DNA of 64,000 nt from a virus (taxonomy: Duplodnaviria > Caudoviricetes): IMG/VR virus record IMGVR_UViG_2934156241_000002, positions 1 through 64,000 of that record; one strand, written 5' to 3'. Every line of letters starts with the position of its first letter. Position 1 is the stretch's first letter. Made by a program: the position numbers and the translations under genes. The notes beneath the pieces are model-generated. The model was given only the letters and a program-made list of their open reading frames with translations. It ran no database searches and was not told the DNA's origin. Positions 1 to 64,000 of the stretch are shown piece after piece.

Positions 1-831
1 TCAGATCAGGTGCGGGGCGGTGGCGAGCGCCATGTCGATGCCGATGGAACCGACGTCCGCGCAGACCCGGGTAGAGCCGGTGACGGGCGCCGCCGGATCC
101 GTATCGGGGCCGAGGCGGAGCCAGCCCTGCAGGTCCTGGTACGCGCCGAACTCGACCTCGCGGGCACTGACCGGGCGCAGCTGCGGGAACCGGTCGGCCA
201 GGTGCCGCGTGAAGACGCTCCCGGCGTCCGTGGACGTGTGGCTACCCAGCGGAGGCAGAAGGACCGGCAGAGCCCCGTACAGGCCGCTCTCGGGGCCGTC
301 GTAGGTCAGGCTGTAGTTCCCTCCGCACCCGTGCGACCACATGCCCCACTGGGCGTGGCCGTCGGCCGTCCTCCACACCAGGCCGGGCCCGTCGTGCAGC
401 TCAACGAACTGCGGGAGCGCCCCGTGGTCGACGAGGCCGAACGCGACCTCGGTCAGAGCAGCCCGCTTGTCACGGAACACCTGCTGCGCCCCGTGCTCGA
501 CGGCCGTCCCGGCAGTGGTCTCCGCGTCCAGGGTCGGGAGTATCCAGCGCAGCACGCGGGCAGCGAGCCAGGCGACGGATGCCGGGTCCGTCGAGTCGGT
601 CACGGCGTCCGGGGTGACGGGGAACTCGTCAGGCCGGGCGGCGAACACCTCAACGAGTCCGGCCTGCTCGGCGATGATCAGCGTCCGGCGGCCGTCGGTG
701 ATCTGGGACGTGGCCGCGTTGTTGCGGATGCTGTACGGGGCCGGGCGGACCTGCCACGCCTTCCCCTGGCAGGTGGGGAGCAGCGCGGCGAGCGGGGCGG
801 CGGTGGTCGCGTGGGCGGTGGGCAGGGACAT
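1..831 (-). CDS. hypothetical protein (276 aa)
   Basis: ATG at 831 follows the GAAGGAACACC leader; stop at 1-3. Confidence 0.75.
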   Translation of the reverse strand: MSLPTAHATTAAPLAALLPTCQGKAWQVRPAPYSIRNNAATSQITDGRRTLIIAEQAGLVEVFAARPDEFPVTPDAVTDSTDPASVAWLAARVLRWILPTLDAETTAGTAVEHGAQQVFRDKRAALTEVAFGLVDHGALPQFVELHDGPGLVWRTADGHAQWGMWSHGCGGNYSLTYDGPESGLYGALPVLLPPLGSHTSTDAGSVFTRHLADRFPQLRPVSAREVEFGAYQDLQGWLRLGPDTDPAAPVTGSTRVCADVGSIGIDMALATAPHLI

Positions 832-953
832 CAGCGGTGTTCCTTCGTTCGGGCGTTCCCGGCGCGGTGCTCTCCGGCCGGGTGATGAGGTCATGCCGGT
901 GGTGCTTACGTCGCGCCCCGGGGCCGGCTGGAAGGTGCGGCCCCGGGGGCGGG

Positions 954-1214
954 TCAGTCGGTGATCGGCTCGAATCCGTGCACCTTGTCGATCAGGTCGG
1001 TTCCCTCGTCGCGGACGTACTCCTCGTACGTGCGCTGAACGGCATGGCGGTGAACGTCGACGTCGAAGGTGGCGGCCCACGCCATGCCGTCGGTGTCGTC
1101 CTGGTCATCGACGTAGCCGTCGATCATGGCTTCGTCGCCGTCCCCGACGTCGTGGGACGCTTCGATCAGAAGGTTCCCGCCGTGGTCCCAGCGGCCCATC
1201 AGCAGCGTTGCCAT
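954..1214 (-). CDS. small acidic hypothetical protein
   Basis: AAGGAG RBS before ATG (MATLLMGRW...). Confidence 0.7.
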   Translation of the reverse strand: MATLLMGRWDHGGNLLIEASHDVGDGDEAMIDGYVDDQDDTDGMAWAATFDVDVHRHAVQRTYEEYVRDEGTDLIDKVHGFEPITD

Positions 1215-1294
1215 CAGGGGTGCTCCTTGTCTGGTGAGGGGTGGTGCTGCACCCCGGAGCGGCTCGTACGGCCGGGCCCCGGGGTGCAGCTGCT

Positions 1295-1645
1295 CTACAG
1301 TCCGAGGGACAGCACGAACAGGGCGAGGTCGCCGCCCCACTCGGCCATCTCGTCCGGGTTGCTCGGCGAGAAGTCGGGGATGTGCTCGGAGGGCACGAGG
1401 TGCACGTCGCCGGTAGCGCGGTCCTCGAACACCAGGTCCCCGAGGTCGCCGTCGGTGTCGACGTACAGGCGCAGCGACACGCGGCCGTCGGTGGTGAAGA
1501 TCAGGCCCCATGCGCCGAGGTAGGACGATTCGGCGTCCCAGCCCTTGCCGAGGGCGGCGGCCGTCGCGCGGGCGTAGTCGGAGAGGGGGTAGCTGTACTC
1601 GCGGCCGGGGGCGGGGTTGTACCGGGCGGGGGTGGTGGTGGTCAT
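1295..1645 (-). CDS. hypothetical protein
   Basis: ATG after hairpin leader (MTTTTPARYNP...). Confidence 0.75.
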   Translation of the reverse strand: MTTTTPARYNPAPGREYSYPLSDYARATAAALGKGWDAESSYLGAWGLIFTTDGRVSLRLYVDTDGDLGDLVFEDRATGDVHLVPSEHIPDFSPSNPDEMAEWGGDLALFVLSLGL

Positions 1646-1740
1646 CGCGGGTGTTCCTTCGGTTCGGGTCGGGTCCGGCGTGCTCTCGCCGGGGGAGTAG
1701 GCCGGGTGAGCGCGGCTTGCGTCGCGCCCACCCGGAGCGG

Positions 1741-2262
1741 TCAGCCGATGGAGTCGGCCAGTTGGGCGTGCTCCCACAGGAGGCGGAACGCCGCTTCCAG
1801 GAGGGCCGTGACGTCCTCTTCGAGGGGCGCAGCGTTGAGCTGGGCGTGGACGGCGAGGAGGCGGACGAACAGGTCGCCTTCCTGGGCGATCAGGACGGGT
1901 CCGCCGGGGAGCAGTGAGGCGGGCAGCTCCGGAGCGGTGCCGTACACCGGGGCGGTGACGTACAGGCTGACCAGAGGCGGGAAGCCGGTGGAGGGCGTCT
2001 GGGCGGCGATGTCGTCGATGGTGTGCATGGCGAGCATCGCGTCGAAGGGCAGCGTGTTAGTGATGACGGTGCCGTCCCACGTGCCGGATTCCTCGGTCTC
2101 CAACGCTGTGGCGGCGTCGTTGAGGAGTGCGGCGATGTCGAGGAGCGCGGTGCGGCCGGGGGCGTCCGGGATGGTCGCGGGGGACTCGGCGCGGGTCCGG
2201 GCGATGCCGGCGATGGTGCGGGCGCGGCGGGCGGCGGCGATGGCGGTCTGCGGGATGGGCAT
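1741..2262 (-). CDS. hypothetical protein (173 aa)
   Basis: GGAG RBS; co-oriented with neighbours; protein-like composition. Confidence 0.7.
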   Translation of the reverse strand: MPIPQTAIAAARRARTIAGIARTRAESPATIPDAPGRTALLDIAALLNDAATALETEESGTWDGTVITNTLPFDAMLAMHTIDDIAAQTPSTGFPPLVSLYVTAPVYGTAPELPASLLPGGPVLIAQEGDLFVRLLAVHAQLNAAPLEEDVTALLEAAFRLLWEHAQLADSIG

Positions 2263-2340
2263 GGGTGTCTCCGTCTACGTGTGCGTTGAGGGGGCCGGGG
2301 CGCGGCAGGGGGTGCTGCGCCCCGGCGGGGGCGGGGAGGG

Positions 2341-2727
2341 TCAGGCGGCCAGGAGGGCGGCGCGGACGGCCTTGTACTCGGCCTTGCGCGGCTTGTACGC
2401 GGCGGCGAGCTGGGCGACCTCGGTCCGGGTGTAGCGGAAGACGGTCTTGACGATGTTCCGGGTGCCGGTGAGGGAGCGGCGGATGCGGGCGCGGCGGCCC
2501 TTGATGCCCGCGTTCTTCGCTGCGGTGCGCAGTCCGGCGGAGACGGCCTTGATGGCGGTGTCGGTGTGGGTGCCGGTGGCGATGATGTGCGTGGCCAGGG
2601 AGCGGGCGCCGGTGCGGACACGGCGGGCGGCCTGGGCGATGCTTCGGCGCTTGGCGGAGGCGGCGCGGTTGGTGCGGATGCGGTCGCGGAGGATGGCGGC
2701 GGCGCGGCGGGCGTTGGCAGAAGCCAT
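2341..2727 (-). CDS. very basic Arg/Ala/Lys-rich protein, possibly nucleic-acid binding
   Basis: ATG after full box + hairpin leader (MASANARRAAAILRDRIRTN...). Confidence 0.75.
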   Translation of the reverse strand: MASANARRAAAILRDRIRTNRAASAKRRSIAQAARRVRTGARSLATHIIATGTHTDTAIKAVSAGLRTAAKNAGIKGRRARIRRSLTGTRNIVKTVFRYTRTEVAQLAAAYKPRKAEYKAVRAALLAA

Positions 2728-2905
2728 GATGGGTTCCTTCGTTCGGGCGGTGTGGGCGGTGCTCTCCGCCAACAAGAGAAACAGTACAGCAATGCGACAC
2801 TCAGGGATAGGGGCACCCGAAAAGATCGGGAAAATGCTGGTCAGTTGTGCACTCAGCACCTGATCCAGGCGCATCAATGTCGCGCAGCTTCACTGTCGGT
2901 AGGTG

Positions 2906-3142
2906 TCAGAAGAGGGTCAGGGTGTCCGCAGGAGGCATCGGGGCCGGCATGGCGGTGCGCGGCCGCCGGGGGGCCGGAGCGTCCCCGAACAGGGCCTCAG
3001 TGCCGCACTCGTCCGGAACGGCCGGCACGGACCGGACCACAGCCTCTTCCCCGATCAGAGCGAGCGGGGCCAGCTGTGCGGCCTCGTCGAAGTCGGCGCG
3101 CTCCATGCGCGTCCAGTCACGGCCGACCCGCCCCCCGGTCAC
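2906..3142 (-). CDS. hypothetical protein
   Basis: GTG overlaps the stop of the upstream ORF (GTGA). Confidence 0.5.
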   Translation of the reverse strand: MTGGRVGRDWTRMERADFDEAAQLAPLALIGEEAVVRSVPAVPDECGTEALFGDAPAPRRPRTAMPAPMPPADTLTLF

Positions 3143-3324
3143 AGCCGCTCGCCGACCAGCTGGACGACGGGGCGCCGGAACGCATCCCCGGGTGCGAGCA
3201 GCCACGCACCGTGCGCGTCACAGAACGCCTCGGTGCGCCTCACACGCCCCCTGGAGAGGTCGTACGAGATGAAGCGCGTCGGCGGGTACGGGCACGTTGC
3301 ACAGCGGTCCGGGATCTCGGGCAT
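3139..3324 (-). CDS. small Cys/His-containing protein (CxxC...CxxH)
   Basis: GAGGAA RBS; MPEIPDRCATCP...FCDAH. Confidence 0.55.
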   Translation of the reverse strand: MPEIPDRCATCPYPPTRFISYDLSRGRVRRTEAFCDAHGAWLLAPGDAFRRPVVQLVGERL

Positions 3325-3392
3325 CGGTACGGGGTTCCTCTCTGGCGGACGGCCGGGGCGCGGGCGGCGCGCCCCGGCCAGGGGCGGAAGGA

Positions 3393-4025
3393 TCAGGCGC
3401 GGCGGGCGTGCGCCCGGTACTCAGCGTCCAGGGCCCGCAGCGCGTCGGCGAACTCGGGGGTGCCGGGCTTCTCGTCGAGGTCGCGGACCATGGCAGCGCC
3501 CGCCGGAAGGTCGACCTTCGACCCGTCCAGGTTCGTCCATCCGTACGCCGGACGGCTGACTACCGTCACGCAGAGCGTGGTGACGTCACCGGCACCCCGG
3601 CACTCGTCGGGGAGCGCCGCCGCAGCTCCGCACTGGCGGTTGCCCATCGTGGCGCAGTCCCAGCCGGTTTCGTCTTCGTCGACCACACCGTCTCGGTTGT
3701 CGTCGCCGCGAGCATCGGACTGGCCATCAACCCAGCCGTCCGCCCACGCGACCGCGCCCGGGTCGTTGCCGTTGGCGACGAAGGGCGGGGCGGTCGCCTT
3801 CATGCCGTCGCCGAGCGCAGCGACGCCAGCGTTCCACCCGCCGTTGTAGGCATCGACCAAGACCGCATCCTCCGCGTCGGCGGTGATGGTGGCGGTCGGG
3901 TGGTGCGGGGCCGGCATGGAGTGGCCGGTGAGGGTGGCGCCAGCGCCGAGGAGTGCGGTGGCCAGGCCAGCGGCCAGCAGCACGGCGGGGCGGGGGCGGC
4001 GGGTGAGGATTCGCGGCATACGCAT
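3393..4025 (-). CDS. secreted or membrane-anchored protein with an EF-hand-like loop
   Basis: Basic then hydrophobic N-terminus; DDNRDGVVDEDE loop; four Cys; hairpin leader. Confidence 0.7.
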   Translation of the reverse strand: MRMPRILTRRPRPAVLLAAGLATALLGAGATLTGHSMPAPHHPTATITADAEDAVLVDAYNGGWNAGVAALGDGMKATAPPFVANGNDPGAVAWADGWVDGQSDARGDDNRDGVVDEDETGWDCATMGNRQCGAAAALPDECRGAGDVTTLCVTVVSRPAYGWTNLDGSKVDLPAGAAMVRDLDEKPGTPEFADALRALDAEYRAHARRA

Positions 4026-4114
4026 GGCGGTGTTCCTTCGTTCGGGCTGTTCCGGGTTGCTCTCCCCGGGGTGCCGGTTGGCGTGGAACAGAACGTACAG
4101 ACACCACACGTAAA

Positions 4115-4227
4115 AGTACAGCGATGCGACGGATTATGAGTGAGTCCACTGTTCACAGGGCCATCCACCTGCGCATTCACGAAGATGCCACTTCCCCTCT
4201 TGCGCTCCTGTCGCATTGCTGTACTGT
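4115..4227. promoter_or_regulatory. divergent control region with two oppositely oriented GTCGCATYGCTGTACT boxes
   Basis: AGTACAGCGATGCGAC at 4115-4130 and GTCGCATTGCTGTACTGT at 4210-4227 lie between leftward and rightward gene arrays. Confidence 0.75.
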
Positions 4228-4296
4228 TCTTCTCGGCGGTTCACCCCGCCGCCCCGGAGAGCAACCGGGGCAAGCCCGAACGAAGGAACACCCACC

Positions 4297-4587
4297 ATGG
4301 CCGTCACACTCGCCAAAACCCCCCAACTCCACTTCTTCCTTGCTGTCGTCAGCAACCAGGGCACCGACTCCGCCCACGTCCACGCACTGCTGCTCACCCG
4401 CCAGAACGGCTACGCCAACCAAGTCGACCTGATGCACCTTCAGGCCCGAGCCGTCAACGGCGGCGAACTGGTCTGCATCGTCGCCGGAGACCGCTCCGCC
4501 GCCTACGCCGATGCACGCCAGGGCGAATGCAACGAAGAGCTCATGACCGCCTGGATCGACCAGCAGATCACCGCCCACGGCCTGTAG
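4297..4587 (+). CDS. hypothetical protein (96 aa)
   Basis: ATG after hairpin leader (MAVTLAKTPQLHFF...). Confidence 0.75.
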   Translation: MAVTLAKTPQLHFFLAVVSNQGTDSAHVHALLLTRQNGYANQVDLMHLQARAVNGGELVCIVAGDRSAAYADARQGECNEELMTAWIDQQITAHGL

Positions 4588-4723
4588 GCCACGCACCGCC
4601 CGCCACCACGGGGGGGGGTGCGCCCCGCCCCCTCACCGGCCAGCCCGGTGCAGGCGCAGGGCGCACCGCCCCACCCCCACCCCGGGAGAGCACCCGGGAC
4701 AGCCCGAACGAAGGAACACCGCC

Positions 4724-5359
4724 ATGACCACTGCCCCCGCCCCGACCACTACCGCACCGCTGTTCGCCGCGCTCGCCGCGCACCAGGCCGCTGACGAAGC
4801 CGCCCTGGGCCTCCGTCAGCTCGACCTGTACGCGCTCGGCCGCCACCTGCACGGGCTCGGCGCCACCAACGCTCTTGCCTCCGTGGAGGACGGGCGCTAC
4901 GCCCTCGCCTCCGCCCGCAACCTGCGGGACCGCGCAGCCGCCAACCTCCTGGTGCGCGCCGCCATCGACACGGCTCGGAGCGCCATCCTCACCATCGCGC
5001 CGCACGCCGCCCGCATGCACGGCACGGACCTGCCCGCGACCGCCGAGGAGATCCGCGCCGCAGCACTGGCGTACAACGACATCGACGGCTCCCACGAGGA
5101 ACTGAGCGACATCAAGGCCGGCACGCCCTCCGTCCGCGTCCACTGCCGCAGCGACACCGGCACCGGATGGACCGTGATCGCGGTCATCACCGCCGGGGTT
5201 GACTCACGGTTCGGGCACATCCCCGCCCATCCTCCGATCATCGTGAAGTTCCGCAAGATCGACGGGCGCCTGAACGCTGCCGAGAACGCCCGCCGGGTGT
5301 TCGGCGCCCGGTTCCGCGTCGACGTCCCCGTGACGTACGTCGCCGACCGCCGGGTCTGA
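4724..5359 (+). CDS. hypothetical protein (211 aa)
   Basis: ATG after hairpin leader. Confidence 0.75.
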   Translation: MTTAPAPTTTAPLFAALAAHQAADEAALGLRQLDLYALGRHLHGLGATNALASVEDGRYALASARNLRDRAAANLLVRAAIDTARSAILTIAPHAARMHGTDLPATAEEIRAAALAYNDIDGSHEELSDIKAGTPSVRVHCRSDTGTGWTVIAVITAGVDSRFGHIPAHPPIIVKFRKIDGRLNAAENARRVFGARFRVDVPVTYVADRRV

Positions 5360-5529
5360 CCCCTGGCCCCGGGGCCGCCCGGCCGAACGGGGTCGGGCGG
5401 CGCCGCAGGACCCCACACGCACACGCGCGCGTGTGAGCGGTCCAGAAAGTCCAGAAACCCCCGCCCGCCCCTCTTGCTTCACCCCCTGCCCCGGAGAGCA
5501 CCGGGGCCCGCCCGAACCGAAGGAACACC

Positions 5530-6717
5530 GTGCTTACTGCTACTCAGCGCGCCGAACACATGGCGCAGCAGGTCTTGATTTCCGCCCGCCTCCACAACTC
5601 CATGGTGGTCACGGCCGATCTGGTGGATGCCGTGATGGGCCGTGATGTCGGCACGGAGCAGGGGAAGGCGGATGTGGCCACGGTGCGCCGCATCATCCGC
5701 AAGCGCGCCGGGGCTGAGGGGGTGCGGGTCATCCTCACGGAGACGGAGCGGTACTGGGCGATCCGGGAGCAGCTTCACGGCCTGCACAAGGACCAGGTGG
5801 ACGACCTTGCTGACAGCATTGCCGCCGGGGGAGACGACGACCCGCGCGGGTGGGACGCCGAGCTGATCAAGGCGCTCTCCGTCCGCCGGTCCGGGCGGAT
5901 TCCACCGGAGCGGCTGTGGGGCTGCGAGCCGGTCTCCGTCCGTTTGTGGAGTGAGCCGCGTTCGGCCGAGGAGGAGTGGCCGACGGCGGCCGAGGCGCAG
6001 CGTCTGGCCGGCAACGAGGTCATTGCCGGTCGGGCCCGTGCGGCACTTGCCCTGCGGCATATCGGTGAGGCGCAGCAGGGGGTTGCCGGTGTCCGGTTCC
6101 ACGTGGATGCGCGGGCCGTGCTGCTGTACGCCGTGGACTACCGGGGTTGGTCCACGCCGGTGCTTCTGGAGTACTTCGGCGGGGCCCTGGAGGAGAGCGG
6201 GTGGACCACGATGCGTGGAATCAGCGTTCGCGGGTCGTACCTGCGGTTGCTGCCGCCCGTCGAGGAGGTTCCCGCCCCGGCCGAGCGCACGTGGGCCGAG
6301 GTCCTGGGCGCGGACCCGATCCCGGCTGGGGAGCCCGTTCTCACCACCATGCCGGGTCGGCCGGTCACCGTTGAAGCCCTGGGGACGGGCCCGGAGACGG
6401 TGCTCGCCCATGAGGAGTACGTGGTCCAGCTCCGGAGCAACGGCAGGTGGGTGCTGCCGAACCATGACGATCCGGCCGTGCTCTCCCGGTCGGTGGTCGC
6501 CAGGGTGCGACGCCGGATGCTGGAGGGCGCTCCCGGGCGCTCAGGGGCTTCCCTGGACGTCGACGGGACGGTCTACCTGTCCGACGGCCGACAGGCCGCC
6601 CGGTACATCCCCACGGGGCTTCTGAGTGGTCTTCAGCCCGGGGTGTGCCCGGGGTGCAGCACCGCGTACGCCGACAACGGTGACGGTCCCTGCCCGACCG
6701 AGGCGCGCCCGGCCTGA
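5530..6717 (+). CDS. hypothetical protein (395 aa) with C-terminal CxxC...C
   Basis: GTG after hairpin leader. Confidence 0.7.
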   Translation: MLTATQRAEHMAQQVLISARLHNSMVVTADLVDAVMGRDVGTEQGKADVATVRRIIRKRAGAEGVRVILTETERYWAIREQLHGLHKDQVDDLADSIAAGGDDDPRGWDAELIKALSVRRSGRIPPERLWGCEPVSVRLWSEPRSAEEEWPTAAEAQRLAGNEVIAGRARAALALRHIGEAQQGVAGVRFHVDARAVLLYAVDYRGWSTPVLLEYFGGALEESGWTTMRGISVRGSYLRLLPPVEEVPAPAERTWAEVLGADPIPAGEPVLTTMPGRPVTVEALGTGPETVLAHEEYVVQLRSNGRWVLPNHDDPAVLSRSVVARVRRRMLEGAPGRSGASLDVDGTVYLSDGRQAARYIPTGLLSGLQPGVCPGCSTAYADNGDGPCPTEARPA

Positions 6718-6720
6718 CGC

Positions 6721-6762
6721 CGATGGCACCGCCCGGCCGGCCTGGCGCGGGCGGTGCCATCG
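6721..6762 (+). terminator. stem-loop, probable terminator
   Basis: CGATGGCACCGCCCG...CGGGCGGTGCCATCG 15-bp inverted repeat right after the stop. Confidence 0.6.
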
Positions 6763-6850
6763 AGCACCCGTCACACCCCTGTCTCCCCCTGCATCTCGGC
6801 GTACCGGCCCGCACTGGCCCCGTACGCCGCTCCGAGGAAGGTTCATCCCC

Positions 6851-7213
6851 ATGTCTCTGCCGTCCTGGCTCCAGTCCCACCTGGACGCCGCCGCACAGCC
6901 CCGGTACTCGTTCGAGTCGTTCGCGGACGAGGTGGCCCGCCGGATGGGTCTGCCCCCGACGTTGGTCACCGGCGAGTTCGAGCGGAGCTCCGAAACCGAT
7001 CACGTCTGGATGGTGTGGAAGTCCGACCGGGGCGGAGCGATCCTCCTGCTGGACAGGGGAGACGCTGCTCCGCGTGAGTCCGTGGTCATCAAGGTGTGTT
7101 GGCACCAGGCGCCGGACCCGGGCGACGTCGCCGCGATGGTCCGGGCGTACGAGCGTCGCGGCCGTCTCCGTCCTCTGCGGTCGTTGCTGGCCCGGGTGCT
7201 GCGTCGCGGCTGA
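6851..7213 (+). CDS. hypothetical protein
   Basis: GGAAGG RBS; MSLPSWLQSHL... Confidence 0.65.
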   Translation: MSLPSWLQSHLDAAAQPRYSFESFADEVARRMGLPPTLVTGEFERSSETDHVWMVWKSDRGGAILLLDRGDAAPRESVVIKVCWHQAPDPGDVAAMVRAYERRGRLRPLRSLLARVLRRG

Positions 7214-7355
7214 ACCGGGCGTCCTGCCGCCAGGCATCCACGGCGCCGCCCGTCCGAGTCGGCGGGCGGCGCCCCCTTGTTTCGGCCCGCAGTCGAGCGG
7301 GCCGACTGAACCGCGATGGCGAGCTGCCGCCGCGTCCCACAGGAAGGAACAGCGC

Positions 7356-8132
7356 GTGAGCGCATTCGTAGAGATCCCCCGCCCGTACGAGTCGGTACCG
7401 GGCCGGTTCACGGTGGAGCTCCGGTTCCCCGCAGCGTCGAAGCGCCGGGCGGAGCAGCATCACCACGTGGCTTGGCGTCTGGCCGACGTGCACGGTGTCG
7501 AGGCCCGTACCCCGTACAAGGTGAATCCGCGGTGGTCGGTGTACGAGGAGCAGTGGGGGAACGGGGAGCGGCACGGCGGTCTCGACTACCGGGGGCTGAC
7601 GGTGGAGGGCAGTGCCCGCACGGTTGCCCGGTACCTCGCGGCCCTGGTGCGGGTCCTGGAGGCGGTGGAAGGTCTGGCCACTCGGGCGGTCCGGGTGTTC
7701 GGCGCGTGGAAGCGCTCTGTGGCCGCTGAGAGCCACATGGAGCACGAGGACGTGGTCACCATGCGCATCCGGGCCCGGGACTTTCGTGCGGCCGTCCTGG
7801 GCGCCCTGGTGCGGCGCCTGGACGCACACGTGGCGGACGGGTCGGTGCGGGACAGCTCCCGGCCTCTGTGGGAGCAGCCCGGGGCCGTGGGCGCCGAGGT
7901 GTGGGCCGATGCCGGCGGGGTCGACCTGATGGAAGCCCCGGCAGAGGACGTCGCCGTGCACCTGGTCCTGATGGTGCCCGAGGAGCCGGTGCAGCAGGAG
8001 CTGTTCGCGGTCGAGGCGGTTGCCGTGCGGTTGAGGCCGGCCACGCCGTCGAGCGTGCGTACCGCCGTCTTCCCGATCCCTGTCGCCCCGCTTCTGCCAG
8101 GCGATCCCGGACGGTACGGCACGGCAGCCTGA
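7356..8132 (+). CDS. hypothetical protein
   Basis: GGAAGGAAC RBS before GTG (VSAFVEIPRPYE...). Confidence 0.7.
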   Translation: MSAFVEIPRPYESVPGRFTVELRFPAASKRRAEQHHHVAWRLADVHGVEARTPYKVNPRWSVYEEQWGNGERHGGLDYRGLTVEGSARTVARYLAALVRVLEAVEGLATRAVRVFGAWKRSVAAESHMEHEDVVTMRIRARDFRAAVLGALVRRLDAHVADGSVRDSSRPLWEQPGAVGAEVWADAGGVDLMEAPAEDVAVHLVLMVPEEPVQQELFAVEAVAVRLRPATPSSVRTAVFPIPVAPLLPGDPGRYGTAA

Positions 8133-8305
8133 TCTATCCCCGGCGTCGACAGCTCCTCGCGAGTCTCAGAACAGTGCAGCATTGAGACTCTCTAGGCCGT
8201 TACCCCCTTCCTGTGCGGGATACCTACCCTTAGACGTCTCATTGCTGTACTGTTTTTCTTGTTGGCGGAGAGCACCGCCAACAGCCCAAAGAAAGGAACA
8301 CCGCA

Positions 8306-8725
8306 ATGAACGCTGCCCTCGCAGTCAAGTCCCTGGAACTCAACTCGCTGTACGGCTCGGTACGCATCGTTCTCAGCTCCGAGACCCGGACCGACGTCAT
8401 GCCGGAGCAGGCCGACGCCTACAGCCTGAGCGTGCTCGGTGGGAAGGGGCTGCGGGAGTCCGCCATCAACGACTCCAACGGCTCCGCGGACCTGGCCATC
8501 AGGTTCGTTGAGTACATCGACCCCGTCACGCAGAAGACGCGGTACGGCGTCGACTACTGGTCGATCACCCGCTATTGGACGGTCGACCACGCATACCGCA
8601 GCGTCGCCGAGACGGTCTACGAGACGGCCGTGCGCGGGGAGTTCGCATGCCCGACGCTCACCCTCACCCGGGAGCGCTTCGCGCGGGGACTGACCGGCTT
8701 CTACGACGTCACCGACGTCATCTGA
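8306..8725 (+). CDS. hypothetical protein (139 aa)
   Basis: ATG after full box + 9-bp hairpin leader. Confidence 0.8.
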   Translation: MNAALAVKSLELNSLYGSVRIVLSSETRTDVMPEQADAYSLSVLGGKGLRESAINDSNGSADLAIRFVEYIDPVTQKTRYGVDYWSITRYWTVDHAYRSVAETVYETAVRGEFACPTLTLTRERFARGLTGFYDVTDVI

Positions 8726-8822
8726 TTTTCGGTCACTTCAGTCCCTTTCCGCCGGGGCGCGACCTTCCCGCCGCGCCCCGGCATCCTCCCCGCACCTGTC
8801 TCCACCCAGCGAAGGAACACCC

Positions 8823-9488
8823 ATGCGTACCGGCCTCACCATCACCCCGGATTCCCCGCGCTCCAACGAGATGAAGCTCATCGTCAAACTGGACAAGTCC
8901 ATGGTGGGCGTCATCTTCGACGAGTCCCTGGCCCAGCTGTCGCGTGGCGCGTTCGCCGCCTGGTCCTCGAAGTGTTCCAACCGTGGTGGCGTCGTCGGCT
9001 TCTACCCGACGCAGGAGGAGGCGGCCGAGGCCATCGCGGATCTGTACGCGGCGGCCGGCCCCGGCGGCGGCAAGACCCCGCCGTCCACCAAGAGGCAGGC
9101 CAGGTTCTTCGCACTGCCCACCGTGCGCCGTGACGCTGTCGCCCATAAGGCCGCGTACCTGTACGACGGCACCCGCACCGTGGCCGCGTGCTGGACGGTC
9201 GCGCTGGAGTGGGACGAGGGCGAGCACCCCGGGCCTGACCCGGAGACCGGTGAGCCGGTCTACGTCCGCACGCACTCCGCGACGACCCGGCACCTGCCCA
9301 ACCCCGACAAGACCGGCCGCCACACCCTGTGCGGGCAGGCGTGGCAGATCGCCTCCTGGTACCGGCACCCGAACACGCGCCAGATCCACCGCCCCGAGGG
9401 CTGGATGATCCTCGACCTCCCCGACTGCGGAGGCTGTGGCCGGTCGCACGCCGCCCGCCTGGCCCGTGCCGCGCGCACGGCCGCGTAA
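8823..9488 (+). CDS. hypothetical protein, possible Zn-binding C-terminus
   Basis: GAAGGAACACCC-ATG; HTLCG...CGGC. Confidence 0.7.
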   Translation: MRTGLTITPDSPRSNEMKLIVKLDKSMVGVIFDESLAQLSRGAFAAWSSKCSNRGGVVGFYPTQEEAAEAIADLYAAAGPGGGKTPPSTKRQARFFALPTVRRDAVAHKAAYLYDGTRTVAACWTVALEWDEGEHPGPDPETGEPVYVRTHSATTRHLPNPDKTGRHTLCGQAWQIASWYRHPNTRQIHRPEGWMILDLPDCGGCGRSHAARLARAARTAA

Positions 9489-9572
9489 CCAGTCCTCATG
9501 GCGGCCGGGCGCTGTCCACTGCGTCCGGCCGCCCCACCACCCTTCCCCGCCCGCTTCACACATCGGAGCACC

Positions 9573-10658
9573 ATGCCTCAGTCGTATCCGTACACGTACA
9601 CCGACGGCCAGAACCACCGGCTCACCTTCGGGACCGCCCTGGACGGACACCGGACCCCGCACGTCTCGATCCAGGCCGAGAACCTGACGTGGGGCGGTGA
9701 CGTCGCGAACGTGTGGCTCACAGTTCCCCAGGCTCACGCTCTCGATCGCCACCTGGCCGATGGGCTCCCGTACGAGTGGACCGACCACATGAACGACGTG
9801 CTCACCGTCGTCATAGCCCCGGACTTCACCACCTTCGAAGTCACCCGGGTCGCTTCCGAGGACCATGGCGACATCGCTGTCCGCGTGGTTGCCCTGACCG
9901 GCCGTCTCCCAGAGCTCCGGAAGGCGCTCACGACCAGCGTTGAGCATGCCGAGCAGCGTGCCGAGCGGGCGTGCGGGCTGTGCGACGTGGCGAAGCCTGC
10001 GTACGCGTTCCGGGACCACATGATGAACGTCCACCCTGACCAGTTCGAGGCGTGGCGCGACCGCGAGCAGCCCGCCGTGCCGGCGCTTACCGCCGAACCC
10101 GTTACTGAGCAGCACCCCGTCGGCTCCTCTCCCGTCTACGGCGCTCTCGCCGCGAACTGGGTCGTTCCCCAGGTCGATGCCGCTCTCCGCGTGCTGATGG
10201 TGGCCCGTCAGCCCCTGGCCTCGTTCTACGGCCATCGCTGCGTCGGGAAGGGTGCCTACCTCGACCCACGCCGGGACACCGGCCAGGTTGTCCTGGAGCA
10301 CTGCCGCGAACACGCCCCCGCCTCGGGTGAGCGCAATCTGGCGGGCGAGCGGGCCGAGGACGAACGCATCGTGGCCGGTTGGGCGGAGCTGTTCCAGGCG
10401 CAGCGCTGGATGGTGGACCGGTACCGGGAGACGCACCCGAAGGACGGCTACCGGCTGGTGCGTCTCGTCCTGACCCCTCCGGCTGATCGGTCCCCGGCAG
10501 TCACGCCGGCCACACCTCAGCGGATCCTCACGCCCTTGGAGCACCACGCCGCGTGGCACGCCATCGAAGGCTCTGCGGGCGAGGAAGGCGCCGACCCCGG
10601 CACGGTCCTGAACGCCGTCCTCCGGGTGCTCAACATCTCCGCGCCCCCCGGGGAGTAG
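9573..10658 (+). CDS. hypothetical protein with a C2H2-like motif
   Basis: GGAG RBS; CGLC...HMMNVH. Confidence 0.7.
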   Translation: MPQSYPYTYTDGQNHRLTFGTALDGHRTPHVSIQAENLTWGGDVANVWLTVPQAHALDRHLADGLPYEWTDHMNDVLTVVIAPDFTTFEVTRVASEDHGDIAVRVVALTGRLPELRKALTTSVEHAEQRAERACGLCDVAKPAYAFRDHMMNVHPDQFEAWRDREQPAVPALTAEPVTEQHPVGSSPVYGALAANWVVPQVDAALRVLMVARQPLASFYGHRCVGKGAYLDPRRDTGQVVLEHCREHAPASGERNLAGERAEDERIVAGWAELFQAQRWMVDRYRETHPKDGYRLVRLVLTPPADRSPAVTPATPQRILTPLEHHAAWHAIEGSAGEEGADPGTVLNAVLRVLNISAPPGE

Positions 10659-10741
10659 CAGATCCCAGCGGCCGGAACGCACCACCCGCGTTCCGGCCGC
10701 CTCGTACCCCTTCCACGCCTCACACCACCAGGACACTCACC

Positions 10742-11830
10742 GTGCAATCCGCGATGCTCTTCGACCTCCCCGCTCTCCAGGGCGCCCCCGTAGCCCCTAT
10801 GACGAAGAAGCCCTGCCGCCCGCGCAAAGTGCACGCGTCCGTGCCGCTCGAGCCGTCCACGACCGTCCCCGATGAGCTGATAGCCGACGCGGACTGGATC
10901 GTCGTGAACTCCAGCGGCGGCAAGGACAGTCAGGCGATGCTGACGCACGTCGTTCGCCGTGCGAAGGCCCTCGGGATGCTGGACAAGGTGGTCGTCGTCC
11001 ACGCGGACCTGGGGGACATCGAGTGGGGCGGCACGAAGACGCTCGCCGAGGAGCAGGCCCACCTTGCCGGCGTCCGACGGATCGAGGTGGTGAAGGCGAA
11101 GGGCGCCGATCTGCTCGGGCGCGTCCTGGTTCGGTTCGGCAAGCTCAAGGCCAAGGCGGAGCGAGAGGCGATCGACGCCGGCCTCGACCCGGCCGCGGTG
11201 AAGGTCGCCCCAGCCTGGCCTTCGAGCTCAGCGCGTTGGTGCACGAGTGACGTGAAGCGCGGGCCGGTCTGGACGCTGTTCACCAGGCTCACCGCGGAGC
11301 TGTCGCACCTGGGGCGGCCGGTGCGCATCCTCAACTGCATGGGCCAGCGGGCCGCCGAATCCGCTCCGAGAGCGAAGCTCGCCGAGGTGGAGATCGACCG
11401 TTCGGCGAGCAACGGCAAGCGGCACGTCACCGTATGGCGCCCGATCCATGGGTGGAGCGACGCCGAAGTGTGGCGGGAGATCGCCCGTTCCGGCCTGCCC
11501 TACCACCCGGCCTACGACTGGGGCATGCGCCGCTTGAGCTGCAGCTTCTGCGTCCTCGGATGTGAGGCCGACGTGGTGCTCGCCGCGCGGCTCCGCCCGA
11601 AGAAGGCCGCCGAGTACGCGGCCATGGAAGTCCAGGTCGGCGCCGACTTCAAGCACGGCTTGTCCATGGCCGAGATCATCCGCCGCGCCGCAGAGCTGGA
11701 GAAGGAGCAGGGCCCCGTGCGGCGGCCGCCGACCGGAACGGCGATGGCCGGGTTCATCGGCCGCTCGGCAACCGCCCTGTACCTGCGCCGCCGGGACCTT
11801 GTGCGCAACCGCCTGACGCTCGCTTCCTGA
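10742..11830 (+). CDS. PAPS reductase family (PP-loop) protein
   Basis: VVNSSGGKDS PP-loop, RWCTSDVK, GQRAAESAPRA, WRPIHGWS, RLSCSFC. Confidence 0.85.
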   Translation: MQSAMLFDLPALQGAPVAPMTKKPCRPRKVHASVPLEPSTTVPDELIADADWIVVNSSGGKDSQAMLTHVVRRAKALGMLDKVVVVHADLGDIEWGGTKTLAEEQAHLAGVRRIEVVKAKGADLLGRVLVRFGKLKAKAEREAIDAGLDPAAVKVAPAWPSSSARWCTSDVKRGPVWTLFTRLTAELSHLGRPVRILNCMGQRAAESAPRAKLAEVEIDRSASNGKRHVTVWRPIHGWSDAEVWREIARSGLPYHPAYDWGMRRLSCSFCVLGCEADVVLAARLRPKKAAEYAAMEVQVGADFKHGLSMAEIIRRAAELEKEQGPVRRPPTGTAMAGFIGRSATALYLRRRDLVRNRLTLAS

Positions 11831-11866
11831 CTTCTGCCGTCTCCCACCGACCCTGGAGAAGAACTC

Positions 11867-13312
11867 ATGTCCGTGTTCAGCACGAGCTACACCGCCGAGA
11901 AGGCCACCGTCGGCCAGCGTCGCGTCATGCTCGCCGCCGTCGACGCCGGGGGCCAGCTGCCCGTCGACGCCCACCCGCGTGTGCTCCGCTCCATCCCGGA
12001 GACCTGGGCCCTCACCGACGGGGATGCCGGGGGGCGGTTCCTCACCGCCGAGGGACGTACCGTACTCGCGCCGCTGGGGCGCTTCTACCTTCTGAGACAG
12101 GCGAACCCCGAGACGGGCGCCATGCCGGGTTCGACCTGCCACAGTGACCTGCTCGGGCTCGTACGGGACGGTCTCGCTGTCATTCAGGATGCTGAGGGTC
12201 GCACCGTATCCGTCTCGGAGCGGTGGGACCGTGGCAACGGCCTGTACATCAGCGAGCGGGGCCGGAAGCTGGTCGGGATGCCGCTGACAGCTCCCCCGTT
12301 CGCTGCGCGCTTTCCCTTGTACTCCCGGGCACTGTGGAAGCGGCAGGGGAAACCGGATTGCTCCGTAGCAGTGCGAGGTTGGCCGCTGGCCGACGGCACG
12401 GTTCATGTGAGGCCCGTGGGCGCGGACCTCAGCTACGCAGCGAGCAGGGAGCGGGCAGTGCCGGCCGAGGAGATTCATCCCGAGCCCGAGCGTCCCGTGA
12501 CCGCCGTGACCCGCCAATCCGACGACGGAGAGAAGGCGATGACCGCCGGCACGCCCGAACTGCCCCTGGACGACGAGCTTGAAGCACTGCGCGGGCTTGC
12601 TGCGGCGGCTGTGAAGCCCATGACGCCCGGCGCGGAGACGTGGGAGCAGGTGAAGGTTCTGGAGGAGCGCGCGAACGCCGGGTACGACCTGGCGGAGCGG
12701 TTCGCCGAGTTCGACCGGCGGGCGTCGGCCGACCAGTGGGCACCGCGAGAGTGGAGACGTGGCCGGGACCTGTCCGACGAGGACGCGGCCGCGCTGGTCG
12801 AGAAGTGGCCGGAGCTTGAGGCTCTGGGGCCGACGTTCCTGCGCACGCTCGCCGCGTCCGGGTTCGCCGGGTTCCAGATGGCCAACCTGGTCAACCAGGT
12901 GCAGGGGAGCCGCGGCCTGCCGGAGATCAAGGCCGGTGACGTAGTCGAGGCGATGCTGGCCGGCGGGGGCGAGCCGAAGACGATCCGGCTCAAGGTGGAC
13001 CGGGCCCCGTGGGCGGGCGGCCCGGACAGCACGGTCCTCAGCGACGGTAGGGCGGTGACCGCAGTGCCCGGCGACGCCGGCAGAGCCGGGGGCGTACTGC
13101 GGACTGTGCGGCGGGTCGGTCGCACCCGGCACGGCGCAGCTCGTTGTCGTCCGGGAGGGCGAGGGCCGCCGGGAGGTTTGTCACACCGGTTCATGCGCCG
13201 CGCACCCGTCGTACGAGGAGTACGAGGAGCAGCAGGCACGCAGGCGGGCCGCCGAGGACCGGTGGCGGTCGGAGGAAGCGGCTGCGGAGAAGAAGCGGGC
13301 CGTGAAGCGTGA
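11867..13312 (+). CDS. hypothetical protein; the part after about 13060 is probably out of frame
   Basis: GGAG RBS; protein-like to ...DGRAVT, then Arg/Gly-rich shadow sequence. Confidence 0.6.
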   Translation: MSVFSTSYTAEKATVGQRRVMLAAVDAGGQLPVDAHPRVLRSIPETWALTDGDAGGRFLTAEGRTVLAPLGRFYLLRQANPETGAMPGSTCHSDLLGLVRDGLAVIQDAEGRTVSVSERWDRGNGLYISERGRKLVGMPLTAPPFAARFPLYSRALWKRQGKPDCSVAVRGWPLADGTVHVRPVGADLSYAASRERAVPAEEIHPEPERPVTAVTRQSDDGEKAMTAGTPELPLDDELEALRGLAAAAVKPMTPGAETWEQVKVLEERANAGYDLAERFAEFDRRASADQWAPREWRRGRDLSDEDAAALVEKWPELEALGPTFLRTLAASGFAGFQMANLVNQVQGSRGLPEIKAGDVVEAMLAGGGEPKTIRLKVDRAPWAGGPDSTVLSDGRAVTAVPGDAGRAGGVLRTVRRVGRTRHGAARCRPGGRGPPGGLSHRFMRRAPVVRGVRGAAGTQAGRRGPVAVGGSGCGEEAGREA

Positions 13313-13838
13313 GGCGGCTGCGGAGAAGCGGCGGGTGGCCCGGCAGGCGAAGGAGACGGCGGAGCGTGAGGCGGCCGACGCGATGCGTGCCCGGGTGGAG
13401 TCGCTGGCGGTCATCGAGGTGACCGGGCGGCAGGAGCTGTTCGACAAGGGGCTGAATCCGTACGGGGAGCGCATGCGTCTCGTTGAGGTCTCCGTGGTCC
13501 TGGAGGACGGCGAACCGGCCGGCTGGTGGGAGGTCACTGCGTACGGCAGCCGCCTGGACGAAATCGACGACCGCGGCGGCCGGTACTTCCGCCTGTTTGA
13601 TGCCCGCTCCGAGTACCAGCTGTACAAGTACGAGCCCGAGCAGTACCGCCCGGACCCCAGCCCCCGGGTCGGAGCGGCCCCTTGCCCTCCTGGCGGGGGG
13701 AAGCACTGCGACCACTGCGGTACGACGGTGGCCGTGGGCGGGTGGATGACCGCGTCTCTCGGCCAGGCGTGCGGTGTCGACTGCTACGACGCCATGTCCG
13801 GCGCCCGAGGAGCCCACGCGAACCGGCACCATCACTGA
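13059..13838 (+). pseudogene. 5'-truncated or frameshifted Zn-finger and coiled-coil protein
   Basis: The frame of ORF 13302-13838 stays open and protein-like (YCGLCGG...YEEYEEQQ) back to TGA at 13056-13058, with no start codon before 13302; C-terminal CDHC...CGVDC. Confidence 0.5.
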
Positions 13839-13861
13839 CCCTGTCTAGGAGAATCGGCACC

Positions 13862-14359
13862 ATGGAAAACACGCAGAAAAGCCCGGACGGAGCCGAGCAC
13901 TTCAGTGCTCTGGGAATCCACACTGAGGCGCCTGTCGCCCGGCTGCAGGCCCAGTCCGCGCGGATCGCGGGGGAGCCAGTGATCCTGATGATCCAGCCGG
14001 AGACCGTGTCCTGGGGGAACAGGGACGGCAGTCCGATCGCCCGCGACACAGTGGAGACGGCGATGCAGTCGCATGGGGCGACCGCCTTCACGCTGCCACC
14101 CGAATTCGAGGCTGACACGGCCGCGGGGTGGGAAGCGCATCTGACGCCGGCCACGGCCGAGATGCGCATCACCATGCCGGGCGGCCTGGCGTTGTACGAG
14201 GGCACGATGCCGACAACGCCGGACTGGCCGCGCGACGTCGCGGCGGCCGGCAGCGCCGTTGTGATCACCGGGCCGATGTCGTCACTTGAGGACTTCGAGC
14301 CGTTGATCGCCAAGGGGCGGGTGCTGTGGCTGCGCGTTCCGTTCGAGATCAAGGCGTGA
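13862..14359 (+). CDS. hypothetical protein
   Basis: AGGAG RBS; MENTQKSPDG... Confidence 0.7.
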   Translation: MENTQKSPDGAEHFSALGIHTEAPVARLQAQSARIAGEPVILMIQPETVSWGNRDGSPIARDTVETAMQSHGATAFTLPPEFEADTAAGWEAHLTPATAEMRITMPGGLALYEGTMPTTPDWPRDVAAAGSAVVITGPMSSLEDFEPLIAKGRVLWLRVPFEIKA

Positions 14360-14422
14360 CGAGCCGTCTGTGTCCCTGACCCGGGCCAGACAACTGCCGT
14401 ATGCTGCAAACCTGTTCCACAT

Positions 14423-14463
14423 GCACGGAGCCCCGGCCACCTGTTATGGCCGGGGCTCCGTGC
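14423..14463. terminator. bidirectional terminator-like hairpin
   Basis: GCACGGAGCCCCGGCCA-N7-TGGCCGGGGCTCCGTGC between convergent genes. Confidence 0.75.
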
Positions 14464-14476
14464 GTTCTGTGTCCGC

Positions 14477-15403
14477 CTACTGCTGCGGCTTCCGGGCCTT
14501 CTTCCCGGCCTGCTTCATGCGCTCGAGGACCGCGTCGAAGACGGTGGAGTCCTTCTCGTCGGCGAACGCCTGCAGGAGGTGGAGCTGTACCTCCGAACGC
14601 GGGATGCGGCCGCGGTCGAGGTTGTTGGCCAGAGCGATGGCGCGGGCGTCCACGGCCCGCGTCACGGTCGGCGGGATGGCGGGAACGCCCGACGGCGGGA
14701 GCTCACCGAGCAGCACGCCCTTGATCGTCTTGGCGAGGACGTCGGGGTCCTCGTCGTCCTCGAGCTTGAGGTCGCCCGGCATGAGCTTGACGGTCTCGCG
14801 CAGTCGGGCGGCCGTGACCTTGTCGGCGCCGACGGTGTCGGCGACCAGGACGTAGACGGCGACTGCGGCGTTGAGGCCGTACGTGTTCTTGACCGGGACG
14901 AGTTCGCGTACCTGGCCGGGGACGGCGTCGTACTTGCGGGCCATGAGGACTTCGCCGATCTCCCAGGCCGCGCGCCACTGGTTGCACTTGGAGACGCTGA
15001 TGCCCTTCTCGACCTCGGCCCACTCCTCGATTGTGGTGTAGCAGCGTTCGGGCTCCAGCTTGTGCTGCGTGCGGCGGAACAGCTTGCCGGTGGCCACGGT
15101 GTCCAGGGATTTGCCCGCCATGAACCAGGCGGTCTTGTGGAGCGCGATGCCGTGCTCGCACAGCTCCAGGCGCTCAAGTTCCTCGGCGGTGAGCTCGCCC
15201 TCCCCGGCGGGCTCGACGGGGTCGGGGATCTTATCGAGGCCGGGTCGGACCTCCTCGACGGCTGCTTCAATGCGGGCGGCCACGGCCGCCTCGCGTTCCT
15301 CCTCGGTGGTGCGGCTGCCCTTCGCGAGGGCGTTCGCAGCTTTCTTGGTCTTGGTGCTGCCCGCATTTTCCCAGCTGGTCTCGTCGTCCCACTGGTTGCT
15401 CAT
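14477..15403 (-). CDS. ParA partner, putative non-canonical centromere-binding protein
   Basis: ATG overlaps the parA stop; HTH-like segment TIEEWAEVEKGISVSKCNQWRAAW; no ParB CTPase box seen. Confidence 0.65.
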   Translation of the reverse strand: MSNQWDDETSWENAGSTKTKKAANALAKGSRTTEEEREAAVAARIEAAVEEVRPGLDKIPDPVEPAGEGELTAEELERLELCEHGIALHKTAWFMAGKSLDTVATGKLFRRTQHKLEPERCYTTIEEWAEVEKGISVSKCNQWRAAWEIGEVLMARKYDAVPGQVRELVPVKNTYGLNAAVAVYVLVADTVGADKVTAARLRETVKLMPGDLKLEDDEDPDVLAKTIKGVLLGELPPSGVPAIPPTVTRAVDARAIALANNLDRGRIPRSEVQLHLLQAFADEKDSTVFDAVLERMKQAGKKARKPQQ

Positions 15404-16254
15404 GCTGCAGCCGCCACCATTCCGCTCTTGACTGCGATGTCGCGGAAGAAGCCAGCGGTGTCGGACCTCGGCCGGTACATCTGTACGGGCTGGCCGCTCG
15501 CGCGGGCTTCCTTGAGGTCGGCGCCGCGGTAAGGGACCTCTCCGAGGTTGACGAGCTTCGGATGGTTGCGCAGGTTCTTGAGGACAGCCGCGTCGAAGTG
15601 TCCTGCGCTTGCCTTGGCCGTGCTGATGACAAGGCCGAGTTCGGTGAAGTCGGAGCGCTCCAGCTCGGCCATGATCATCTCGTGTTGGGCGAGCTGCATG
15701 CTGACGGCCTTCATCGCCCACCTGTCGACGTCGACCATGGTGATGGCGGCATCGGCGGCAGCTGTCATCGAGTCGGTGTCGGTGTCGATTGCCGGCCGGG
15801 TGTCGAGGAGGATGTAGTCGTACTCCCCCTGGAAGTGAGCCAGCATCTTGCGGTGCGCGTGGTAGGCGTTGCCGCGTTCGCGGAGCCGGGCCGGGAGGAA
15901 CTGCATGTCCATGCTGGCCGGCAGAACGTGGATCAGGGGGAAGGGCTTGGCCACGAGGGCGTGCGGGTCCTTCCCGCCCAGCAGGCACGTGACCTGCGTG
16001 TCGCCCTCGTCCTCATCAAGCATTTCGATCTTGTAGGCGTCCGTGGCGTTGCCGGAGGGGTCACCGTCAACGATGAGCACGCGCTGCCCGAATGAGGCGA
16101 GCCCGCCGGCAAGGTTGATGGTCGTCGTCGTCTTTCCGACGCCGCCCTTCTGGTTGCACATCACGATGATGCGAGTGGTGGCCGGCTCGGCGAACGGGAG
16201 CGGCCCGTACCTCAGCCGGTCGGCAGCGGCGAGGGCGCTGGTTGGTGTCGTCAT
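15400..16254 (-). CDS. parA: ParA/Soj partition ATPase
   Basis: Deviant Walker A NQKGGVGKTTT, DGDPSGN, YDYILLDTRP. Confidence 0.93.
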   Translation of the reverse strand: MTTPTSALAAADRLRYGPLPFAEPATTRIIVMCNQKGGVGKTTTTINLAGGLASFGQRVLIVDGDPSGNATDAYKIEMLDEDEGDTQVTCLLGGKDPHALVAKPFPLIHVLPASMDMQFLPARLRERGNAYHAHRKMLAHFQGEYDYILLDTRPAIDTDTDSMTAAADAAITMVDVDRWAMKAVSMQLAQHEMIMAELERSDFTELGLVISTAKASAGHFDAAVLKNLRNHPKLVNLGEVPYRGADLKEARASGQPVQMYRPRSDTAGFFRDIAVKSGMVAAAA

Positions 16255-16329
16255 GGGAGGGACGATAGTCAGACCGGCGCCCCGTTTCCGGCACCGAGCC
16301 CTTATCGGTGCGGGAAACGGCACGTGGTA

Positions 16330-16358
16330 GGGCCCCGTACGTCACTCGTACGGGGCCC
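16330..16358 (-). terminator. stem-loop after the cis-prenyltransferase operon
   Basis: GGGCCCCGTACG-N5-CGTACGGGGCCC. Confidence 0.6.
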
Positions 16359-16365
16359 GGCCGGG

Positions 16366-16393
16366 TTGCACAATTGTGCAAGAACGATCTTGG
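16366..16393. promoter_or_regulatory. parS-like palindrome, copy 1
   Basis: TTGCACAATTGTGCAAGAACGATCTTGG about 110 bp upstream of parA; identical copy at 56435. Confidence 0.65.
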
Positions 16394-17113
16394 TCAGCGT
16401 CCGAAGGTGCGCTGCTGGGCGGCGTGCGCGGCGAGAGCCTCTTCGAGGGCCTGGCGGTCGTAGTCGGGCCAGTACCGGTCGTCGAAGTGCATGGTCGCGT
16501 CCGCGGCTTGGTAGAGCAGGAAGCCGGACAGGCGGCGCTCGCCGGCGGAGCGGACGATCAGCTCGAGGTCCGGCAGTCCTCCGGTGGACAGGTAACGGTC
16601 GACCGACAGTTCCGCCCGCTCGTCGTAGTCGGGGGAGCGGAGCGCGCGGGCGACGGCCTGGCGGATGTCGGCGCGCCCGTCGTACCCGATGCCGAAGCAG
16701 ACGGTCATGCCCGGCCGGTCGGCGGTGACTTCCTCGGTGCGCCGGATCGCGTCTGCGAGTCGGCCGGGGAAGCGGTGGCCGGCGGAGAGCTGGGCCAGGA
16801 CACGGACCGGGCCGGTGGACGCGGCGGCCTCGACGTCGAGCATGTCCGTGATGACGTCGACGAGCTCGGCGACCTCGTGCTCCGGTCGGTGGAAGTTCCG
16901 GTCGGACATCAGGAACACTGAGGCGGCTTCGACGCCGAGGGTGCGGCACTGTGCGAGGACCTGGTGGACGACGGCCGCGCCGTAGCGGTGGCCCTGTTCG
17001 ACCGGTAGGCCGTGGGAGGTTGCCCAGCGGCGGTTTCCGTCGGCTATGAAGCCGATGTGGCGGGGCACGGCGAGGGCGGCCGGTGCGGGCACGGTGTCGG
17101 TGATCGTCAGCAT
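16394..17113 (-). CDS. uppS: cis-prenyltransferase (UppS/Z-isoprenyl diphosphate synthase family)
   Basis: PRHIGFIADGNRRWA, GH, SDRNFHRP, IGYDGR, RSAGERRLSGFLLYQ, C-terminal RTFG. Confidence 0.92.
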   Translation of the reverse strand: MLTITDTVPAPAALAVPRHIGFIADGNRRWATSHGLPVEQGHRYGAAVVHQVLAQCRTLGVEAASVFLMSDRNFHRPEHEVAELVDVITDMLDVEAAASTGPVRVLAQLSAGHRFPGRLADAIRRTEEVTADRPGMTVCFGIGYDGRADIRQAVARALRSPDYDERAELSVDRYLSTGGLPDLELIVRSAGERRLSGFLLYQAADATMHFDDRYWPDYDRQALEEALAAHAAQQRTFGR

Positions 17114-17139
17114 GGCGGTGGTCTACCGGGCGGGTCTCA

Positions 17140-17757
17140 TTAGTGTCCCGCGGTGAGGAGCGCGAAGACGGTTCCTGCGGTGACGGTGCCGGCGGCCGCG
17201 CCCGCGAGGGTCTGCGCGAGCGTGTGGTCGCGCAGCGAGATCCGGGACCAGCCGATCACGGCGACGATCGGGTAGGTGATCCAGACGAGCGGCCCCCAGG
17301 TGAGGGCGAGCATGGCCAGCGCACCTCCGGCGACGGCCGTGTGTACGGAGATCTTCCACTTCCACAGTGCGGTGGGCACGAGGAGGATGGCGAGGGTGGC
17401 GAGCATCGCGAGGACGAGAGCGAGCATCGCGCGGGGGGCGTCGAAGACGAGCATGCCGCCGATGCCGGTGGCGACCGACGCCATGATGACGGGGATCAGG
17501 AGTCTCCGCCGCTGGACCTGGCCGATGTGCCGGTCGGCCCACATGCCCGTGCGCATCCCGAACTTGATGTAGGCCATGGGGATCGCCGCGGCGAACAGGA
17601 TGGCCTCGAGCGCCCACAGGAGGCCGGTGAGCGGGTTGTCCTGGGCCAGGCCGACGCCGAGGCTCACCAGGATGATGACGTTGCGCGGCTCCATCCCGTC
17701 GGTGATGGCGCGGGCCGCACGGTTCTCGGTGGCGGGCGAGGTGGCAATGCTGGTCAT
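17140..17757 (-). CDS. PAP2-like membrane phosphatase
   Basis: Several TM helices; KISVH and WSRISLRDHTLAQ (C2/C3-like motifs); start overlaps the upstream stop. Confidence 0.75.
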   Translation of the reverse strand: MTSIATSPATENRAARAITDGMEPRNVIILVSLGVGLAQDNPLTGLLWALEAILFAAAIPMAYIKFGMRTGMWADRHIGQVQRRRLLIPVIMASVATGIGGMLVFDAPRAMLALVLAMLATLAILLVPTALWKWKISVHTAVAGGALAMLALTWGPLVWITYPIVAVIGWSRISLRDHTLAQTLAGAAAGTVTAGTVFALLTAGH

Positions 17758-19007
17758 GCGGTGACTTTCTGCGGGACGTCCTGGCCGAGCTCGGCGGCCG
17801 CGGCGGCAAGCTGGGCAGAGACGTAGTGGCGGGAGACCTGAGTCAGCCAAAGCGCGTTGGACAGCAGGTCGTTGCGTAGCGACAGCAGGGCTCCGGCTGG
17901 CCGGGCGGCGTAGTCCTGACCCTCGATCGCCTTCATCCGGGCGACGCGCAGGCAGAGCGCTTCCCGCGCGGCCCTGGCGTCCGCACCGTGGAGGCCTGCA
18001 GCGCGCGCCTCCACGAGGGCGCGATGGTGAAGGTCCTCGCTGATCCAGGGGAGCAGTTCGAAGCAGGCATCGGAGATGTCAACGACGCGTTCGTCGAGGC
18101 GTCCGTAGAGGTCACGGAAGTGACGCCGGTCGTGGTCCGGGGACGTGCCGGCCTTGAGGTGCCGCAGGATCGTGTCGGGCGGAAGGACGGACACCAGTTC
18201 CTGCCACAGCGGGCGCAGCGCGATGAGGCCGCGGCGCTGACGGCTGGCGCGGAGCAGCAGTTCCACGGCGCGCACGGAGCTGCCAACGAGCACCAGGGTG
18301 ATCGTCACGAGGGGCAGGAGAGATCCGCCGAGGTGGAACGCCCCCTCGCTGAGCGGGTACTCAAGGCCGGTGAATCCGCAGACGAGGAACGAGATCCGGT
18401 AGAGGGGGTACAGGGTTCCGACTGCGGCGCCTGCGGCCATCAGGCGCATGCACAGCCGGAGCAGCCGGTCGTCGGTGCGCTTGGCGACGGTGAGGCACAG
18501 GAGGGACGAGGGGAGCAGCGCGGCGCCCATGCTCAGCAGGTAGAGGCTCAGGTGTATGGATCCGGCGACGTCGCCGTACTGCGCGGATGCGAAGTCGCGG
18601 GAGCCGTCGGGCGCGGTGACCGACGGTGCTGCGTGCGGGAAGACCGCCGCGGCGGCGAGGCTGGCCAGGGCGACGGTGATCAGCCGGGGCTTGACGGCGA
18701 CCCATCGGCGCCAGGCCGGCTCGACCGTGCTGGGAGGGACGACGGATTCCACCCAGCCGACCAGGAGGGTGCACGACAGCATCACGGCCAGGTGCTTGGG
18801 CAGGACCGCTGCGTCTTGCAGGCCGGTGAGGTTGACCAGCGCGTCCTCAATGTACGAGAACCGCAGGGTGGAGCCGACGGCCAGGGCGAAGAACGTGGCG
18901 AGGATCGCCCGCTTCCCGGGCGTGGTGGGCCAGTAGTAGGCGCGGACGGCCACCACCAGCCATAGCGGGACGGTGGTGCACAGCTCTATGAGGTCATCGG
19001 TGGGCAC
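17754..19007 (-). CDS. MAB_1171c/DUF6545-like multi-pass membrane protein
   Basis: About 7 TM helices, then a cytoplasmic domain with LRPLWQELV and LDERVVDISDA typical of this family. Confidence 0.75.
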   Translation of the reverse strand: MPTDDLIELCTTVPLWLVVAVRAYYWPTTPGKRAILATFFALAVGSTLRFSYIEDALVNLTGLQDAAVLPKHLAVMLSCTLLVGWVESVVPPSTVEPAWRRWVAVKPRLITVALASLAAAAVFPHAAPSVTAPDGSRDFASAQYGDVAGSIHLSLYLLSMGAALLPSSLLCLTVAKRTDDRLLRLCMRLMAAGAAVGTLYPLYRISFLVCGFTGLEYPLSEGAFHLGGSLLPLVTITLVLVGSSVRAVELLLRASRQRRGLIALRPLWQELVSVLPPDTILRHLKAGTSPDHDRRHFRDLYGRLDERVVDISDACFELLPWISEDLHHRALVEARAAGLHGADARAAREALCLRVARMKAIEGQDYAARPAGALLSLRNDLLSNALWLTQVSRHYVSAQLAAAAAELGQDVPQKVTA

Positions 19008-19043
19008 GGAGGCGGCTTCCAGCGGCGAGGGTCTGCGGGTGGG

Positions 19044-19580
19044 TTACAGGCTGTGGTGCAGGCGGTCGACGAGCGGGTCGTCGTGGCGGCTGTCGCGGGC
19101 CTGTTCGGCGGCGGTGCGGCGGAGGAGGAACGCGTACGTTTCCGCCTCGCTTTCGACTTGCTGGTATGCCGGGTCCTGCACCGTGTCCTGCGAGCGGGCG
19201 CGGCCGAGGAGGCACCCGCCCAGGAAGGCGGGGCTGAGGAATTCGAACGGCTGCTGCGGCTCGGCCGGCCGCGGCGCGGGCAATTCGAGCGGGGTGTGCC
19301 CGAGCTCGATGTGCCCGTTCTCGTGGCTGAGACTGTGCGTGGCTGCCGCTCCGGTGAGTGCCGGGTCCAGCCAGACCACGTCGCTGTCGGCGTTGGGTCG
19401 TTTCAGCCAGAGCGCGTTGGCGTGCAGGCCGGGTATCGGCGACGCTCCGCGCCATAGTTCAAGGGGTCGCTGGTAGCGAGCTCGCATCACTGCGAACAGG
19501 CTCTCGACCGTGAGGGGGTTGGGCACGGGGAACGCGTCGAGAGCTCGGCGGATCTTGCGGTCAGGGTGGTTGTGGATCAC
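19044..19580 (-). CDS. ImmA/IrrE-like zinc metallopeptidase
   Basis: HSLSHENGHIELGH (HExxH) and ESEAETYA; GGAG RBS before GTG. Confidence 0.75.
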   Translation of the reverse strand: MIHNHPDRKIRRALDAFPVPNPLTVESLFAVMRARYQRPLELWRGASPIPGLHANALWLKRPNADSDVVWLDPALTGAAATHSLSHENGHIELGHTPLELPAPRPAEPQQPFEFLSPAFLGGCLLGRARSQDTVQDPAYQQVESEAETYAFLLRRTAAEQARDSRHDDPLVDRLHHSL

Positions 19581-19602
19581 CGGAGTTGAACACCTTGTGA
19601 GG

Positions 19603-20115
19603 TTAGTCGGGCTGGGTTCCTGGGGCCTGCGCGTTGCTCTCCATCTGCTCGAGCTGTTCAAGCTTCTGGATGTACTGGGCGGCGCGTGTCTGTCCTGCGG
19701 GGGACAGGCGGCGTGCCGCTCGCGCCAAAACCGACACGGTCGGCGGTTCCTCCCCCTGCTCATTACGCATCAGACGACGTCTGGAGTCCACGAATCGTTG
19801 CGCCTCGTTGATCACCTTCTCTGCGGTCTCGCTGCCGATCGCGTTGAAGGTGTCGAGCGGGACCTGGAAGAAGTCGGCGAGAACCGATGCGTACTGAACG
19901 CTCGGGCTCTTGATGTCTCCCTTGCGCAGCCGACGGATGTACTCGCCGGTGATGGTCCCGGTGCCATGCCGGCGGTTGATCTCCTCCGCAACCTGCGCGT
20001 TGGTGTACTCGGTGAATTGCCCTGGTTTACCAGCGGTTTCGGTGGCGCTTGCCTCGAAGAGAAGGTTCAGGCAGTCGGCGAAGCCGCGTGTCGGGGGGTG
20101 AGGAACTTCGGTCAC
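19603..20115 (-). CDS. XRE/EspR-like HTH transcriptional regulator
   Basis: FADCLNLLF...YTNAQVAEEI...ITGEYIRRLRKGDIKSPS...LADFFQVP. Confidence 0.8.
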   Translation of the reverse strand: MTEVPHPPTRGFADCLNLLFEASATETAGKPGQFTEYTNAQVAEEINRRHGTGTITGEYIRRLRKGDIKSPSVQYASVLADFFQVPLDTFNAIGSETAEKVINEAQRFVDSRRRLMRNEQGEEPPTVSVLARAARRLSPAGQTRAAQYIQKLEQLEQMESNAQAPGTQPD

Positions 20116-20414
20116 GTTGGAGGGTTCTCTCTTGGCGGGTAGTGAGGTGGCCAACCCTAGCCGCACGTCCTCCGATCGTTGGCCAGAGCCACGATTGGCG
20201 CAACGGATAGTTTGACGATCGGGCACGGAGGCTCTTTGATGGGCGGTGATCCATCACGGAACGCGCGGTTTGTTTTGCCGCCCGGCACGGATTCGACTCC
20301 GAAGGAGATCCTCGATGTCCACGCAGAACGCCCCGTTACGACGGCGTCAAGCCTTCACGCATCACCCACGCTCGAACTAGCATTCGATATCGACTGTCAA
20401 CGGAACGGATCCGC

Positions 20415-20885
20415 GTGACGATCTCCGATGCCATACCGCACAACTGGCCCCCGCGGCGCACCGCATCGGGGGAGAAGGACAACGCCCTCAGCCTGCTCAC
20501 CGTGGAAATCTCCAGCATCGACTTCGCCATAGGTCCCGAGGCCTCGCCCGTGGAGGCGATGGAGCGGGCCGGAGCGATGGTCGCGCTGTCACTGCCACAG
20601 TTCCTCGAAGGGACCCCGGGGGCCGAGGAGACATGTGCCAACGCTCAGGCCGTGCTCACGGAGCTGGTGGACGTCACCGCCCGCAACAAGACGGGGCTGG
20701 ACCTGGTGGGCCGCGTGGCATTCGACGGTGCGCACGTGACGGTGTCGGTGGGGGACATGGGCTGTCCGCTGCCGGCGCCGGAGGCGGAACCGGGCCTCTA
20801 CCTCGTGCACCGCGTCGCGGCCGAGGTGGGACAGTACGCCGGCAACATGGGCGGCCGGGTCACCTGGGCCGCCGTTGCGGCTTGA
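20415..20885 (+). CDS. degenerate HATPase_c (RsbW-like) ATP-binding protein
   Basis: VLTELV...VSVGDMG...GLYLVHRVA...GGRVTWA; the N-box Asn is replaced. Confidence 0.6.
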   Translation: MTISDAIPHNWPPRRTASGEKDNALSLLTVEISSIDFAIGPEASPVEAMERAGAMVALSLPQFLEGTPGAEETCANAQAVLTELVDVTARNKTGLDLVGRVAFDGAHVTVSVGDMGCPLPAPEAEPGLYLVHRVAAEVGQYAGNMGGRVTWAAVAA

Positions 20886-20940
20886 ATCACGACAGCGCCC
20901 CCGGCCGGATTCCGGCGGGGGCGACCAGGGCGAGCCGTGT

Positions 20941-21258
20941 CTACAAGTCCAGCACGGCTCGGACGGCGCGCTCGACCCTCTCCATGTCCGCAGGGGTGAC
21001 GAATCCGAGAAGTTTGCCTTCCTCGAAGCGCCGGGGCCGGAACTGGTGAATGTCCGGGGCCATGACCACCCCGCGAACCGGCTCGTCGATGGGGACGGTG
21101 ACGAGTGTGTCCCGCGCGTCCTCGACTTCCTGGATCAGGGCGACGACGATGCCGCCCGGGTGAAGGCGGATCACCGCGTTGTTCTCGAGGACCAGGACCG
21201 TCCGGTCCCGGCCCACAGTGGGGACGCGCCACACAGAGCCACGCTGGATGTCGCTCAC
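20941..21258 (-). CDS. mazF: MazF/PemK-like toxin
   Basis: IQRGSVWRV...RTVLVLENN...MERVERAVRAVLDL; GTG overlaps the antitoxin stop. Confidence 0.8.
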   Translation of the reverse strand: MSDIQRGSVWRVPTVGRDRTVLVLENNAVIRLHPGGIVVALIQEVEDARDTLVTVPIDEPVRGVVMAPDIHQFRPRRFEEGKLLGFVTPADMERVERAVRAVLDL

Positions 21259-21485
21259 GCGGCGTCCTCGAGGTCCGTCTCCGCGGCCCCGAATACGTCG
21301 TCGGCCGGATCCCGGAGCCGCAGGCGCGCATACTCCAGCATCCCGTCGTTGATCAGCTTCTCCTCAAGGGCTTGCTCGACGAAGGCGGAGAAGTTGGCGC
21401 CGCCGGCGAGCTTCGCACGAGCCTCAAGCTCAGAGGGCAGCGTGATGCTGACCTTGCTTCTTGGGGGCGTCCGGGGTGTCGTCAT
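21255..21485 (-). CDS. ribbon-helix-helix antitoxin
   Basis: KVSITLPSEL...NFSAFVEQALEEKL with acidic tail, directly upstream of the toxin. Confidence 0.75.
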   Translation of the reverse strand: MTTPRTPPRSKVSITLPSELEARAKLAGGANFSAFVEQALEEKLINDGMLEYARLRLRDPADDVFGAAETDLEDAA

Positions 21486-21740
21486 GACAACCATCCTACC
21501 GGTGGGATGACTCAGGTGTAAGGTGTGATCGCCGCCACGAAAGTAGCGGCAAATACGCAGAAGGGGCGTCAACCTGGCCCGGTTGACGCCCCAACTTCCT
21601 ACCCGGTCCTCGCCAAAGGGGGTAGGGACTGCTTGGCACTGAGCATACAGGCCGCTCGGCGCGGTTCTCTGGTTCCGCGCCAGCCTGTGATACTCGAAAC
21701 GCCCCAGTTCCTGCCTCTCTGTCCGAACAGAGAGAATTCC

Positions 21741-22043
21741 ATGAGCATCGCTCACGTCAGCCAGGCCCTCAACACGACCGCCGATCTCAGCCCCGATCTC
21801 AGCCCCGCTGAACGCCTGGTTCTCGTCCTGCTCGCCGAGCACGCAACCAGCGACGGCACGGCTTTCGCGAGCATCAGCCATCTCGCCCGGCGAGCGAACA
21901 TCAGCCCGTCCACGGCCACTCGCTCCCTGCACCGGCTGACGGAAGCCAAATTGGTCCGAGCGGTCCGCGTCTCCACCACGGCCGGGGCGCCCGCCGGCTG
22001 GCACCTTCAGCTGACCGACGGCTCCACGGGGGCGCGGGCGTGA
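21741..22043 (+). CDS. small winged-HTH protein
   Basis: AERLVLVLLAEHA...SISHLARRANISPSTATRSLHRL. Confidence 0.75.
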   Translation: MSIAHVSQALNTTADLSPDLSPAERLVLVLLAEHATSDGTAFASISHLARRANISPSTATRSLHRLTEAKLVRAVRVSTTAGAPAGWHLQLTDGSTGARA

Positions 22044-23377
22044 CCATCAAGCACATCGCGATGGTGCTTGAAGCTGAAGGGATCGACGGGGCGGAGAAAC
22101 TGCTCCTGATCGCGTACTGCAACCGGACCGACGACTACGGGTACTGCTGGCCGGGCCAGCACCGTCTCGCCGACGACTGCGGCACGTCCGTGGCAACGGT
22201 CAAACGCGTCAAGAAGAGGCTCGTCGAGAAGGAGCTCATCGCCTCCAAGCGCCGCCTCGACCCGCGTACCGGCGAACCCATCACCAACCTCACCCGCGTG
22301 AACATCGAGCTGCTGGCAGCCATGAAACGCAAGCCCAGGGTCTACGACGACAACGTCATCGAGCGGATCACATTCGCTGCTGATGTGCCGCTGCCCACGA
22401 AGAAGAAGAAGAAGGCTCCCCGCACTCAAACAGACGCTGACCAGCTGAAGGCTCAAGATGAGCCCGACCCTGTGGATAACGCGGACACCCCCTCTGACCA
22501 GCTGAAGGTTCAAGATGAGCCCGACCCCGGGCCCGAGATGAGCCCGACCTCAGGTCAACTTGGGCCCGGGGTGGTGGGTAACTTGAGCCCAGGGTCAGGT
22601 CAGGTTGATCCCCTAAACCTCAGCCACCCACCAGAGAAACCTCATACAACCGTCCTTCCATCCATCCCCACCTCTGCCGACGGCATCGGGCAGAAGGACG
22701 GAATGGACGGCCAAGTCGATCCCGTACGAGTGAGAGAGCAACCGCAGGTGGTCAAGCAGTCGGAGGGCGTGAGCCTTCTGCAGGCAGTTGCGTTTCGCCG
22801 GCCAGAACTCACGCTCACCGGGAGGGTCCTGACCGATCAGGGCCTCATGGTCACCGGTCTGTTGGCCTCAGGGTGGGCTCCGCAGAACGTGATGGCGGAG
22901 CTGCTGCGCCCCCTCCCGGCTAAGACCAGGTCGGTGGGAGCGGTGATCTCCAAGCGGCTGGCAACCATGGCCAGCACTCCCGTTCCGAAGCCCATGCAGA
23001 TGCCCATGCCGCGGATGGAGGAGCCGGGTCCGGTCGTCTGGGAGCAGTACGAGCAGACGAAGGTCCATCAGCGCCAGACCGTGCCCGATCGCAGCCCCCA
23101 TCAGAGCAGCGGTTCGCACCATGGGTATGCGGCCGAGCGCTGGAAAGACTGTGCCGAGTGCTACGACCCGATCTTCACGTACACGGGCTCGGAAGTGTGC
23201 GCCAAGTGCCTGAGCTGGCCGGTGTGCAAGACCTGCTCCGTACGGGTCGCTCCTGAGGCAGCGTGCGACTTCTGTCACGTGGTGCCGGTGCAGACAAAGT
23301 TCGAGGTGTGCGAGGTCCACGGGGAGCAGTTCGTCCCAGGGACGGTCTGCTTTCAGTGCTCTGTGCCGCGACCGTGA
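22040..23377 (+). CDS. wHTH replication initiator with internal iterons and Cys-rich C-terminus
   Basis: EKLLLIAYCNRTD..GYCWPGQHRLADDCGTSVATVKR; iteron array inside the gene; multiple CxxC. Confidence 0.75.
   Translation: MTIKHIAMVLEAEGIDGAEKLLLIAYCNRTDDYGYCWPGQHRLADDCGTSVATVKRVKKRLVEKELIASKRRLDPRTGEPITNLTRVNIELLAAMKRKPRVYDDNVIERITFAADVPLPTKKKKKAPRTQTDADQLKAQDEPDPVDNADTPSDQLKVQDEPDPGPEMSPTSGQLGPGVVGNLSPGSGQVDPLNLSHPPEKPHTTVLPSIPTSADGIGQKDGMDGQVDPVRVREQPQVVKQSEGVSLLQAVAFRRPELTLTGRVLTDQGLMVTGLLASGWAPQNVMAELLRPLPAKTRSVGAVISKRLATMASTPVPKPMQMPMPRMEEPGPVVWEQYEQTKVHQRQTVPDRSPHQSSGSHHGYAAERWKDCAECYDPIFTYTGSEVCAKCLSWPVCKTCSVRVAPEAACDFCHVVPVQTKFEVCEVHGEQFVPGTVCFQCSVPRP
22437..22612 (+). repeat. putative origin: six iteron-like 12-mers and a DnaA box
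   Basis: CAAGATGAGCCC-like units at 22454, 22511, 22534, 22556, 22579, 22601; TGTGGATAA at 22471-22479. Confidence 0.7.
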
Positions 23378-23424
23378 GCAGCACTGCCTGCCCCGGAGAG
23401 GTCCGAGGCAGGCAGTGAAGGCTC

Positions 23425-23533
23425 CTTGATAACGGGCCAGGGCCCTCTTTCCCTTGGTGCTTTTCGCGCGCACAGCCCACGCGCCTCGCGGCGCGGCTGG
23501 GCAGGAGGAGGGGTGCCCTGGCCCGTTATCAAG
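23425..23533. repeat. 19-bp perfect inverted repeat with 71-nt spacer
   Basis: CTTGATAACGGGCCAGGGC (23425-23443) and its reverse complement (23515-23533). Confidence 0.8.
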
Positions 23534-23557
23534 AAGATCACTCCTCGCCCATGCCGC

Positions 23558-23797
23558 CTACCGCTGCTCCCCGCCGACTCTCATCAGGAAGGTCACCTGC
23601 GGTGTCGGCTCCGTGCGCAGTACGCCGCGGCGGCGACCCCGGCGTACTGCCGAGGTGAGGGCTTCTCTGGGAAGGCCGGCCTCGCGCAGACGGCGCGAGG
23701 CCTCCGGCATGGTGATCCACTGCCCGTAGGGCAGGTCCATCAGGAAGGCGTCGATCCCTGCGGTGGGCGCGGCGGCCGACGGCGTGCTCGTGCTCAT
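23558..23797 (-). CDS. small putative DNA-binding protein (79 aa)
   Basis: Preceded by box (23873-23890), hairpin and GAAGGAAG leader. Confidence 0.65.
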   Translation of the reverse strand: MSTSTPSAAAPTAGIDAFLMDLPYGQWITMPEASRRLREAGLPREALTSAVRRGRRRGVLRTEPTPQVTFLMRVGGEQR

Positions 23798-24041
23798 CGA
23801 GGTCTTCCTTCGCTCGGGACGTCAGAGCCCACCCGGGTGCTCTCCCGGACAGGCCTGCAGGATGGCGAGATTACAGTACAGCGGTGAGACAAAGAGGCGT
23901 CCGTCGACCGGTGACCGCCGAAACATGGCCGGATATGCTGCCAAGGCGCCATAGCGGAAGACGATCTTCCTCAAATCCCCGGGATTTCAGGCCCGTCCAC
24001 GCGACGAGCGCGATCACAGGCAGCAGGGGGGACACAACGCC

Positions 24042-24719
24042 GTGACCGACAGCACAGAAACGGTTGACCAACTCATAGCGCGCGCGGCAGCAGGGGGAAC
24101 TGACGCGCCGGCAGCCATGAGCGCCTTCTACGCCCAGCTGCACTCCACCGTGCACAACTGGGTCCGCGGCTACATCCACAACCCGCACACCGCAGAGGAC
24201 CTGTCCCAAGAGGTCTGGCTCAAGGTGGCAAAGAACATCGGTCGATACCGCCCCGGCACGAACTACATGGCGTGGCTCTCGACCATCACCCACAACACCG
24301 TCGTCGACTACCTGCGGACCTCGCAGCGGCGCCCCGTCGAGGTGCTGCACGCCGATCAGCTGCAACTCGACCGGCCCCGACCGGGCCTCACCTCCCACCA
24401 GGAAGCGGAACGCCGCCTGCTCGCCCAGGCGATCGAGACGCACATGGGCAAGCTCAAGCCCGACCAACGCCGCTGCCTCCACCTGAGATTTTTCGCTGGG
24501 TGCAATCCGGCGCATACTGCTCAGATTATGGGCAAGAGCGAAGGTGCAGTGCGCACTCTCACGCTACGGTCACTGCGCAAGCTCGCGCAGGTCCTTCCGC
24601 AGGGAGATTCCTCGACCGAGCTGGTCGAGGAACTGCTGACCATCGCAGTAGGCAGAGGAAATGTTGTCGGTATTCGGGTGCAGACACGGGGAAGGGCGAC
24701 GCATGTTGCGACGCGCTGA
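24042..24719 (+). CDS. ECF sigma-70 factor, BldN-like
   Basis: Region 2 AEDLSQEVWLKV...AWLSTITHNTVVDYLR; region 4 LKPDQRRCLHLRFF...TAQIMGKSEGAVRTL. Confidence 0.88.
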   Translation: MTDSTETVDQLIARAAAGGTDAPAAMSAFYAQLHSTVHNWVRGYIHNPHTAEDLSQEVWLKVAKNIGRYRPGTNYMAWLSTITHNTVVDYLRTSQRRPVEVLHADQLQLDRPRPGLTSHQEAERRLLAQAIETHMGKLKPDQRRCLHLRFFAGCNPAHTAQIMGKSEGAVRTLTLRSLRKLAQVLPQGDSSTELVEELLTIAVGRGNVVGIRVQTRGRATHVATR

Positions 24720-25089
24720 TGGATCTGAGCGCCTGGAGCGCGCTCTCGACGACGGACCCGTGCCCCACGACGCCGAGACGCGGCTGCTCCTGGCGGCCGC
24801 GGGCGCCCTGGCCCCCGGTTACCCCCGCAGTGCCTCCCGCGTGCAGGCGACGCACGACGCGATGATGCTCGCTTTCGAGCGGACCTTGAATCCGCTGGAG
24901 ACCCGGGCCGACGCCGGCAGCGACGACGGCCTGGACGAGACCGAGCTCCACCGCGAGGAAGTCGTTCTTCCCAGCGGCGGCCGCATAGTGATGTCCGACC
25001 TGGAGCACATCAGCCCGGAACGTCTCGAGGAAGCGACGCAGATGTACGCGGACATCCTCGAACGCAGGTCGAGGGATCACCAGTCTTGA
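24703..25089 (+). CDS. putative soluble anti-sigma factor (RsbN N-terminal-like)
   Basis: Overlaps the sigma gene; RRADGSERLERALDD...RLLLAAAGAL..P...AMMLAFE. Confidence 0.55.
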   Translation: MLRRADGSERLERALDDGPVPHDAETRLLLAAAGALAPGYPRSASRVQATHDAMMLAFERTLNPLETRADAGSDDGLDETELHREEVVLPSGGRIVMSDLEHISPERLEEATQMYADILERRSRDHQS

Positions 25090-26603
25090 GCACCCCACCC
25101 ATCGAGCGGATTGAGATCGAGGTCGGGGACGACTACCCCGTCGACGGCGCGCTGATCGAGCACAAGGGCAAGTACACGCTTCACCTGCGCCCCCTGCAGA
25201 CGCTCGAGACCGCCACACGTCACGTGCAAAACGTCGTCCCCGGCATCACCCGCGAGGCCGCGGAACGGCTCATCCGTGTGCAGTGCCCGGAGTTCCGAAG
25301 CCTCGACGACATGCTCGGCGTGACCGACACCCCGGTCCTCAGTGTCGAACGCCTGCCCGGCCCGGACGTGCTGCCGGGCTCGGAGTCGGTGGGCCGCAGG
25401 CGGCGCCGCCGAGCGGTGCTTGTCGCCGCTCTCCTCCCCGCCCTCGCGGCGAGCTGGGCCGTCGGCCGGTACACCACGGCTGCCGACTCCACAACGCACC
25501 AGGACGCCGCGGTGAGCGCGCCCGACACGGCAGCTACAGACCAAGCGCCCTTCGAGAACACACAGTTCGAGTTCTTCTCCGGATTCAGCAAGATCGAATG
25601 CGATCCGATCAGCACGCTCGAAGCCGAGTGCACGGACGCCGATGGCATGGTGATGGCGAGCAAGGCCGCCACCGGCCCGGACTCCACCATCTTCACCTTC
25701 TCCTACGGCAGCGAGCGAATAGGCCTGCGGATCTTCTACGACCCGGACTACGCGGCGACATGGGCGCGGCAAGACGGTTCACGCGAGCTGTACCCGCACA
25801 TGAAGGTCCACGGCCGCTACGTGCTGTGGGGAACCGATCCTTCTCGGATCGCGGAGTACACGGATCTCCTGCAGGAGGCCGACCGATCGGCCGGCCCGCA
25901 CGCCATGGGCGTCGCAACACCTCTTCCGCCCCGGCTCGCTGCCCTCACCCTCGGGACTCTCGGGCTGAGCAGCCACGAGGTCAACGAGATCATCGCCCGC
26001 CCCTTCAAGGCGGCGTACGACGCTCCCACCACGATGGCCGCCCGCCTCGTGCTTGGCCTGGACACCTCCCCTATGTGGAGCGGGAACGATGGCTACGACA
26101 TCGTGGCCCTGGCCCTTGGTATCGAGCCCGGCGCTAAACACAGCGACGAAGTCGTGGTCGTACCGGTGACCGGCCCTGGGACGACGTCGCCGACCACGAC
26201 CACGCCGTCGACGAGTACAAAGCCCCCGACAAACCCCGAGCCGAGCAAGCCGCCTCCGAGCACGACCGACACGGTGGTGACTCCGCCGGTGGTGACCCCG
26301 CCGGTGGTGACTCCGCCGGTGGTGACCCCGCCGGTGGCGGAAACCCCGACCCCGCCGGTGGTGACCCCGCCGGTGGCGGAAACCCCGACTCCGCCGGTGG
26401 TTGTACCGAGCACACCGGAGACCCCGACCGTTCCGCCGACGGACGAAGGAACGCCGACGGTCCCACCGGCGGACAGTGGGACGACCGACGGTCAGACCCC
26501 GGCCCCGGCCGACACCGTGACGCCGGATACTCCCACCGACCCAACCGACGAGCTCAGCGATGATCTGCTGATACTGGGGTCCGCCTGGACGGTCGCAGCC
26601 TGA
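25086..26603 (+). CDS. single-pass membrane protein with Pro/Thr-rich stalk
   Basis: Poly-Arg then hydrophobic helix; VVTPP repeats; start overlaps the upstream stop. Confidence 0.75.
   Translation: MSTPPIERIEIEVGDDYPVDGALIEHKGKYTLHLRPLQTLETATRHVQNVVPGITREAAERLIRVQCPEFRSLDDMLGVTDTPVLSVERLPGPDVLPGSESVGRRRRRRAVLVAALLPALAASWAVGRYTTAADSTTHQDAAVSAPDTAATDQAPFENTQFEFFSGFSKIECDPISTLEAECTDADGMVMASKAATGPDSTIFTFSYGSERIGLRIFYDPDYAATWARQDGSRELYPHMKVHGRYVLWGTDPSRIAEYTDLLQEADRSAGPHAMGVATPLPPRLAALTLGTLGLSSHEVNEIIARPFKAAYDAPTTMAARLVLGLDTSPMWSGNDGYDIVALALGIEPGAKHSDEVVVVPVTGPGTTSPTTTTPSTSTKPPTNPEPSKPPPSTTDTVVTPPVVTPPVVTPPVVTPPVAETPTPPVVTPPVAETPTPPVVVPSTPETPTVPPTDEGTPTVPPADSGTTDGQTPAPADTVTPDTPTDPTDELSDDLLILGSAWTVAA
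26272..26400 (+). repeat. coding tandem repeats of GTGGTGACYCCGCCG (VVTPP)
   Basis: Direct 15-nt repeats plus VAETPTPP repeats. Confidence 0.85.
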
Positions 26604-26610
26604 ACAGCCC

Positions 26611-26645
26611 GAAGGGGCCCCGGACACAAAGTCCGGGGCCCCTTC
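26611..26645. terminator. bidirectional terminator
   Basis: GAAGGGGCCCCGGAC-N5-GTCCGGGGCCCCTTC between convergent genes. Confidence 0.8.
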
Positions 26646-26661
26646 TGCATGTGCCGATCGA

Positions 26662-27105
26662 TCAGAACGGCGGATCCTGGCTTGCCCACGCATCGTCGGC
26701 GCCGGGGCGGCCCTGCGCCGCGGTGGCCTGGCGTTGCGCCCCTCCGCCCTTGGTGACCTTGGCCGTGGCGTTCTTGAGGCTGGGGCCCACGTCCTCGACG
26801 TCCAGCTCGTAGACGGTGCGTTTGACGCCCTCACGGTCCTCGTAGGACCTCTGCTTGAGTCGTCCTTGGACGACGACACGCATGCCCCGGGTCAGGGACT
26901 CCGCGACGTTCTCGGCGGCCTGGCGCCAGACGGAGCAGGTCAGGAACAGGCCTTCGCCGTCCTTCCACTCGTTGGTGTCGCGGTCGAAGATGCGAGGGGT
27001 TGAGGCGACGCGGAACTTGGCAACGGCTGCGCCGGACGGGGTGAAGCGCAGCTCGGGGTCGTCGACCAGGTTGCCGACGACGGTGATGACGGTCTCGCCT
27101 GCCAC
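26662..27105 (-). CDS. ssb: single-stranded DNA-binding protein
   Basis: [37 protein letters not shown]...DPPF. Confidence 0.96.
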
Positions 27106-27158
27106 GGAGAGCCTTTCGGAGTGGGGCCCGGCCTCGGGGCGCGGGCCGGGCTGGGAGG

Positions 27159-28094
27159 TCAGGAGAAGAGCAGCTTCCAGGTCAGGGATCCGGGCAGCCC
27201 GTCAGCGTCGCCGCTGAGCTCCGTGCGGGAGAGCTGGAAGGCGCGCACGTTCTTTCGGTCCGCGTCGCTCCACTTCGGTCCCGGGCCCGACACGTAGTAC
27301 TTGCCGAACCCCTTCTTCACCAGCCGCTCACCGAGGGCGGTGATGTGTGAATTGCTCTTGCCCGGTCCGAAGTACCCGCGGCCGGGGAAGGGCGGGGCGG
27401 GCTTGGGAATCGGCGTGGGCTTCGGCCTGGCGGGTGCGCCGCCCCCGGGCGGATTCGTAGCAGTGCCTCCGACGAGCGCCTTGGCCTTGGCCAGGATCTT
27501 GGCGAAGGGGATGTTCCCGGGGTCTCCGTGGTAGTTCTCCGGGGCGTGGAGGTGCCCGCAGATGCCCCGGAACTTGTTCCACTCGGCGAACGTCATGCGG
27601 GCTGACGTCTTGCCGTAGGAGGACGGGTAGGCCGGCCACTCGGACGGGCCGGAAAGCGGGATGGCGAGGTTCTTGTGCATCCACGCGATGAGCTCGGCGA
27701 GTGCGTCGTAGCACCACTCGGGGGCGGCCGGCCAGTAGATGTAGTCGACGCCCGCCTTCAGCTTGCCCCACGTCTTGGCGTGCTTCGGGTCGCAGGTGCC
27801 GACGAGTTCGAGCTGTACCACGTTGAGGGTGTTCGTCTCGACGCCGCCCGGGGCGTTGACCAGGGCGCGCGCGGATCGGTTCAGCGCGAAGTGCTGGTAG
27901 GCCGTGAACTTCCTGGTCTTGATGTTCGGCAGGACGGTCAGGTTCGGGGCCTCGGCGCCGTTGCTGTAGCTGACGACGCTGGTTCCTTCGGTGGTGTGCA
28001 GGGCGAGGACGTTGGGGTCCATCAGGTCGCCCTTGTACGTGTCGCCGTACCAGTGAGTCCCGCGGATGGCGCCCGGGTACAGGGTGGTGGTCAT
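27159..28094 (-). CDS. endolysin: amidase_2-like domain plus peptidoglycan-binding domain
   Basis: [27 protein letters not shown]; Pro linker; [14 protein letters not shown]...RAFQ. Confidence 0.85.
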
Positions 28095-28197
28095 GGTGCT
28101 TCCTCCGGTGCTGGTGGGCAGGGGAGGAGCACCGTGTCGGGCTCCGGTGGTTAACGTCGCGTCGTGCTGGACCAGGTCCTGGCGGTGGACAACGGAG

Positions 28198-28836
28198 CTA
28201 GTCCAGGACTTCGGCGTCGACAACGCTTCCGTCCTCAAGTTCCGGTGGGTACTCGACGGCGAACAGGCTCTTGTCCAGGCGCTCGGCGAGCTCGCTCAGG
28301 TCGACGGGCTGCTCTTCAGCGCTGGCCGGTCCGCCGAGTCCGGTGATCTCGACGGCGATTACGGCGTCCTTGCCGTACTGCTCACGGTGTTGGCGTTCGA
28401 GGTACCAGGCATCCGCGCGCCAGTCGGGGGCGGTGCGGTCTTCAACGGTCTCGGTGACGATCTCGCCGGAGACGGAGTCGCGGTACTGGCGTGTGGTGAC
28501 CTTGGTGACGATCCCGCCGTCCGCGACCCTGCGGATGTTCGCCATGGCGCGCGCGGCCGCGGTTGCGCGGGCGGTGCGGACCTTCACGAACAGGGCGGCG
28601 TACTGGTCCGACTCCGGGTCGGCTACCTCACCCGCTTCGCGGGCCTCTATCTCGTCGCGGCCGCGGGCCATCCACGCCAGGAAACTGGACCGGGAGACCC
28701 CCGCCATTTCTGCGGCGAGCTCGACGGCAACGCCCGTGCGGGAGGCCGCGACGAGGCGCGCCTCGATCTCCTCGGAGAGCAGGCGCGGGCGGCCGCCGGG
28801 GGTGTTCTGCCGGCGGGCCTTGCGGCGGGTGGACAT
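28198..28836 (-). CDS. terminase small subunit-like HTH protein
   Basis: GGRPRLL...AAEMAGVSRSSFLAWMARG...PDWRADAWYLER. Confidence 0.65.
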   Translation of the reverse strand: MSTRRKARRQNTPGGRPRLLSEEIEARLVAASRTGVAVELAAEMAGVSRSSFLAWMARGRDEIEAREAGEVADPESDQYAALFVKVRTARATAAARAMANIRRVADGGIVTKVTTRQYRDSVSGEIVTETVEDRTAPDWRADAWYLERQHREQYGKDAVIAVEITGLGGPASAEEQPVDLSELAERLDKSLFAVEYPPELEDGSVVDAEVLD

Positions 28837-28856
28837 GGAGGGACCTCAGTGCGGTT

Positions 28857-29492
28857 TCAGCGGCCGGTGTTGAACAGGTGTCCGCAGGCGGGGCAGGCCG
28901 TGTGCGCGGCGCGGCCGTCGTCGTCGGGGCTGAGGCCGTCTCCGTGGTCGCCGTCGTCGGGCAGGTGGAGGGTGGGCTGTTCGTCCTCTCGGATGCCGCC
29001 GGGCAGTGTCTCGGGATCGACCTGGCTGAACAGCTTGTCCATCTCGTCGGCCGGGATGGCGAGGGAGTCGAACAGCTCTGCGTCCCCGGTGGCAAGGTCC
29101 TCAAGCACCGCGGCGAGCTCGCGGGGGTTCCAGCCGCCTTCGCCGGGGAGCCGGTTCAGCTTGATGGCGAGGGCTTCCGCCTCGTGGTCGGACGTGGAGG
29201 ACCAGCCGCGCAGTACGGGTACGAGCCATCCCGCGTCCTCGTCGAGGACGACACCGCCGGGGATGGTCATGCCGCGGCCCTGCATCTCGATCAGGGCCTC
29301 TCGGCGGCCGTGGCCGTGCAGGACGCATTGGGTGCGCTCGTCGACGACGGGGACTTCGACCAGGCCGTGCATGCGAATCGCGTCGATGAGCAGCTCAAGT
29401 TCGTGGCGCTTGGGGTTTCGGGGTGCCGGGGTGAGGTCGGTGAGCGGCACGTAGGTGATGTAGCGCGGTGGGGCGGCGATCGTGTCGGTCAC
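28857..29492 (-). CDS. ParB/Srx N-terminal domain protein with C-terminal CxxC
   Basis: VPLTDLTPAPRNPKRH...VLHGHGRREAL...CPACGH. Confidence 0.8.
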   Translation of the reverse strand: MTDTIAAPPRYITYVPLTDLTPAPRNPKRHELELLIDAIRMHGLVEVPVVDERTQCVLHGHGRREALIEMQGRGMTIPGGVVLDEDAGWLVPVLRGWSSTSDHEAEALAIKLNRLPGEGGWNPRELAAVLEDLATGDAELFDSLAIPADEMDKLFSQVDPETLPGGIREDEQPTLHLPDDGDHGDGLSPDDDGRAAHTACPACGHLFNTGR

Positions 29493-29924
29493 GGCTGGTG
29501 CGGTCCTCTCCCATGCGTTGGTACCGGCGATGGGCGAGGACTGCGAGCCCGCGGACTTCTACCGCGGCGCCCCGCCTCGCAAGCGGGACATGCCGTCATG
29601 GCCGGCCCTCGCCCGTCGCCGGGCCGGTGCTGCCTTCGTTCCGGATGGGGCAGCTCCGGGGCCTTGCCAGCTTTCGGTGACGTCACCGGAAGTAGCAGAG
29701 CCGCGACGAAAGTTAGGGTGCCGCGGGGCTTACGTCGCCCTCCCACCAACGGCGGTCTCATTGCTGTACTGTTTGTTTCGGCTGGGAGAGCGACCCAGCT
29801 ACCTGGGCCTAGGTGTAACAAAAATCGGCGGTTGTCGTACTTCCATGTGTGACGCCCCCGAGACATCCCCGCCCGGGACAAGTCCCAAACCCGGGCCGGC
29901 GTCCGGGGAAGGAAGGAACACCAC

Positions 29925-30530
29925 ATGGCGAACGACGCTGTTGAGGACACTCAGGCCGAACAGCCGGCCGGAGCGAGCCTGCTGCAAATCGGCCTGGTCG
30001 GCGCCCTGGCGCGGCTGATGACCGATCACCAGAAGACGGTCCTTACGCCGAAGACGGACGGGCCCAAGGCCCCGCTGATCAAGGGCTACGTCGAGGGTGG
30101 CCAGTCCGACCTCGTCCTCCGCGTCGGGGACGACGTGATCGGCCGGTACAAGGTGAACCTGGCGCAGCCGAAGGTCGTGGTGGACCAGGACAACGAAGCG
30201 GCTCTCAACAGGTACGCCGACCAGAACGGCGGCACTGAGGTCGTCGTCCGCCGGAACAAGAAGTGGGAAGAGAGCCTGCTCAAGTACGCCAAGTACGACG
30301 AGGACACGGGCCTGATCATCGACACCCGCAACGGTCAGATCGTGCCCGGCCTCAAGTACGCGAAGGGCGGCGACCCTACGGGCAACCTGACCTTCACGTG
30401 GGAGCAGAAGGACGTCGGGAAGAAGCGGTTGCTGCGGCTCTACGAGTCGGGGGCCCTGGACCACCTCCTCAAGGACGCCCCTGAGCTGATGGCCGGTCCC
30501 CGGCCCTCCGCCGAGGACGCCCAGCACTGA
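29925..30530 (+). CDS. hypothetical early protein (201 aa)
   Basis: GAAGGAACACC leader; upstream box (29755) and hairpin (29781). Confidence 0.8.
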   Translation: MANDAVEDTQAEQPAGASLLQIGLVGALARLMTDHQKTVLTPKTDGPKAPLIKGYVEGGQSDLVLRVGDDVIGRYKVNLAQPKVVVDQDNEAALNRYADQNGGTEVVVRRNKKWEESLLKYAKYDEDTGLIIDTRNGQIVPGLKYAKGGDPTGNLTFTWEQKDVGKKRLLRLYESGALDHLLKDAPELMAGPRPSAEDAQH

Positions 30531-30583
30531 CCGCACCGGGCCCGGCTCCCAACGGCCGGGCCCCGCTTCCTTGAGGAACACCG

Positions 30584-30877
30584 ATGACTACCCCTACCGC
30601 CTTCATGGCTGAGGCACTTGCCAGCAGCATTTCCCACGCCGCGTTCCGTGTCCTGCACGTGCTCGCCCTGCACATGAATTCGGGGTGGGTCGACATCCCG
30701 CCCATCGCCGAAAAGTGCAGGATGACACCCCACCAGATCCGGCTGCCGCTCGCGGAACTGCGCGAGGTCCACCTGATCGAGCACGAGCGGCGCTACGAGA
30801 CCGGCGCCACCGGCCGCAAGACCTGGCACACGTACGTGCGCCTCGTCGACGACAGCACTTCCGAGGCAGCCGTATGA
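30584..30877 (+). CDS. small HTH protein
   Basis: GAGGAACACC RBS; IPPIAEKCRMTPHQIRLPLAELREVHLI. Confidence 0.7.
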   Translation: MTTPTAFMAEALASSISHAAFRVLHVLALHMNSGWVDIPPIAEKCRMTPHQIRLPLAELREVHLIEHERRYETGATGRKTWHTYVRLVDDSTSEAAV

Positions 30878-31878
30878 GCAACACCCGCCCCCGCATCAAG
30901 CGGCGGACACCGTTCGTCATCGTCGAGTCGGCGACCGTCCGAGACGACCGCCTCAAGTACGCCGACCTGGGGCTGCTCACGTACCTCCTGGACCAGAGCG
31001 AGGAGTGGCAGGTCCGTTCCGAACAGCTCTCCAAGGGCGAGGGACGCGAGGGACGCGACGCCGTCCGCAAGATGCTGCACCGACTTGCCTCCTGCGGGTA
31101 CTACCGCCTGGAGCGCCGCCGCTTCCGTGACGGGAAGACGGCCATGGGCACGGCTGTCTCCGACCACCCCGTCGGCCAGTGGGCCGCCGACTACGTGACC
31201 TTCGGGGAAAAGCTCGACATCCCCGTCGTGGAGCAGGAGGACGGGTCCTTCCGCGTGAAGTACCCGGACGGCACGCTCGGCACCGACGGCTTCGAGACAC
31301 CTGACAGGGACGCTGCGCCCCCGGGCGACGACGTACCGGAGGGCCCGGCGGAGGACGAGCCGAACCCGCCGGCCAAGGCGCCGCAGCCTGCTCGGCCCGT
31401 CACCGTGGCGAAGCGCGTTCCTCCCGCGAGGAAGACCACAGCCCCGAAGAAGACCGCGCAAGAGCGGTCGGACGAGTCTGCGCAGAAGGCCGCGGAGAAG
31501 GCGCTCCTGGACGCAGACGCGGAAGAAGTCGCCAGTTGGTGGTGGGCGGAGGCGGAGCAGCGGTTCGGCCCGTACGTCGGCGACAAGAAGGGCTACGTCG
31601 CCATGCGGGGGCAGGTCCGGAACGCCCTGTTGAAGAACTACACCAAGAACCAGTGCGGCAAGGCGCTCATCCGTGCCGAGCGGCACTGGCCCACTGCCCA
31701 GCAGTGGCAGAACGCCCTGGGCATCGTCACCAACCACATTCAGCCCGGTGCCCGGGACGGCCGCGTCCCCTACAGCGACTCCGCCACCTGGGGCGCCACG
31801 GACAATGCCCCGTCGACCGTGGCGGCCGGCACCGACGACGCTGACGACGCCACCTTCGGCGTGGTCGAACGACCGTAA
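30874..31878 (+). CDS. phage-type replication initiator (wHTH)
   Basis: PFVIVESATVRDDRLKYADLGLLTYLL...GRDAVRKMLHRL; followed by a DnaC-like gene. Confidence 0.72.
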   Translation: MSNTRPRIKRRTPFVIVESATVRDDRLKYADLGLLTYLLDQSEEWQVRSEQLSKGEGREGRDAVRKMLHRLASCGYYRLERRRFRDGKTAMGTAVSDHPVGQWAADYVTFGEKLDIPVVEQEDGSFRVKYPDGTLGTDGFETPDRDAAPPGDDVPEGPAEDEPNPPAKAPQPARPVTVAKRVPPARKTTAPKKTAQERSDESAQKAAEKALLDADAEEVASWWWAEAEQRFGPYVGDKKGYVAMRGQVRNALLKNYTKNQCGKALIRAERHWPTAQQWQNALGIVTNHIQPGARDGRVPYSDSATWGATDNAPSTVAAGTDDADDATFGVVERP

Positions 31879-31892
31879 GGAGCGTGATCCCC

Positions 31893-32711
31893 ATGACCAT
31901 CACCGCCGACCCCGCGGCTCACGCCCTCGACGCGGGCATGCACGCTCTCGGCAGCCTCAGCGCGCATGTCCTCGGTGTGTTGGAGAGAGGCGGAGCGAAC
32001 CTGGCCCAGCTCGGAATGCCTGCCCAGCCGGAGCCAGAGGACGGCCTGTGGGACGACGTGAGCGTGCCGCAGACGCGGGCACGCCGGGACCTGTGGAAGC
32101 GGAGCATGACGGACGCGGCGCACGACGAGTACCTGCATTTTCGGTTCGAGCACCTGGACCCGAACCAGAAGCCGAACACGCTGCGGAACTGGCTCGGCTC
32201 TCTCGTGGAGGGGAAGAAGCGCGGCGCCCGGCCGGAAGTCCTGAACATGATCGTCCCCGGCAACATCGGCAGCGGGAAGACGGCCGCACTCGCCGCTCTC
32301 GGCAACGAGGCCTCCGAGCGGGGTCTGGTCGTACGGTTCGTGAAGCACGCCACCTACCTGACGTGGCGCCGGCCGGACTCCGCCCCTCACAACCTCACCG
32401 CGCACGAGGTGCGTGAACGGTTCGTCACCTGCGATCTGCTGATCCTCGATGAGCTCTGCGGCGAGATGGACATCACCGCCACGGAGTTCGCCCGCAAGGA
32501 GACGATCGACCTGATCGACTCCCGGGTCGCGGCCGGCCGACCCACGGCGTTCTCCACGAACCTGCGCAGCCGCAGTAAGCCGGGCAGCCCCGGTCTCGGC
32601 GTCGTGGACATCCTCGGAGAACGGCTGCTGTCCCGGCTCGAGGCCTCCGCGCACCTGCTGAAGGTTCAGGGGCCGGACCGGCGGAAGCCCACGAAGGCAC
32701 TCGACTGGTGA
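31893..32711 (+). CDS. DnaC/IstB-like AAA+ ATPase (helicase loader)
   Basis: Walker A GNIGSGKT, Walker B LLILDE, FSTN, GERLLSRL, GPDRR. Confidence 0.85.
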   Translation: MTITADPAAHALDAGMHALGSLSAHVLGVLERGGANLAQLGMPAQPEPEDGLWDDVSVPQTRARRDLWKRSMTDAAHDEYLHFRFEHLDPNQKPNTLRNWLGSLVEGKKRGARPEVLNMIVPGNIGSGKTAALAALGNEASERGLVVRFVKHATYLTWRRPDSAPHNLTAHEVRERFVTCDLLILDELCGEMDITATEFARKETIDLIDSRVAAGRPTAFSTNLRSRSKPGSPGLGVVDILGERLLSRLEASAHLLKVQGPDRRKPTKALDW

Positions 32712-32855
32712 ACGCCACCGCGGCGTACCGGCCCGGGAACTGACCCGCGGTGAGTACCGTCCGAGCGCCCGAGCGGAGGACGCTATATCGTTTGGTCGAC
32801 CCGGAAGGCCACGAGCATAAGCCGACCGGGAAGACCCGAACGAAGGGATGGTGTC

Positions 32856-34049
32856 TTGCCGAAGCTGTCGTTTTTCCGCGCCCGAAGGGGCAACAATCCG
32901 GAACGGCCGCCGAGTTCTGGTGTACCTCCGCTCACCGGCTGGGAGTTGCTTGCCGCCACTCTCATCGTCCTGGGCGGCATCGCCGTCGGGGGCCTGGGCT
33001 TCTACGCGTCGTTCGACGCCGTGTCGACCAAGGCCGCGCAGTGGGGATTCACCGAGCCCTGGGTGCTCCCCACGGCCATCGACTCGGCCGTCCCCGTATT
33101 CACCGGGGCGTACCTCCTCCTCATCCGCATGGACATGCCGCTCGCGTGGGCGCGCCTCGTTCCCTGGGCGCTGAGCCTGACCACCTGCGCGCTGAACGTC
33201 GCGGCCGGCAACACCCTTTGGTCCAAGGTCGCGCACGGGGCCATGTCACTGCTCTGGGTCGCCGTCTCCGAGATCGCCGCGCACGTCTACGCCGTTCGGA
33301 TCGGAGCGGTCACCGGCCGTCGGCGCCGCCTGGACAAGGTCCGGTGGTCGCGCTGGCTCCTCTCCCCGCTGCCTACCTTCCGGCTCTGGCGCCGGATGAA
33401 GCTGTGGGAGCTGGCCTCGTACGACACCGTGCTCAAGCTGGAGCAGGACCGTCTGGTGTACCAGGCCAAGCTGCAAGGCAAGTTCGGCCGGAACTGGCGC
33501 AAGAAGGCCCCAGTTGAAGCCGTGTTGCCGCTGCGCCTGGCCCGCAACGGCATCCCCTTGGCCGAGACCGCCGCTGAGGGCCTGGCCGCAGCCGGCATCG
33601 ATCCGACCCGCGTCCTGCCCGCCCGGCCCATCCCGGCCGAGCTGGAAGCGCCGAGGTCCGCGTCGGCCCCCCTAGCTGCAGCCGCCCCTCGGAAGCCGAC
33701 GGTCACTGTCCCGGTCCAGCAGAAGACTCCCGCGCCCCCCGCGAAACTGGCCGGTCCGGAGCCCGCCGTGGACGAGCACGTTGGCAAGGATGACCGGGAG
33801 CCGATCTCCGAGAACGACCTGTACGACGTGGTCGTGGCCGCGCTAAAGGCAAATGAAGCCTGGCGCTTCGCGCAAGGAGGAGACCTCACCGGTACAGGGA
33901 TGGGCCGCCTGCTCCATCAGTCGTCCGGGAACGGCCGGAAGGTCCGCAACCGGATCCTGACCCGCTACGCCTCCCACCTCAGCGACCAGGGAGTGGCCGT
34001 GCCGGAGAACTTCACCATCGAGGACCTGATGACCACAGCTAGCGTGTAG
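32856..34049 (+). CDS. DUF2637-like membrane protein
   Basis: Four TM helices with ASFDAV, PTAID, ALNVAAG; RWLLSPLPTFRLWRRMKLWEL. Confidence 0.7.
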   Translation: MPKLSFFRARRGNNPERPPSSGVPPLTGWELLAATLIVLGGIAVGGLGFYASFDAVSTKAAQWGFTEPWVLPTAIDSAVPVFTGAYLLLIRMDMPLAWARLVPWALSLTTCALNVAAGNTLWSKVAHGAMSLLWVAVSEIAAHVYAVRIGAVTGRRRRLDKVRWSRWLLSPLPTFRLWRRMKLWELASYDTVLKLEQDRLVYQAKLQGKFGRNWRKKAPVEAVLPLRLARNGIPLAETAAEGLAAAGIDPTRVLPARPIPAELEAPRSASAPLAAAAPRKPTVTVPVQQKTPAPPAKLAGPEPAVDEHVGKDDREPISENDLYDVVVAALKANEAWRFAQGGDLTGTGMGRLLHQSSGNGRKVRNRILTRYASHLSDQGVAVPENFTIEDLMTTASV

Positions 34050-34125
34050 GGCATCCTGCCCCCACCCGTACCAATGCGGCGGGCCCCCGACCAGGGTGCC
34101 CGCCGCCTGCATGATCGGACCCACC

Positions 34126-34542
34126 ATGACACCGGAGATCCTGGCCCGGATCACCGCCGCCCGTGCCGCCCGTGACCTTTCCGACCTCGCCCGGCAGGCA
34201 GTCGGCACGACAGCCGAGACGATCAGCCCCGCCGAACGCATCCGGAGCGCGCGCCGTCTCCGGAAGATGGCCAACGACCTGGTCGACCTGGTCGTCCTGG
34301 CCGAGGCCCTGGCCGGCGCCGACTGGCCCGAGATCACCGGCGCGCTGAGCCCCCGTCTGGACCCGGACACCGTGAAAGAGGAGTACGCCGAGTCGGTCGC
34401 CGAGTGGGCCGCCACGACCGAGGCCGAGGCGGAGGAAGCGGGCGCGGGGCTGGAGGACCTGGACAGCTGGTATGCCCGGCATCGCGAGGACCACGACCCT
34501 GACCTCGAGAAACCTGTCGCTGATCTGCTGAATCGGCGTTGA
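34126..34542 (+). CDS. hypothetical protein
   Basis: MTPEILARITAA...GADWPEITGAL. Confidence 0.65.
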   Translation: MTPEILARITAARAARDLSDLARQAVGTTAETISPAERIRSARRLRKMANDLVDLVVLAEALAGADWPEITGALSPRLDPDTVKEEYAESVAEWAATTEAEAEEAGAGLEDLDSWYARHREDHDPDLEKPVADLLNRR

Positions 34543-34659
34543 GTTCAGCCTTCGGGCGGGTAGAATAGTACAGCGATGAGACCGGCGAGAGCTTAAGGCT
34601 GCCGCCAGCCCATCCTCCGCGGGAGAGCAACCCGCGGAAGCCCGAACGAAGGAACCCCG

Positions 34660-36399
34660 ATGCCTGGTATCACCGCGCCTCAGCGCGAGCGCCGATCCCG
34701 GAAGCCGACCGGCCTCCCCAACCCCCCGCTGATGCTGCTCGTCGGACCGGAGAAGTCCGGGAAGAGCTACGAGGCCGCCCTCGGCACCAGCTCCGACCTG
34801 ATCGGCACGACGTACTGGATCGAGATCGGCGGGTCCGAGGGCACCGCGGACTACTACGGCCGCATTCGCGGCGCCCGGTACGAAATCGTCGAGCACAACG
34901 GCACCTACCAGGACATCCTCGACGCCGTCCGCTGGGCCATCGCACAGCCGCCCGTCAACGGCAAGCAGAACATGATCGTCGTGGACAACGGCAGCAACCT
35001 GTGGGACATGCTCAGTGACGAGCAAGCCCTCTTCGCCCGCCGCCGGGCAGTGCAGAAGGCGCAGAGGAACCGGCAGCGCAGCCCCGGCCTGGACGACCCG
35101 GTCGTCATCGACTCCGACCTGTGGAACCGTGCCAAGGACCGGTGGGGGGAGTTCCTGTGGCTGCTGCGCCGGCACTCCGGCCCGACCCTCCTGCTCGCCC
35201 GTCAGGAACTTGTCACGGCGTTCGAGAACGACAAGCCCACTCGGGACAAGACCCGCAAGATCAAGGCGGAGAAGAACCTCCCGGCCGCAGTCGACGCCAT
35301 CGTGGAACTCCACACCTTCGGCGAGGCGCACCTGACCGGCGTCCGCACTCTGCACTGGGACGTCAAGCCGGGGGAATCCGTCGGCTTCCCCGATTTCAGC
35401 GTTGACACCCTGCTGCGCCGCCTGGGATACGAGGACGCTGCTACCTCCCGGCAGGTCATCGAGTCTCGCCCGGAGGCGTACCTGCAGGAGCAGGAGCAGC
35501 GACAGGAGCAGCGACAGGGGCAGGGGCAGGGGCAGGGGCAGCAGCGCCAACAGCGGACGTCTGCGGAAACGGCGGTTGCGCCGCCAGCGCTCTCCGGAAA
35601 GCAGGCCGTAGACCTGATCCACAAGGCACACACCAACGAGTCCGACCCGGAAGCGTGCTTGCACGCTCTCCGTGAGGAGTGGGGCTTCCGCACTCTCCAG
35701 CAGATCCCGACCAAGACGAATATGTGGGGCGAACGGAACGCGGATGACCTCATCACCGTGTGCCTCACCCACATCAAAGAGGAGGCTGCGAAACGGAAGC
35801 TGACCACGAAGGGGAACCAGCCGACCGAGCCGACCGCCGCACCGGCACCGCCGGGCAAGGCCGAGCCGGCGCGCGAACACAGCGAGCCCTCAAGCACGGC
35901 TCAGACAACCGTCAGGCCGCAGGCTGAGCAGCCACCGCTGGACGAGCACGAAGCACCTCCGCCGCCGGACCCGCAGGCCGAGGAACCTTCGCCGGCCGAG
36001 ACCCCGGAGGAGACCAGTGCGGCCGAGGAGCCGCAGGACCTCCCGGCCCCGCCCCCGACGAAATCCTCGCAGCCCCGGAAGCGGGCCGCGCCGAAGTCCA
36101 TGCGAGCGGACGATCCGAAGGCGATCGCGCGCCAGGCGTTGCGCGACGAGGCCGAAGTCCAAGCCCGGGTGAAGTTTGTGACGGTGGGTGAACACCTGGG
36201 GCCGATCGAAGAGGCCGGGGACCCTGGCCTGGGAGAGCTCCGGGACTTCGTTCAGCAGCATCGGGCCGAGGTCATCGCCCTCCTCGAAGAAGCCGACGAG
36301 GGGGACCTTGCCGAGGTGTACCGCCGGGCTCCCATGCCGGATCTCGGTATCAAGCAGAAGTTCGCCCAGTACCTCGATGGTGCGCGCGCCGAACGATGA
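34660..36399 (+). CDS. P-loop ATPase, Sak4/AAA_24-like recombination protein
   Basis: LLVGPEKSGKS Walker A; MIVVDN Walker B; QG-repeat and Pro-rich linkers; hairpin leader. Confidence 0.7.
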   Translation: MPGITAPQRERRSRKPTGLPNPPLMLLVGPEKSGKSYEAALGTSSDLIGTTYWIEIGGSEGTADYYGRIRGARYEIVEHNGTYQDILDAVRWAIAQPPVNGKQNMIVVDNGSNLWDMLSDEQALFARRRAVQKAQRNRQRSPGLDDPVVIDSDLWNRAKDRWGEFLWLLRRHSGPTLLLARQELVTAFENDKPTRDKTRKIKAEKNLPAAVDAIVELHTFGEAHLTGVRTLHWDVKPGESVGFPDFSVDTLLRRLGYEDAATSRQVIESRPEAYLQEQEQRQEQRQGQGQGQGQQRQQRTSAETAVAPPALSGKQAVDLIHKAHTNESDPEACLHALREEWGFRTLQQIPTKTNMWGERNADDLITVCLTHIKEEAAKRKLTTKGNQPTEPTAAPAPPGKAEPAREHSEPSSTAQTTVRPQAEQPPLDEHEAPPPPDPQAEEPSPAETPEETSAAEEPQDLPAPPPTKSSQPRKRAAPKSMRADDPKAIARQALRDEAEVQARVKFVTVGEHLGPIEEAGDPGLGELRDFVQQHRAEVIALLEEADEGDLAEVYRRAPMPDLGIKQKFAQYLDGARAER

Positions 36400-37215
36400 G
36401 GTGACGTGACGTGACGCGCGCCCGGGGACCCATGGGCGCGCGTACGAACGTCGCTGTGTCGTCCACCTCGTCACGTCACCTCACCTCGCAGGACACGGCG
36501 CGCGCCTGCGCTCGATATGCGCGCCCGACCGATGCGCGGGCGCGCCAGCGCGCGATCGCCTGGGCGCGCCTCAGGGGCGCGCGGCCGCGCGCTTGGTCGA
36601 ACGCGCGTCCAGGCGTGCCGCGCCCTCATCAGGCGCGCCGCGCGTTGATCAGGCGCGCCCTCGCCCGCGCGGCCGCGCGATCGGCCTGGGGCGCGCCGCG
36701 CGCCAGGCAATGCGCGCCCCGCCGATCGCGCGCGCGGTGTTCCTGGACGAAACGATCGCGCGCCGCGCCCTCACAGCCGCTCGCCACGGCGCGCTCATGT
36801 GGCGCGCCTGCCGATTTGAAGGCGCGCGGCGCATGACCTGCACTTTTGCCGGAGCGCGCCTTGTTCAGTCAGGGCGCGCGCCTGCGGCCGGGCCGCCCGC
36901 TTAGTCCGCCGGGGGCGCGCGCGGCGGAGGCGGCGCGGGTCCTCGAGCTTGCCGGCGGCGGCGCGGTCCAGGCGTTCGGTGTGGCGCGCTCGTCTGCCGC
37001 GCCGCGCGCCCTTCCGGTGACCGCGGCGGCCCGGCGCGCTCTCGGCCGCGCGCTGTAGCGCGCCCGGGTACGACGAAGGGCGCGCCCCCAGGCGCGCCCT
37101 CTCTCACGATCCGATAGGTGATGGCGCGCCTCTACGGCGCGCCCTTCCCAGCGGCCCGGCGAACCGCGCGCGCGTCACGGCGCGCTTCCTTCTTGCCCTC
37201 GCGCAGCTCCGCGCG
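36382..37215. repeat. tract dense in GCGCGC/CGCGCG hexamers, mostly non-coding
   Basis: About 39 separate runs counted by eye in about 830 bp; 15-bp inverted repeat at 36397-36411/36469-36483. Confidence 0.8.
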
Positions 37216-37956
37216 GACCTGGTGCAGGAGCGTTGACAATTCCTCCGGATGCTTCTCCCCGAGGAGGCGAAGCGCACGCAGGCGGACGTTCGGCTCGGCC
37301 GGCATCCGCCCGTTTCGCGCCTCGGCATACTGGATGGCGTACCGCAGGAAACTCTGCTCCGCTGTCACGCGGTCTCGGAACTTCTGCACCCGGCCGTCGT
37401 GTTCCTTTCGCTTCTCGTCAGGCGCGGCCGCCGGCAGGAACCGCCCCGGGTCCTCTGCCATTACCTGACAGATGGCGTCGGACCTGACCGCTACTCTCGG
37501 TGAACGAAACGCGAGGGCTTGCACGCGTCGCGGGACCGGTCCGGTAACCGGCGCGTTGAGGACGAACGCTGTCCATCGTCGGGTGAACGTCTCATCGTCG
37601 AGCGCTGCGAGATGCTTGGCCTCTTCGTAGGCCAGGTCTTCGACGACGTCCTGGTACGGGCCCATCGCTTCTTGCAGGCTGGCGCGGAACGGGGCGAGGC
37701 GGGCCGCCTGCTCTCGCTTGGTCTCGTTCTCCTGCCTGGGCAGGAAGCTGCGCACCGTCTTGATCGCGGTCTCCAGTGCGTCGAGTGTCCGCGGTGCCAT
37801 CTGCGGTGAGGCGAGTGCTGCGGCCTGGACGTCGACCGGGGCGCCGGTCCGATGGCCACCCATGACGTGGTGGACGACCACGTTGACGAACCCTTCGGGG
37901 GCCATGCTCGAAAGGCGTTTGAGCTCCGCCGCAATCTCGTCGTGCCCTGTGGCCAT
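37132..37956 (-). CDS. hypothetical helical protein with internal duplication
   Basis: GGAGG RBS; VQAAALASP and VQALAFRSP halves. Confidence 0.7.
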   Translation of the reverse strand: MATGHDEIAAELKRLSSMAPEGFVNVVVHHVMGGHRTGAPVDVQAAALASPQMAPRTLDALETAIKTVRSFLPRQENETKREQAARLAPFRASLQEAMGPYQDVVEDLAYEEAKHLAALDDETFTRRWTAFVLNAPVTGPVPRRVQALAFRSPRVAVRSDAICQVMAEDPGRFLPAAAPDEKRKEHDGRVQKFRDRVTAEQSFLRYAIQYAEARNGRMPAEPNVRLRALRLLGEKHPEELSTLLHQVRAELREGKKEARRDARAVRRAAGKGAP

Positions 37957-38282
37957 GCGGTGTGGTCCTCCGGTTCGGGTGGTGCCCGTTGCTCTCGGGC
38001 CTCGGTGGGCGTTGTACCTGCCGGGACAGGGAGAGGTGGCCGTACCGAGCCGAGCGACAGCGTGTGCCGGTTCATCGCAGGAGCAACCGCTCCCCGGCCC
38101 CGAGTGCTCTGCACGCACCCGGTGGTCTCGAAGGCACTTTGTCAGGCCCGCCCTGGGAAAGGGACACCTCGGTGTCATGCCCAAGGCCTGACGGCTTCCT
38201 CAACGCTTGTCGCGGCAGCGGTACGGCCACCTCGAGTGCCGATGGTACCCGCCGACCAGGGGAAGGACGGGCGTCACCATCG

Positions 38283-38606
38283 CTATCCGGCCTGCTGAGG
38301 CGCCTTCTTCGTCGTCAGGGCCTCGATCCACGGGGCGAGCTTGCTCGGCTTCCACAGGAGGTCGTAGCTCGTCTGGGAGGCCGCCAGCACGCCGACGACG
38401 GTCGCGGCCGTGAGCTGCCCATGCTGGAACTGGCTCCACCCGCCATCTGCGGCGACGGTGACAACGCCGGCGAGGAGTGCTGCCTCGACAGCGATGACCT
38501 TCTTGGCCTTCGCCGACCAGGCGGGCCGCTGCACGACCGCGGTCAGCAGCGGGAGGACGGCGCCGACCTGGCCGCCGATAGCGAGAGCGTTGAGCGTGGT
38601 GGTCAT
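38283..38606 (-). CDS. holin-like membrane protein
   Basis: 107 aa, 2-3 TM helices, PLLTAVVQRPAWS, basic C-terminus. Confidence 0.75.
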   Translation of the reverse strand: MTTTLNALAIGGQVGAVLPLLTAVVQRPAWSAKAKKVIAVEAALLAGVVTVAADGGWSQFQHGQLTAATVVGVLAASQTSYDLLWKPSKLAPWIEALTTKKAPQQAG

Positions 38607-38681
38607 AGGTTCTGCCCTTCATGCAAGGTTGCGTGTCGGGCGGACTGTGTGCGGCGTTGGCGTCTTGCGTCGCGTCCTTGC

Positions 38682-39095
38682 TCAGCCGCCCGGCCCGTCG
38701 TCGCTCAGGTCCTCGGCGATCTCCCGTGGCGGGGGCGGGGCAGGGCGCTCATGGAGCTTGACGACCAGGGCGCGGAGCTGGTGGATGTATTCGACCGCGG
38801 CCGCCTTCCACCGCCTCCACTGCCGCTGTTCCTCCTCCAGGCGCTCCACGCGGTTCTCCAGGGTGGTCACCCGCTCGAGCGTCTGAGCCTGCGCCGCGCG
38901 CTGTTGCTCCAGGAGCTGGGTGAAGCCCTGCGTCACGGTCTGGACGCTGCTCACGAAGGTCGCGGCCTCGGCGGTGCGCGTGTCCATCGTGGTCTTGTGT
39001 TTGCCCTGGCGGTATACCAGCCATCCCCCGCCCAGCACGCCCGTCATGCCGAAGAGGGGGGTGAGGACAGGCGCCAGAGAGGTGAGCCACTCCAT
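38682..39095 (-). CDS. TM + coiled-coil protein, lysis-cassette type
   Basis: N-terminal TM, heptad repeat, PAPPPP; adjacent to the holin. Confidence 0.65.
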   Translation of the reverse strand: MEWLTSLAPVLTPLFGMTGVLGGGWLVYRQGKHKTTMDTRTAEAATFVSSVQTVTQGFTQLLEQQRAAQAQTLERVTTLENRVERLEEEQRQWRRWKAAAVEYIHQLRALVVKLHERPAPPPPREIAEDLSDDGPGG

Positions 39096-39242
39096 GAGCG
39101 CCTCCTCGGGTCGACGGTTGTCAGGTGGGATGCGCGGGAGCCGGGACCCTCGAAAAAGGTCCGCGGCTCCCCGCAGCCCGAACGCTGCACGATGAGGCGT
39201 ACTAGCGTCCCGGCCTGACTACTGACCTGCGCCCGGCGCCGC

Positions 39243-39452
39243 CTACGACACGCTCGGCTGCGGGTCGGTCTTGAGGGCGGTCAGGATCTCTATGGGCTGA
39301 CCACAGCGGCCGTCCGTGACGTCAGGAGTCCCATCCAGATTCGAATAGACCTGGCCGCACCCCCAGATGCGCCCGTTGTTCCGGCACCCAGTGACGTGGC
39401 AGGTAACGGTCAGGTCGTAGAAGGTGTTCGGTTCGAAAGCGATGATGGCCAT
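39243..39452 (-). CDS. small Cys-rich tail-associated protein
   Basis: AAGGA RBS; VTCHVTGCRN...GRCGQP; follows the tail fibre. Confidence 0.6.
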   Translation of the reverse strand: MAIIAFEPNTFYDLTVTCHVTGCRNNGRIWGCGQVYSNLDGTPDVTDGRCGQPIEILTALKTDPQPSVS

Positions 39453-39466
39453 GAGAGTGGGTCCTT

Positions 39467-42400
39467 TCAGGAGGAAACAATCAGGAACCAGACCGAAGTC
39501 GCGGTGACATTGCCTCGGCTGATCCAGACGGTGAGACCGTCGTTGGTGACGTTGGTCACTGTGACCTCGTTGACAGTGCCGGGCACCTGACTGTTCGCGG
39601 TCACGAAAGCGCGGTGCACGCTTCCGGGTAGTGGGCCGAGTCCCGTCACAGTGAGGGACGTCGGGGTATTCGCGGCGGTCGGCGTGATGGTGACCGTGCC
39701 GGTGATGATGCAGTCCGTGTAGAACCGGCCGTGGATTGTCGTCTGGTCGGCTGCGATGTCCACCGACTGCACGCCGAAGGAGTCTTGAAGGGTCAGGCCG
39801 TACTCGATGGAGGTATCCACCTGCGGCCCGATGATCTGCATAGCCTGCGAATCGGGAGCCGTCGCAATACGTCCGGGTGCCTTCTCCGCTGAGGCGCCCG
39901 TATGCAGGTACAGATTGCCGTCTGATCCGAGCTTGATCCGGCGGCCCGACGCGGCAGTCTGCACGGTGGAACCGGTGATGGTCTTGCCGTTGATGGCGGT
40001 CGCGTCCAGCTTGTCCGCGGTGATCGCGCCGTCCGCGATCTGCACCTGGCCCAGCACGGGCTGAATGGTGCTGTTGTCGAACTGCACGGTGCCGGCGCTC
40101 GAGTCGTACGTCGCCAGGCGGATCTCGACCGTGACCGTGCCCGCCGGGGCGGTGACGACACCCGCGATGGTGGACCACGCCCCCTTCGTGGGGGTGGCGT
40201 TGGTGACGAACCCGAAGACCACCCCGCCCACCGAGTCGATCCATCGGGCGTAGATGCGGACGCTGTTGCCGTTCCAGTCGGTGGAGGGTTTCACGTCAGT
40301 GGCGAGGCGGAGCTGCTGGCCGGGCAGGATCGAGAACGTCGCAAGCTGCAGGGTGCGGATCACTGCAGTCGGGTTCACGGCGTTGACCTGAATGCTCTTG
40401 GCTGACCCGTTGCCGCTGTTCGCGATCGACCAATACGTCTGCCCGGCAACGAGCGCCGCGCCGCCCGATCCCTCGAACGAGGGGTCGGGCAACATGTTGT
40501 TGCCGCCGACGATCGCGAGCCGGTCCGCCGTGATGGCTCCCGCCTTGATGTGGGTGGCGTCGATCGAGCCGGCCGCGATCTGCGTGGCGGTGACCGAGTT
40601 CACGGCCATCTTGTCCGCCGTGATCGACAGCGCGGCCAGCTTGTCCGTGGTGATCGCCAATGACGCGATCTTCTCCGCGGTCACGGCCAGGGCGACGAGT
40701 TTGTCGGTCGTGACGGCCCCGGCAAGGATCTTCGGAGCGGTGATCGCGCCGTCAGCGATCTGGACCCCGGGGACCACAGGCCGGACGGCCGCATTGTCGA
40801 ACCAGACCTTGCCCGCTGTGCCATTCCCGGACTCGGCACGGATTCGGGCCTGGACCGCGGTGGCGGGAGCGGCGGCGGTGGTCGTCAGCCGGGTCCAGGC
40901 GCCGCGCACGGGGGTGGTCGTGGAGGCCTTGCCGTAGCCGAGGATCGTGCCGTCCGCGGTCTCCCAGCGAACTTGGAGGTTGATCTCGGCCCCGGCCCAG
41001 TCCGCGGAGGCGTAGTAGTCGATTGCCAGGTACACCTGGTCGCCGGCGGTGGCGGGGAAGAAGGTGAGCTCGACGGACCGGTAGGCGGGTGTCGTTGACA
41101 CGGCGCTGATCTGGAGAGAGGAAGCCGAGCCGTTCCCGAACGCCTTGTCCTGGGTGGCCCAGGCGAAGGGGGCGACGATCGCCGCGGTGTATGCGCCCTC
41201 GAAGCTGGGGTCGCTGAGGATGTTGCCGCTGCCGACGATGGTCAGCTTCTCGGCGGTGATGGCCCCGGCGGCGACGGCGACCGCGGTGACGGATGCGGCG
41301 GCGAGCTCGTTCACGCCGATTGCGTTCGCCGCGATCTCGCGTGCGGTGATCGCGTCTGCGGCGATCTTGGAGGCGGTCACCGCGTCCGCGGCCAGGTGGG
41401 CGGTCGCGACGGACCCGACGACGATGTTGGTGCCGTCGACTATGCCGGTCTTGAGGGCTTCTACGGTGACCGCGTCGACCTGCATCACGCCGGACCCCGA
41501 CGTCGAGCCGGCTCCGTAGTTGAGCCACACCAGCGGGGAGATGAAGCGGACCGCGCTGTGCAGGACTCCCGGGGCCCGCGGGTCGAGGCACACGCCGCCG
41601 GTGCCCTGCGCTCCCGGCGCGGCCAGTCCCTTGACGTAGCCGGTGTAGGTGACCCATCCGCCGCCGGCGGGCTGAGCGGCGGCCGAGGCCGCGCAGTAGT
41701 GCTGTGTGACGAAGTCGTTGGCGCCCGCCCGGTTGACCAGGGTTATCCCATCCGCGGCGATGCCGAGCACGCCTAGGTGCAGGGTGTCGGTGCCTGTGGT
41801 CGTTGCCGCGGTGGTCCGGACCCGCATTGACACCCGGTACAGGACGTCGGGGTCGTAGGCGATCTGCACGGCGCCGCGCAGCGCGGTGTGGCCGGTGGCC
41901 TGGCCGACGGTCTGCCCGGTCCGGGCGTCCAGGATGCCGGAGAGGTAGTCCCAGCGGGCGGTGGGGGCCTTGGTGAGGATCTGCCAGGCCGCTGGGTCGG
42001 CCATCGTGTCGACGTAGCGTTGGGCGGCCAGATCGCTGACGGCTCCACCGAGCGCGTTGAGCGTGACCGCGCCGGCGCCGATCTTGTCGAGGGTGACGGC
42101 GGCCTTGGCCAGCTTGTCGGCGAGCACCGCACCGTCGGCGAGTGCGGTGGTTCCGACGGCGCCCAGTGCGATCTTTGCCTGGGTGACGGCGGATTCGGCG
42201 AGTTTCTTCTCGTCGATGATTCCGTCGATGAGGTCCTGCGGTACGGCCTGGCGCGGCGTTCCGGCGGTGGCCGCGGAGGGCGGGCCTGTCATCGCCGCGG
42301 TGTTCGTCGCGACGAGGCGCGCCCACACCGTGGTGTAGCCCTCGACGGCGATGGTTGCTGAGCCGCCGTGGGGTGCGCTGATCGTGGCGGCGATCGTGGA

Positions 42401-42778
42401 CAGGTCAGGCAGGAAATCGGGGCCGGTGCGGCTGACGTGGATCTGGATGGTGGCGTAGTCGGCGGGGGTGACGTCGGAGTCGGCCCACAGGCCGTCCCAC
42501 GTGATGACGAGACCGGCCAGGGTCTCCTCAACGGCCGGAGGGGTCGGGGTGGGTGGCGGCGCGGAGTTGACCGCGACCAGGGCGACGGTGCCGTCGCCCT
42601 GAACCCCGAGCGAGGCCCGCAGGTTTCCGTCGTCGTCGTACACATCGAGGGACCCGGACTCGATGCTCGCGTTCGTCAGGGGATTGGAGCCCTCCAGGGC
42701 CGCGAGGCGCCGCTCCAGGCCCCGGAGGTACGACGCGAATGCCTTGCTCTGCTCGCGCTCGTCGAGCCGAAAGTCCAC
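39467..42778 (-). CDS. tail fibre / receptor-binding protein
   Basis: AITADKI-type repeats alternating with two N(I/M)L(S/P)DPSFEG CBM-like domains. Confidence 0.8.
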   Translation of the reverse strand: MDFRLDEREQSKAFASYLRGLERRLAALEGSNPLTNASIESGSLDVYDDDGNLRASLGVQGDGTVALVAVNSAPPPTPTPPAVEETLAGLVITWDGLWADSDVTPADYATIQIHVSRTGPDFLPDLSTIAATISAPHGGSATIAVEGYTTVWARLVATNTAAMTGPPSAATAGTPRQAVPQDLIDGIIDEKKLAESAVTQAKIALGAVGTTALADGAVLADKLAKAAVTLDKIGAGAVTLNALGGAVSDLAAQRYVDTMADPAAWQILTKAPTARWDYLSGILDARTGQTVGQATGHTALRGAVQIAYDPDVLYRVSMRVRTTAATTTGTDTLHLGVLGIAADGITLVNRAGANDFVTQHYCAASAAAQPAGGGWVTYTGYVKGLAAPGAQGTGGVCLDPRAPGVLHSAVRFISPLVWLNYGAGSTSGSGVMQVDAVTVEALKTGIVDGTNIVVGSVATAHLAADAVTASKIAADAITAREIAANAIGVNELAAASVTAVAVAAGAITAEKLTIVGSGNILSDPSFEGAYTAAIVAPFAWATQDKAFGNGSASSLQISAVSTTPAYRSVELTFFPATAGDQVYLAIDYYASADWAGAEINLQVRWETADGTILGYGKASTTTPVRGAWTRLTTTAAAPATAVQARIRAESGNGTAGKVWFDNAAVRPVVPGVQIADGAITAPKILAGAVTTDKLVALAVTAEKIASLAITTDKLAALSITADKMAVNSVTATQIAAGSIDATHIKAGAITADRLAIVGGNNMLPDPSFEGSGGAALVAGQTYWSIANSGNGSAKSIQVNAVNPTAVIRTLQLATFSILPGQQLRLATDVKPSTDWNGNSVRIYARWIDSVGGVVFGFVTNATPTKGAWSTIAGVVTAPAGTVTVEIRLATYDSSAGTVQFDNSTIQPVLGQVQIADGAITADKLDATAINGKTITGSTVQTAASGRRIKLGSDGNLYLHTGASAEKAPGRIATAPDSQAMQIIGPQVDTSIEYGLTLQDSFGVQSVDIAADQTTIHGRFYTDCIITGTVTITPTAANTPTSLTVTGLGPLPGSVHRAFVTANSQVPGTVNEVTVTNVTNDGLTVWISRGNVTATSVWFLIVSS

Positions 42779-42854
42779 GCTGTGCCCCCTGCCGCTCCTG
42801 TGGTGGTCAAGGGCGGCAGGGTGCGCGGTGGGCGGGGCTAGTGTCGCGGGCTGG

Positions 42855-44054
42855 TCAGCCGTAGAAGTCGGAGCGGGTGAGGCTGAGGACGGCGACGCCC
42901 TCGGCCGGATCGATCTCCTCGGCGATGATGCGGTGCCAGATGGCCATTTCGCCGATCCACGGCACCTCGACCTGGACGAGAATGCGGTCACCGAGCGCCC
43001 AGCTGCCGAGCCCGGCGTTGAGGTGCTGACGAATCGCGATGGACGGCACGACCAGCCGGGCGGAGTGCTTGGCCCGCTCCGTCTGCCCGTAGGACGTCAG
43101 TGTTTTGAGGTTCGCGGTGGACTTTCGGCTGATGACCCGGGCGCGGCGTAGGCGCTTGTCGTCGATGACGACTCGGGCCCGCGCTGTCTTCTGCCCGACC
43201 CCCTTACCCAGGACGTAGACCTGGTTGGCGTAGAAGTCGCCCGGCCCCTGTGGAGTGGCCTTCGCGATGATGTTCTCGCCCTCAGCGAAGCGGAGGTCGG
43301 TGCGGGCTCGGCCCAGGCGTTTGTTGCCCAGGTCGATGTGATGCAGCATCTTCTCCTTGGTGCCGTCCCACCGGTGGCTCTCGGTGTAGTCGGCCTTCGC
43401 CAGGTTCATCACGTCCGTGATCACGGCGCCGCAGTCAGGGTTCTCCCACCACAGCAGGTTCCACGGGTCCTCGCCGTTGCTCGCGCCGAGCAGGTAACCC
43501 GAATCGTGCTTGTCGATGGTGAGACCGAGTGAGCCGTGGTGATAGCTCTGGAGGTGACCCCAGATTTCGCGGACGACGTCGTATGCGTCCCATCTCGGGC
43601 TGATCTTGTCCTTCGGCCGCGGGGGCATCTTCCGCTTCGGGCTCGTCTTGTCGATGTACCCGTCGTGGTTCTTGTCCTTCCCGTCGTACGCCCACTTCTG
43701 CGGGATCTTGATCCCGGCCTGGATGGACCGGCCGAAGTACGGCATGCCGTTCGGGTAGGCGGTGTAGCCGGCGCATTCGACCTTCACCGACTGGCCCTCG
43801 TACGACAGATTCGTGACGATGCCGCCCCATCGGATCTTTCCGTTGAACTCGGCGAACAAGGACGTGCCCCACTCAGCGAAGAGCGGCAGGCCGTCCGGCT
43901 TGGCCATCAGTCGGGAGTACTCGGGATTGATCGTGCCCTGCATCAGTCCTGGCCCGTTCAGCTCGCGACGCGGGACGCCGGACGCAACGAATGGAACGTC
44001 CCAGTCCAGGAAGTCGCCGGTCGTGGTGCGCTGTGCGATGTACCGCCAGGACAT
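42855..44054 (-). CDS. minor tail (hub/Tal-like) protein
   Basis: WRYIAQRTTTGDFLDWD...RELNGPG...IRWGGIV; position in tail module. Confidence 0.7.
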   Translation of the reverse strand: MSWRYIAQRTTTGDFLDWDVPFVASGVPRRELNGPGLMQGTINPEYSRLMAKPDGLPLFAEWGTSLFAEFNGKIRWGGIVTNLSYEGQSVKVECAGYTAYPNGMPYFGRSIQAGIKIPQKWAYDGKDKNHDGYIDKTSPKRKMPPRPKDKISPRWDAYDVVREIWGHLQSYHHGSLGLTIDKHDSGYLLGASNGEDPWNLLWWENPDCGAVITDVMNLAKADYTESHRWDGTKEKMLHHIDLGNKRLGRARTDLRFAEGENIIAKATPQGPGDFYANQVYVLGKGVGQKTARARVVIDDKRLRRARVISRKSTANLKTLTSYGQTERAKHSARLVVPSIAIRQHLNAGLGSWALGDRILVQVEVPWIGEMAIWHRIIAEEIDPAEGVAVLSLTRSDFYG

Positions 44055-45016
44055 CAGGCCGCCACCGGTGCCTGCGAGAACGTGATCTCGGCGGACAGCG
44101 TGGTGCCGGTGTCCGCGCGGATCAGCCCAGTGGCCCCCACGCTGCCGATCCCCTCGATGCCCACGGGCATAACGGTGCCCCGGGCCTCGGGCGGGATCAG
44201 GAACGTGTGTCCGGCCTGAAGCGTCAGCCGGCCCGCTGCCTCGGCCAGGTACGGCATTCCCGGGCCCTGCTGGTCACCTGCGTACGCGCGCAGCTCTCCG
44301 CGGGCCAGCACGGCATCGGGGTGCGTAAGGCCGGTGGTCTGCGCGTGCACGGTGACGTGGGTGGCCCACTCCGGCACGGTCTGTTGCCACAGGGCGCCGA
44401 GCGGGTACTGCTCCCAGGCATCCGTGATCGGGCCGAGGTCATCGGCTGTGGGCCACGCTGCGTACAGATACTCGCGCCGGAACTCCGAGCGGGGCCGGGC
44501 CATCCGGCGCAGGTCAACGATCAGGCCGGCGGTCACTGAGGGCGTGGACGCGGGAAGGTCGATGCGGGCCAGAGTGATGGCGGTGGAGTCCGGCTCGATG
44601 TCCTGGACGCTCGTGGTGCCCGGTGGCACGTCCGGGATGACCCGGGTGAAGACATACGGGCCGATCGCCGGGTCCTCCGGCTCGGGCCATACCTCTCCGC
44701 CGTAAGGGTCCTCAATCCGGGCAACGATCAGGTCGCTGCGGGGCCCGTCCGCGGCGGTCGGCTCGATGTCCACCGATTCAGTGGTGGCCATGCGGGCGGC
44801 GTAGGACTGCGAGCCGCCCGCCCCCCGGCGTTTGGCGATCATCGCCCCAATGGACACCTGAACGCCCGCGCCGGGGAGTTCAAGCGCAGAGACCCGCAAG
44901 TCGGTGGGGCCGATGATGCCCTCACCGCCACCGGCCGCCGCGTCCACGATCAGCCGCAGCGTCTCCTCCGAGGCCGCGGTGCCCTCGACGAACCAGGGGA
45001 TTCCGTCCCATGCCAT
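44054..45016 (-). CDS. minor tail protein
   Basis: PRSDLIVARIEDP...ITLARIDLPA...IVDLR. Confidence 0.7.
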   Translation of the reverse strand: MAWDGIPWFVEGTAASEETLRLIVDAAAGGGEGIIGPTDLRVSALELPGAGVQVSIGAMIAKRRGAGGSQSYAARMATTESVDIEPTAADGPRSDLIVARIEDPYGGEVWPEPEDPAIGPYVFTRVIPDVPPGTTSVQDIEPDSTAITLARIDLPASTPSVTAGLIVDLRRMARPRSEFRREYLYAAWPTADDLGPITDAWEQYPLGALWQQTVPEWATHVTVHAQTTGLTHPDAVLARGELRAYAGDQQGPGMPYLAEAAGRLTLQAGHTFLIPPEARGTVMPVGIEGIGSVGATGLIRADTGTTLSAEITFSQAPVAA

Positions 45017-45080
45017 GTGTGCCTCCGAATCGGATCAGGTCCGCGGAGGCTGGCCTGCTGGTGGGCCTAGCGTCGCGGGC

Positions 45081-46133
45081 TCACCACCCCGCGAACGCAT
45101 CCCGCCAGATGATCTCGACGCGAGGTCCCTGCTTCTGCGCAGTTGTCGTGCGGGTGTAGTCGAGCCGGGCGTGCCACGTGCCGGGTGGAATCGTCATCTC
45201 GGCCAGGCGCGGGCTCGCCCGCGTCAGCTTGTGGGCAACGGACGAATAGCTCCCATTCGGCAGGTACTTCACCACGGTCCGCGCGAAGGAGCGGGCATCG
45301 ATGGTGACGTACTCCCCTGACTTCAGCGTCAGGGCGAGCTGGACAGCCCACCGGTCGGTCAGCGTGATCTTCGGGTTGGCGCACGGCCCATGGATTGTGA
45401 TGATCGGGTACGTGGACAACTGCCCCGCCTGCACGATGCTTGCCGTACGGCGTGAGTTGCCCGGGTCCCACGGCTCGATGGGGTGATGCGATATGACCCG
45501 GCCGGGCACCGGTCGCATGTACCGAAGGGGGTACTCCCACAGAGTGGCCGTCTTCTCCGTGACGTCCAGGAACTTGTCGTCGATTGCCACGAAGTCCGCG
45601 ACGACCGGCGTATACCCCTGGCTGGACAGTTCGCCGCCGCCCTCAGCGAACCTCCGGGGCCGGCCAAACAGGAACCGTGTCCGCCCGGCCTTTCGGTGGC
45701 GCAGCCACGCGACCCGGCCAGCCCCGGCCCGGACCGAGTCTGCCCGCCACACCTGGCGCATCATCGCGATCCCGTCGGCGTTCCAACTTGCCCGGTTGCC
45801 TGTGCGCTTGAGGAGCTCCAGGATATGCGGCTCGTCCGGCCAGTCACCGATCACCCGCCCCTTGATGATCTTGCGCGGATACGTGCGATCGGCGGGGGCG
45901 TTGACCGTGTCGATGCCGAGCTCCATCGTCACCGTGACGGAGCGCTGGTAGTCGAGCCCCAACCGCACCCCGTCCTCGCCGGGCAGTGGCTGGTCGCCGA
46001 CATCCGGGTCCGCGAACGCGATCGACGGTTCCTTCAGACAGTAGATGCCGGACCGGAACCGGCCGAAGGTGAGCCCCGCACCAGGCAGGTCGTCGCGTCC
46101 GCTGTATCCGAGGAACCAGTCGCCGTCCTTCAC
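45081..46133 (-). CDS. distal tail (Dit-like) protein
   Basis: Directly after the tape measure; YPIITIHGPCANPKI...IWRDAF. Confidence 0.7.
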   Translation of the reverse strand: MKDGDWFLGYSGRDDLPGAGLTFGRFRSGIYCLKEPSIAFADPDVGDQPLPGEDGVRLGLDYQRSVTVTMELGIDTVNAPADRTYPRKIIKGRVIGDWPDEPHILELLKRTGNRASWNADGIAMMRQVWRADSVRAGAGRVAWLRHRKAGRTRFLFGRPRRFAEGGGELSSQGYTPVVADFVAIDDKFLDVTEKTATLWEYPLRYMRPVPGRVISHHPIEPWDPGNSRRTASIVQAGQLSTYPIITIHGPCANPKITLTDRWAVQLALTLKSGEYVTIDARSFARTVVKYLPNGSYSSVAHKLTRASPRLAEMTIPPGTWHARLDYTRTTTAQKQGPRVEIIWRDAFAGW

Positions 46134-49100
46134 TGCAGGCCACCTCCGCCCAGCCTGAGGCGGCGCAGTTCGAACATGGCGTCCTCCAGTGCGTTGGCCG
46201 TGGTGCCCACGGCGCCGATGTTCAAGTTCAGGTCCCCGCCCACGAGCGCACCGCTTGCCTGGGAAACGGCGGTACGTGAGGTAGTGGTCTTGCGGACGGA
46301 GGAGCTTCGGTGCTCGAGGACGGCTCCGTTTGCGTAGCCCCGCATTGCGCCACGTCCGGGGTAAAGGACAGTGCCGCCGAACATCTCGGCAACCCTTCCG
46401 AGGATCGCCTCGGAGCGCTTGCGCTTGGAGGGTGCGAGCGGAATGTAGGCCTCGCCTGGGTACGTTTCCGGCTCCGCCCAGAGCCGCATTTCTCCGGCCT
46501 TGGCGATCTGCGCGATGTGCTGCTCCGCGCCGTTCGCGAAGGCCTTCACCCGGCCTGCAACCTTGCGGATCCCGCCGTCGGCGTACTTTACGATTCCGCC
46601 GTCCGCCTTGGGCACGATGGACGGTGAGCCCTGCGAGGTGTACTTCACGACGACGTTCACAGTCCGGCCAGTAAGACTGTTGATCTTCGACTGGATTGCC
46701 TGCACCTGCGAGATGGCGCTCTTGTTCGGGGCGGTGATCCGGACCGTCTTGCCGTTCGACCCATCCACCGTTTTGATCTTGTATCCCAGATCCTTCAGCG
46801 CTGCCTGGGCGGTCTTCGTCGGCGTTTTGACCTCGACCGACTTGCCCTTGAGGCCTGTGATCTTGGACTGGACGTTCTTGAGGTCTCCTGCCGCCTGCTG
46901 GATGATCGCTTTGACGGTGACGGTCTTCTTGTTCGGTGCGTTCGCGATGTCGCTGGCCAGCGCAGCGATGTTCACCCGGGCAGCGCCGGTGGGTGCTGTA
47001 ACGACCACTTTCTTGCTGCCCTGGATGCGCTGCACCGTGAAGCCGAGCGCTTCGAGCTGGCTGCGGGCTTCGGCGGTGGGGGCCGTGATCTGAATCGACT
47101 TGCCCGGCTTGATGCTCTCAAGGGTTCGACGCAAGCCCAGGAACTCGGTCGTTGCTTCGCTGACCCCTTGGGTGGCCATCAGCGTCGTGATGGTGGACGG
47201 CACGAGGCCCATCTGGTCGGCGAGCGCCTTGGCCTGGTCCTTCGGGATGCCCATGTCTCGGGCGAGCTGAATTGCCTTCGCACGGGCCTTGTCCATGGCT
47301 CCCTGCGACTTGTCCATCGCCACCGACATGGGCATGAGTCCTTGCTCGGCGGCTTCCTGCGATCTCGTGGCGACGGCGAGCATCGAATCGCGGAGCTCGG
47401 TGAGCTGAGAGTTGAGGTTCTGGCCGTTGCGCGTGGTGGTGTTGACCAGACCGTCGTTGGCGACGAGCGCCTTTCCCCACCCTTCGGCGCGGTCGATGTT
47501 CCCCTTCATCGCGTCGTCGATCTGAAGCATGACGGAGTTGAGCTGGGTCTCGGCGTCGTGGAACGACTGCGTGTTCCCGTTGAGGGAGTCGAGCGCCCGC
47601 TTGAGCGCGTCAACCCGCTCATCCGCGGACTTCGTCTTGTCCCCGAAGGTCTGCACCGCAGAGTTCAGCCGCCCGTACGCGGTCGTGCCCAGCACACCGG
47701 ATCCGGTCATGGCATCGGCGAGCTGCTTGTTCTTCTTCTGGCTCTCCTCCAGCTCGCCGCGGACCTCTCCCAGTGCGTCCTTCGCCCGGATCGCGGCGAG
47801 GCCTTCGGCATCCCATCCCTTGGCCGCGCCTGTCGCGGTGGTGGCGTACTCCTCATGGGCATCGGCGGTCAGCTGCAGTTCCTTCTGCAGCTCCGCGAGC
47901 GTCTTGCCCTGACCGAGGTAGGCGTCCGTCAGGGGGCCGAGACCCACGCCGGCCTTCTGCATCATGTCGACGAGCTTGCCCTTGCCCTTGGCCAGCTCGG
48001 TGTCCTGCAGAAGCTGTGCGGCCTGGGCGCGGACGTTCGCGTCGATCGCCCCGCCGGACTGCGCCAGGGCCTGACCGAGGGCATCCACGCGTTCTTTGTG
48101 CGCCTGTGTCGCGCGGGCCGCGGCCTGCTGCCGGGAGGCCAGGATGCCCAGCCCGATCGTGACGCCGGCTATCGCGATGCCGAGAGGCCCGCCGAGCGCG
48201 GACGTGATCCCGCCGATGGCGCGGGAGGCGACACGGTTGGCTGCGCCGATGCCGCGGAGGCTGCCCGTCAGTCGGCCGGCTCCGGCCGCCGCTCCCGTGT
48301 AGGCGAGGCGCATCCGCTGCCACGCGTTGATCTGCGGGCCCATGACGCCGGGGCCCATCGTGCCGCGCATGGTGGTGCCGAGCGTGCGCACGGACGTGCC
48401 CGCCGCGGTGACGGAGGTACCGAAGCCGCGGAGCATCGTGGCGACGCCGCTTACGACTTTCAGGGCCAGCATCGTGCCGAGGAACACCGCCAGCGCGGTG
48501 TTCGCTCCGGGGATCACGCCCATGATCGTGTTGAAGATCTGCAGCAGGCCGTTGAGAGTGACGAGCAGTACGCCGAGCCCGCTTCCGGCCGAGGACAGGT
48601 CCCCGATCGCGTTGGCTATGTTGGAGATGACGCTGACGACGGCCGGGCCGATGGTGTTGCCGATCGCGCTGAAGACGGTGCCCAGCGCGGGCCCGAGTTC
48701 GGTACGGATCTGACGGACCAGGTCAGTGATTCCGCCGTCCTGCATGGCGTGGCCGATGCCCCGCATCATGTCTCCGAAGAGCATGTTGACCTCGTGGAAC
48801 ACCGGCGCGGCGTCGCTGAACATCTTCTTCATGGCCTTCTGGCCGACGCCCGAATTGGCCCAGCGGTCGAACCGCTGCATCGTTCCCTCGAACCCGTCGA
48901 ACATGGCGTCGCCGGTGTCCATGGCGGCCTTCCCGACGCCGCCGAGCCCCTTGACGAGGCTGCTGGTGGTCCGGCCGAGCTGAACGGCCTTGTCGCCGGC
49001 GTGGTCGAGGAACCTGGCGAGGCTGCCGGTTTCCCGCCCTGCCTGGACGGAGGCCCGCATGTACTGCGTGAGCCGTGCGCCACCCCGCGAGACCCGTTCA

Positions 49101-50185
49101 GCGAAGGGGCCCGATGCCACGAGGAAGTCGAGGGTGGTCCGGCCGAAGTTGCCCAGACTCTTGGTGATGCTGCCGAGGACACGGGAGTTCGACGCGGTGA
49201 TCGTCTTGAAGTCCTTGCGGAACACGCCGGTCTGCATGAACTTGGCGCCGCGCTCCGCCATGGAACCCATCTGGGACGCGGAGTCGCCGAATGCCTTCTT
49301 GAGAAGCGGGAACGCTGACTTGGCCAGCGGCTTGATGTCGTCGGTGACCTTGGAGAAGAACCGCTCGCTGACGTCCATGCGGAGTTTGCGCCATCCGACG
49401 GACAGCTCAGTCACCGCGGAAACGGTCTTGCGGGCCGACTTCGAGAGTTTGCCCAGCGCCTCGTCGAGCTTGCCTTGCTGCGCCTCGGTGATCTTGCCGT
49501 CGTCGGCGAGCATCTGCTGCGCCTTCATGGACTGGTTGACGGCTTCGCCGAACCCGTTGAACGCCATCTTCGTGCCGATCAGCGCGGTACCGGCGGCGGC
49601 GATCATGCCGGGAACTGCGCCGAGGACGCCCACGGCCGGGGCCATGGACGACACCAGGGCAGTCAGCCCCGCTCCGTACTGCCCGATCAGAGCGACCGCG
49701 GGCTCGAGCAGCGAGACCAGGGCGCCGATGCCGAGCATTCGCAGACCACCGCGGCCGCGCCCCGGCATGCGCATCCGCACGGGCACGTTGACCGGGGTTC
49801 GGTCGGCTTCTCCCTGTGCGCCGGCGATCAGGCCCCGCAGCCCGGGAAGGAGACCGTCACCGCGGCGGCCGCCTCCTCCGTCGCCTTCGGGCCGGACGGG
49901 AAGGTTCAGGTCGGCTTCGCCGAGACGCCGGCGAACGCTGTCGAGCTCGGCGCGGAACCGGTCCTCGTCGATCTTGACGCGAATGGTGGCGGTGACGCCC
50001 TTGGACGCTTCCTCAACAGCCTTCTTGAGCCGCTTGCGGAGGCCCTTCTCGTCGACCTTGACCTTCACCGCGGCGGCCAGGCCCTCGGCGGCTGCCTCAA
50101 CCTCTGCCCGGAGCTTCTGCGCGAACCCCGAAAGGTCAGCGACGACCGGCACGTCGAGGCGACCGGCCTGCAGGCCCTCAGCCAC
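46130..50185 (-). CDS. tape measure protein (1351 aa)
   Basis: Long Ala/Gly-rich helical protein with hydrophobic segments; C-terminal ADGG and WAEPET..EAYIPL motifs. Confidence 0.9.
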   Translation of the reverse strand: MAEGLQAGRLDVPVVADLSGFAQKLRAEVEAAAEGLAAAVKVKVDEKGLRKRLKKAVEEASKGVTATIRVKIDEDRFRAELDSVRRRLGEADLNLPVRPEGDGGGGRRGDGLLPGLRGLIAGAQGEADRTPVNVPVRMRMPGRGRGGLRMLGIGALVSLLEPAVALIGQYGAGLTALVSSMAPAVGVLGAVPGMIAAAGTALIGTKMAFNGFGEAVNQSMKAQQMLADDGKITEAQQGKLDEALGKLSKSARKTVSAVTELSVGWRKLRMDVSERFFSKVTDDIKPLAKSAFPLLKKAFGDSASQMGSMAERGAKFMQTGVFRKDFKTITASNSRVLGSITKSLGNFGRTTLDFLVASGPFAERVSRGGARLTQYMRASVQAGRETGSLARFLDHAGDKAVQLGRTTSSLVKGLGGVGKAAMDTGDAMFDGFEGTMQRFDRWANSGVGQKAMKKMFSDAAPVFHEVNMLFGDMMRGIGHAMQDGGITDLVRQIRTELGPALGTVFSAIGNTIGPAVVSVISNIANAIGDLSSAGSGLGVLLVTLNGLLQIFNTIMGVIPGANTALAVFLGTMLALKVVSGVATMLRGFGTSVTAAGTSVRTLGTTMRGTMGPGVMGPQINAWQRMRLAYTGAAAGAGRLTGSLRGIGAANRVASRAIGGITSALGGPLGIAIAGVTIGLGILASRQQAAARATQAHKERVDALGQALAQSGGAIDANVRAQAAQLLQDTELAKGKGKLVDMMQKAGVGLGPLTDAYLGQGKTLAELQKELQLTADAHEEYATTATGAAKGWDAEGLAAIRAKDALGEVRGELEESQKKNKQLADAMTGSGVLGTTAYGRLNSAVQTFGDKTKSADERVDALKRALDSLNGNTQSFHDAETQLNSVMLQIDDAMKGNIDRAEGWGKALVANDGLVNTTTRNGQNLNSQLTELRDSMLAVATRSQEAAEQGLMPMSVAMDKSQGAMDKARAKAIQLARDMGIPKDQAKALADQMGLVPSTITTLMATQGVSEATTEFLGLRRTLESIKPGKSIQITAPTAEARSQLEALGFTVQRIQGSKKVVVTAPTGAARVNIAALASDIANAPNKKTVTVKAIIQQAAGDLKNVQSKITGLKGKSVEVKTPTKTAQAALKDLGYKIKTVDGSNGKTVRITAPNKSAISQVQAIQSKINSLTGRTVNVVVKYTSQGSPSIVPKADGGIVKYADGGIRKVAGRVKAFANGAEQHIAQIAKAGEMRLWAEPETYPGEAYIPLAPSKRKRSEAILGRVAEMFGGTVLYPGRGAMRGYANGAVLEHRSSSVRKTTTSRTAVSQASGALVGGDLNLNIGAVGTTANALEDAMFELRRLRLGGGGLQ

Positions 50186-50615
50186 TACGGACCATTCCTC
50201 TCTGCATGGCGGCCATGAGCATCTGCTGATGGCCGGTCATGCGGGGTGCCTGCGGCTCCGGCTGCGGCGGTGGCACTCGGCCAGGGCGGCGGTGCGTTGG
50301 TGCTTCGGAGCGTTGCGGGCGAACGATGGTGGTCGGCTCCTCGCGCCGCTTGTCCGCGGCCAGGAGCCCGATCTCGTCGACGATCAGCGCCATGAGCTCC
50401 AGGACCTTGGTCCAGCCGCCGAGAGGGGCGGAACGGACCTGGGAGTCGTCGGGCAGGCCGTCGACGAGGGAGATCAGCCGTCGGACTCCGAGGAATCCGG
50501 GCTGGCCGGGACGGAGCCAGACTCGGCGGGCGTCGATCCGGTGGAATCGGGAGAGGTCGGACTCGACGTCGGGGAATCGCTCTCGGAGGAGGCGCCCAAC
50601 CGAAAGAGTTTTCCC
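50178..50615 (-). CDS. tail assembly chaperone, -1 frameshift extension (gpGT-like)
   Basis: -1 frame after GGGAAAA reads TLSVGRLLRERFPDVESDL...LPDDS into ORF 50178-50393. Confidence 0.8.
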   Translation of the reverse strand, partial: GKTLSVGRLLRERFPDVESDLSRFHRIDARRVWLRPGQPGFLGVRRLISLVDGLPDDSQVRSAPLGGWTKVLELMALIVDEIGLLAADKRREEPTTIVRPQRSEAPTHRRPGRVPPPQPEPQAPRMTGHQQMLMAAMQRGMVRSG

Positions 50616-50998
50616 AGCTCGACTCCGTAGACCCTGGTGAGGCCGGTTGTCAGGCGGACGTAGTCGCCGATCGATGGGCGCTTCTCCAGGAACTGGGTGT
50701 GCTGCTCGCCGAGGAGGATTGCGTACGTCGCACGGATCGCGGCGAGGAACTTCCGCGGCAGGGACGGACGGCGGAAGAGGGCGGCGATGACTTCCGCGAC
50801 GCCGGCGTCGCCGTCGGTCGAGTCGATGACTTCGCCGAGGAGGCCGACCAGGTCCAGGTCTTCGGACAGGATCGGGTCGAGGGCGTCGGCCGGCAGCTCC
50901 GCCGGGAAGATGTACTGGTCGCCGTTGAACTTCACCGGGATGCCGTCCGGGTACTGAACCTCGCGGCGTTCGGCGTCCAGGTCGATGACGTACGACAT
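50474..50998 (-). CDS. tail assembly chaperone (gpG-like)
   Basis: Between tail tube and tape measure; slippery G GGA AAA at 50609-50615. Confidence 0.8.
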   Translation of the reverse strand: MSYVIDLDAERREVQYPDGIPVKFNGDQYIFPAELPADALDPILSEDLDLVGLLGEVIDSTDGDAGVAEVIAALFRRPSLPRKFLAAIRATYAILLGEQHTQFLEKRPSIGDYVRLTTGLTRVYGVELGKLFRLGASSESDSPTSSPTSPDSTGSTPAESGSVPASPDSSESDG

Positions 50999-51099
50999 GT
51001 GCGTGACCTCTCGTGAATGCGTGGCTGGATCGCAGGAGTGCGGCAGCGCGCGGACACTCGCAAGCCGTGAGTGCTTGTGTCGCGCGCTGCCGCGAGAGG

Positions 51100-51687
51100 T
51101 CAGGCAGTCGCGAAGGCGGGGTCGTCCGTGAGGACGTACCAGGCGTCCAGGTCGTCGCCGCCCTGGACCGCCAGGCGCAGCGGCAGCACGGCCTCCTTCG
51201 TCTTGGCGAGGTCCTTGCTGACGCCTTCCATCTGCATGGCGCGGGGGATGATGTAGCGGTAGTGCTTGCCGCCGTCGATGACCTCGACGACGGCCATGAC
51301 CTCCGTGCGGGATCCGATGCGCGGAGGCGTGAACTTGTAGTGCGTCGACGCCGGCGGACCGGTCACCGTCACGGTGGCGATGGTGCCGCCGCCGTACACC
51401 GCTCGGAAGTTGTTGCCGGACCACTGCTGCAGGTCGACCTCGATCGTGGCGGCGTCCTGAGTCTGGAAGGTCCTCGTGGGATACGAGGACTGGGCGCTGC
51501 GGACCTGCTCGAAGTTCGGCTCGCTGTTGAACTTCAGCGAGTCCTCGGTGGTGAGTCCGACGTTCCGCAGGGCTTCGGGCATCGGTGACGTGGCGTCGGC
51601 CGGGGCCGTAGAACCGACGGGGCCCAGGAAGATCCTGGTGATGGATGGGATGACGATTTCGTTGTTGTTGGCGCTCTCGCCTGCCAT
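51100..51687 (-). CDS. major tail (tube) protein
   Basis: IFLGPVGSTAP...NVGLTTEDSL...YRYIIPRA; position. Confidence 0.8.
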   Translation of the reverse strand: MAGESANNNEIVIPSITRIFLGPVGSTAPADATSPMPEALRNVGLTTEDSLKFNSEPNFEQVRSAQSSYPTRTFQTQDAATIEVDLQQWSGNNFRAVYGGGTIATVTVTGPPASTHYKFTPPRIGSRTEVMAVVEVIDGGKHYRYIIPRAMQMEGVSKDLAKTKEAVLPLRLAVQGGDDLDAWYVLTDDPAFATA

Positions 51688-51758
51688 GACGGCTTCTCCA
51701 AGGTGTCCGGGTGCTGGGGCGGACACCTTGGAGAGCCGGGGCGGTTAGCGTCGCGTCG

Positions 51759-52184
51759 TCACGGATGGAGGGTTACGGCGAGGTTCATCAGCCACCGTGG
51801 CTGGCCGTCGACGAGCGGGGACCAGACCAGGAGTCCGGACGGGCTGATGCCGTTGATGACCGGCCGGCCGGGCGTGTGGGGGGCTTCCACGATGGTCTGG
51901 GCTGCTGTGGCGCACAACAGGAGGATGCGGCGCAGTTCGGCCTTGCCCGGCCATCCGCCAGGGTCGCCGTGCACTTCCAGTGTCACTTCGGGTGCGGTGG
52001 CCCAGCGGAGGTCGCGCAGGTCTCCTCCGGGCCCGTGGCCGATGACCAGGTGTGGCCAGGGGGCTTCGGCGATGCCGGACACGCGTCCGCGGCCGCCGAG
52101 GGCTTCGGCGGCCGCGTCGCTCTGCTGGAGCCAGGCCAGGAGTACGGACACGGGATCGGCGTCCGCGAGGGTGAGGTCGGTCAT
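51759..52184 (-). CDS. tail terminator-like protein
   Basis: 141 aa directly upstream of the tail tube gene. Confidence 0.6.
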   Translation of the reverse strand: MTDLTLADADPVSVLLAWLQQSDAAAEALGGRGRVSGIAEAPWPHLVIGHGPGGDLRDLRWATAPEVTLEVHGDPGGWPGKAELRRILLLCATAAQTIVEAPHTPGRPVINGISPSGLLVWSPLVDGQPRWLMNLAVTLHP

Positions 52185-52447
52185 CAGGTGCGGGCGGTGA
52201 AGCCCTGGCCCCGGAGGCGGCGGGCGTAGTCGGGGGACACGAGGATCTTGGCGCCTGGGGTGTAGTCGGTCCCGCTGATCCGCAGGTGATGAGACAGAGT
52301 GACGGTCTCCGGCTCCTGGCCGAGGCCGAGAGGCGGGCCGACAACGGCCGGGGCGCGGCGAGTCGGCTCGGTGGTGTCGATGACGGTGTCGGGGACGGGC
52401 TCGGCCGCCGTGGCGGTGTTCTTCTTGATGGTCGTGTTCGTAGCCAT
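52184..52447 (-). CDS. small virion-associated protein
   Basis: VTLSHHLRISGTDYTPGAKILVS; coupled to the next gene. Confidence 0.6.
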   Translation of the reverse strand: MATNTTIKKNTATAAEPVPDTVIDTTEPTRRAPAVVGPPLGLGQEPETVTLSHHLRISGTDYTPGAKILVSPDYARRLRGQGFTART

Positions 52448-52554
52448 GGCGGGCACTGTGCGGACGGGATCGGTTTGTGTCGCGTTCACCAGTTGCGGAG
52501 CGGTGAGGGGCGGTAGCCTGCGGCAGCGAATCAGCAAGTCCTGTGGGGGGATGC

Positions 52555-52857
52555 ATGAGAACGCGACGTGCGGTGGCGACTGCTGCCGTGGCGGGTGCTT
52601 TGGTCTTGGTCGGCGCATGCAGCAGTGCCGAGGAGCCGGAGCCGGCGGAGCGCCCGTCGAGCGGGCCGGACTACGAGGCGGCGATGGAACGTTGTGCGCT
52701 GTCTCGGCTGCAGAACGGTGGTGAGGAGGACCCGACAACTGAGTCGTGGGCGTATGGGGACGCGTACACCACGTGCACGTACGGCCGGTCGTTCGATGAT
52801 CAGAGCTCGCCGGCGCGTGGCTGGGGCGCGGCTGACCCGGGATACTGGGACGACTGA
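52555..52857 (+). CDS. lipoprotein on the opposite strand within the morphogenesis region
   Basis: MRTRR + hydrophobic stretch + LVGAC lipobox. Confidence 0.65.
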   Translation: MRTRRAVATAAVAGALVLVGACSSAEEPEPAERPSSGPDYEAAMERCALSRLQNGGEEDPTTESWAYGDAYTTCTYGRSFDDQSSPARGWGAADPGYWDD

Positions 52858-52865
52858 GCCCCGCG

Positions 52866-53396
52866 TCAGCGGCGGGCGGCGACGATGGCGGCCGCACGGG
52901 ACATGAAGTGTGTGCCGTCCGCGACCATGTTGCCCGGGTAGACCGTTCCGACTTCCGCCTCGACGACGTTCGGGGCCTGGACGGAGACGGTGACCGTGAC
53001 CCGCCTCCCGGCAACCACGGGTTGGCCGGTGTTGATGTGCCGGGCGATGCCGTCCGGGTCCTTGTGAGTGGTGCAGCGGCAGTGCTTGAGGTTCGCGATG
53101 GCGCGGGACGTACGGTCGCGCGGTTCGAGCATGTATGTGGAGGCGCCGACGCCGCGGTGCTTGCGGTCCCAGTCCATGGAGTTGATGGTGAAGCGCAGGT
53201 TGCCGGGGACTACTTGGCCCTGAGCGGCGACGTGAGTGGGGCGCACTCGGTCGTCGCCCATCGTCACCCAGCGCTTGGTCGGCGGCGCCAACCGCTTCGC
53301 TTCAACCTCCACTTTCTGCGCGATGCGATGTACGGCCGGGGCGACTATCCGAGCGAGGGACTGCTCAAGACCCTGGGCGGGCGTGAACTTCGCCAT
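52866..53396 (-). CDS. neck/tail-completion protein with a MuF-like insert
   Basis: EAKRLAP; KRWVTMGDDRVRPTH...HCRC; EVGT...HFMSRA. Confidence 0.6.
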   Translation of the reverse strand: MAKFTPAQGLEQSLARIVAPAVHRIAQKVEVEAKRLAPPTKRWVTMGDDRVRPTHVAAQGQVVPGNLRFTINSMDWDRKHRGVGASTYMLEPRDRTSRAIANLKHCRCTTHKDPDGIARHINTGQPVVAGRRVTVTVSVQAPNVVEAEVGTVYPGNMVADGTHFMSRAAAIVAARR

Positions 53397-53728
53397 CACG
53401 GGACCTCAGGAGGGTTGAGAGTGGCGGTGGCCTGGACATAGTCGACGTCCGGACAGCCGGGCACGCGGTGGTTACGGGTGCTCGTCAACGTCCAGGCCCG
53501 ACCGGTCTCGTCGGAGATGGTGTCGCCATCCTTGACCGGCCAGGCCTGCGGATCCAGGCGCACCGTCCATGAGCCGTCGGCCTGCTCCAGCACCGACCCG
53601 GGCCACGTACCGCGTGGCTCGGGCCGGACGTTCGGATTCGGCGGTACGGGCACCCCGTTGGCGTCGCGCACCCAGGGGTGCGGGAGCGCATACACGGTCA
53701 GCAGGGCGTTCGAGAGGACGACGGCCAT
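53396..53728 (-). CDS. head-tail adaptor/stopper
   Basis: 110 aa; RDANGVP...VKDGDTI; position. Confidence 0.6.
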   Translation of the reverse strand: MAVVLSNALLTVYALPHPWVRDANGVPVPPNPNVRPEPRGTWPGSVLEQADGSWTVRLDPQAWPVKDGDTISDETGRAWTLTSTRNHRVPGCPDVDYVQATATLNPPEVP

Positions 53729-53730
53729 GG

Positions 53731-54366
53731 TCAGCCAGCTCCGGCGGCGACAAGGGCCTTGGAGACGGCCAACTTGACCGCGGTGACGTACGACGTGAAC
53801 GCGGCTGTGATGTTCTTGCGGTTGGCCCGGGTCATGTCGCCGTTGAGAAAGAACGCCGCGCGCTGGGCGGTGCTGATCTCAAGCTGAACGCCCATGCCGC
53901 GACTGTTCCGATTACAGATGTTCTTGGGGTCGTTCCCGTTCAGCTCCTCGGTGGCGAGCTGAACGGTGAACCCGGCGTCCTTGAGGCACTGGCCGATCTG
54001 ATCGCGGAGGTTGTAGTCCCGTCCTCCGAGGTAAGTGAGCGCTGTCGCGCCCGTCGCGCCGTGCCACGAGACGACGTGGGTTGCGACCTGCGCCATCGTG
54101 AGGGCCTGCGGCTCGTCGTACCGGGTGGAGGTGATGTGCAGGGCGTCGTTTGTGCCAGTGGGCATGAAGGCGTCAAGGCTGTAGAAGTCGTGGATGTCGG
54201 CCGCTGCCGCGTCCGCGAGTTCGGTCGTGCCCGTCTCGATCCCGCCTCCGTGGATGGCGAGGTGCAGCAGGGTGGAGACCTGGGAAATGCGCCAGATCCG
54301 TTGATAGTCGATGCCCTCGATCTGGCCGCCGGCCAGCTCACCATAGGAGTGGTAGAGGTCGCCCAT
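53731..54366 (-). CDS. poly-gamma-glutamate hydrolase family (DUF867/PghP-like)
   Basis: AIHGGGIETGTTELA, LHITSTRYDEP, SWHG, NICNR, GVQLEIS. Confidence 0.85.
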   Translation of the reverse strand: MGDLYHSYGELAGGQIEGIDYQRIWRISQVSTLLHLAIHGGGIETGTTELADAAAADIHDFYSLDAFMPTGTNDALHITSTRYDEPQALTMAQVATHVVSWHGATGATALTYLGGRDYNLRDQIGQCLKDAGFTVQLATEELNGNDPKNICNRNSRGMGVQLEISTAQRAAFFLNGDMTRANRKNITAAFTSYVTAVKLAVSKALVAAGAG

Positions 54367-54387
54367 CGGGTGCGCTCCTTTCGTGGA

Positions 54388-55254
54388 TCAGCGGTACCGG
54401 CGGCCGCGGTACGTGGAGTACGGCCAGGGTGGGCGCGACGGTCGGTTGAGTGGTTGGTAGAGGCGGCGGCGTAGCCGGTTCAGGGACTCGAGCGCGGGGA
54501 GCGCTCCGGCCTGCCCCGCGGTGGGCGCGGTCTCGTAGGAAATGGACTGTCCTTCTGCGCTCACCGAGGACACGCGACGCCCCGAGCTGCCGACTCCGCC
54601 GGGGCGCTGCCGCTCGGACTCTGCGGCATGAGCTGTGACGTAGCGGACGATGGTCTCCTCCGCGGTCCCGTTGAGGCCCACCAGGAGGTCGACGTCGTAC
54701 GTCCCATCTCCGTGCGGCCGGTAGGCGATGACCTCCACCAGGTCGTCCTGGTCGGGCAGGGGCCACGACTCCGCGTGGTCGAGGTTGCCGGTGTAGTACG
54801 GCGTGACCGCGCGCAAGGTGAGGGCCCGCGGCAGGACGGGGCGGTTCAGGTAACCCACCACGTCGGCCTGCGCGTTGCGGATGGCTGTTTCCAGTGCGCT
54901 GCGCTGGTCGGCTGTGATCGGGAGCGGCACGCCGAGCGAGTCGGCGACGGCTTCCGGGGAGGTGACGAGGCCCATGCCCATGGGCAAGTCGAGGCGCACG
55001 GATGTGTCCTTGACCGGCTGGGCGCCGTCGCTGGGGGTGAAAGTCACCATGCCCCAGTAGCGACCGGGCGGTACCTCGGGCAGGTCGAACCGGTACGCGC
55101 CGGGACGAAGCCGAGTGACCGTGGTCGCCGCGGCGGCCACGGGGCCGCTGCGGTCGGCCGTGCCGTACAGGTCCAGGCGGCTGACAGCTCCGCCGGCCGG
55201 TTCGGGGTCGTAGTGCGCCCCGCCGTAGATGGGTTCGTAGTCGACGACCGACAC
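54388..55254 (-). CDS. head-tail connector-like protein with extra N-terminal beta domain
   Basis: VADSLG...AQADVVGYLNRP...VSSVSAEGQSISY. Confidence 0.6.
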   Translation of the reverse strand: MSVVDYEPIYGGAHYDPEPAGGAVSRLDLYGTADRSGPVAAAATTVTRLRPGAYRFDLPEVPPGRYWGMVTFTPSDGAQPVKDTSVRLDLPMGMGLVTSPEAVADSLGVPLPITADQRSALETAIRNAQADVVGYLNRPVLPRALTLRAVTPYYTGNLDHAESWPLPDQDDLVEVIAYRPHGDGTYDVDLLVGLNGTAEETIVRYVTAHAAESERQRPGGVGSSGRRVSSVSAEGQSISYETAPTAGQAGALPALESLNRLRRRLYQPLNRPSRPPWPYSTYRGRRYR

Positions 55255-55266
55255 TCCAGGTCTTCC

Positions 55267-55770
55267 TTACTTCTCGGTGTCGGTCGTGGCGGCCTGCGCG
55301 ACCAGGCGCTCGCGGATACGGGCGGCGACGCTCTCGGAGACGTGGGCGCCCTTGGGCTGCAGCAGTCGCTCGACGGGGTTGCGGTGCGGCCCCAGGAACG
55401 TCCGCTCGATCAGCCGGACTGTGCAGATGAGGGTGGAGCCGTATGGGGTGACTCGCAGGAACACGGCGTCGGTGTCGGTCGGCGGCTGCTTGGTCGCGTC
55501 GTCAAGGATGACTTCTGCCAGGTCGTCGGGGATGACGTCGGTCGGGGAGGCGTAGCCGGGAGCGGCAGGGGGTGCGGGCGTCTCGTGGACCGTCGGCGGT
55601 TCGAGCGGGGCGGCGTCGGGAGCCTTCGGGCCTGCCTCGGTGGCCTCCGTAGTGGTTGCCTCGGTGCTGGCGTTCTCAAGCTCCGTGGTGACCTGTGCGG
55701 TCTCGGTGGTGTCGTTGGCCGCGGTCTTCGCGGTGGCGGCCTTACGGGGTCGGGTGGTGTTGACGGCCAT
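55267..55770 (-). CDS. hypothetical virion-associated protein
   Basis: GGGAG RBS; Ala/Thr/Pro-rich N-terminus. Confidence 0.65.
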   Translation of the reverse strand: MAVNTTRPRKAATAKTAANDTTETAQVTTELENASTEATTTEATEAGPKAPDAAPLEPPTVHETPAPPAAPGYASPTDVIPDDLAEVILDDATKQPPTDTDAVFLRVTPYGSTLICTVRLIERTFLGPHRNPVERLLQPKGAHVSESVAARIRERLVAQAATTDTEK

Positions 55771-55892
55771 GATGGCTCCCTGTCGGGTGGTGGTCCGGGT
55801 CGGCGCGCACCCTGCACAGCGGGCGGCGCTTATGTCGCGTGCTGCTGGGCCCGGGACGGCCCCTGTCTGGGCGGTCCCGGGCGCCTGCCTGG

Positions 55893-56357
55893 TCAGGCGG
55901 TGTAGGTGAAGCCGTTGGTCTTGGTGACGTTGCCGGCGTCGTCGGCGAGGACGACGTTAACCGCTCCGGCTGCACCTGCGGGCGTCTTGACTCGGAGCTC
56001 GGTCGTGGAAGTGACCTTGAGCTCCGTTCCGGCGGTGGCGCCGAAGTTCACCGCGGACGCGCCGTCGAACCCGGTGCCTGTGATGGTGACGGTCGTGCCG
56101 CCCGCGGCCGCCCCGGTGGCGGGCGAGATGGTGGCGATGGTGGCCGTGGTGAACAGCCGGTCGATCACGGACTGAGGAACGATGTCTCCGGCCTCGTAGA
56201 GCAGGTGGCGGCGAGACCCCTCGGGGCGGCCGTCGCCGCGACCGTACGGCTCGGTCAAGTAGACGTTCTCGGTGATCCGCTTGGGCGGGTCGGTGACGGC
56301 GACCGCGGGGAACGCCGCCTTCGTGATTCGCTGTCCGGTCGCTCGGTAGAGGCCCAT
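55893..56357 (-). CDS. IPT/TIG (Ig-like) domain protein, probable capsid decoration
   Basis: ISPATGAAAGGTTVTITGTGF...VNFG...LRVKTPAG...FTY. Confidence 0.8.
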   Translation of the reverse strand: MGLYRATGQRITKAAFPAVAVTDPPKRITENVYLTEPYGRGDGRPEGSRRHLLYEAGDIVPQSVIDRLFTTATIATISPATGAAAGGTTVTITGTGFDGASAVNFGATAGTELKVTSTTELRVKTPAGAAGAVNVVLADDAGNVTKTNGFTYTA

Positions 56358-56434
56358 GGGTGTCCTTCCGTAGTTGATGGCTACGAAGGATGAACCGGGG
56401 TGACGACTACCGTCGCGCCTGCCCGATCCGGCGC

Positions 56435-56462
56435 TTGCACAATTGTGCAAGAACGATCTTGG
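56435..56462. promoter_or_regulatory. parS-like palindrome, copy 2
   Basis: TTGCACAATTGTGCAAGAACGATCTTGG, identical to 16366-16393. Confidence 0.65.
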
Positions 56463-56469
56463 TCGAGTT

Positions 56470-57717
56470 TCACAGGAGCCGGAGGTCGTCCCAGCCGTCC
56501 GGGCCGACGCTGAACACCATGAGCCCGGACGCGGACACTTCGCCGCTGCGGGCGGTGTACCAGTCGGACCCGTTGTCGAGCGTCGGCGCCTGGAGCCACA
56601 GGCGGCCGTTGCCGACCTGCTGCGCTCGCCAGTGGTGAAAGTGCCCGGTGATGAGGATGTCCGCGTCCGCGATCGGCTGCCGGCCGAACGTCTGGCCTCG
56701 CCACCAATCCACGGCCTTGTCCGGTCGCGCGTACTGGTGTCCGTGCGCCAGGCCCACGATGGTTCCGGCGACGTCCAGCGATACCGATTCCCGCCACCGC
56801 TCCGGCATGACGAAGCTGACGTGTCCGTAGGCGTCCTCGTTGCGGGCGTAGGCATCGGCGATCTGCGACAGGACCTCTATGCCCCAGTCGTCGCTGGGCG
56901 GTCCGACGGCCTCACGGTTGCGGCGCACCCGCCCGTGGTTGGAACCGCACGTCGCGGCGACGACCCGATCGAAGCGCCCGGCGAGGCGGTCCAGGCCCTC
57001 GAACGTGATCCGGCGGTGGACGCGGACCATCTCGGTCATCGTCAGATCGTTGGTGTGCGCCTGCTGCGCAGTGTTCTCGACGTTCTCGACGCAGTCCCCG
57101 GCATCCAACCAGTACGCGGCCGTGGGGCCACGACCGAGGGCCTTGAGGTCGCGTACGTGGTCGTCGAGCTTGTCGAAGCGATCGGCTACACGCGCAACAA
57201 GTTCGCGAGTTCCGCCGTCCCTGCCGACTTTCCCGGCCTGGGCGTCGGCGTAAACGACGATCAGGGCCCGCTGTGCCGCGTCGAGCACGGTACGGGGCTT
57301 GCGGCGGCGGCGCAGCGCGTCGCGCACGAGGGCGTCGACGTCGCCGGTGGACAGCCATGCTGAGGCTGCCGGTTCGATGACGTACCGGCAGCGCCACACA
57401 GCGCGGGTGACCGCGTCCTCGCCCTCGGCATCACGGTGCCAGGCGGCCGGGTCATGCCGGGCCTCAGCAAGTCGGACTCGGAATCCATCCGGGATGGCGA
57501 GTCCCATCTCCTCGACCCGCTCGCGCCAGTCGGCCTCTCCGGCGGGCGGCTGCTCGGCGGGCGGGGCGGTGACGACCATCGACCCGCCCGGCTCGTACCG
57601 CACCCCGCTTTCCCAACCACGGGGGACGGCCGGCTGGAGCCGCTGCGTCTGCGTCGGCTGAGATTGGTCGTGGGAGGCCGGTTCGAGGAGCGCTTGCAGG
57701 TCGTTGCTCAGGCTCAT
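56470..57717 (-). CDS. calcineurin-like metallophosphoesterase
   Basis: ADAQAGK, AGDCVE, GSNHG, AHGH, GHFHH motifs. Confidence 0.85.
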   Translation of the reverse strand: MSLSNDLQALLEPASHDQSQPTQTQRLQPAVPRGWESGVRYEPGGSMVVTAPPAEQPPAGEADWRERVEEMGLAIPDGFRVRLAEARHDPAAWHRDAEGEDAVTRAVWRCRYVIEPAASAWLSTGDVDALVRDALRRRRKPRTVLDAAQRALIVVYADAQAGKVGRDGGTRELVARVADRFDKLDDHVRDLKALGRGPTAAYWLDAGDCVENVENTAQQAHTNDLTMTEMVRVHRRITFEGLDRLAGRFDRVVAATCGSNHGRVRRNREAVGPPSDDWGIEVLSQIADAYARNEDAYGHVSFVMPERWRESVSLDVAGTIVGLAHGHQYARPDKAVDWWRGQTFGRQPIADADILITGHFHHWRAQQVGNGRLWLQAPTLDNGSDWYTARSGEVSASGLMVFSVGPDGWDDLRLL

Positions 57718-57989
57718 CGCTCGCACCGGCATCCGTTGGACTGGCCACGGCGTCGGTGGCGGGCGACCGTGGACGCGGTGACCGGGTCGCCGTACCGGCT
57801 GAGCGTGTCGGCGAGGGCCCGAGCGGGGACACGGGGGGCGTCCAGCGCTGCGCGGAGGGAAGCTGCGGCCTTCTCGTCCGCGACGGCCAGGAAGGCGCCG
57901 ACGCTGCAATACGGTCCTCGGTGCATAGCGGGGGCGCTGGCGAGCGCGTCCAGCTCCTCTACGAGGCCAAGGGGTTGTTTCTCGATCAC
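57714..57989 (-). CDS. small Cys/His protein coupled to the phosphoesterase
   Basis: GGAGG RBS; YCSVG...TVARHRRR...CRC. Confidence 0.65.
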   Translation of the reverse strand: MIEKQPLGLVEELDALASAPAMHRGPYCSVGAFLAVADEKAAASLRAALDAPRVPARALADTLSRYGDPVTASTVARHRRRGQSNGCRCER

Positions 57990-58023
57990 CAGCGTCCTCC
58001 GTCGTCGTGATGGTGGTGCGTGG

Positions 58024-58059
58024 AGGGGGTGCACCCGTGTATGCCCGGGTGCACCCCCT
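58024..58059 (-). terminator. hairpin after the major capsid gene
   Basis: AGGGGGTGCACCCG-N8-CGGGTGCACCCCCT. Confidence 0.7.
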
Positions 58060-58073
58060 TACCGGCGTTCCGG

Positions 58074-59363
58074 TCAGCCGGTCGGCTCGGTCCACTGGCC
58101 GATGACGAAGCTCTCGGGCCGCGGGACCTCGAGCGCCAGGCGCTCGTCCGCGCGGAAGGTGATCAGCCCCTTCTCGAAGTTCTCGCCATTCTCGGAGCTG
58201 ACGGTGACGGAGACGTTCTCCCGGTCGTGGAGCTGGGCGCCGAGCCCGAACGCTCCGATGAGGAAGTCCGTGTCGGCCATCGCCGTGGTCTCGACCACGT
58301 TGAGCCTCCAGACCTTCTTCTCGGCGCCGATGGCTACGGCGATGGCGACGCGGAAGGCTCCGTTGTCGTCCTCTTCGACCTCGACGTGCTCCCACATCGT
58401 CGGGGACAGGACGATGCCGGTCGGCTCGTACTCGGCCAGAAGCGCCTTGGTGATTGCGCGCCGGATCTGGACGGAGTACTTGTCGCTGTTCAGTCCGGTG
58501 TACTGCTGCACGCCGGGGGTGTTGTAGATGCCGGTCAGGGACTGGCCGTCACCGACGGAGTGCAGGAGGTCCCAGTCCTCGGCGAACTTCACGCCCTCGG
58601 TCATCCTGGTGTTGATGAACGTCTTCAGGCGCGGTTCGTCGGACAGGATGTTCTTGTGGGCGTCCAGCAGGTGGGCTACTTCGGCGACCGGGTACATCAC
58701 CGGGGTCAGCGAAAGCTTCGACCGAGGGGCACGGCCCCAGGTGTCGGTGTCCGCACCGGTCGCCGGCGAACTGCCGTCGGCGGCGTAGCGCTCCTTCACC
58801 TGGCGGGCGTTGTTCGTCCAGCCAGTCTCTCGGGCGCCGTAGAGAACGGTCTGCTTGGTCGAGGACTTCGGGAACAGGTCGCGCACGTGCCACTTGCGGT
58901 AGGCCCGCTCGGCGATGCCCAGGTTCTGGACGCTGCCGAGGGTCTGGTGCGTGACCGTGCCCGCGGACAGGGAGAAGATCGACTTCCCCTCCATCGCCGC
59001 GCGGATGTACGGACGGTCGTCGAACCCGGCGGAGGTGGCGCGCTTGAAGGCGTCGGACTCGACGAACAGGTCACCGAGCGACTTCTGCTCCATGCCGCGC
59101 ACCTGGCCGTAGTGGCTGGCCGCAGCCGGCTGGGTGTCCGGCGCGTCGAGGTACTGCTTGATCTCGACCAGGCCCTGCTCGGCGTCGATGAGGCTCTTGA
59201 TCTCCTGCGCCTCGCTGGAGACCTTGCGGAAGGCAGTGGCCTGTTCGGTCGAGACGACGAAGTTGCCGTCTTCGACCTTGAACGCCTGGCTGATCGTCTC
59301 GGCCTCGGCGCTCTTGACCTGGAGCTGCTTCTGCAGCTCCTTGATGCGAGCGTTGTCGGGCAT
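58074..59363 (-). CDS. HK97-fold major capsid protein
   Basis: Coiled-coil N-domain; KSLGDLFVESDAF; VRDLFP; NFEKGLITFRADERLALEVPRPESF. Confidence 0.92.
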   Translation of the reverse strand: MPDNARIKELQKQLQVKSAEAETISQAFKVEDGNFVVSTEQATAFRKVSSEAQEIKSLIDAEQGLVEIKQYLDAPDTQPAAASHYGQVRGMEQKSLGDLFVESDAFKRATSAGFDDRPYIRAAMEGKSIFSLSAGTVTHQTLGSVQNLGIAERAYRKWHVRDLFPKSSTKQTVLYGARETGWTNNARQVKERYAADGSSPATGADTDTWGRAPRSKLSLTPVMYPVAEVAHLLDAHKNILSDEPRLKTFINTRMTEGVKFAEDWDLLHSVGDGQSLTGIYNTPGVQQYTGLNSDKYSVQIRRAITKALLAEYEPTGIVLSPTMWEHVEVEEDDNGAFRVAIAVAIGAEKKVWRLNVVETTAMADTDFLIGAFGLGAQLHDRENVSVTVSSENGENFEKGLITFRADERLALEVPRPESFVIGQWTEPTG

Positions 59364-59585
59364 TGCTGGTTCTCCCTGGTGCTGGGGGCGGTTGACGTGC
59401 GTCGCTCGCCCGGCCAGCACCGGGACGCCTCAACGCGAGGCGGAATAGAAGACGGCGGGGGTGGTTAACGTCGCGTGCTGCCCGCTCAGGCCGTCAGGAG
59501 CGGGCAGCACATTGGGTTTGACCTGCTGTTTTGTAACTCATGACGCTGGGCGGGGCGCTGCAGACAGTGCGTGGAGGTGTGCGAC

Positions 59586-61529
59586 TCAGCCCCGCATCAA
59601 GGCGAGTGCGGACTTCACCTCGTCCTCGCTCATGCGCACTGTCCCCTCCTCGTCCTCGTCCTCGTCGTCGATGTCGTCTTCGACGGGCGGCGGGGGCCCC
59701 GTGGTCGGCGCTTCGCCGGGTACTTCGTCGTCGTCCTCTTCGCTGAATGTGTACTCGTCCCACAGGTCCATTCCGGTCGGTCCGGCCGTCGGAGCGGAGG
59801 CGGGCACCGCCTCGACCTTCTCCCGGTCGTCGTCAACGTTCAGGCCCTTCGCGGAGAGAGCGGCGATCAGCGTGCGCACCTTGTCCCGTACTCCCTCCAG
59901 ATGAGTCGGCTCCGCCTCCACGGAGGTGATGCGGGCGGTCGCGTCGGCGAGCGCTTCGACGGTGGGCTGCACGATTCGGGCGTCGACGTCCTCGGCTTCT
60001 GTGGCCGCGCGCTGCGCGCCCGTCCCTTCCGGAAGGACAACGGTGGCAAGTTCAACGGGCTGTGGCGTACCGAGGCTGATGTCGCCCGGACCGGTGGCCG
60101 TGTAGGGGATCGAGTAGTGGCTGCTGGTGCCCAGCTCCTCGGCGTGCACGGACACGATGACGCGGTCCGGGTACGTGCCCTCGATGCACGTCCACGTCTC
60201 GCCGCCCTGGTTGAGGAGTTCGCGGACACTGTCGGACAGGCGGGCGCGGAACTGTTCCAGGGACTCGGGCAGGGGATTGGGGGACATCGCGGAAACCTCC
60301 GGGAGGGACATGAAACGGCTCTTGGCCTCGGCAACCGTGGAACGGGCGGACTTGTGCTCGATGCGCGGCACAGCCCGTGCGGCGGCCACCGCGGCGCGCG
60401 CAGACTTCGCTTCCGCGGCGCCGAGCACGGCATAGGTACTCATCACGCCGGCGGCGAACTGCTGCGCCTCGGTGTTGGGCTTCGGGCTGGCGGTGCCCTG
60501 GGGCAGACTGGCACCGGCCAGAAGAGACCACGGAAAGTCCCGGCACTCAGGCCGGAGCAGCGGCATGTCGGGGAGGGCCGTGATCGGCCACCAGGCGGTG
60601 ACCTCGGTGGCGTCGCCTGTGGGGTCGTCCGGATTGGCCACGCGCCGCTCGCTGTGCGGACGGTTGAGGGGGATGTAGGACTCGCCGGGGACCATGGCGA
60701 CGAACCCGCGGTAGATGCCGTTCGGAGCGGTCCAGGAACCGACGACGCTCGTCGGGCCGGGAAGGTCCGCGCCTACTTCTTCCTGCCACTCGCGCACAGC
60801 GGCGGCGAGCGGGTCCTCGCCGTCCTCCAGGTGCCCGCCCGGGATCTCCCAGGTACCTGCGGCTGGATCGTCGTCGTCGAGGGCACGCTGGAGCAGCAGG
60901 AGACGACCGGTGTCCTCGGCCTTGACCGCCAGTCCGGCAACCTTGATACGGCCTCCGTCCGTCGGCTGGTCGAGCTCTACGGCGCCCGGCGTCGCCTTGT
61001 ACTCCATGCCCGGATTGGCCGCGGCCTTCACCTCGAGCGCGCGGGTCATGGGGTGCGCGCCGTGAAGGACGGGGCTCACCTCGAACAGGTCGAGTCGGTG
61101 GATGACGCGGACGCCATCACTGCGGCGGGTGGCGCCTTCGGTTGGTACCCGGTAGCCGATGGAGAACGCGGCTTCGTCGTGCTTGAACCACTGCATCACC
61201 TGCTCGTAGGCGTCGCGGCCCTTACTCGTGCGCCGGTTGTACTCGACGCTGGCGACCAGGGCGCCGGCCTCGGCCGGCCAGTCGGGGACGTCGGCGAACC
61301 GGGGGTCGCCGGGCATCCACTCCTCGACGTCAAGAACGACGCCGACGACCTCTTTCCATTCGTGGTGCCAGACGGCTTTGACGCGGCGGTTGGCGAGGGT
61401 GCGTGTGAAGGCGCCGGGGGTGATGAGGTCGTTGACCTCGTCGACTATGCCGGTGACGGCGTAGATTGCCCGGCTGGTGCCTCGCAGGGGGTTCGGGTGT
61501 GACGATCTGGTGGGTGGAGCGCTCGGCAC
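59586..61529 (-). CDS. HK97-type prohead protease fused to a Nudix hydrolase and an acidic C-terminal region
   Basis: DLITPGAF, WHHE, FSIGY, LFEVSPVLHGAHP; Nudix box GGHLEDGEDPLAAAVREWQEEVG. Confidence 0.85.
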   Translation of the reverse strand: MPSAPPTRSSHPNPLRGTSRAIYAVTGIVDEVNDLITPGAFTRTLANRRVKAVWHHEWKEVVGVVLDVEEWMPGDPRFADVPDWPAEAGALVASVEYNRRTSKGRDAYEQVMQWFKHDEAAFSIGYRVPTEGATRRSDGVRVIHRLDLFEVSPVLHGAHPMTRALEVKAAANPGMEYKATPGAVELDQPTDGGRIKVAGLAVKAEDTGRLLLLQRALDDDDPAAGTWEIPGGHLEDGEDPLAAAVREWQEEVGADLPGPTSVVGSWTAPNGIYRGFVAMVPGESYIPLNRPHSERRVANPDDPTGDATEVTAWWPITALPDMPLLRPECRDFPWSLLAGASLPQGTASPKPNTEAQQFAAGVMSTYAVLGAAEAKSARAAVAAARAVPRIEHKSARSTVAEAKSRFMSLPEVSAMSPNPLPESLEQFRARLSDSVRELLNQGGETWTCIEGTYPDRVIVSVHAEELGTSSHYSIPYTATGPGDISLGTPQPVELATVVLPEGTGAQRAATEAEDVDARIVQPTVEALADATARITSVEAEPTHLEGVRDKVRTLIAALSAKGLNVDDDREKVEAVPASAPTAGPTGMDLWDEYTFSEEDDDEVPGEAPTTGPPPPVEDDIDDEDEDEEGTVRMSEDEVKSALALMRG

Positions 61530-61588
61530 GGCGGGAAACCTCCGGCGGTGGACAGTGGGCCGCCGGGCACCGTGCCGTTCGCGTCTGC

Positions 61589-61798
61589 CTAATGTCCTGT
61601 GCTGGCCGTGGGCTGGTCCGTGGCGTCTTCCGTCTCCGACCGCGCCATGGACCAACCGCGCATCCAGTAGCGGTGCCCGAACTGCTGCTCCGCGTTGCCG
61701 GCCCGGTTGTAGGGGCTGGAGTCGGCCGGGTCTCCGGCCTGGTAGGCGGCCTTGCCTTCCTGCTGCAGCGTCAGGCAGGCCTGGCGGTTCAACTCCAC
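61589..61798 (-). CDS. Rmf/CrpP-fold-like small protein
   Basis: QEGKAAYQAGDPADSSPY...WMRGW; GAGGGAG RBS. Confidence 0.55.
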   Translation of the reverse strand: MELNRQACLTLQQEGKAAYQAGDPADSSPYNRAGNAEQQFGHRYWMRGWSMARSETEDATDQPTASTGH

Positions 61799-61811
61799 GT
61801 CGTCAGCTCCC

Positions 61812-62402
61812 TCACTGGAACATCGAATCCTGTACGCCACGATCGGACGGAGGGGCGTTCTCGGGCTGATCGGTGCCTTCGGCCTGGCTGTGCGTGCGGG
61901 TCATCTGCGCGCCGTCGACGTCGATCGCCCACGCGTCCGGGTCGGTGTAGCGCCACACCTGGCCGGTTCCGTCCCGGACCCACCCTGTGAGTGTGCCGTC
62001 CGGGGCCCGGTCCAGCCAAGCCTGTTCGCCGTTGCTGCCGGTGTATGCGGACCATGAGTCGGCCGGGTCGGTCTCGTCGCCCTCGTCGTACATGTCTCCG
62101 GCCCACGGGCGTGAGTCGTCGGGCGGGGGTTCTACTTCGGCAGTCGGTTCCTCGCTGGGCAGGGGGGCGGCGCTCTCGGAGCCCTCCGCAGGGGGCTCGG
62201 CGGCGGGATCCGCCGGAGACGCAGCAGGGTCTCCTGGTGGCGTTTGCGGGTCAGAGGGAAGCTCCCCGAAGGCGGCCGAGGGGTCTTCCTCCTCGAGCAC
62301 CTCGTCGTCGGCGGTTTCCGCCTGGTCGTCGTCTTCTTCGTCGTCCCCGAACGGCTTACCGCCCTTGGGGAGAGCCTTGATGGCGAATCCGTATCTGGTC
62401 AC
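61812..62402 (-). CDS. acidic hypothetical protein
   Basis: Asp/Glu/Pro-rich N-half, Trp-rich beta C-half; late motif upstream. Confidence 0.65.
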   Translation of the reverse strand: MTRYGFAIKALPKGGKPFGDDEEDDDQAETADDEVLEEEDPSAAFGELPSDPQTPPGDPAASPADPAAEPPAEGSESAAPLPSEEPTAEVEPPPDDSRPWAGDMYDEGDETDPADSWSAYTGSNGEQAWLDRAPDGTLTGWVRDGTGQVWRYTDPDAWAIDVDGAQMTRTHSQAEGTDQPENAPPSDRGVQDSMFQ

Positions 62403-62460
62403 GGGCGGAGGATGGCGGGTGCCGCCGCTTGTGTCCCGGCCACACCCGCCACCAATCCGC

Positions 62461-62492
62461 CCAAGATCATGCCTGCACAATTGTGCAAGCGC
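62461..62492. promoter_or_regulatory. parS-like palindrome, copy 3 (inverted, 3 mismatches)
   Basis: Reverse complement reads GCGCTTGCACAATTGTGCAGGCATGATCTTGG. Confidence 0.6.
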
Positions 62493-62497
62493 TCGGA

Positions 62498-62767
62498 TTA
62501 CCCGGAAACACGGGCTTCCCGAGGCGCACCGCGCCCCTCTTCCAGGACGCTGGTGTACTCCCGCAGCACGGCGAGCACAGTCGCCTCATCGTCCCCGCTG
62601 ACCGCCCGCACGGGGCCGGTCGGAGACAGGGAGATGGGGCGGCTCTGGTGGAGCTCCACCAAGGCCGCTGCACGATGCGACCCGATCACCGGGCGGTCGG
62701 CCCGCCCGGTGATCTGCACTGTGTAGGTCGCGCCGTCGTCGAACCTGCCGGTGACGGTGAACGGCAA
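62498..62767 (-). CDS. hypothetical protein (89 aa)
   Basis: AAGGAG RBS before TTG. Confidence 0.65.
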   Translation of the reverse strand: MPFTVTGRFDDGATYTVQITGRADRPVIGSHRAAALVELHQSRPISLSPTGPVRAVSGDDEATVLAVLREYTSVLEEGRGAPREARVSG

Positions 62768-62777
62768 GGCGTTCTCC

Positions 62778-63998
62778 TTATCGTGTGGCGAGCAGGCCCA
62801 GAAGGAATGCCCGCAGGTCGTCGTCCAAATACCAGTCGCCGCTGAACATCGCCTGAACGGATCGGGCGAGAGTGTCACCGGTGTCCGTTTGTGTCTGCGT
62901 CCGGGACAGGAGTCGCCCCAGCGCGGTGTACCGCATGCGTCGCGCCCCGGGCCGGCCGGTGTGGGTCTGCGTGAACCAGAACACCCTCTGTGCGGCGTCG
63001 AGGTCACCGAGATGCTGCGCAAGGTGCTGCGCCAGAGCGTTGCCAGCGGTTCCAAGCCCTCCGTCGGCGAGGTCGGCGACCGTGATGCGCTGCCCGTTCG
63101 CGTCGTAGCGGCCCTCAGGCCCGTTCACGGCCGTCACCCGGCGGGTGGCCGGAGTGTTGAGCCAGGATCGCGGGATGAGGCGCTGAACGCCCCGTACCGA
63201 CCCTTCCGCATCGGAGTCGCTGTCCGGCGCGAACACGAGGCTGGTGTTGCCTTCCGGTCCCATGTCGCGGATGTCAGCGAGGGCGGCCGCGACCGCGTCA
63301 GGCACCGCCGCGGCGTACCGGGCGCGCAGTGCCTCGTACTCGCGTCGGGCGCCGTTAACCTCCATGCGGGCAGCGGTGATCTCGACCTCGAGTTCCGGGT
63401 CATCCGGGAGGGTCGAGCTGCTGCGTGCTGCCTGCAGGTTGACCAGGCGCCGCTCGCTGGTGGCCACGTAGTCGTCCGCGTGCTGCAGAGTGCTATGCGG
63501 GTCCTCGCCGAAGTCGTCGCCCAGAGCTCCAGCCAGACGGCGGGTCACCTCTTGGTCGACGTCGCTGCCGGCCGCACGAAGAGCGGCCATGTGACGCAGT
63601 GCGGTAAGGCCGGGGCCGCCGTCGACGGCACGGTCCGGTGTCCAGTGGACACGGTCCGACCGTTCCGGGAGGCGACCGGCGGCAAGCTGCGTCCACGTGG
63701 TGGGGCGCCACCACGTGACCCTGCGGGGGGCCTGTCCGAAGCGGCCGGGCTCCGGCATCAGCCCTGCCCAGTGGGCGACTCGGGAAGCCAGCGACTCACC
63801 GTCGGTGGTGGGCAGCGTGACCGCTCGGTGAAGACGGGCGAGCCGGCGGGACTCCGGCCACTGGCGGACGCGGCGAACGAGCCGGCCGAGGAACGCGCGA
63901 AGACGCCTCATTCGCTCGCGCGCGCCGCGCCACTTTTCGCCGATCTCCTGGGCACCGGCCTTCACCAGTTCCACAAGGCGCTTCGCCATCCGGATAAG
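62778..63998 (-). CDS. C-terminal part of a large head-region protein, truncated by the window edge
   Basis: Frame open to the window end; coiled coil, then a zincin-like fold lacking HExxH. Confidence 0.65.
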   Translation of the reverse strand, partial: LIRMAKRLVELVKAGAQEIGEKWRGARERMRRLRAFLGRLVRRVRQWPESRRLARLHRAVTLPTTDGESLASRVAHWAGLMPEPGRFGQAPRRVTWWRPTTWTQLAAGRLPERSDRVHWTPDRAVDGGPGLTALRHMAALRAAGSDVDQEVTRRLAGALGDDFGEDPHSTLQHADDYVATSERRLVNLQAARSSSTLPDDPELEVEITAARMEVNGARREYEALRARYAAAVPDAVAAALADIRDMGPEGNTSLVFAPDSDSDAEGSVRGVQRLIPRSWLNTPATRRVTAVNGPEGRYDANGQRITVADLADGGLGTAGNALAQHLAQHLGDLDAAQRVFWFTQTHTGRPGARRMRYTALGRLLSRTQTQTDTGDTLARSVQAMFSGDWYLDDDLRAFLLGLLATR

Positions 63999-64000
63999 AA

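Follow-up and report, generated by a model that had tools for sequence, protein, structure and literature searches.

A covarying AGAGCA-loop hairpin and a fixed ribosome-binding sequence in the gene leaders of a Streptomyces phage-plasmid

Introduction

In lambda-type nut sites (boxA/boxB) and in phage translational operators a small RNA hairpin stands beside a conserved linear box or the ribosome-binding site (RBS), and at nut, coat-protein and Com/RegA sites a phage protein reads the loop and not the sequence of the stem. Start-associated sequences (SAS) and extended SAS (ESAS) have been described in Cluster K mycobacteriophages, the ESAS being inverted repeats of 17 bp in which the arms are conserved and the spacer varies; since departures from the ESAS do not support RNA pairing, DNA-binding proteins were favoured in that account (Pope et al., 2011, PMC3203893). 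Ten start-associated motifs are reported for the Cluster EF Microbacterium phages, each with an upstream element termed 'poorly conserved' but for a conserved central hexamer, GTAGAG (Jacobs-Sera et al., 2020, PMC7302621). For ANTAR-target RNAs, a protein that reads the loop is described as controlling translation (Mehta et al., 2021, PMC8164766), while the T4-type PeSL (promoter-early stem-loop) cassettes combine sigma-70-like strong promoters with terminating stem-loops and mediate shuffling (Arbiol et al., 2010, PMC2839356).

The genome studied here belongs to a Streptomyces phage-plasmid whose relatives include phage Gilgamesh and plasmids of ~130 kb. In the window, the 64,000-nucleotide stretch of this 83,953-base genome that was analysed, eleven dispersed gene leaders had been predicted to share a hairpin with a covarying stem and a fixed AGAGC(A) loop.

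Copies of the leader and their distribution

All 11 hairpins of the original prediction were located on the strands given, with minor extensions of their coordinates (Table 1). The module is ~50 nt long and comprises a G+C-rich hairpin of 5-12 bp that is constant only in its exposed AGAGCA(A) loop and in the G-C pair closing it, and the fixed single-stranded sequence CCGAAC(C)GAAGGAACACC, within which the Shine-Dalgarno core (AAGGA) lies 5-9 nt before the start codon. A fixed sequence after most hairpins, on the sense strand, had also been claimed; the linear motif CCGAAC(C)GAAGGAAC(A)CC or a close variant is found downstream of 10 of the 11, with the start codon (nine ATG and one GTG, at 5530) ~3-4 nt past it. 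At the eleventh, 29780-29800, the motif does not adjoin, GAAGGAACACC lying 110 nt downstream; this hairpin, which has an orthologue in both plasmid CP108533.1 and Gilgamesh, is ~125 nt from the start codon and so does not fit a strict translational operator. Two copies were found beyond the original list, a twelfth full copy just past the interval that the list covered and a loop-degenerate copy at 7318-7358 that retains the linear motif and a hairpin of 4 bp, its orthologues having the loops AGAGCAA and AGAGCAG in CP108533.1 and Gilgamesh. Partial leaders expected near 8810 and 32835 were seen at 8811-8821 and 32836-32849. Every copy is oriented as its downstream ORF and always lies in front of a gene, and a single transcription unit may have as many as five.

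Table 1. Leaders, partial leaders and isolated promoter-like motifs in the window (model scores in bits).
Feature	Position	Strand	Promoter-like motif and hairpin	Linear motif	Start codon and gene	Model score
Full leader	829..882	-	858-882 (9 pairs, single bulged C; loop AGAGCA)	CCGAACGAAGGAACACC 836-852	ATG 829-831; 276-aa ORF 1-831	48.7, outside seed
Full leader	1643..1692	-	1675-1692 (6 bp)	CCGAACCGAAGGAACACC 1650-1667	ATG 1643-1645; 116-aa ORF	50.7
Leader with promoter-like motif	2725..2797	-	motif 2783-2797; hairpin 2755-2770 (5 bp; one mismatch allows extension)	2733-2746	ATG 2725-2727; 128-aa ORF	57.3
Leader with promoter-like motif	4023..4129	-	motif 4115-4129; hairpin 4052-4069 (5 bp; 8-nt loop GAGAGCAA, extra 5' G)	4029-4045	ATG 4023-4025; 210-aa ORF	52.1, outside seed
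Leader with promoter-like motif	4211..4299	+	motif 4211-4225; TTCACC-loop hairpin, then hairpin 4251-4271 (7 bp, AGAGCAA)	4276-4292	ATG 4297-4299; 96-aa ORF	46.3, outside seed
Intercistronic full leader	4681..4726	+	4681-4698 (6 bp)	4704-4720	ATG 4724-4726; 211-aa ORF	61.1
Intercistronic full leader	5488..5532	+	5488-5507 (7 bp)	5512-5529	GTG 5530-5532; 395-aa ORF	55.0
Loop-degenerate copy	7318..7358	+	7318-7331 (loop AGCTGC)	GAAGGAACAGC 7343-7353	GTG 7356-7358	
Promoter-like motif variant	8173..8187	-	points away from 8306 leader; within palindrome; conserved in CP108533.1		antisense to end of ORF 7356-8132	
Leader with promoter-like motif	8237..8308	+	motif 8237-8251; hairpin 8260-8283, extendable to 8259-8284 (10 bp), which begins 5 nt past TACTGT	variant CCAAAGAAAGGAACACC 8286-8302	ATG 8306-8308; 139-aa ORF	61.3
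Linear motif alone	8811..8825	+	hairpin upstream has unrelated loop	GAAGGAACACC	ATG 8823	16.7
Leader with promoter-like motif	23795..23889	-	motif 23875-23889; hairpin 23833-23848, extendable to 23826-23855 (12 bp)	variant CCGAGCGAAGGAAGACC 23801-23817	ATG 23795-23797; 79-aa ORF divergent from sigma-factor gene	47.4
Replication-type operon, long leader	29756..29927	+	motif 29756-29770; hairpin 29780-29800 (loop AGAGCGA), 7 nt past TACTGT; further hairpins	GAAGGAACACC 29912-29922	ATG 29925	24.0 (29870-29927)
Partial linear motif, no hairpin	32836..32849	+		CCGAACGAAGGGAT		
Promoter-like motif	34567..34581	-	points away from 34660 leader; conserved in CP108533.1		antisense to end of ORF 34096-34542	
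Full leader	34616..34662	+	34616-34638 (8 bp, AGAGCAA)	34642-34658	ATG 34660-34662; 579-aa ORF (Gilgamesh counterpart annotated AAA-ATPase)	42.2, outside seed
Full leader	37954..38003	-	37984-38000 (5 bp, AGAGCAA)	CCGAACCGGAGGACC 37964-37978	ATG 37954-37956; 163-aa ORF	37.2, outside seed

The sequence GAAGGAACACC at up to one mismatch gave 13 matches against 0.99 expected, a number seen in 0 of 100 shuffles. A count of hairpins whose stem has 5 bp or more and whose 6/7-nt loop begins with AGAGC gave 12, against a mean of 2.1 and a largest value of 5 in 30 Markov-2 simulated genomes, while the bare hexamer AGAGCA was only mildly enriched (33 against 22.4; 2 of 100 shuffles). A covariance model seeded with six copies from the window and 18 from two relatives found 11 matches of 37-61 bits in the whole genome, five of them outside the seed, the next-best scoring 24 and 17 bits. 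No match above 10 bits was found in the structural half (38 kb to the genome end at 83,953), bearing out the claim that the structural genes lack the element, which is confined to the non-structural part. The leader signal in this phage-plasmid family is confirmed as real.

Stem covariation and folding

Covariation of the stem gave scores of 0.620 and 0.761 against 0.171 and 0.199 in shuffles, with none of 500 shuffles reaching the observed score, and sliding the pairing partner by one column lowered pairing to 43-53%. Paired stem cells amounted to 85.8% and 89.7% against 58.5% and 57.8% in shuffles, percentages that are inflated because the copies were chosen partly for pairing (>=3 bp). The 91 candidate copies, which include at least two chance picks, have 38 distinct 6-bp stems and the loops AGAGCA (53), AGAGCAA (32) and others (6), with 35 of the 91 loops being 7 nt long. 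Neither AGAGC nor the closing G-C pair changes in any of 46 copies drawn from three genomes, while nearly every stem position varies. G-U outnumbers A-C by 22 to 4 at stem positions 1-6, indicating that it is the sense strand that folds, mRNA being the simplest case. Covariation under a fixed loop and folding on the sense strand, both anticipated, are thus upheld; the hairpin is selected for sense-strand pairing and for its loop sequence.

The minimum-energy fold includes the hairpin in 10 of 11 leaders and leaves the fixed sequence and start codon mostly unpaired. Folding z-scores of single leaders were unremarkable (-2.75 to +0.16), one of the 11 beating all 200 shuffles. The end of the loop lies 29-35 nt from the start codon (ATG in 72 of the 91 candidates, GTG in 19) in 76 of 91 copies, a near-constant distance despite varied stem lengths that is expected from common descent and does not require function.

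The G-U to A-C asymmetry favours single-strand folding over a DNA-level element, in which the inverted repeat would extrude as a hairpin or cruciform and act either as a structured promoter or as a joint at which gene cassettes are exchanged by recombination. Such an element is highly improbable given also that orientation is always that of the gene, that the loop-to-linear-motif spacing of 10-20 nt is unlike that of a two-box promoter and that a giant virion-module ORF (C-terminal 2,924 aa without a Pfam match) has methylase and helicase domains and no RNA polymerase domain. The recombination joint, proposed originally as a second function, is left weak: of ten ends of homology blocks shared with CP108533.1 in 1-9000, only one comes as close as 30 nt to a leader. 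In its favour, several blocks shared with Gilgamesh end at leaders or consist of them (the ATG of 4724 marks the end of block 4217-4727; block 1631-1735 is a leader), although this is equally expected from simple conservation.

Relatives and hosts

The element is present in all relatives examined, with 6-19 copies each. At E <=0.001 the model gave 18 matches in CP108533.1 and 19 in Gilgamesh, 18 of these 37 being seed sequences, and all five IMG/VR relatives carry the element (6-18 matches each). Gilgamesh is more distant than CP108533.1. In Gilgamesh the loop is the same but the linear motif is different (CCACGAAG-N-GAGGAACACC), so that the hairpin and linear parts are constrained separately. 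Relatives that have diverged keep the module at their orthologous genes. A search of Rfam with the leader gave no match, in keeping with the view that the motif had not been described.

In a Streptomyces sample at least one match was found in 24 of 151 genomes and at least three in seven of those 24. The six top hairpin-only matches in a 10-Mb Streptomyces chromosome (29.5-33.4 bits) all fall inside an integrated element, the best match outside it reaching 26.1 bits (E 0.11) in coding-like sequence. As judged by these searches, the module is specific to these elements and absent elsewhere in a host chromosome. This distribution counts against a host ANTAR-domain regulator binding the leaders as targets or decoys, with translational control via the hexaloop hairpin. 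That reading draws on the A1 and G4 of AGAGCA, which are the two positions conserved in ANTAR-target loops, and on reports that the target in actinobacteria frequently overlaps an RBS or start codon and that Streptomyces has ANTAR proteins (Mehta et al., 2021, PMC8164766). However, the targets described there consist of two stem-loops joined by a linker of 2-25 nt, and here a second conserved hexaloop hairpin is absent, six of 11 leaders forming just a 2-bp mini-helix within the fixed sequence on folding; with the many 7-nt loops and no ANTAR domain encoded in the scanned ORFs, it is very improbable.

Promoter-like motifs and the role of the hairpin

In the leaders of ATG 2725, 8306 and 29925 the hairpin begins 5-7 nt past a conserved promoter-like TACTGT, and AGAGC lies 16-17 nt past the end of TACT at three sites in this genome, three in CP108533.1 and two in Gilgamesh. 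These spacings, and the unpaired ribosome-binding sequence beside the hairpin, favour a self-sufficient expression cassette without a dedicated reader, in which the hairpin is a 5' stabiliser or insulator that blocks 5'-end-dependent RNases after transcription start or polycistronic RNA processing and the fixed sequence is a strong RBS. The 5' stabilisers of Firmicutes resemble this design. A stable stem suffices for a stabiliser, however, leaving the invariant AGAGC loop and closing pair unexplained, and other copies have the hairpin 19-46 nt past the promoter-like motif or between cistrons; the cassette is an unlikely explanation, if one that merits attention.

The proposed likeness to T4 PeSL cassettes was not upheld, the defining features being absent: a search of 2700-8900 for sigma-70-type promoters found none, and every AGAGCA hairpin lacks a T-tail. 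Only two T-tailed terminator-like sites occur in 2700-8900, which counts against a nut-like antitermination site, where hairpin and linear box would load a factor on RNA polymerase so that terminators in the accessory-gene arrays are read through. A purine-rich-loop hairpin does adjoin a conserved linear box, the sites lie just past promoter-like motifs and in long intercistronic gaps and many hairpins are preceded by C-rich, G-poor tracts. Antitermination is nevertheless improbable, as up to five copies occur in one transcription unit, each 29-35 nt from its start codon, the Shine-Dalgarno core is within the box and no NusG/N-like protein was detected in the scanned ORFs.

No RNA-binding Pfam or PHROG family was found in the 30-46 ORFs scanned, and a simple scan found no RNA with a complementary UGCUCU loop. 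Pairing of the loop or fixed sequence with ribosomal RNA, or with an RNA that the element supplies in trans, carries very little probability: besides leader antisense, the lone UGCUCU-loop hairpin common to the three genomes is uppS coding sequence on the sense strand, near-matches to the linear motif on both strands are all leaders or inside ORFs, TGCTCT is absent from a Streptomyces 16S rRNA and no tRNA-like genes were found in the relatives.

The favoured reading, given a probability of about one half, is that of a cis-acting mRNA-leader module that tags accessory and non-structural genes and whose loop is recognised by a putative trans-acting factor. The module, which is analogous to SAS/ESAS, is best read as post-transcriptional. 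The loop would be the recognition site for a sequence-specific factor, most likely a protein encoded by the element, which, placed ~30 nt ahead of the start codon and bordering the ribosome-binding region, could switch translation initiation and/or message stability. The tagged messages would be controlled together as one regulon, one possible use being to separate the plasmid or lysogenic state from lytic growth. At the three leaders with closely spaced TACTGT the hairpin would form the very 5' end of the predicted transcript, and for this reason probably also protects against 5'-end-dependent decay.

Comparison with known systems

The likeness to Cluster K SAS that the original prediction drew is apt. 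With Cluster K as described by Pope et al. (2011, PMC3203893), both have a strongly conserved asymmetric sequence at the RBS position a few nt before mostly ATG starts, 11-19 copies per genome in a single orientation and in the non-structural half only, an extra upstream element at about half of the sites and retention at same-family genes across relatives, with no function assigned in either. In contrast, the two are unrelated in sequence, the Cluster K consensus at up to two mismatches giving five matches where 2.0 are expected, all of them away from these leaders, and the AGAGCA element, unlike ESAS, has compensated variable arms and a fixed loop. The Cluster EF element, with a conserved hexamer in poorly conserved flanks, has the pattern expected of a fixed loop with free stems; it differs in sequence, host and phage group, its consensus gives one match against 2.7 expected, and the text of that study, in the parts drawn on here, reports neither hairpin nor covariation (Jacobs-Sera et al., 2020, PMC7302621). 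ANTAR targets (Mehta et al., 2021, PMC8164766) share the A1/G4 hexanucleotide loop, the short stem and the position at or near the RBS, whereas the leaders have a single hairpin rather than the dual stem-loop, 7-nt loops in a third of cases and no host copies outside the integrated element. Like PeSL (Arbiol et al., 2010, PMC2839356), the leaders are small repeated stem-loop regulatory cassettes among non-essential accessory genes, but here the promoter-like motif comes first, followed by the AGAGCA hairpin and then the RBS. Unlike nut sites and phage operators, the leaders occur many per operon, their linear box is the RBS itself and a matching protein was not found. An AGAGCA hairpin joined to a fixed ribosome-binding sequence before a dozen or more accessory genes is new relative to Rfam.

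Genome Context and Relatives

The genome, a single IMG/VR virus record of 83,953 bases with the window as its first 64,000, is a Streptomyces phage-plasmid-type element, as judged from its nearest named relatives. These are the phage Gilgamesh, which has 129 kb and infects S. lividans, and plasmids of Streptomyces ~125-130 kb long, CP108533.1 among them, the identity to these relatives being 78-84% across syntenic stretches. The G+C content of the window is ~69%. A frame-specific G+C scan together with Pfam and PHROG searches divides the genome into two halves. The non-structural half (1-39 kb) holds many small ORFs without known function and encodes ParA, a ParB-like protein, SSB, a DnaC-like loader and replication-initiator-like HTH proteins, together with an ECF-type sigma factor, a MazF/PemK pair, uppS and an endolysin. 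The structural half lies on the minus strand from 39.4 kb onward and includes a 5,849-aa ORF and a portal-MuF fusion.

Within the non-structural half, uppS (undecaprenyl-diphosphate synthase) is clustered at 16394-19007(-) with genes for a PAP2-like phosphatase and a DUF6545 membrane protein, an arrangement kept in both relatives and predicted to serve cell-envelope lipid-carrier metabolism on the phage-plasmid. The PAPS-reductase-like protein encoded at 10742-11830(+) has a Gilgamesh counterpart near a queuine tRNA-ribosyltransferase gene and hints at a DNA-modification pathway, in this genome perhaps only partial. The non-coding stretch at 36400-37143 may be an origin, or a site for partition or packaging. 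It is dense in GGCGCGCC, with 10 of the 16 window copies within 36539-37143, and an inverted repeat of GTGACGTGACGTGAC and GTCACGTCACCTCAC flanks it at about 36400-36480. The sole tRNA call in the window, a tRNA-Leu at 36538-36627, falls within this stretch and is probably spurious, given that the relatives lack tRNA genes.

In the structural half the 5,849-aa ORF (62778-80327(-) of the genome, 62778-64000 within the window) adjoins the portal gene, with weak N6-methylase, SNF2 and helicase-C matches in its first half, no Pfam match in its last 2,924 aa, and counterparts of 17.5 kb in CP108533.1 and 13.9 kb in Gilgamesh (gp48). It may be an injected multi-domain anti-defence protein. An 83-aa ORF at 61589-61840(-) in the structural module has a weak ribosome-modulation-factor match (PF04957, E 0.0027, below cut-off), and a small ORF at the syntenic Gilgamesh position is annotated 'ribosome modulation factor', the likeness between the two being one of position and annotation only; given the private start signals of this phage, a putative factor aimed at the ribosome is worth a look.

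The Leader Unit and Its Copies

The AGAGCA leader is a real, strongly supported and family-wide RNA leader motif. The full unit consists, in order, of a G+C-rich stem of 5-12 bp, the loop AGAGCA or AGAGCAA, a spacer of 3-9 nt, the linear sequence CCGAAC(C)GAAGGAACACC, a further 3-4 nt and the start codon, with the linear sequence and start codon that the original prediction placed downstream of most hairpins seen as parts of this unit. All 11 of the hairpins listed in that prediction are present in the window but the list was not complete, a further leader being matched on the minus strand by R1, a covariance model of the whole leader (see table). The linear box forms a separate fixed sequence at the ribosome-binding site (RBS), being purine-rich and including the SD core, and its last GGA lies 5-9 nt from the start codon in 89 of 91 candidate copies, a wider harvest over all fetched loci in which at least two candidates, with 3-bp stems and no linear motif, are chance picks.

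In the window, a search for GAAGGAACACC that allowed one mismatch gave 13 sites where 0.99 were expected (0 of 100 shuffles), 11 of these 13 sitting directly before starts. Hairpins of at least 5 bp with a 6- or 7-nt loop starting AGAGC number 12, against a mean of 2.1 (maximum 5) in 30 Markov-2 simulations, and the bare AGAGCA hexamer is mildly enriched (33 against 22.4 expected). R1, whose seed was 24 leaders of the 6-nt loop class, 18 of them from CP108533.1 and Gilgamesh and 6 from the window, gave 11 matches of 37.2-61.3 bits on the whole genome, five of them outside the seed. Below these came the ribosome-site end of a long leader (29870-29927) at 24.0 bits and a linear motif on its own (8798-8825) at 16.7 bits. 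From 38 kb to the genome end R1 gave no match above 10 bits, in keeping with the predicted absence of leaders from the structural genes; only non-structural genes carry them.

Leader and second-motif features located in the window
Feature	Position	Strand	Basis or remark
Full leader	37954-38003	(-)	R1 match
Hairpin, loop AGAGCGA, ~125 nt before its start codon	29780-29800	(+)	Sequence
Short hairpin and linear motif, loop AGCTGC	7318-7358	(+)	Orthologues in relatives: AGAGCAA, AGAGCAG
Second motif	2783-2797	(-)	Upstream of leader
Second motif	4115-4129	(-)	Upstream of leader
Second motif	23875-23889	(-)	Upstream of leader
Second motif	4211-4225	(+)	Upstream of leader
Second motif	8237-8251	(+)	Upstream of leader
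Second motif	29756-29770	(+)	Upstream of leader
Second motif, opposite orientation	8173-8187	(-)	At 3′ end of upstream gene
Second motif, opposite orientation	34567-34581	(-)	At 3′ end of upstream gene

The motif had been put forward as one not recognized among those described, and the Rfam check matched no family, with nothing in Rfam 15 reaching its gathering score anywhere in the window. At E ≤1 over 1-40000 the only match was a 28-bit chance match to mir-995 at 1244-1292 (gathering score 72), which arises because of an 18-bp hairpin at 1244-1290(-). This very stable hairpin (-44 kcal/mol for the 96-nt piece, z -2.84) belongs to the leader of ORF 954-1214; ahead of it an unpaired AGAGCA overlaps the stop codon at the end of the preceding ORF. 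Literature searches on Streptomyces phages (including Gilgamesh), actinophage intergenic stem-loops, phage-plasmids and start-associated sequences found no description of the motif.

Covariation and the Folding Strand

Across a compiled set of 46 hairpins (12 from this genome, 17 from CP108533.1 and 17 from Gilgamesh) AGAGC is invariant and the closing pair is G-C in 46 of 46, with pair positions 2-6 exchanging among G-C, C-G, U-A and G-U. The two loop classes were counted apart because aligning them together with MAFFT moved the gap to the end and lost the register. The percentages of cells paired, which are inflated by copies having been picked partly by pairing, were 85.8% for the 27 six-nt loops (58.5% in shuffled sets) and 89.7% for the 19 seven-nt loops (57.8%). 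The stem covariation claimed under a fixed loop was borne out in both classes, with scores of 0.620 against 0.171 and 0.761 against 0.199, respectively, reached in 0 of 500 shuffles in each class, and when the 3′ partner was shifted by one, two or three columns, pairing was 30-53% in both loop sets. We argue that the covariation result is not circular, because five R1 matches lie outside the seed and because hairpins are found when the linear motif alone is the probe. This probe consisted of exact matches to CCGAACGAAGGAACACC in two public collections. In 32 of them an upstream AGAGC within 45 nt was flagged; of these, at least four, in non-Streptomyces records, are chance matches without a hairpin, and among the matches listed the remainder with a record title are Streptomyces, the others being IMG/VR contigs.

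The 91 candidates contain 38 distinct 6-bp stems, the loop being AGAGCA in 53 and 7 nt long in 35, with 29-35 nt from loop end to start codon in 76 copies and ATG (72) or GTG (19) as the start. Stem positions 1-6 hold 493 Watson-Crick pairs, 22 G-U pairs, 4 A-C and 27 other mismatches. That G-U pairs outnumber A-C shows the sense strand to be the one that folds, most simply as mRNA, and on this strand the hairpin is selected both for pairing and for its loop. The chance that the element is instead a joint or promoter acting at the DNA level is very slim. In single-sequence folds the minimum-energy structure includes the hairpin in 10 of 11 leaders, with the fixed sequence and start codon staying largely open; the fold z-scores (-2.75 to +0.16, 1 of 11 beating all 200 shuffles) are unremarkable for short G+C-rich pieces.

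Conservation and Spread

Conservation of the leader is family-wide. At E ≤0.001, R1 gave 18 matches in CP108533.1 and 19 in Gilgamesh, 18 of these 37 being seed sequences, and all five IMG/VR relatives gave matches (18, 10, 11, 9, and 6). The hairpin stands at the same gene families in all three named genomes, for example before the ORFs starting at 831, 1645, 2727, 4297, 23797, 34660 and 37956, and the long leader at 29780 is likewise common to the three. Orthologues differ by small compensatory changes such as U-A to C-G at the outer end of the stem in the 8306 leader (named by its start codon). In Gilgamesh the loop is kept with the linear motif changed to CCACGAAG-N-GAGGAACACC, and the loop and linear box must therefore be constrained separately.

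At E ≤1e-6, 24 of 151 sampled Streptomyces species genomes had at least one match and seven had three or more; in these seven the matches group together in single regions or contigs. In one host chromosome of 10 Mb, the six best matches to the hairpin-only model R2 (29.5-33.4 bits, from a scan that scored 150 of 16,385 first-look candidates) all fell inside an integrated element, the best outside it, in sequence that looks coding, reaching 26.1 bits (E 0.11). The signal is the element's own and not the host's, no leader having been found on this chromosome outside the element among the candidates scored.

A Second Upstream Motif

A second conserved motif, TC(T/G)CA(T/C)(T/C)GCTGTACT, lies upstream of six hairpin leaders in this genome, followed by GT at five of the six sense sites and by TT at 4115-4129. 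It is kept at the orthologous CP108533.1 sites and in Gilgamesh reads TTCCA(T/G)TGGTGTACTAT. The motif has no match to the sigma-70 consensus and may be a promoter of another class (with, for example, TACTGT as a -10-like box) or an operator; as a promoter it could belong to the class of the element's own ECF-type sigma factor (24042-24719), and its two backward-facing copies could drive antisense RNAs. A two-box promoter for the same sigma factor was rejected, with nothing conserved downstream of GGAAC in ORFs and a loop-to-box spacing of 10-20 nt.

The distance from TACT to AGAGC is 16-17 nt (three sites in this genome, three in CP108533.1 and two in Gilgamesh), 30-32 nt or 51-52 nt, and by usual promoter geometry the hairpin in the 16-17-nt class would start at or a few nt from the transcript 5′ end. 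Other hairpin copies lie in intercistronic gaps of 48-282 nt. The leaders had been likened to the PeSL cassettes of T4-type phages, in which, in the available part of the account, a strong sigma-70-like promoter is joined to a terminating stem-loop (PMC2839356). This comparison fails, a consensus scan finding 0 sigma-70-type sites in 2700-8900 and no AGAGCA hairpin having a T-tail, the two T-tailed hairpins of that region (7242-7273 and 8705-8719) being of other kinds.

Possible Modes of Action

At roughly even odds (about 0.5), a sequence-specific factor recognizes the loop on the mRNA, because an invariant 5-6-nt loop over near-fully changed stems is not explicable by stability alone or by recent copying. 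Such a factor would read the AGAGC loop ~30 nt before the start, next to the open RBS sequence, and this placing makes control of translation initiation and/or message stability the most economical role; promoter-proximal copies might additionally cap the 5′ end. A cassette that stabilizes or insulates the message with no reader at all is unlikely, as stability alone cannot explain the invariant loop. More tentatively, and with the odds against it, the leaders could form a private post-transcriptional regulon in which an element protein of no known RNA-binding family would read the AGAGCA hexaloop ~30 nt before 11-19 accessory-gene starts, switching translation and stability jointly and deciding between plasmid-like carriage and lytic growth.

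Searches for an RNA-binding family with Pfam at E ≤0.001 (45 ORFs), Pfam at ≤0.05-0.1 (39 ORFs) and PHROGs (46 ORFs) found none. The MazF/PemK toxin was rejected as reader, its gene being present in this genome and CP108533.1 and none being annotated in Gilgamesh, which keeps the hairpins. In lambda-type nut sites the boxB hairpin is read by the arginine-rich N protein and boxA is bound by NusB/NusE; nut-like antitermination by the leaders is very improbable, no N-like or NusG-like family having been found in the scanned ORFs. An N4-like hairpin promoter with a virion RNA polymerase was also rejected, the 5,849-aa ORF having only methylase and SNF2-helicase matches.

Pairing of the loop with a trans RNA has little to recommend it. 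A simple scan, of a kind that would miss a bulged partner, for hairpins of at least 4 bp with TGCTCT in the loop found no partner in the three named genomes, returning the leader antisense, scattered single matches and one site common to the three in the uppS coding strand. ARAGORN found 0 genes for a tRNA-shaped partner in the rest of this genome and both relatives. Streptomyces 16S rRNA has no TGCTCT, and its longest complement to the leader consensus is 8 nt, on the variable part adjoining the start codon.

The question of a reader is tractable in the cultured phage Gilgamesh on S. lividans and with the natural loop variant at 7318-7331. The motif marks gene starts and so aids annotation of small accessory ORFs in these elements, and the ~50-nt leader could be a compact expression part for Streptomyces.

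Comparison With Known Systems

The arrangement of a hexaloop at the RBS recalls the targets of ANTAR regulators, whose hexaloop has A at position 1 and G at position 4 in the available part of the description (PMC8164766), both being kept in the AGAGCA loop and also in the 7-nt loops. These targets are, in the same source, pairs of stem-loops, both with a hexaloop on a stem of 3 bp or more, joined by a 2-25-nt linker (PMC8164766), whereas the leaders are not dual stem-loops and have no second conserved hexaloop hairpin, the fixed sequence forming nothing more than a 2-bp helix that closes a 7-8-nt loop, seen in 6 of 11 folds, and leader 4211-4299 having an adjacent upstream hairpin with the loop TTCACC. 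A host ANTAR regulator as reader is accordingly given little credence.

On the available portion of the account, the closest described system is the SAS/ESAS of Cluster K phages, the SAS being an asymmetric, conserved motif that occupies the RBS position 3-8 nt ahead of the start (PMC3203893). The leaders share with it the RBS position, ATG bias, single orientation, restriction to non-structural genes (none in 38-84 kb), upstream extension and retention across gene families. The Cluster K SAS sequence itself, GGGATAGGAGCCC, with up to two deviations gave 5 matches against 2.0 expected, none at leaders. Decisive is the comparison with the ESAS, described there as imperfect inverted repeats of 17 bp in which the arms are conserved, the spacer varies and compensatory changes are absent, and read as DNA sites (PMC3203893), whereas in this family the arms vary with compensation (38 stems in 91 copies) and the loop is fixed.

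The motif is of the start-associated-sequence kind and not categorically new, since that kind has been known since 2011, recorded in actinobacteriophages without a mechanism in the available text (PMC3203893). The upstream partner in these leaders, a clean RNA hairpin whose stem covaries strongly under a fixed loop, turns a vague motif into a testable RNA-reader problem, and a private regulon, if true, would give a mechanism for the long-unexplained SAS/ESAS signals of actinophages. The ESAS of Cluster EF Microbacterium phages, described in the available part of its account as 'poorly conserved' around a well-conserved hexamer (PMC7302621), may be the same architecture as the AGAGCA leader, unrecognized.
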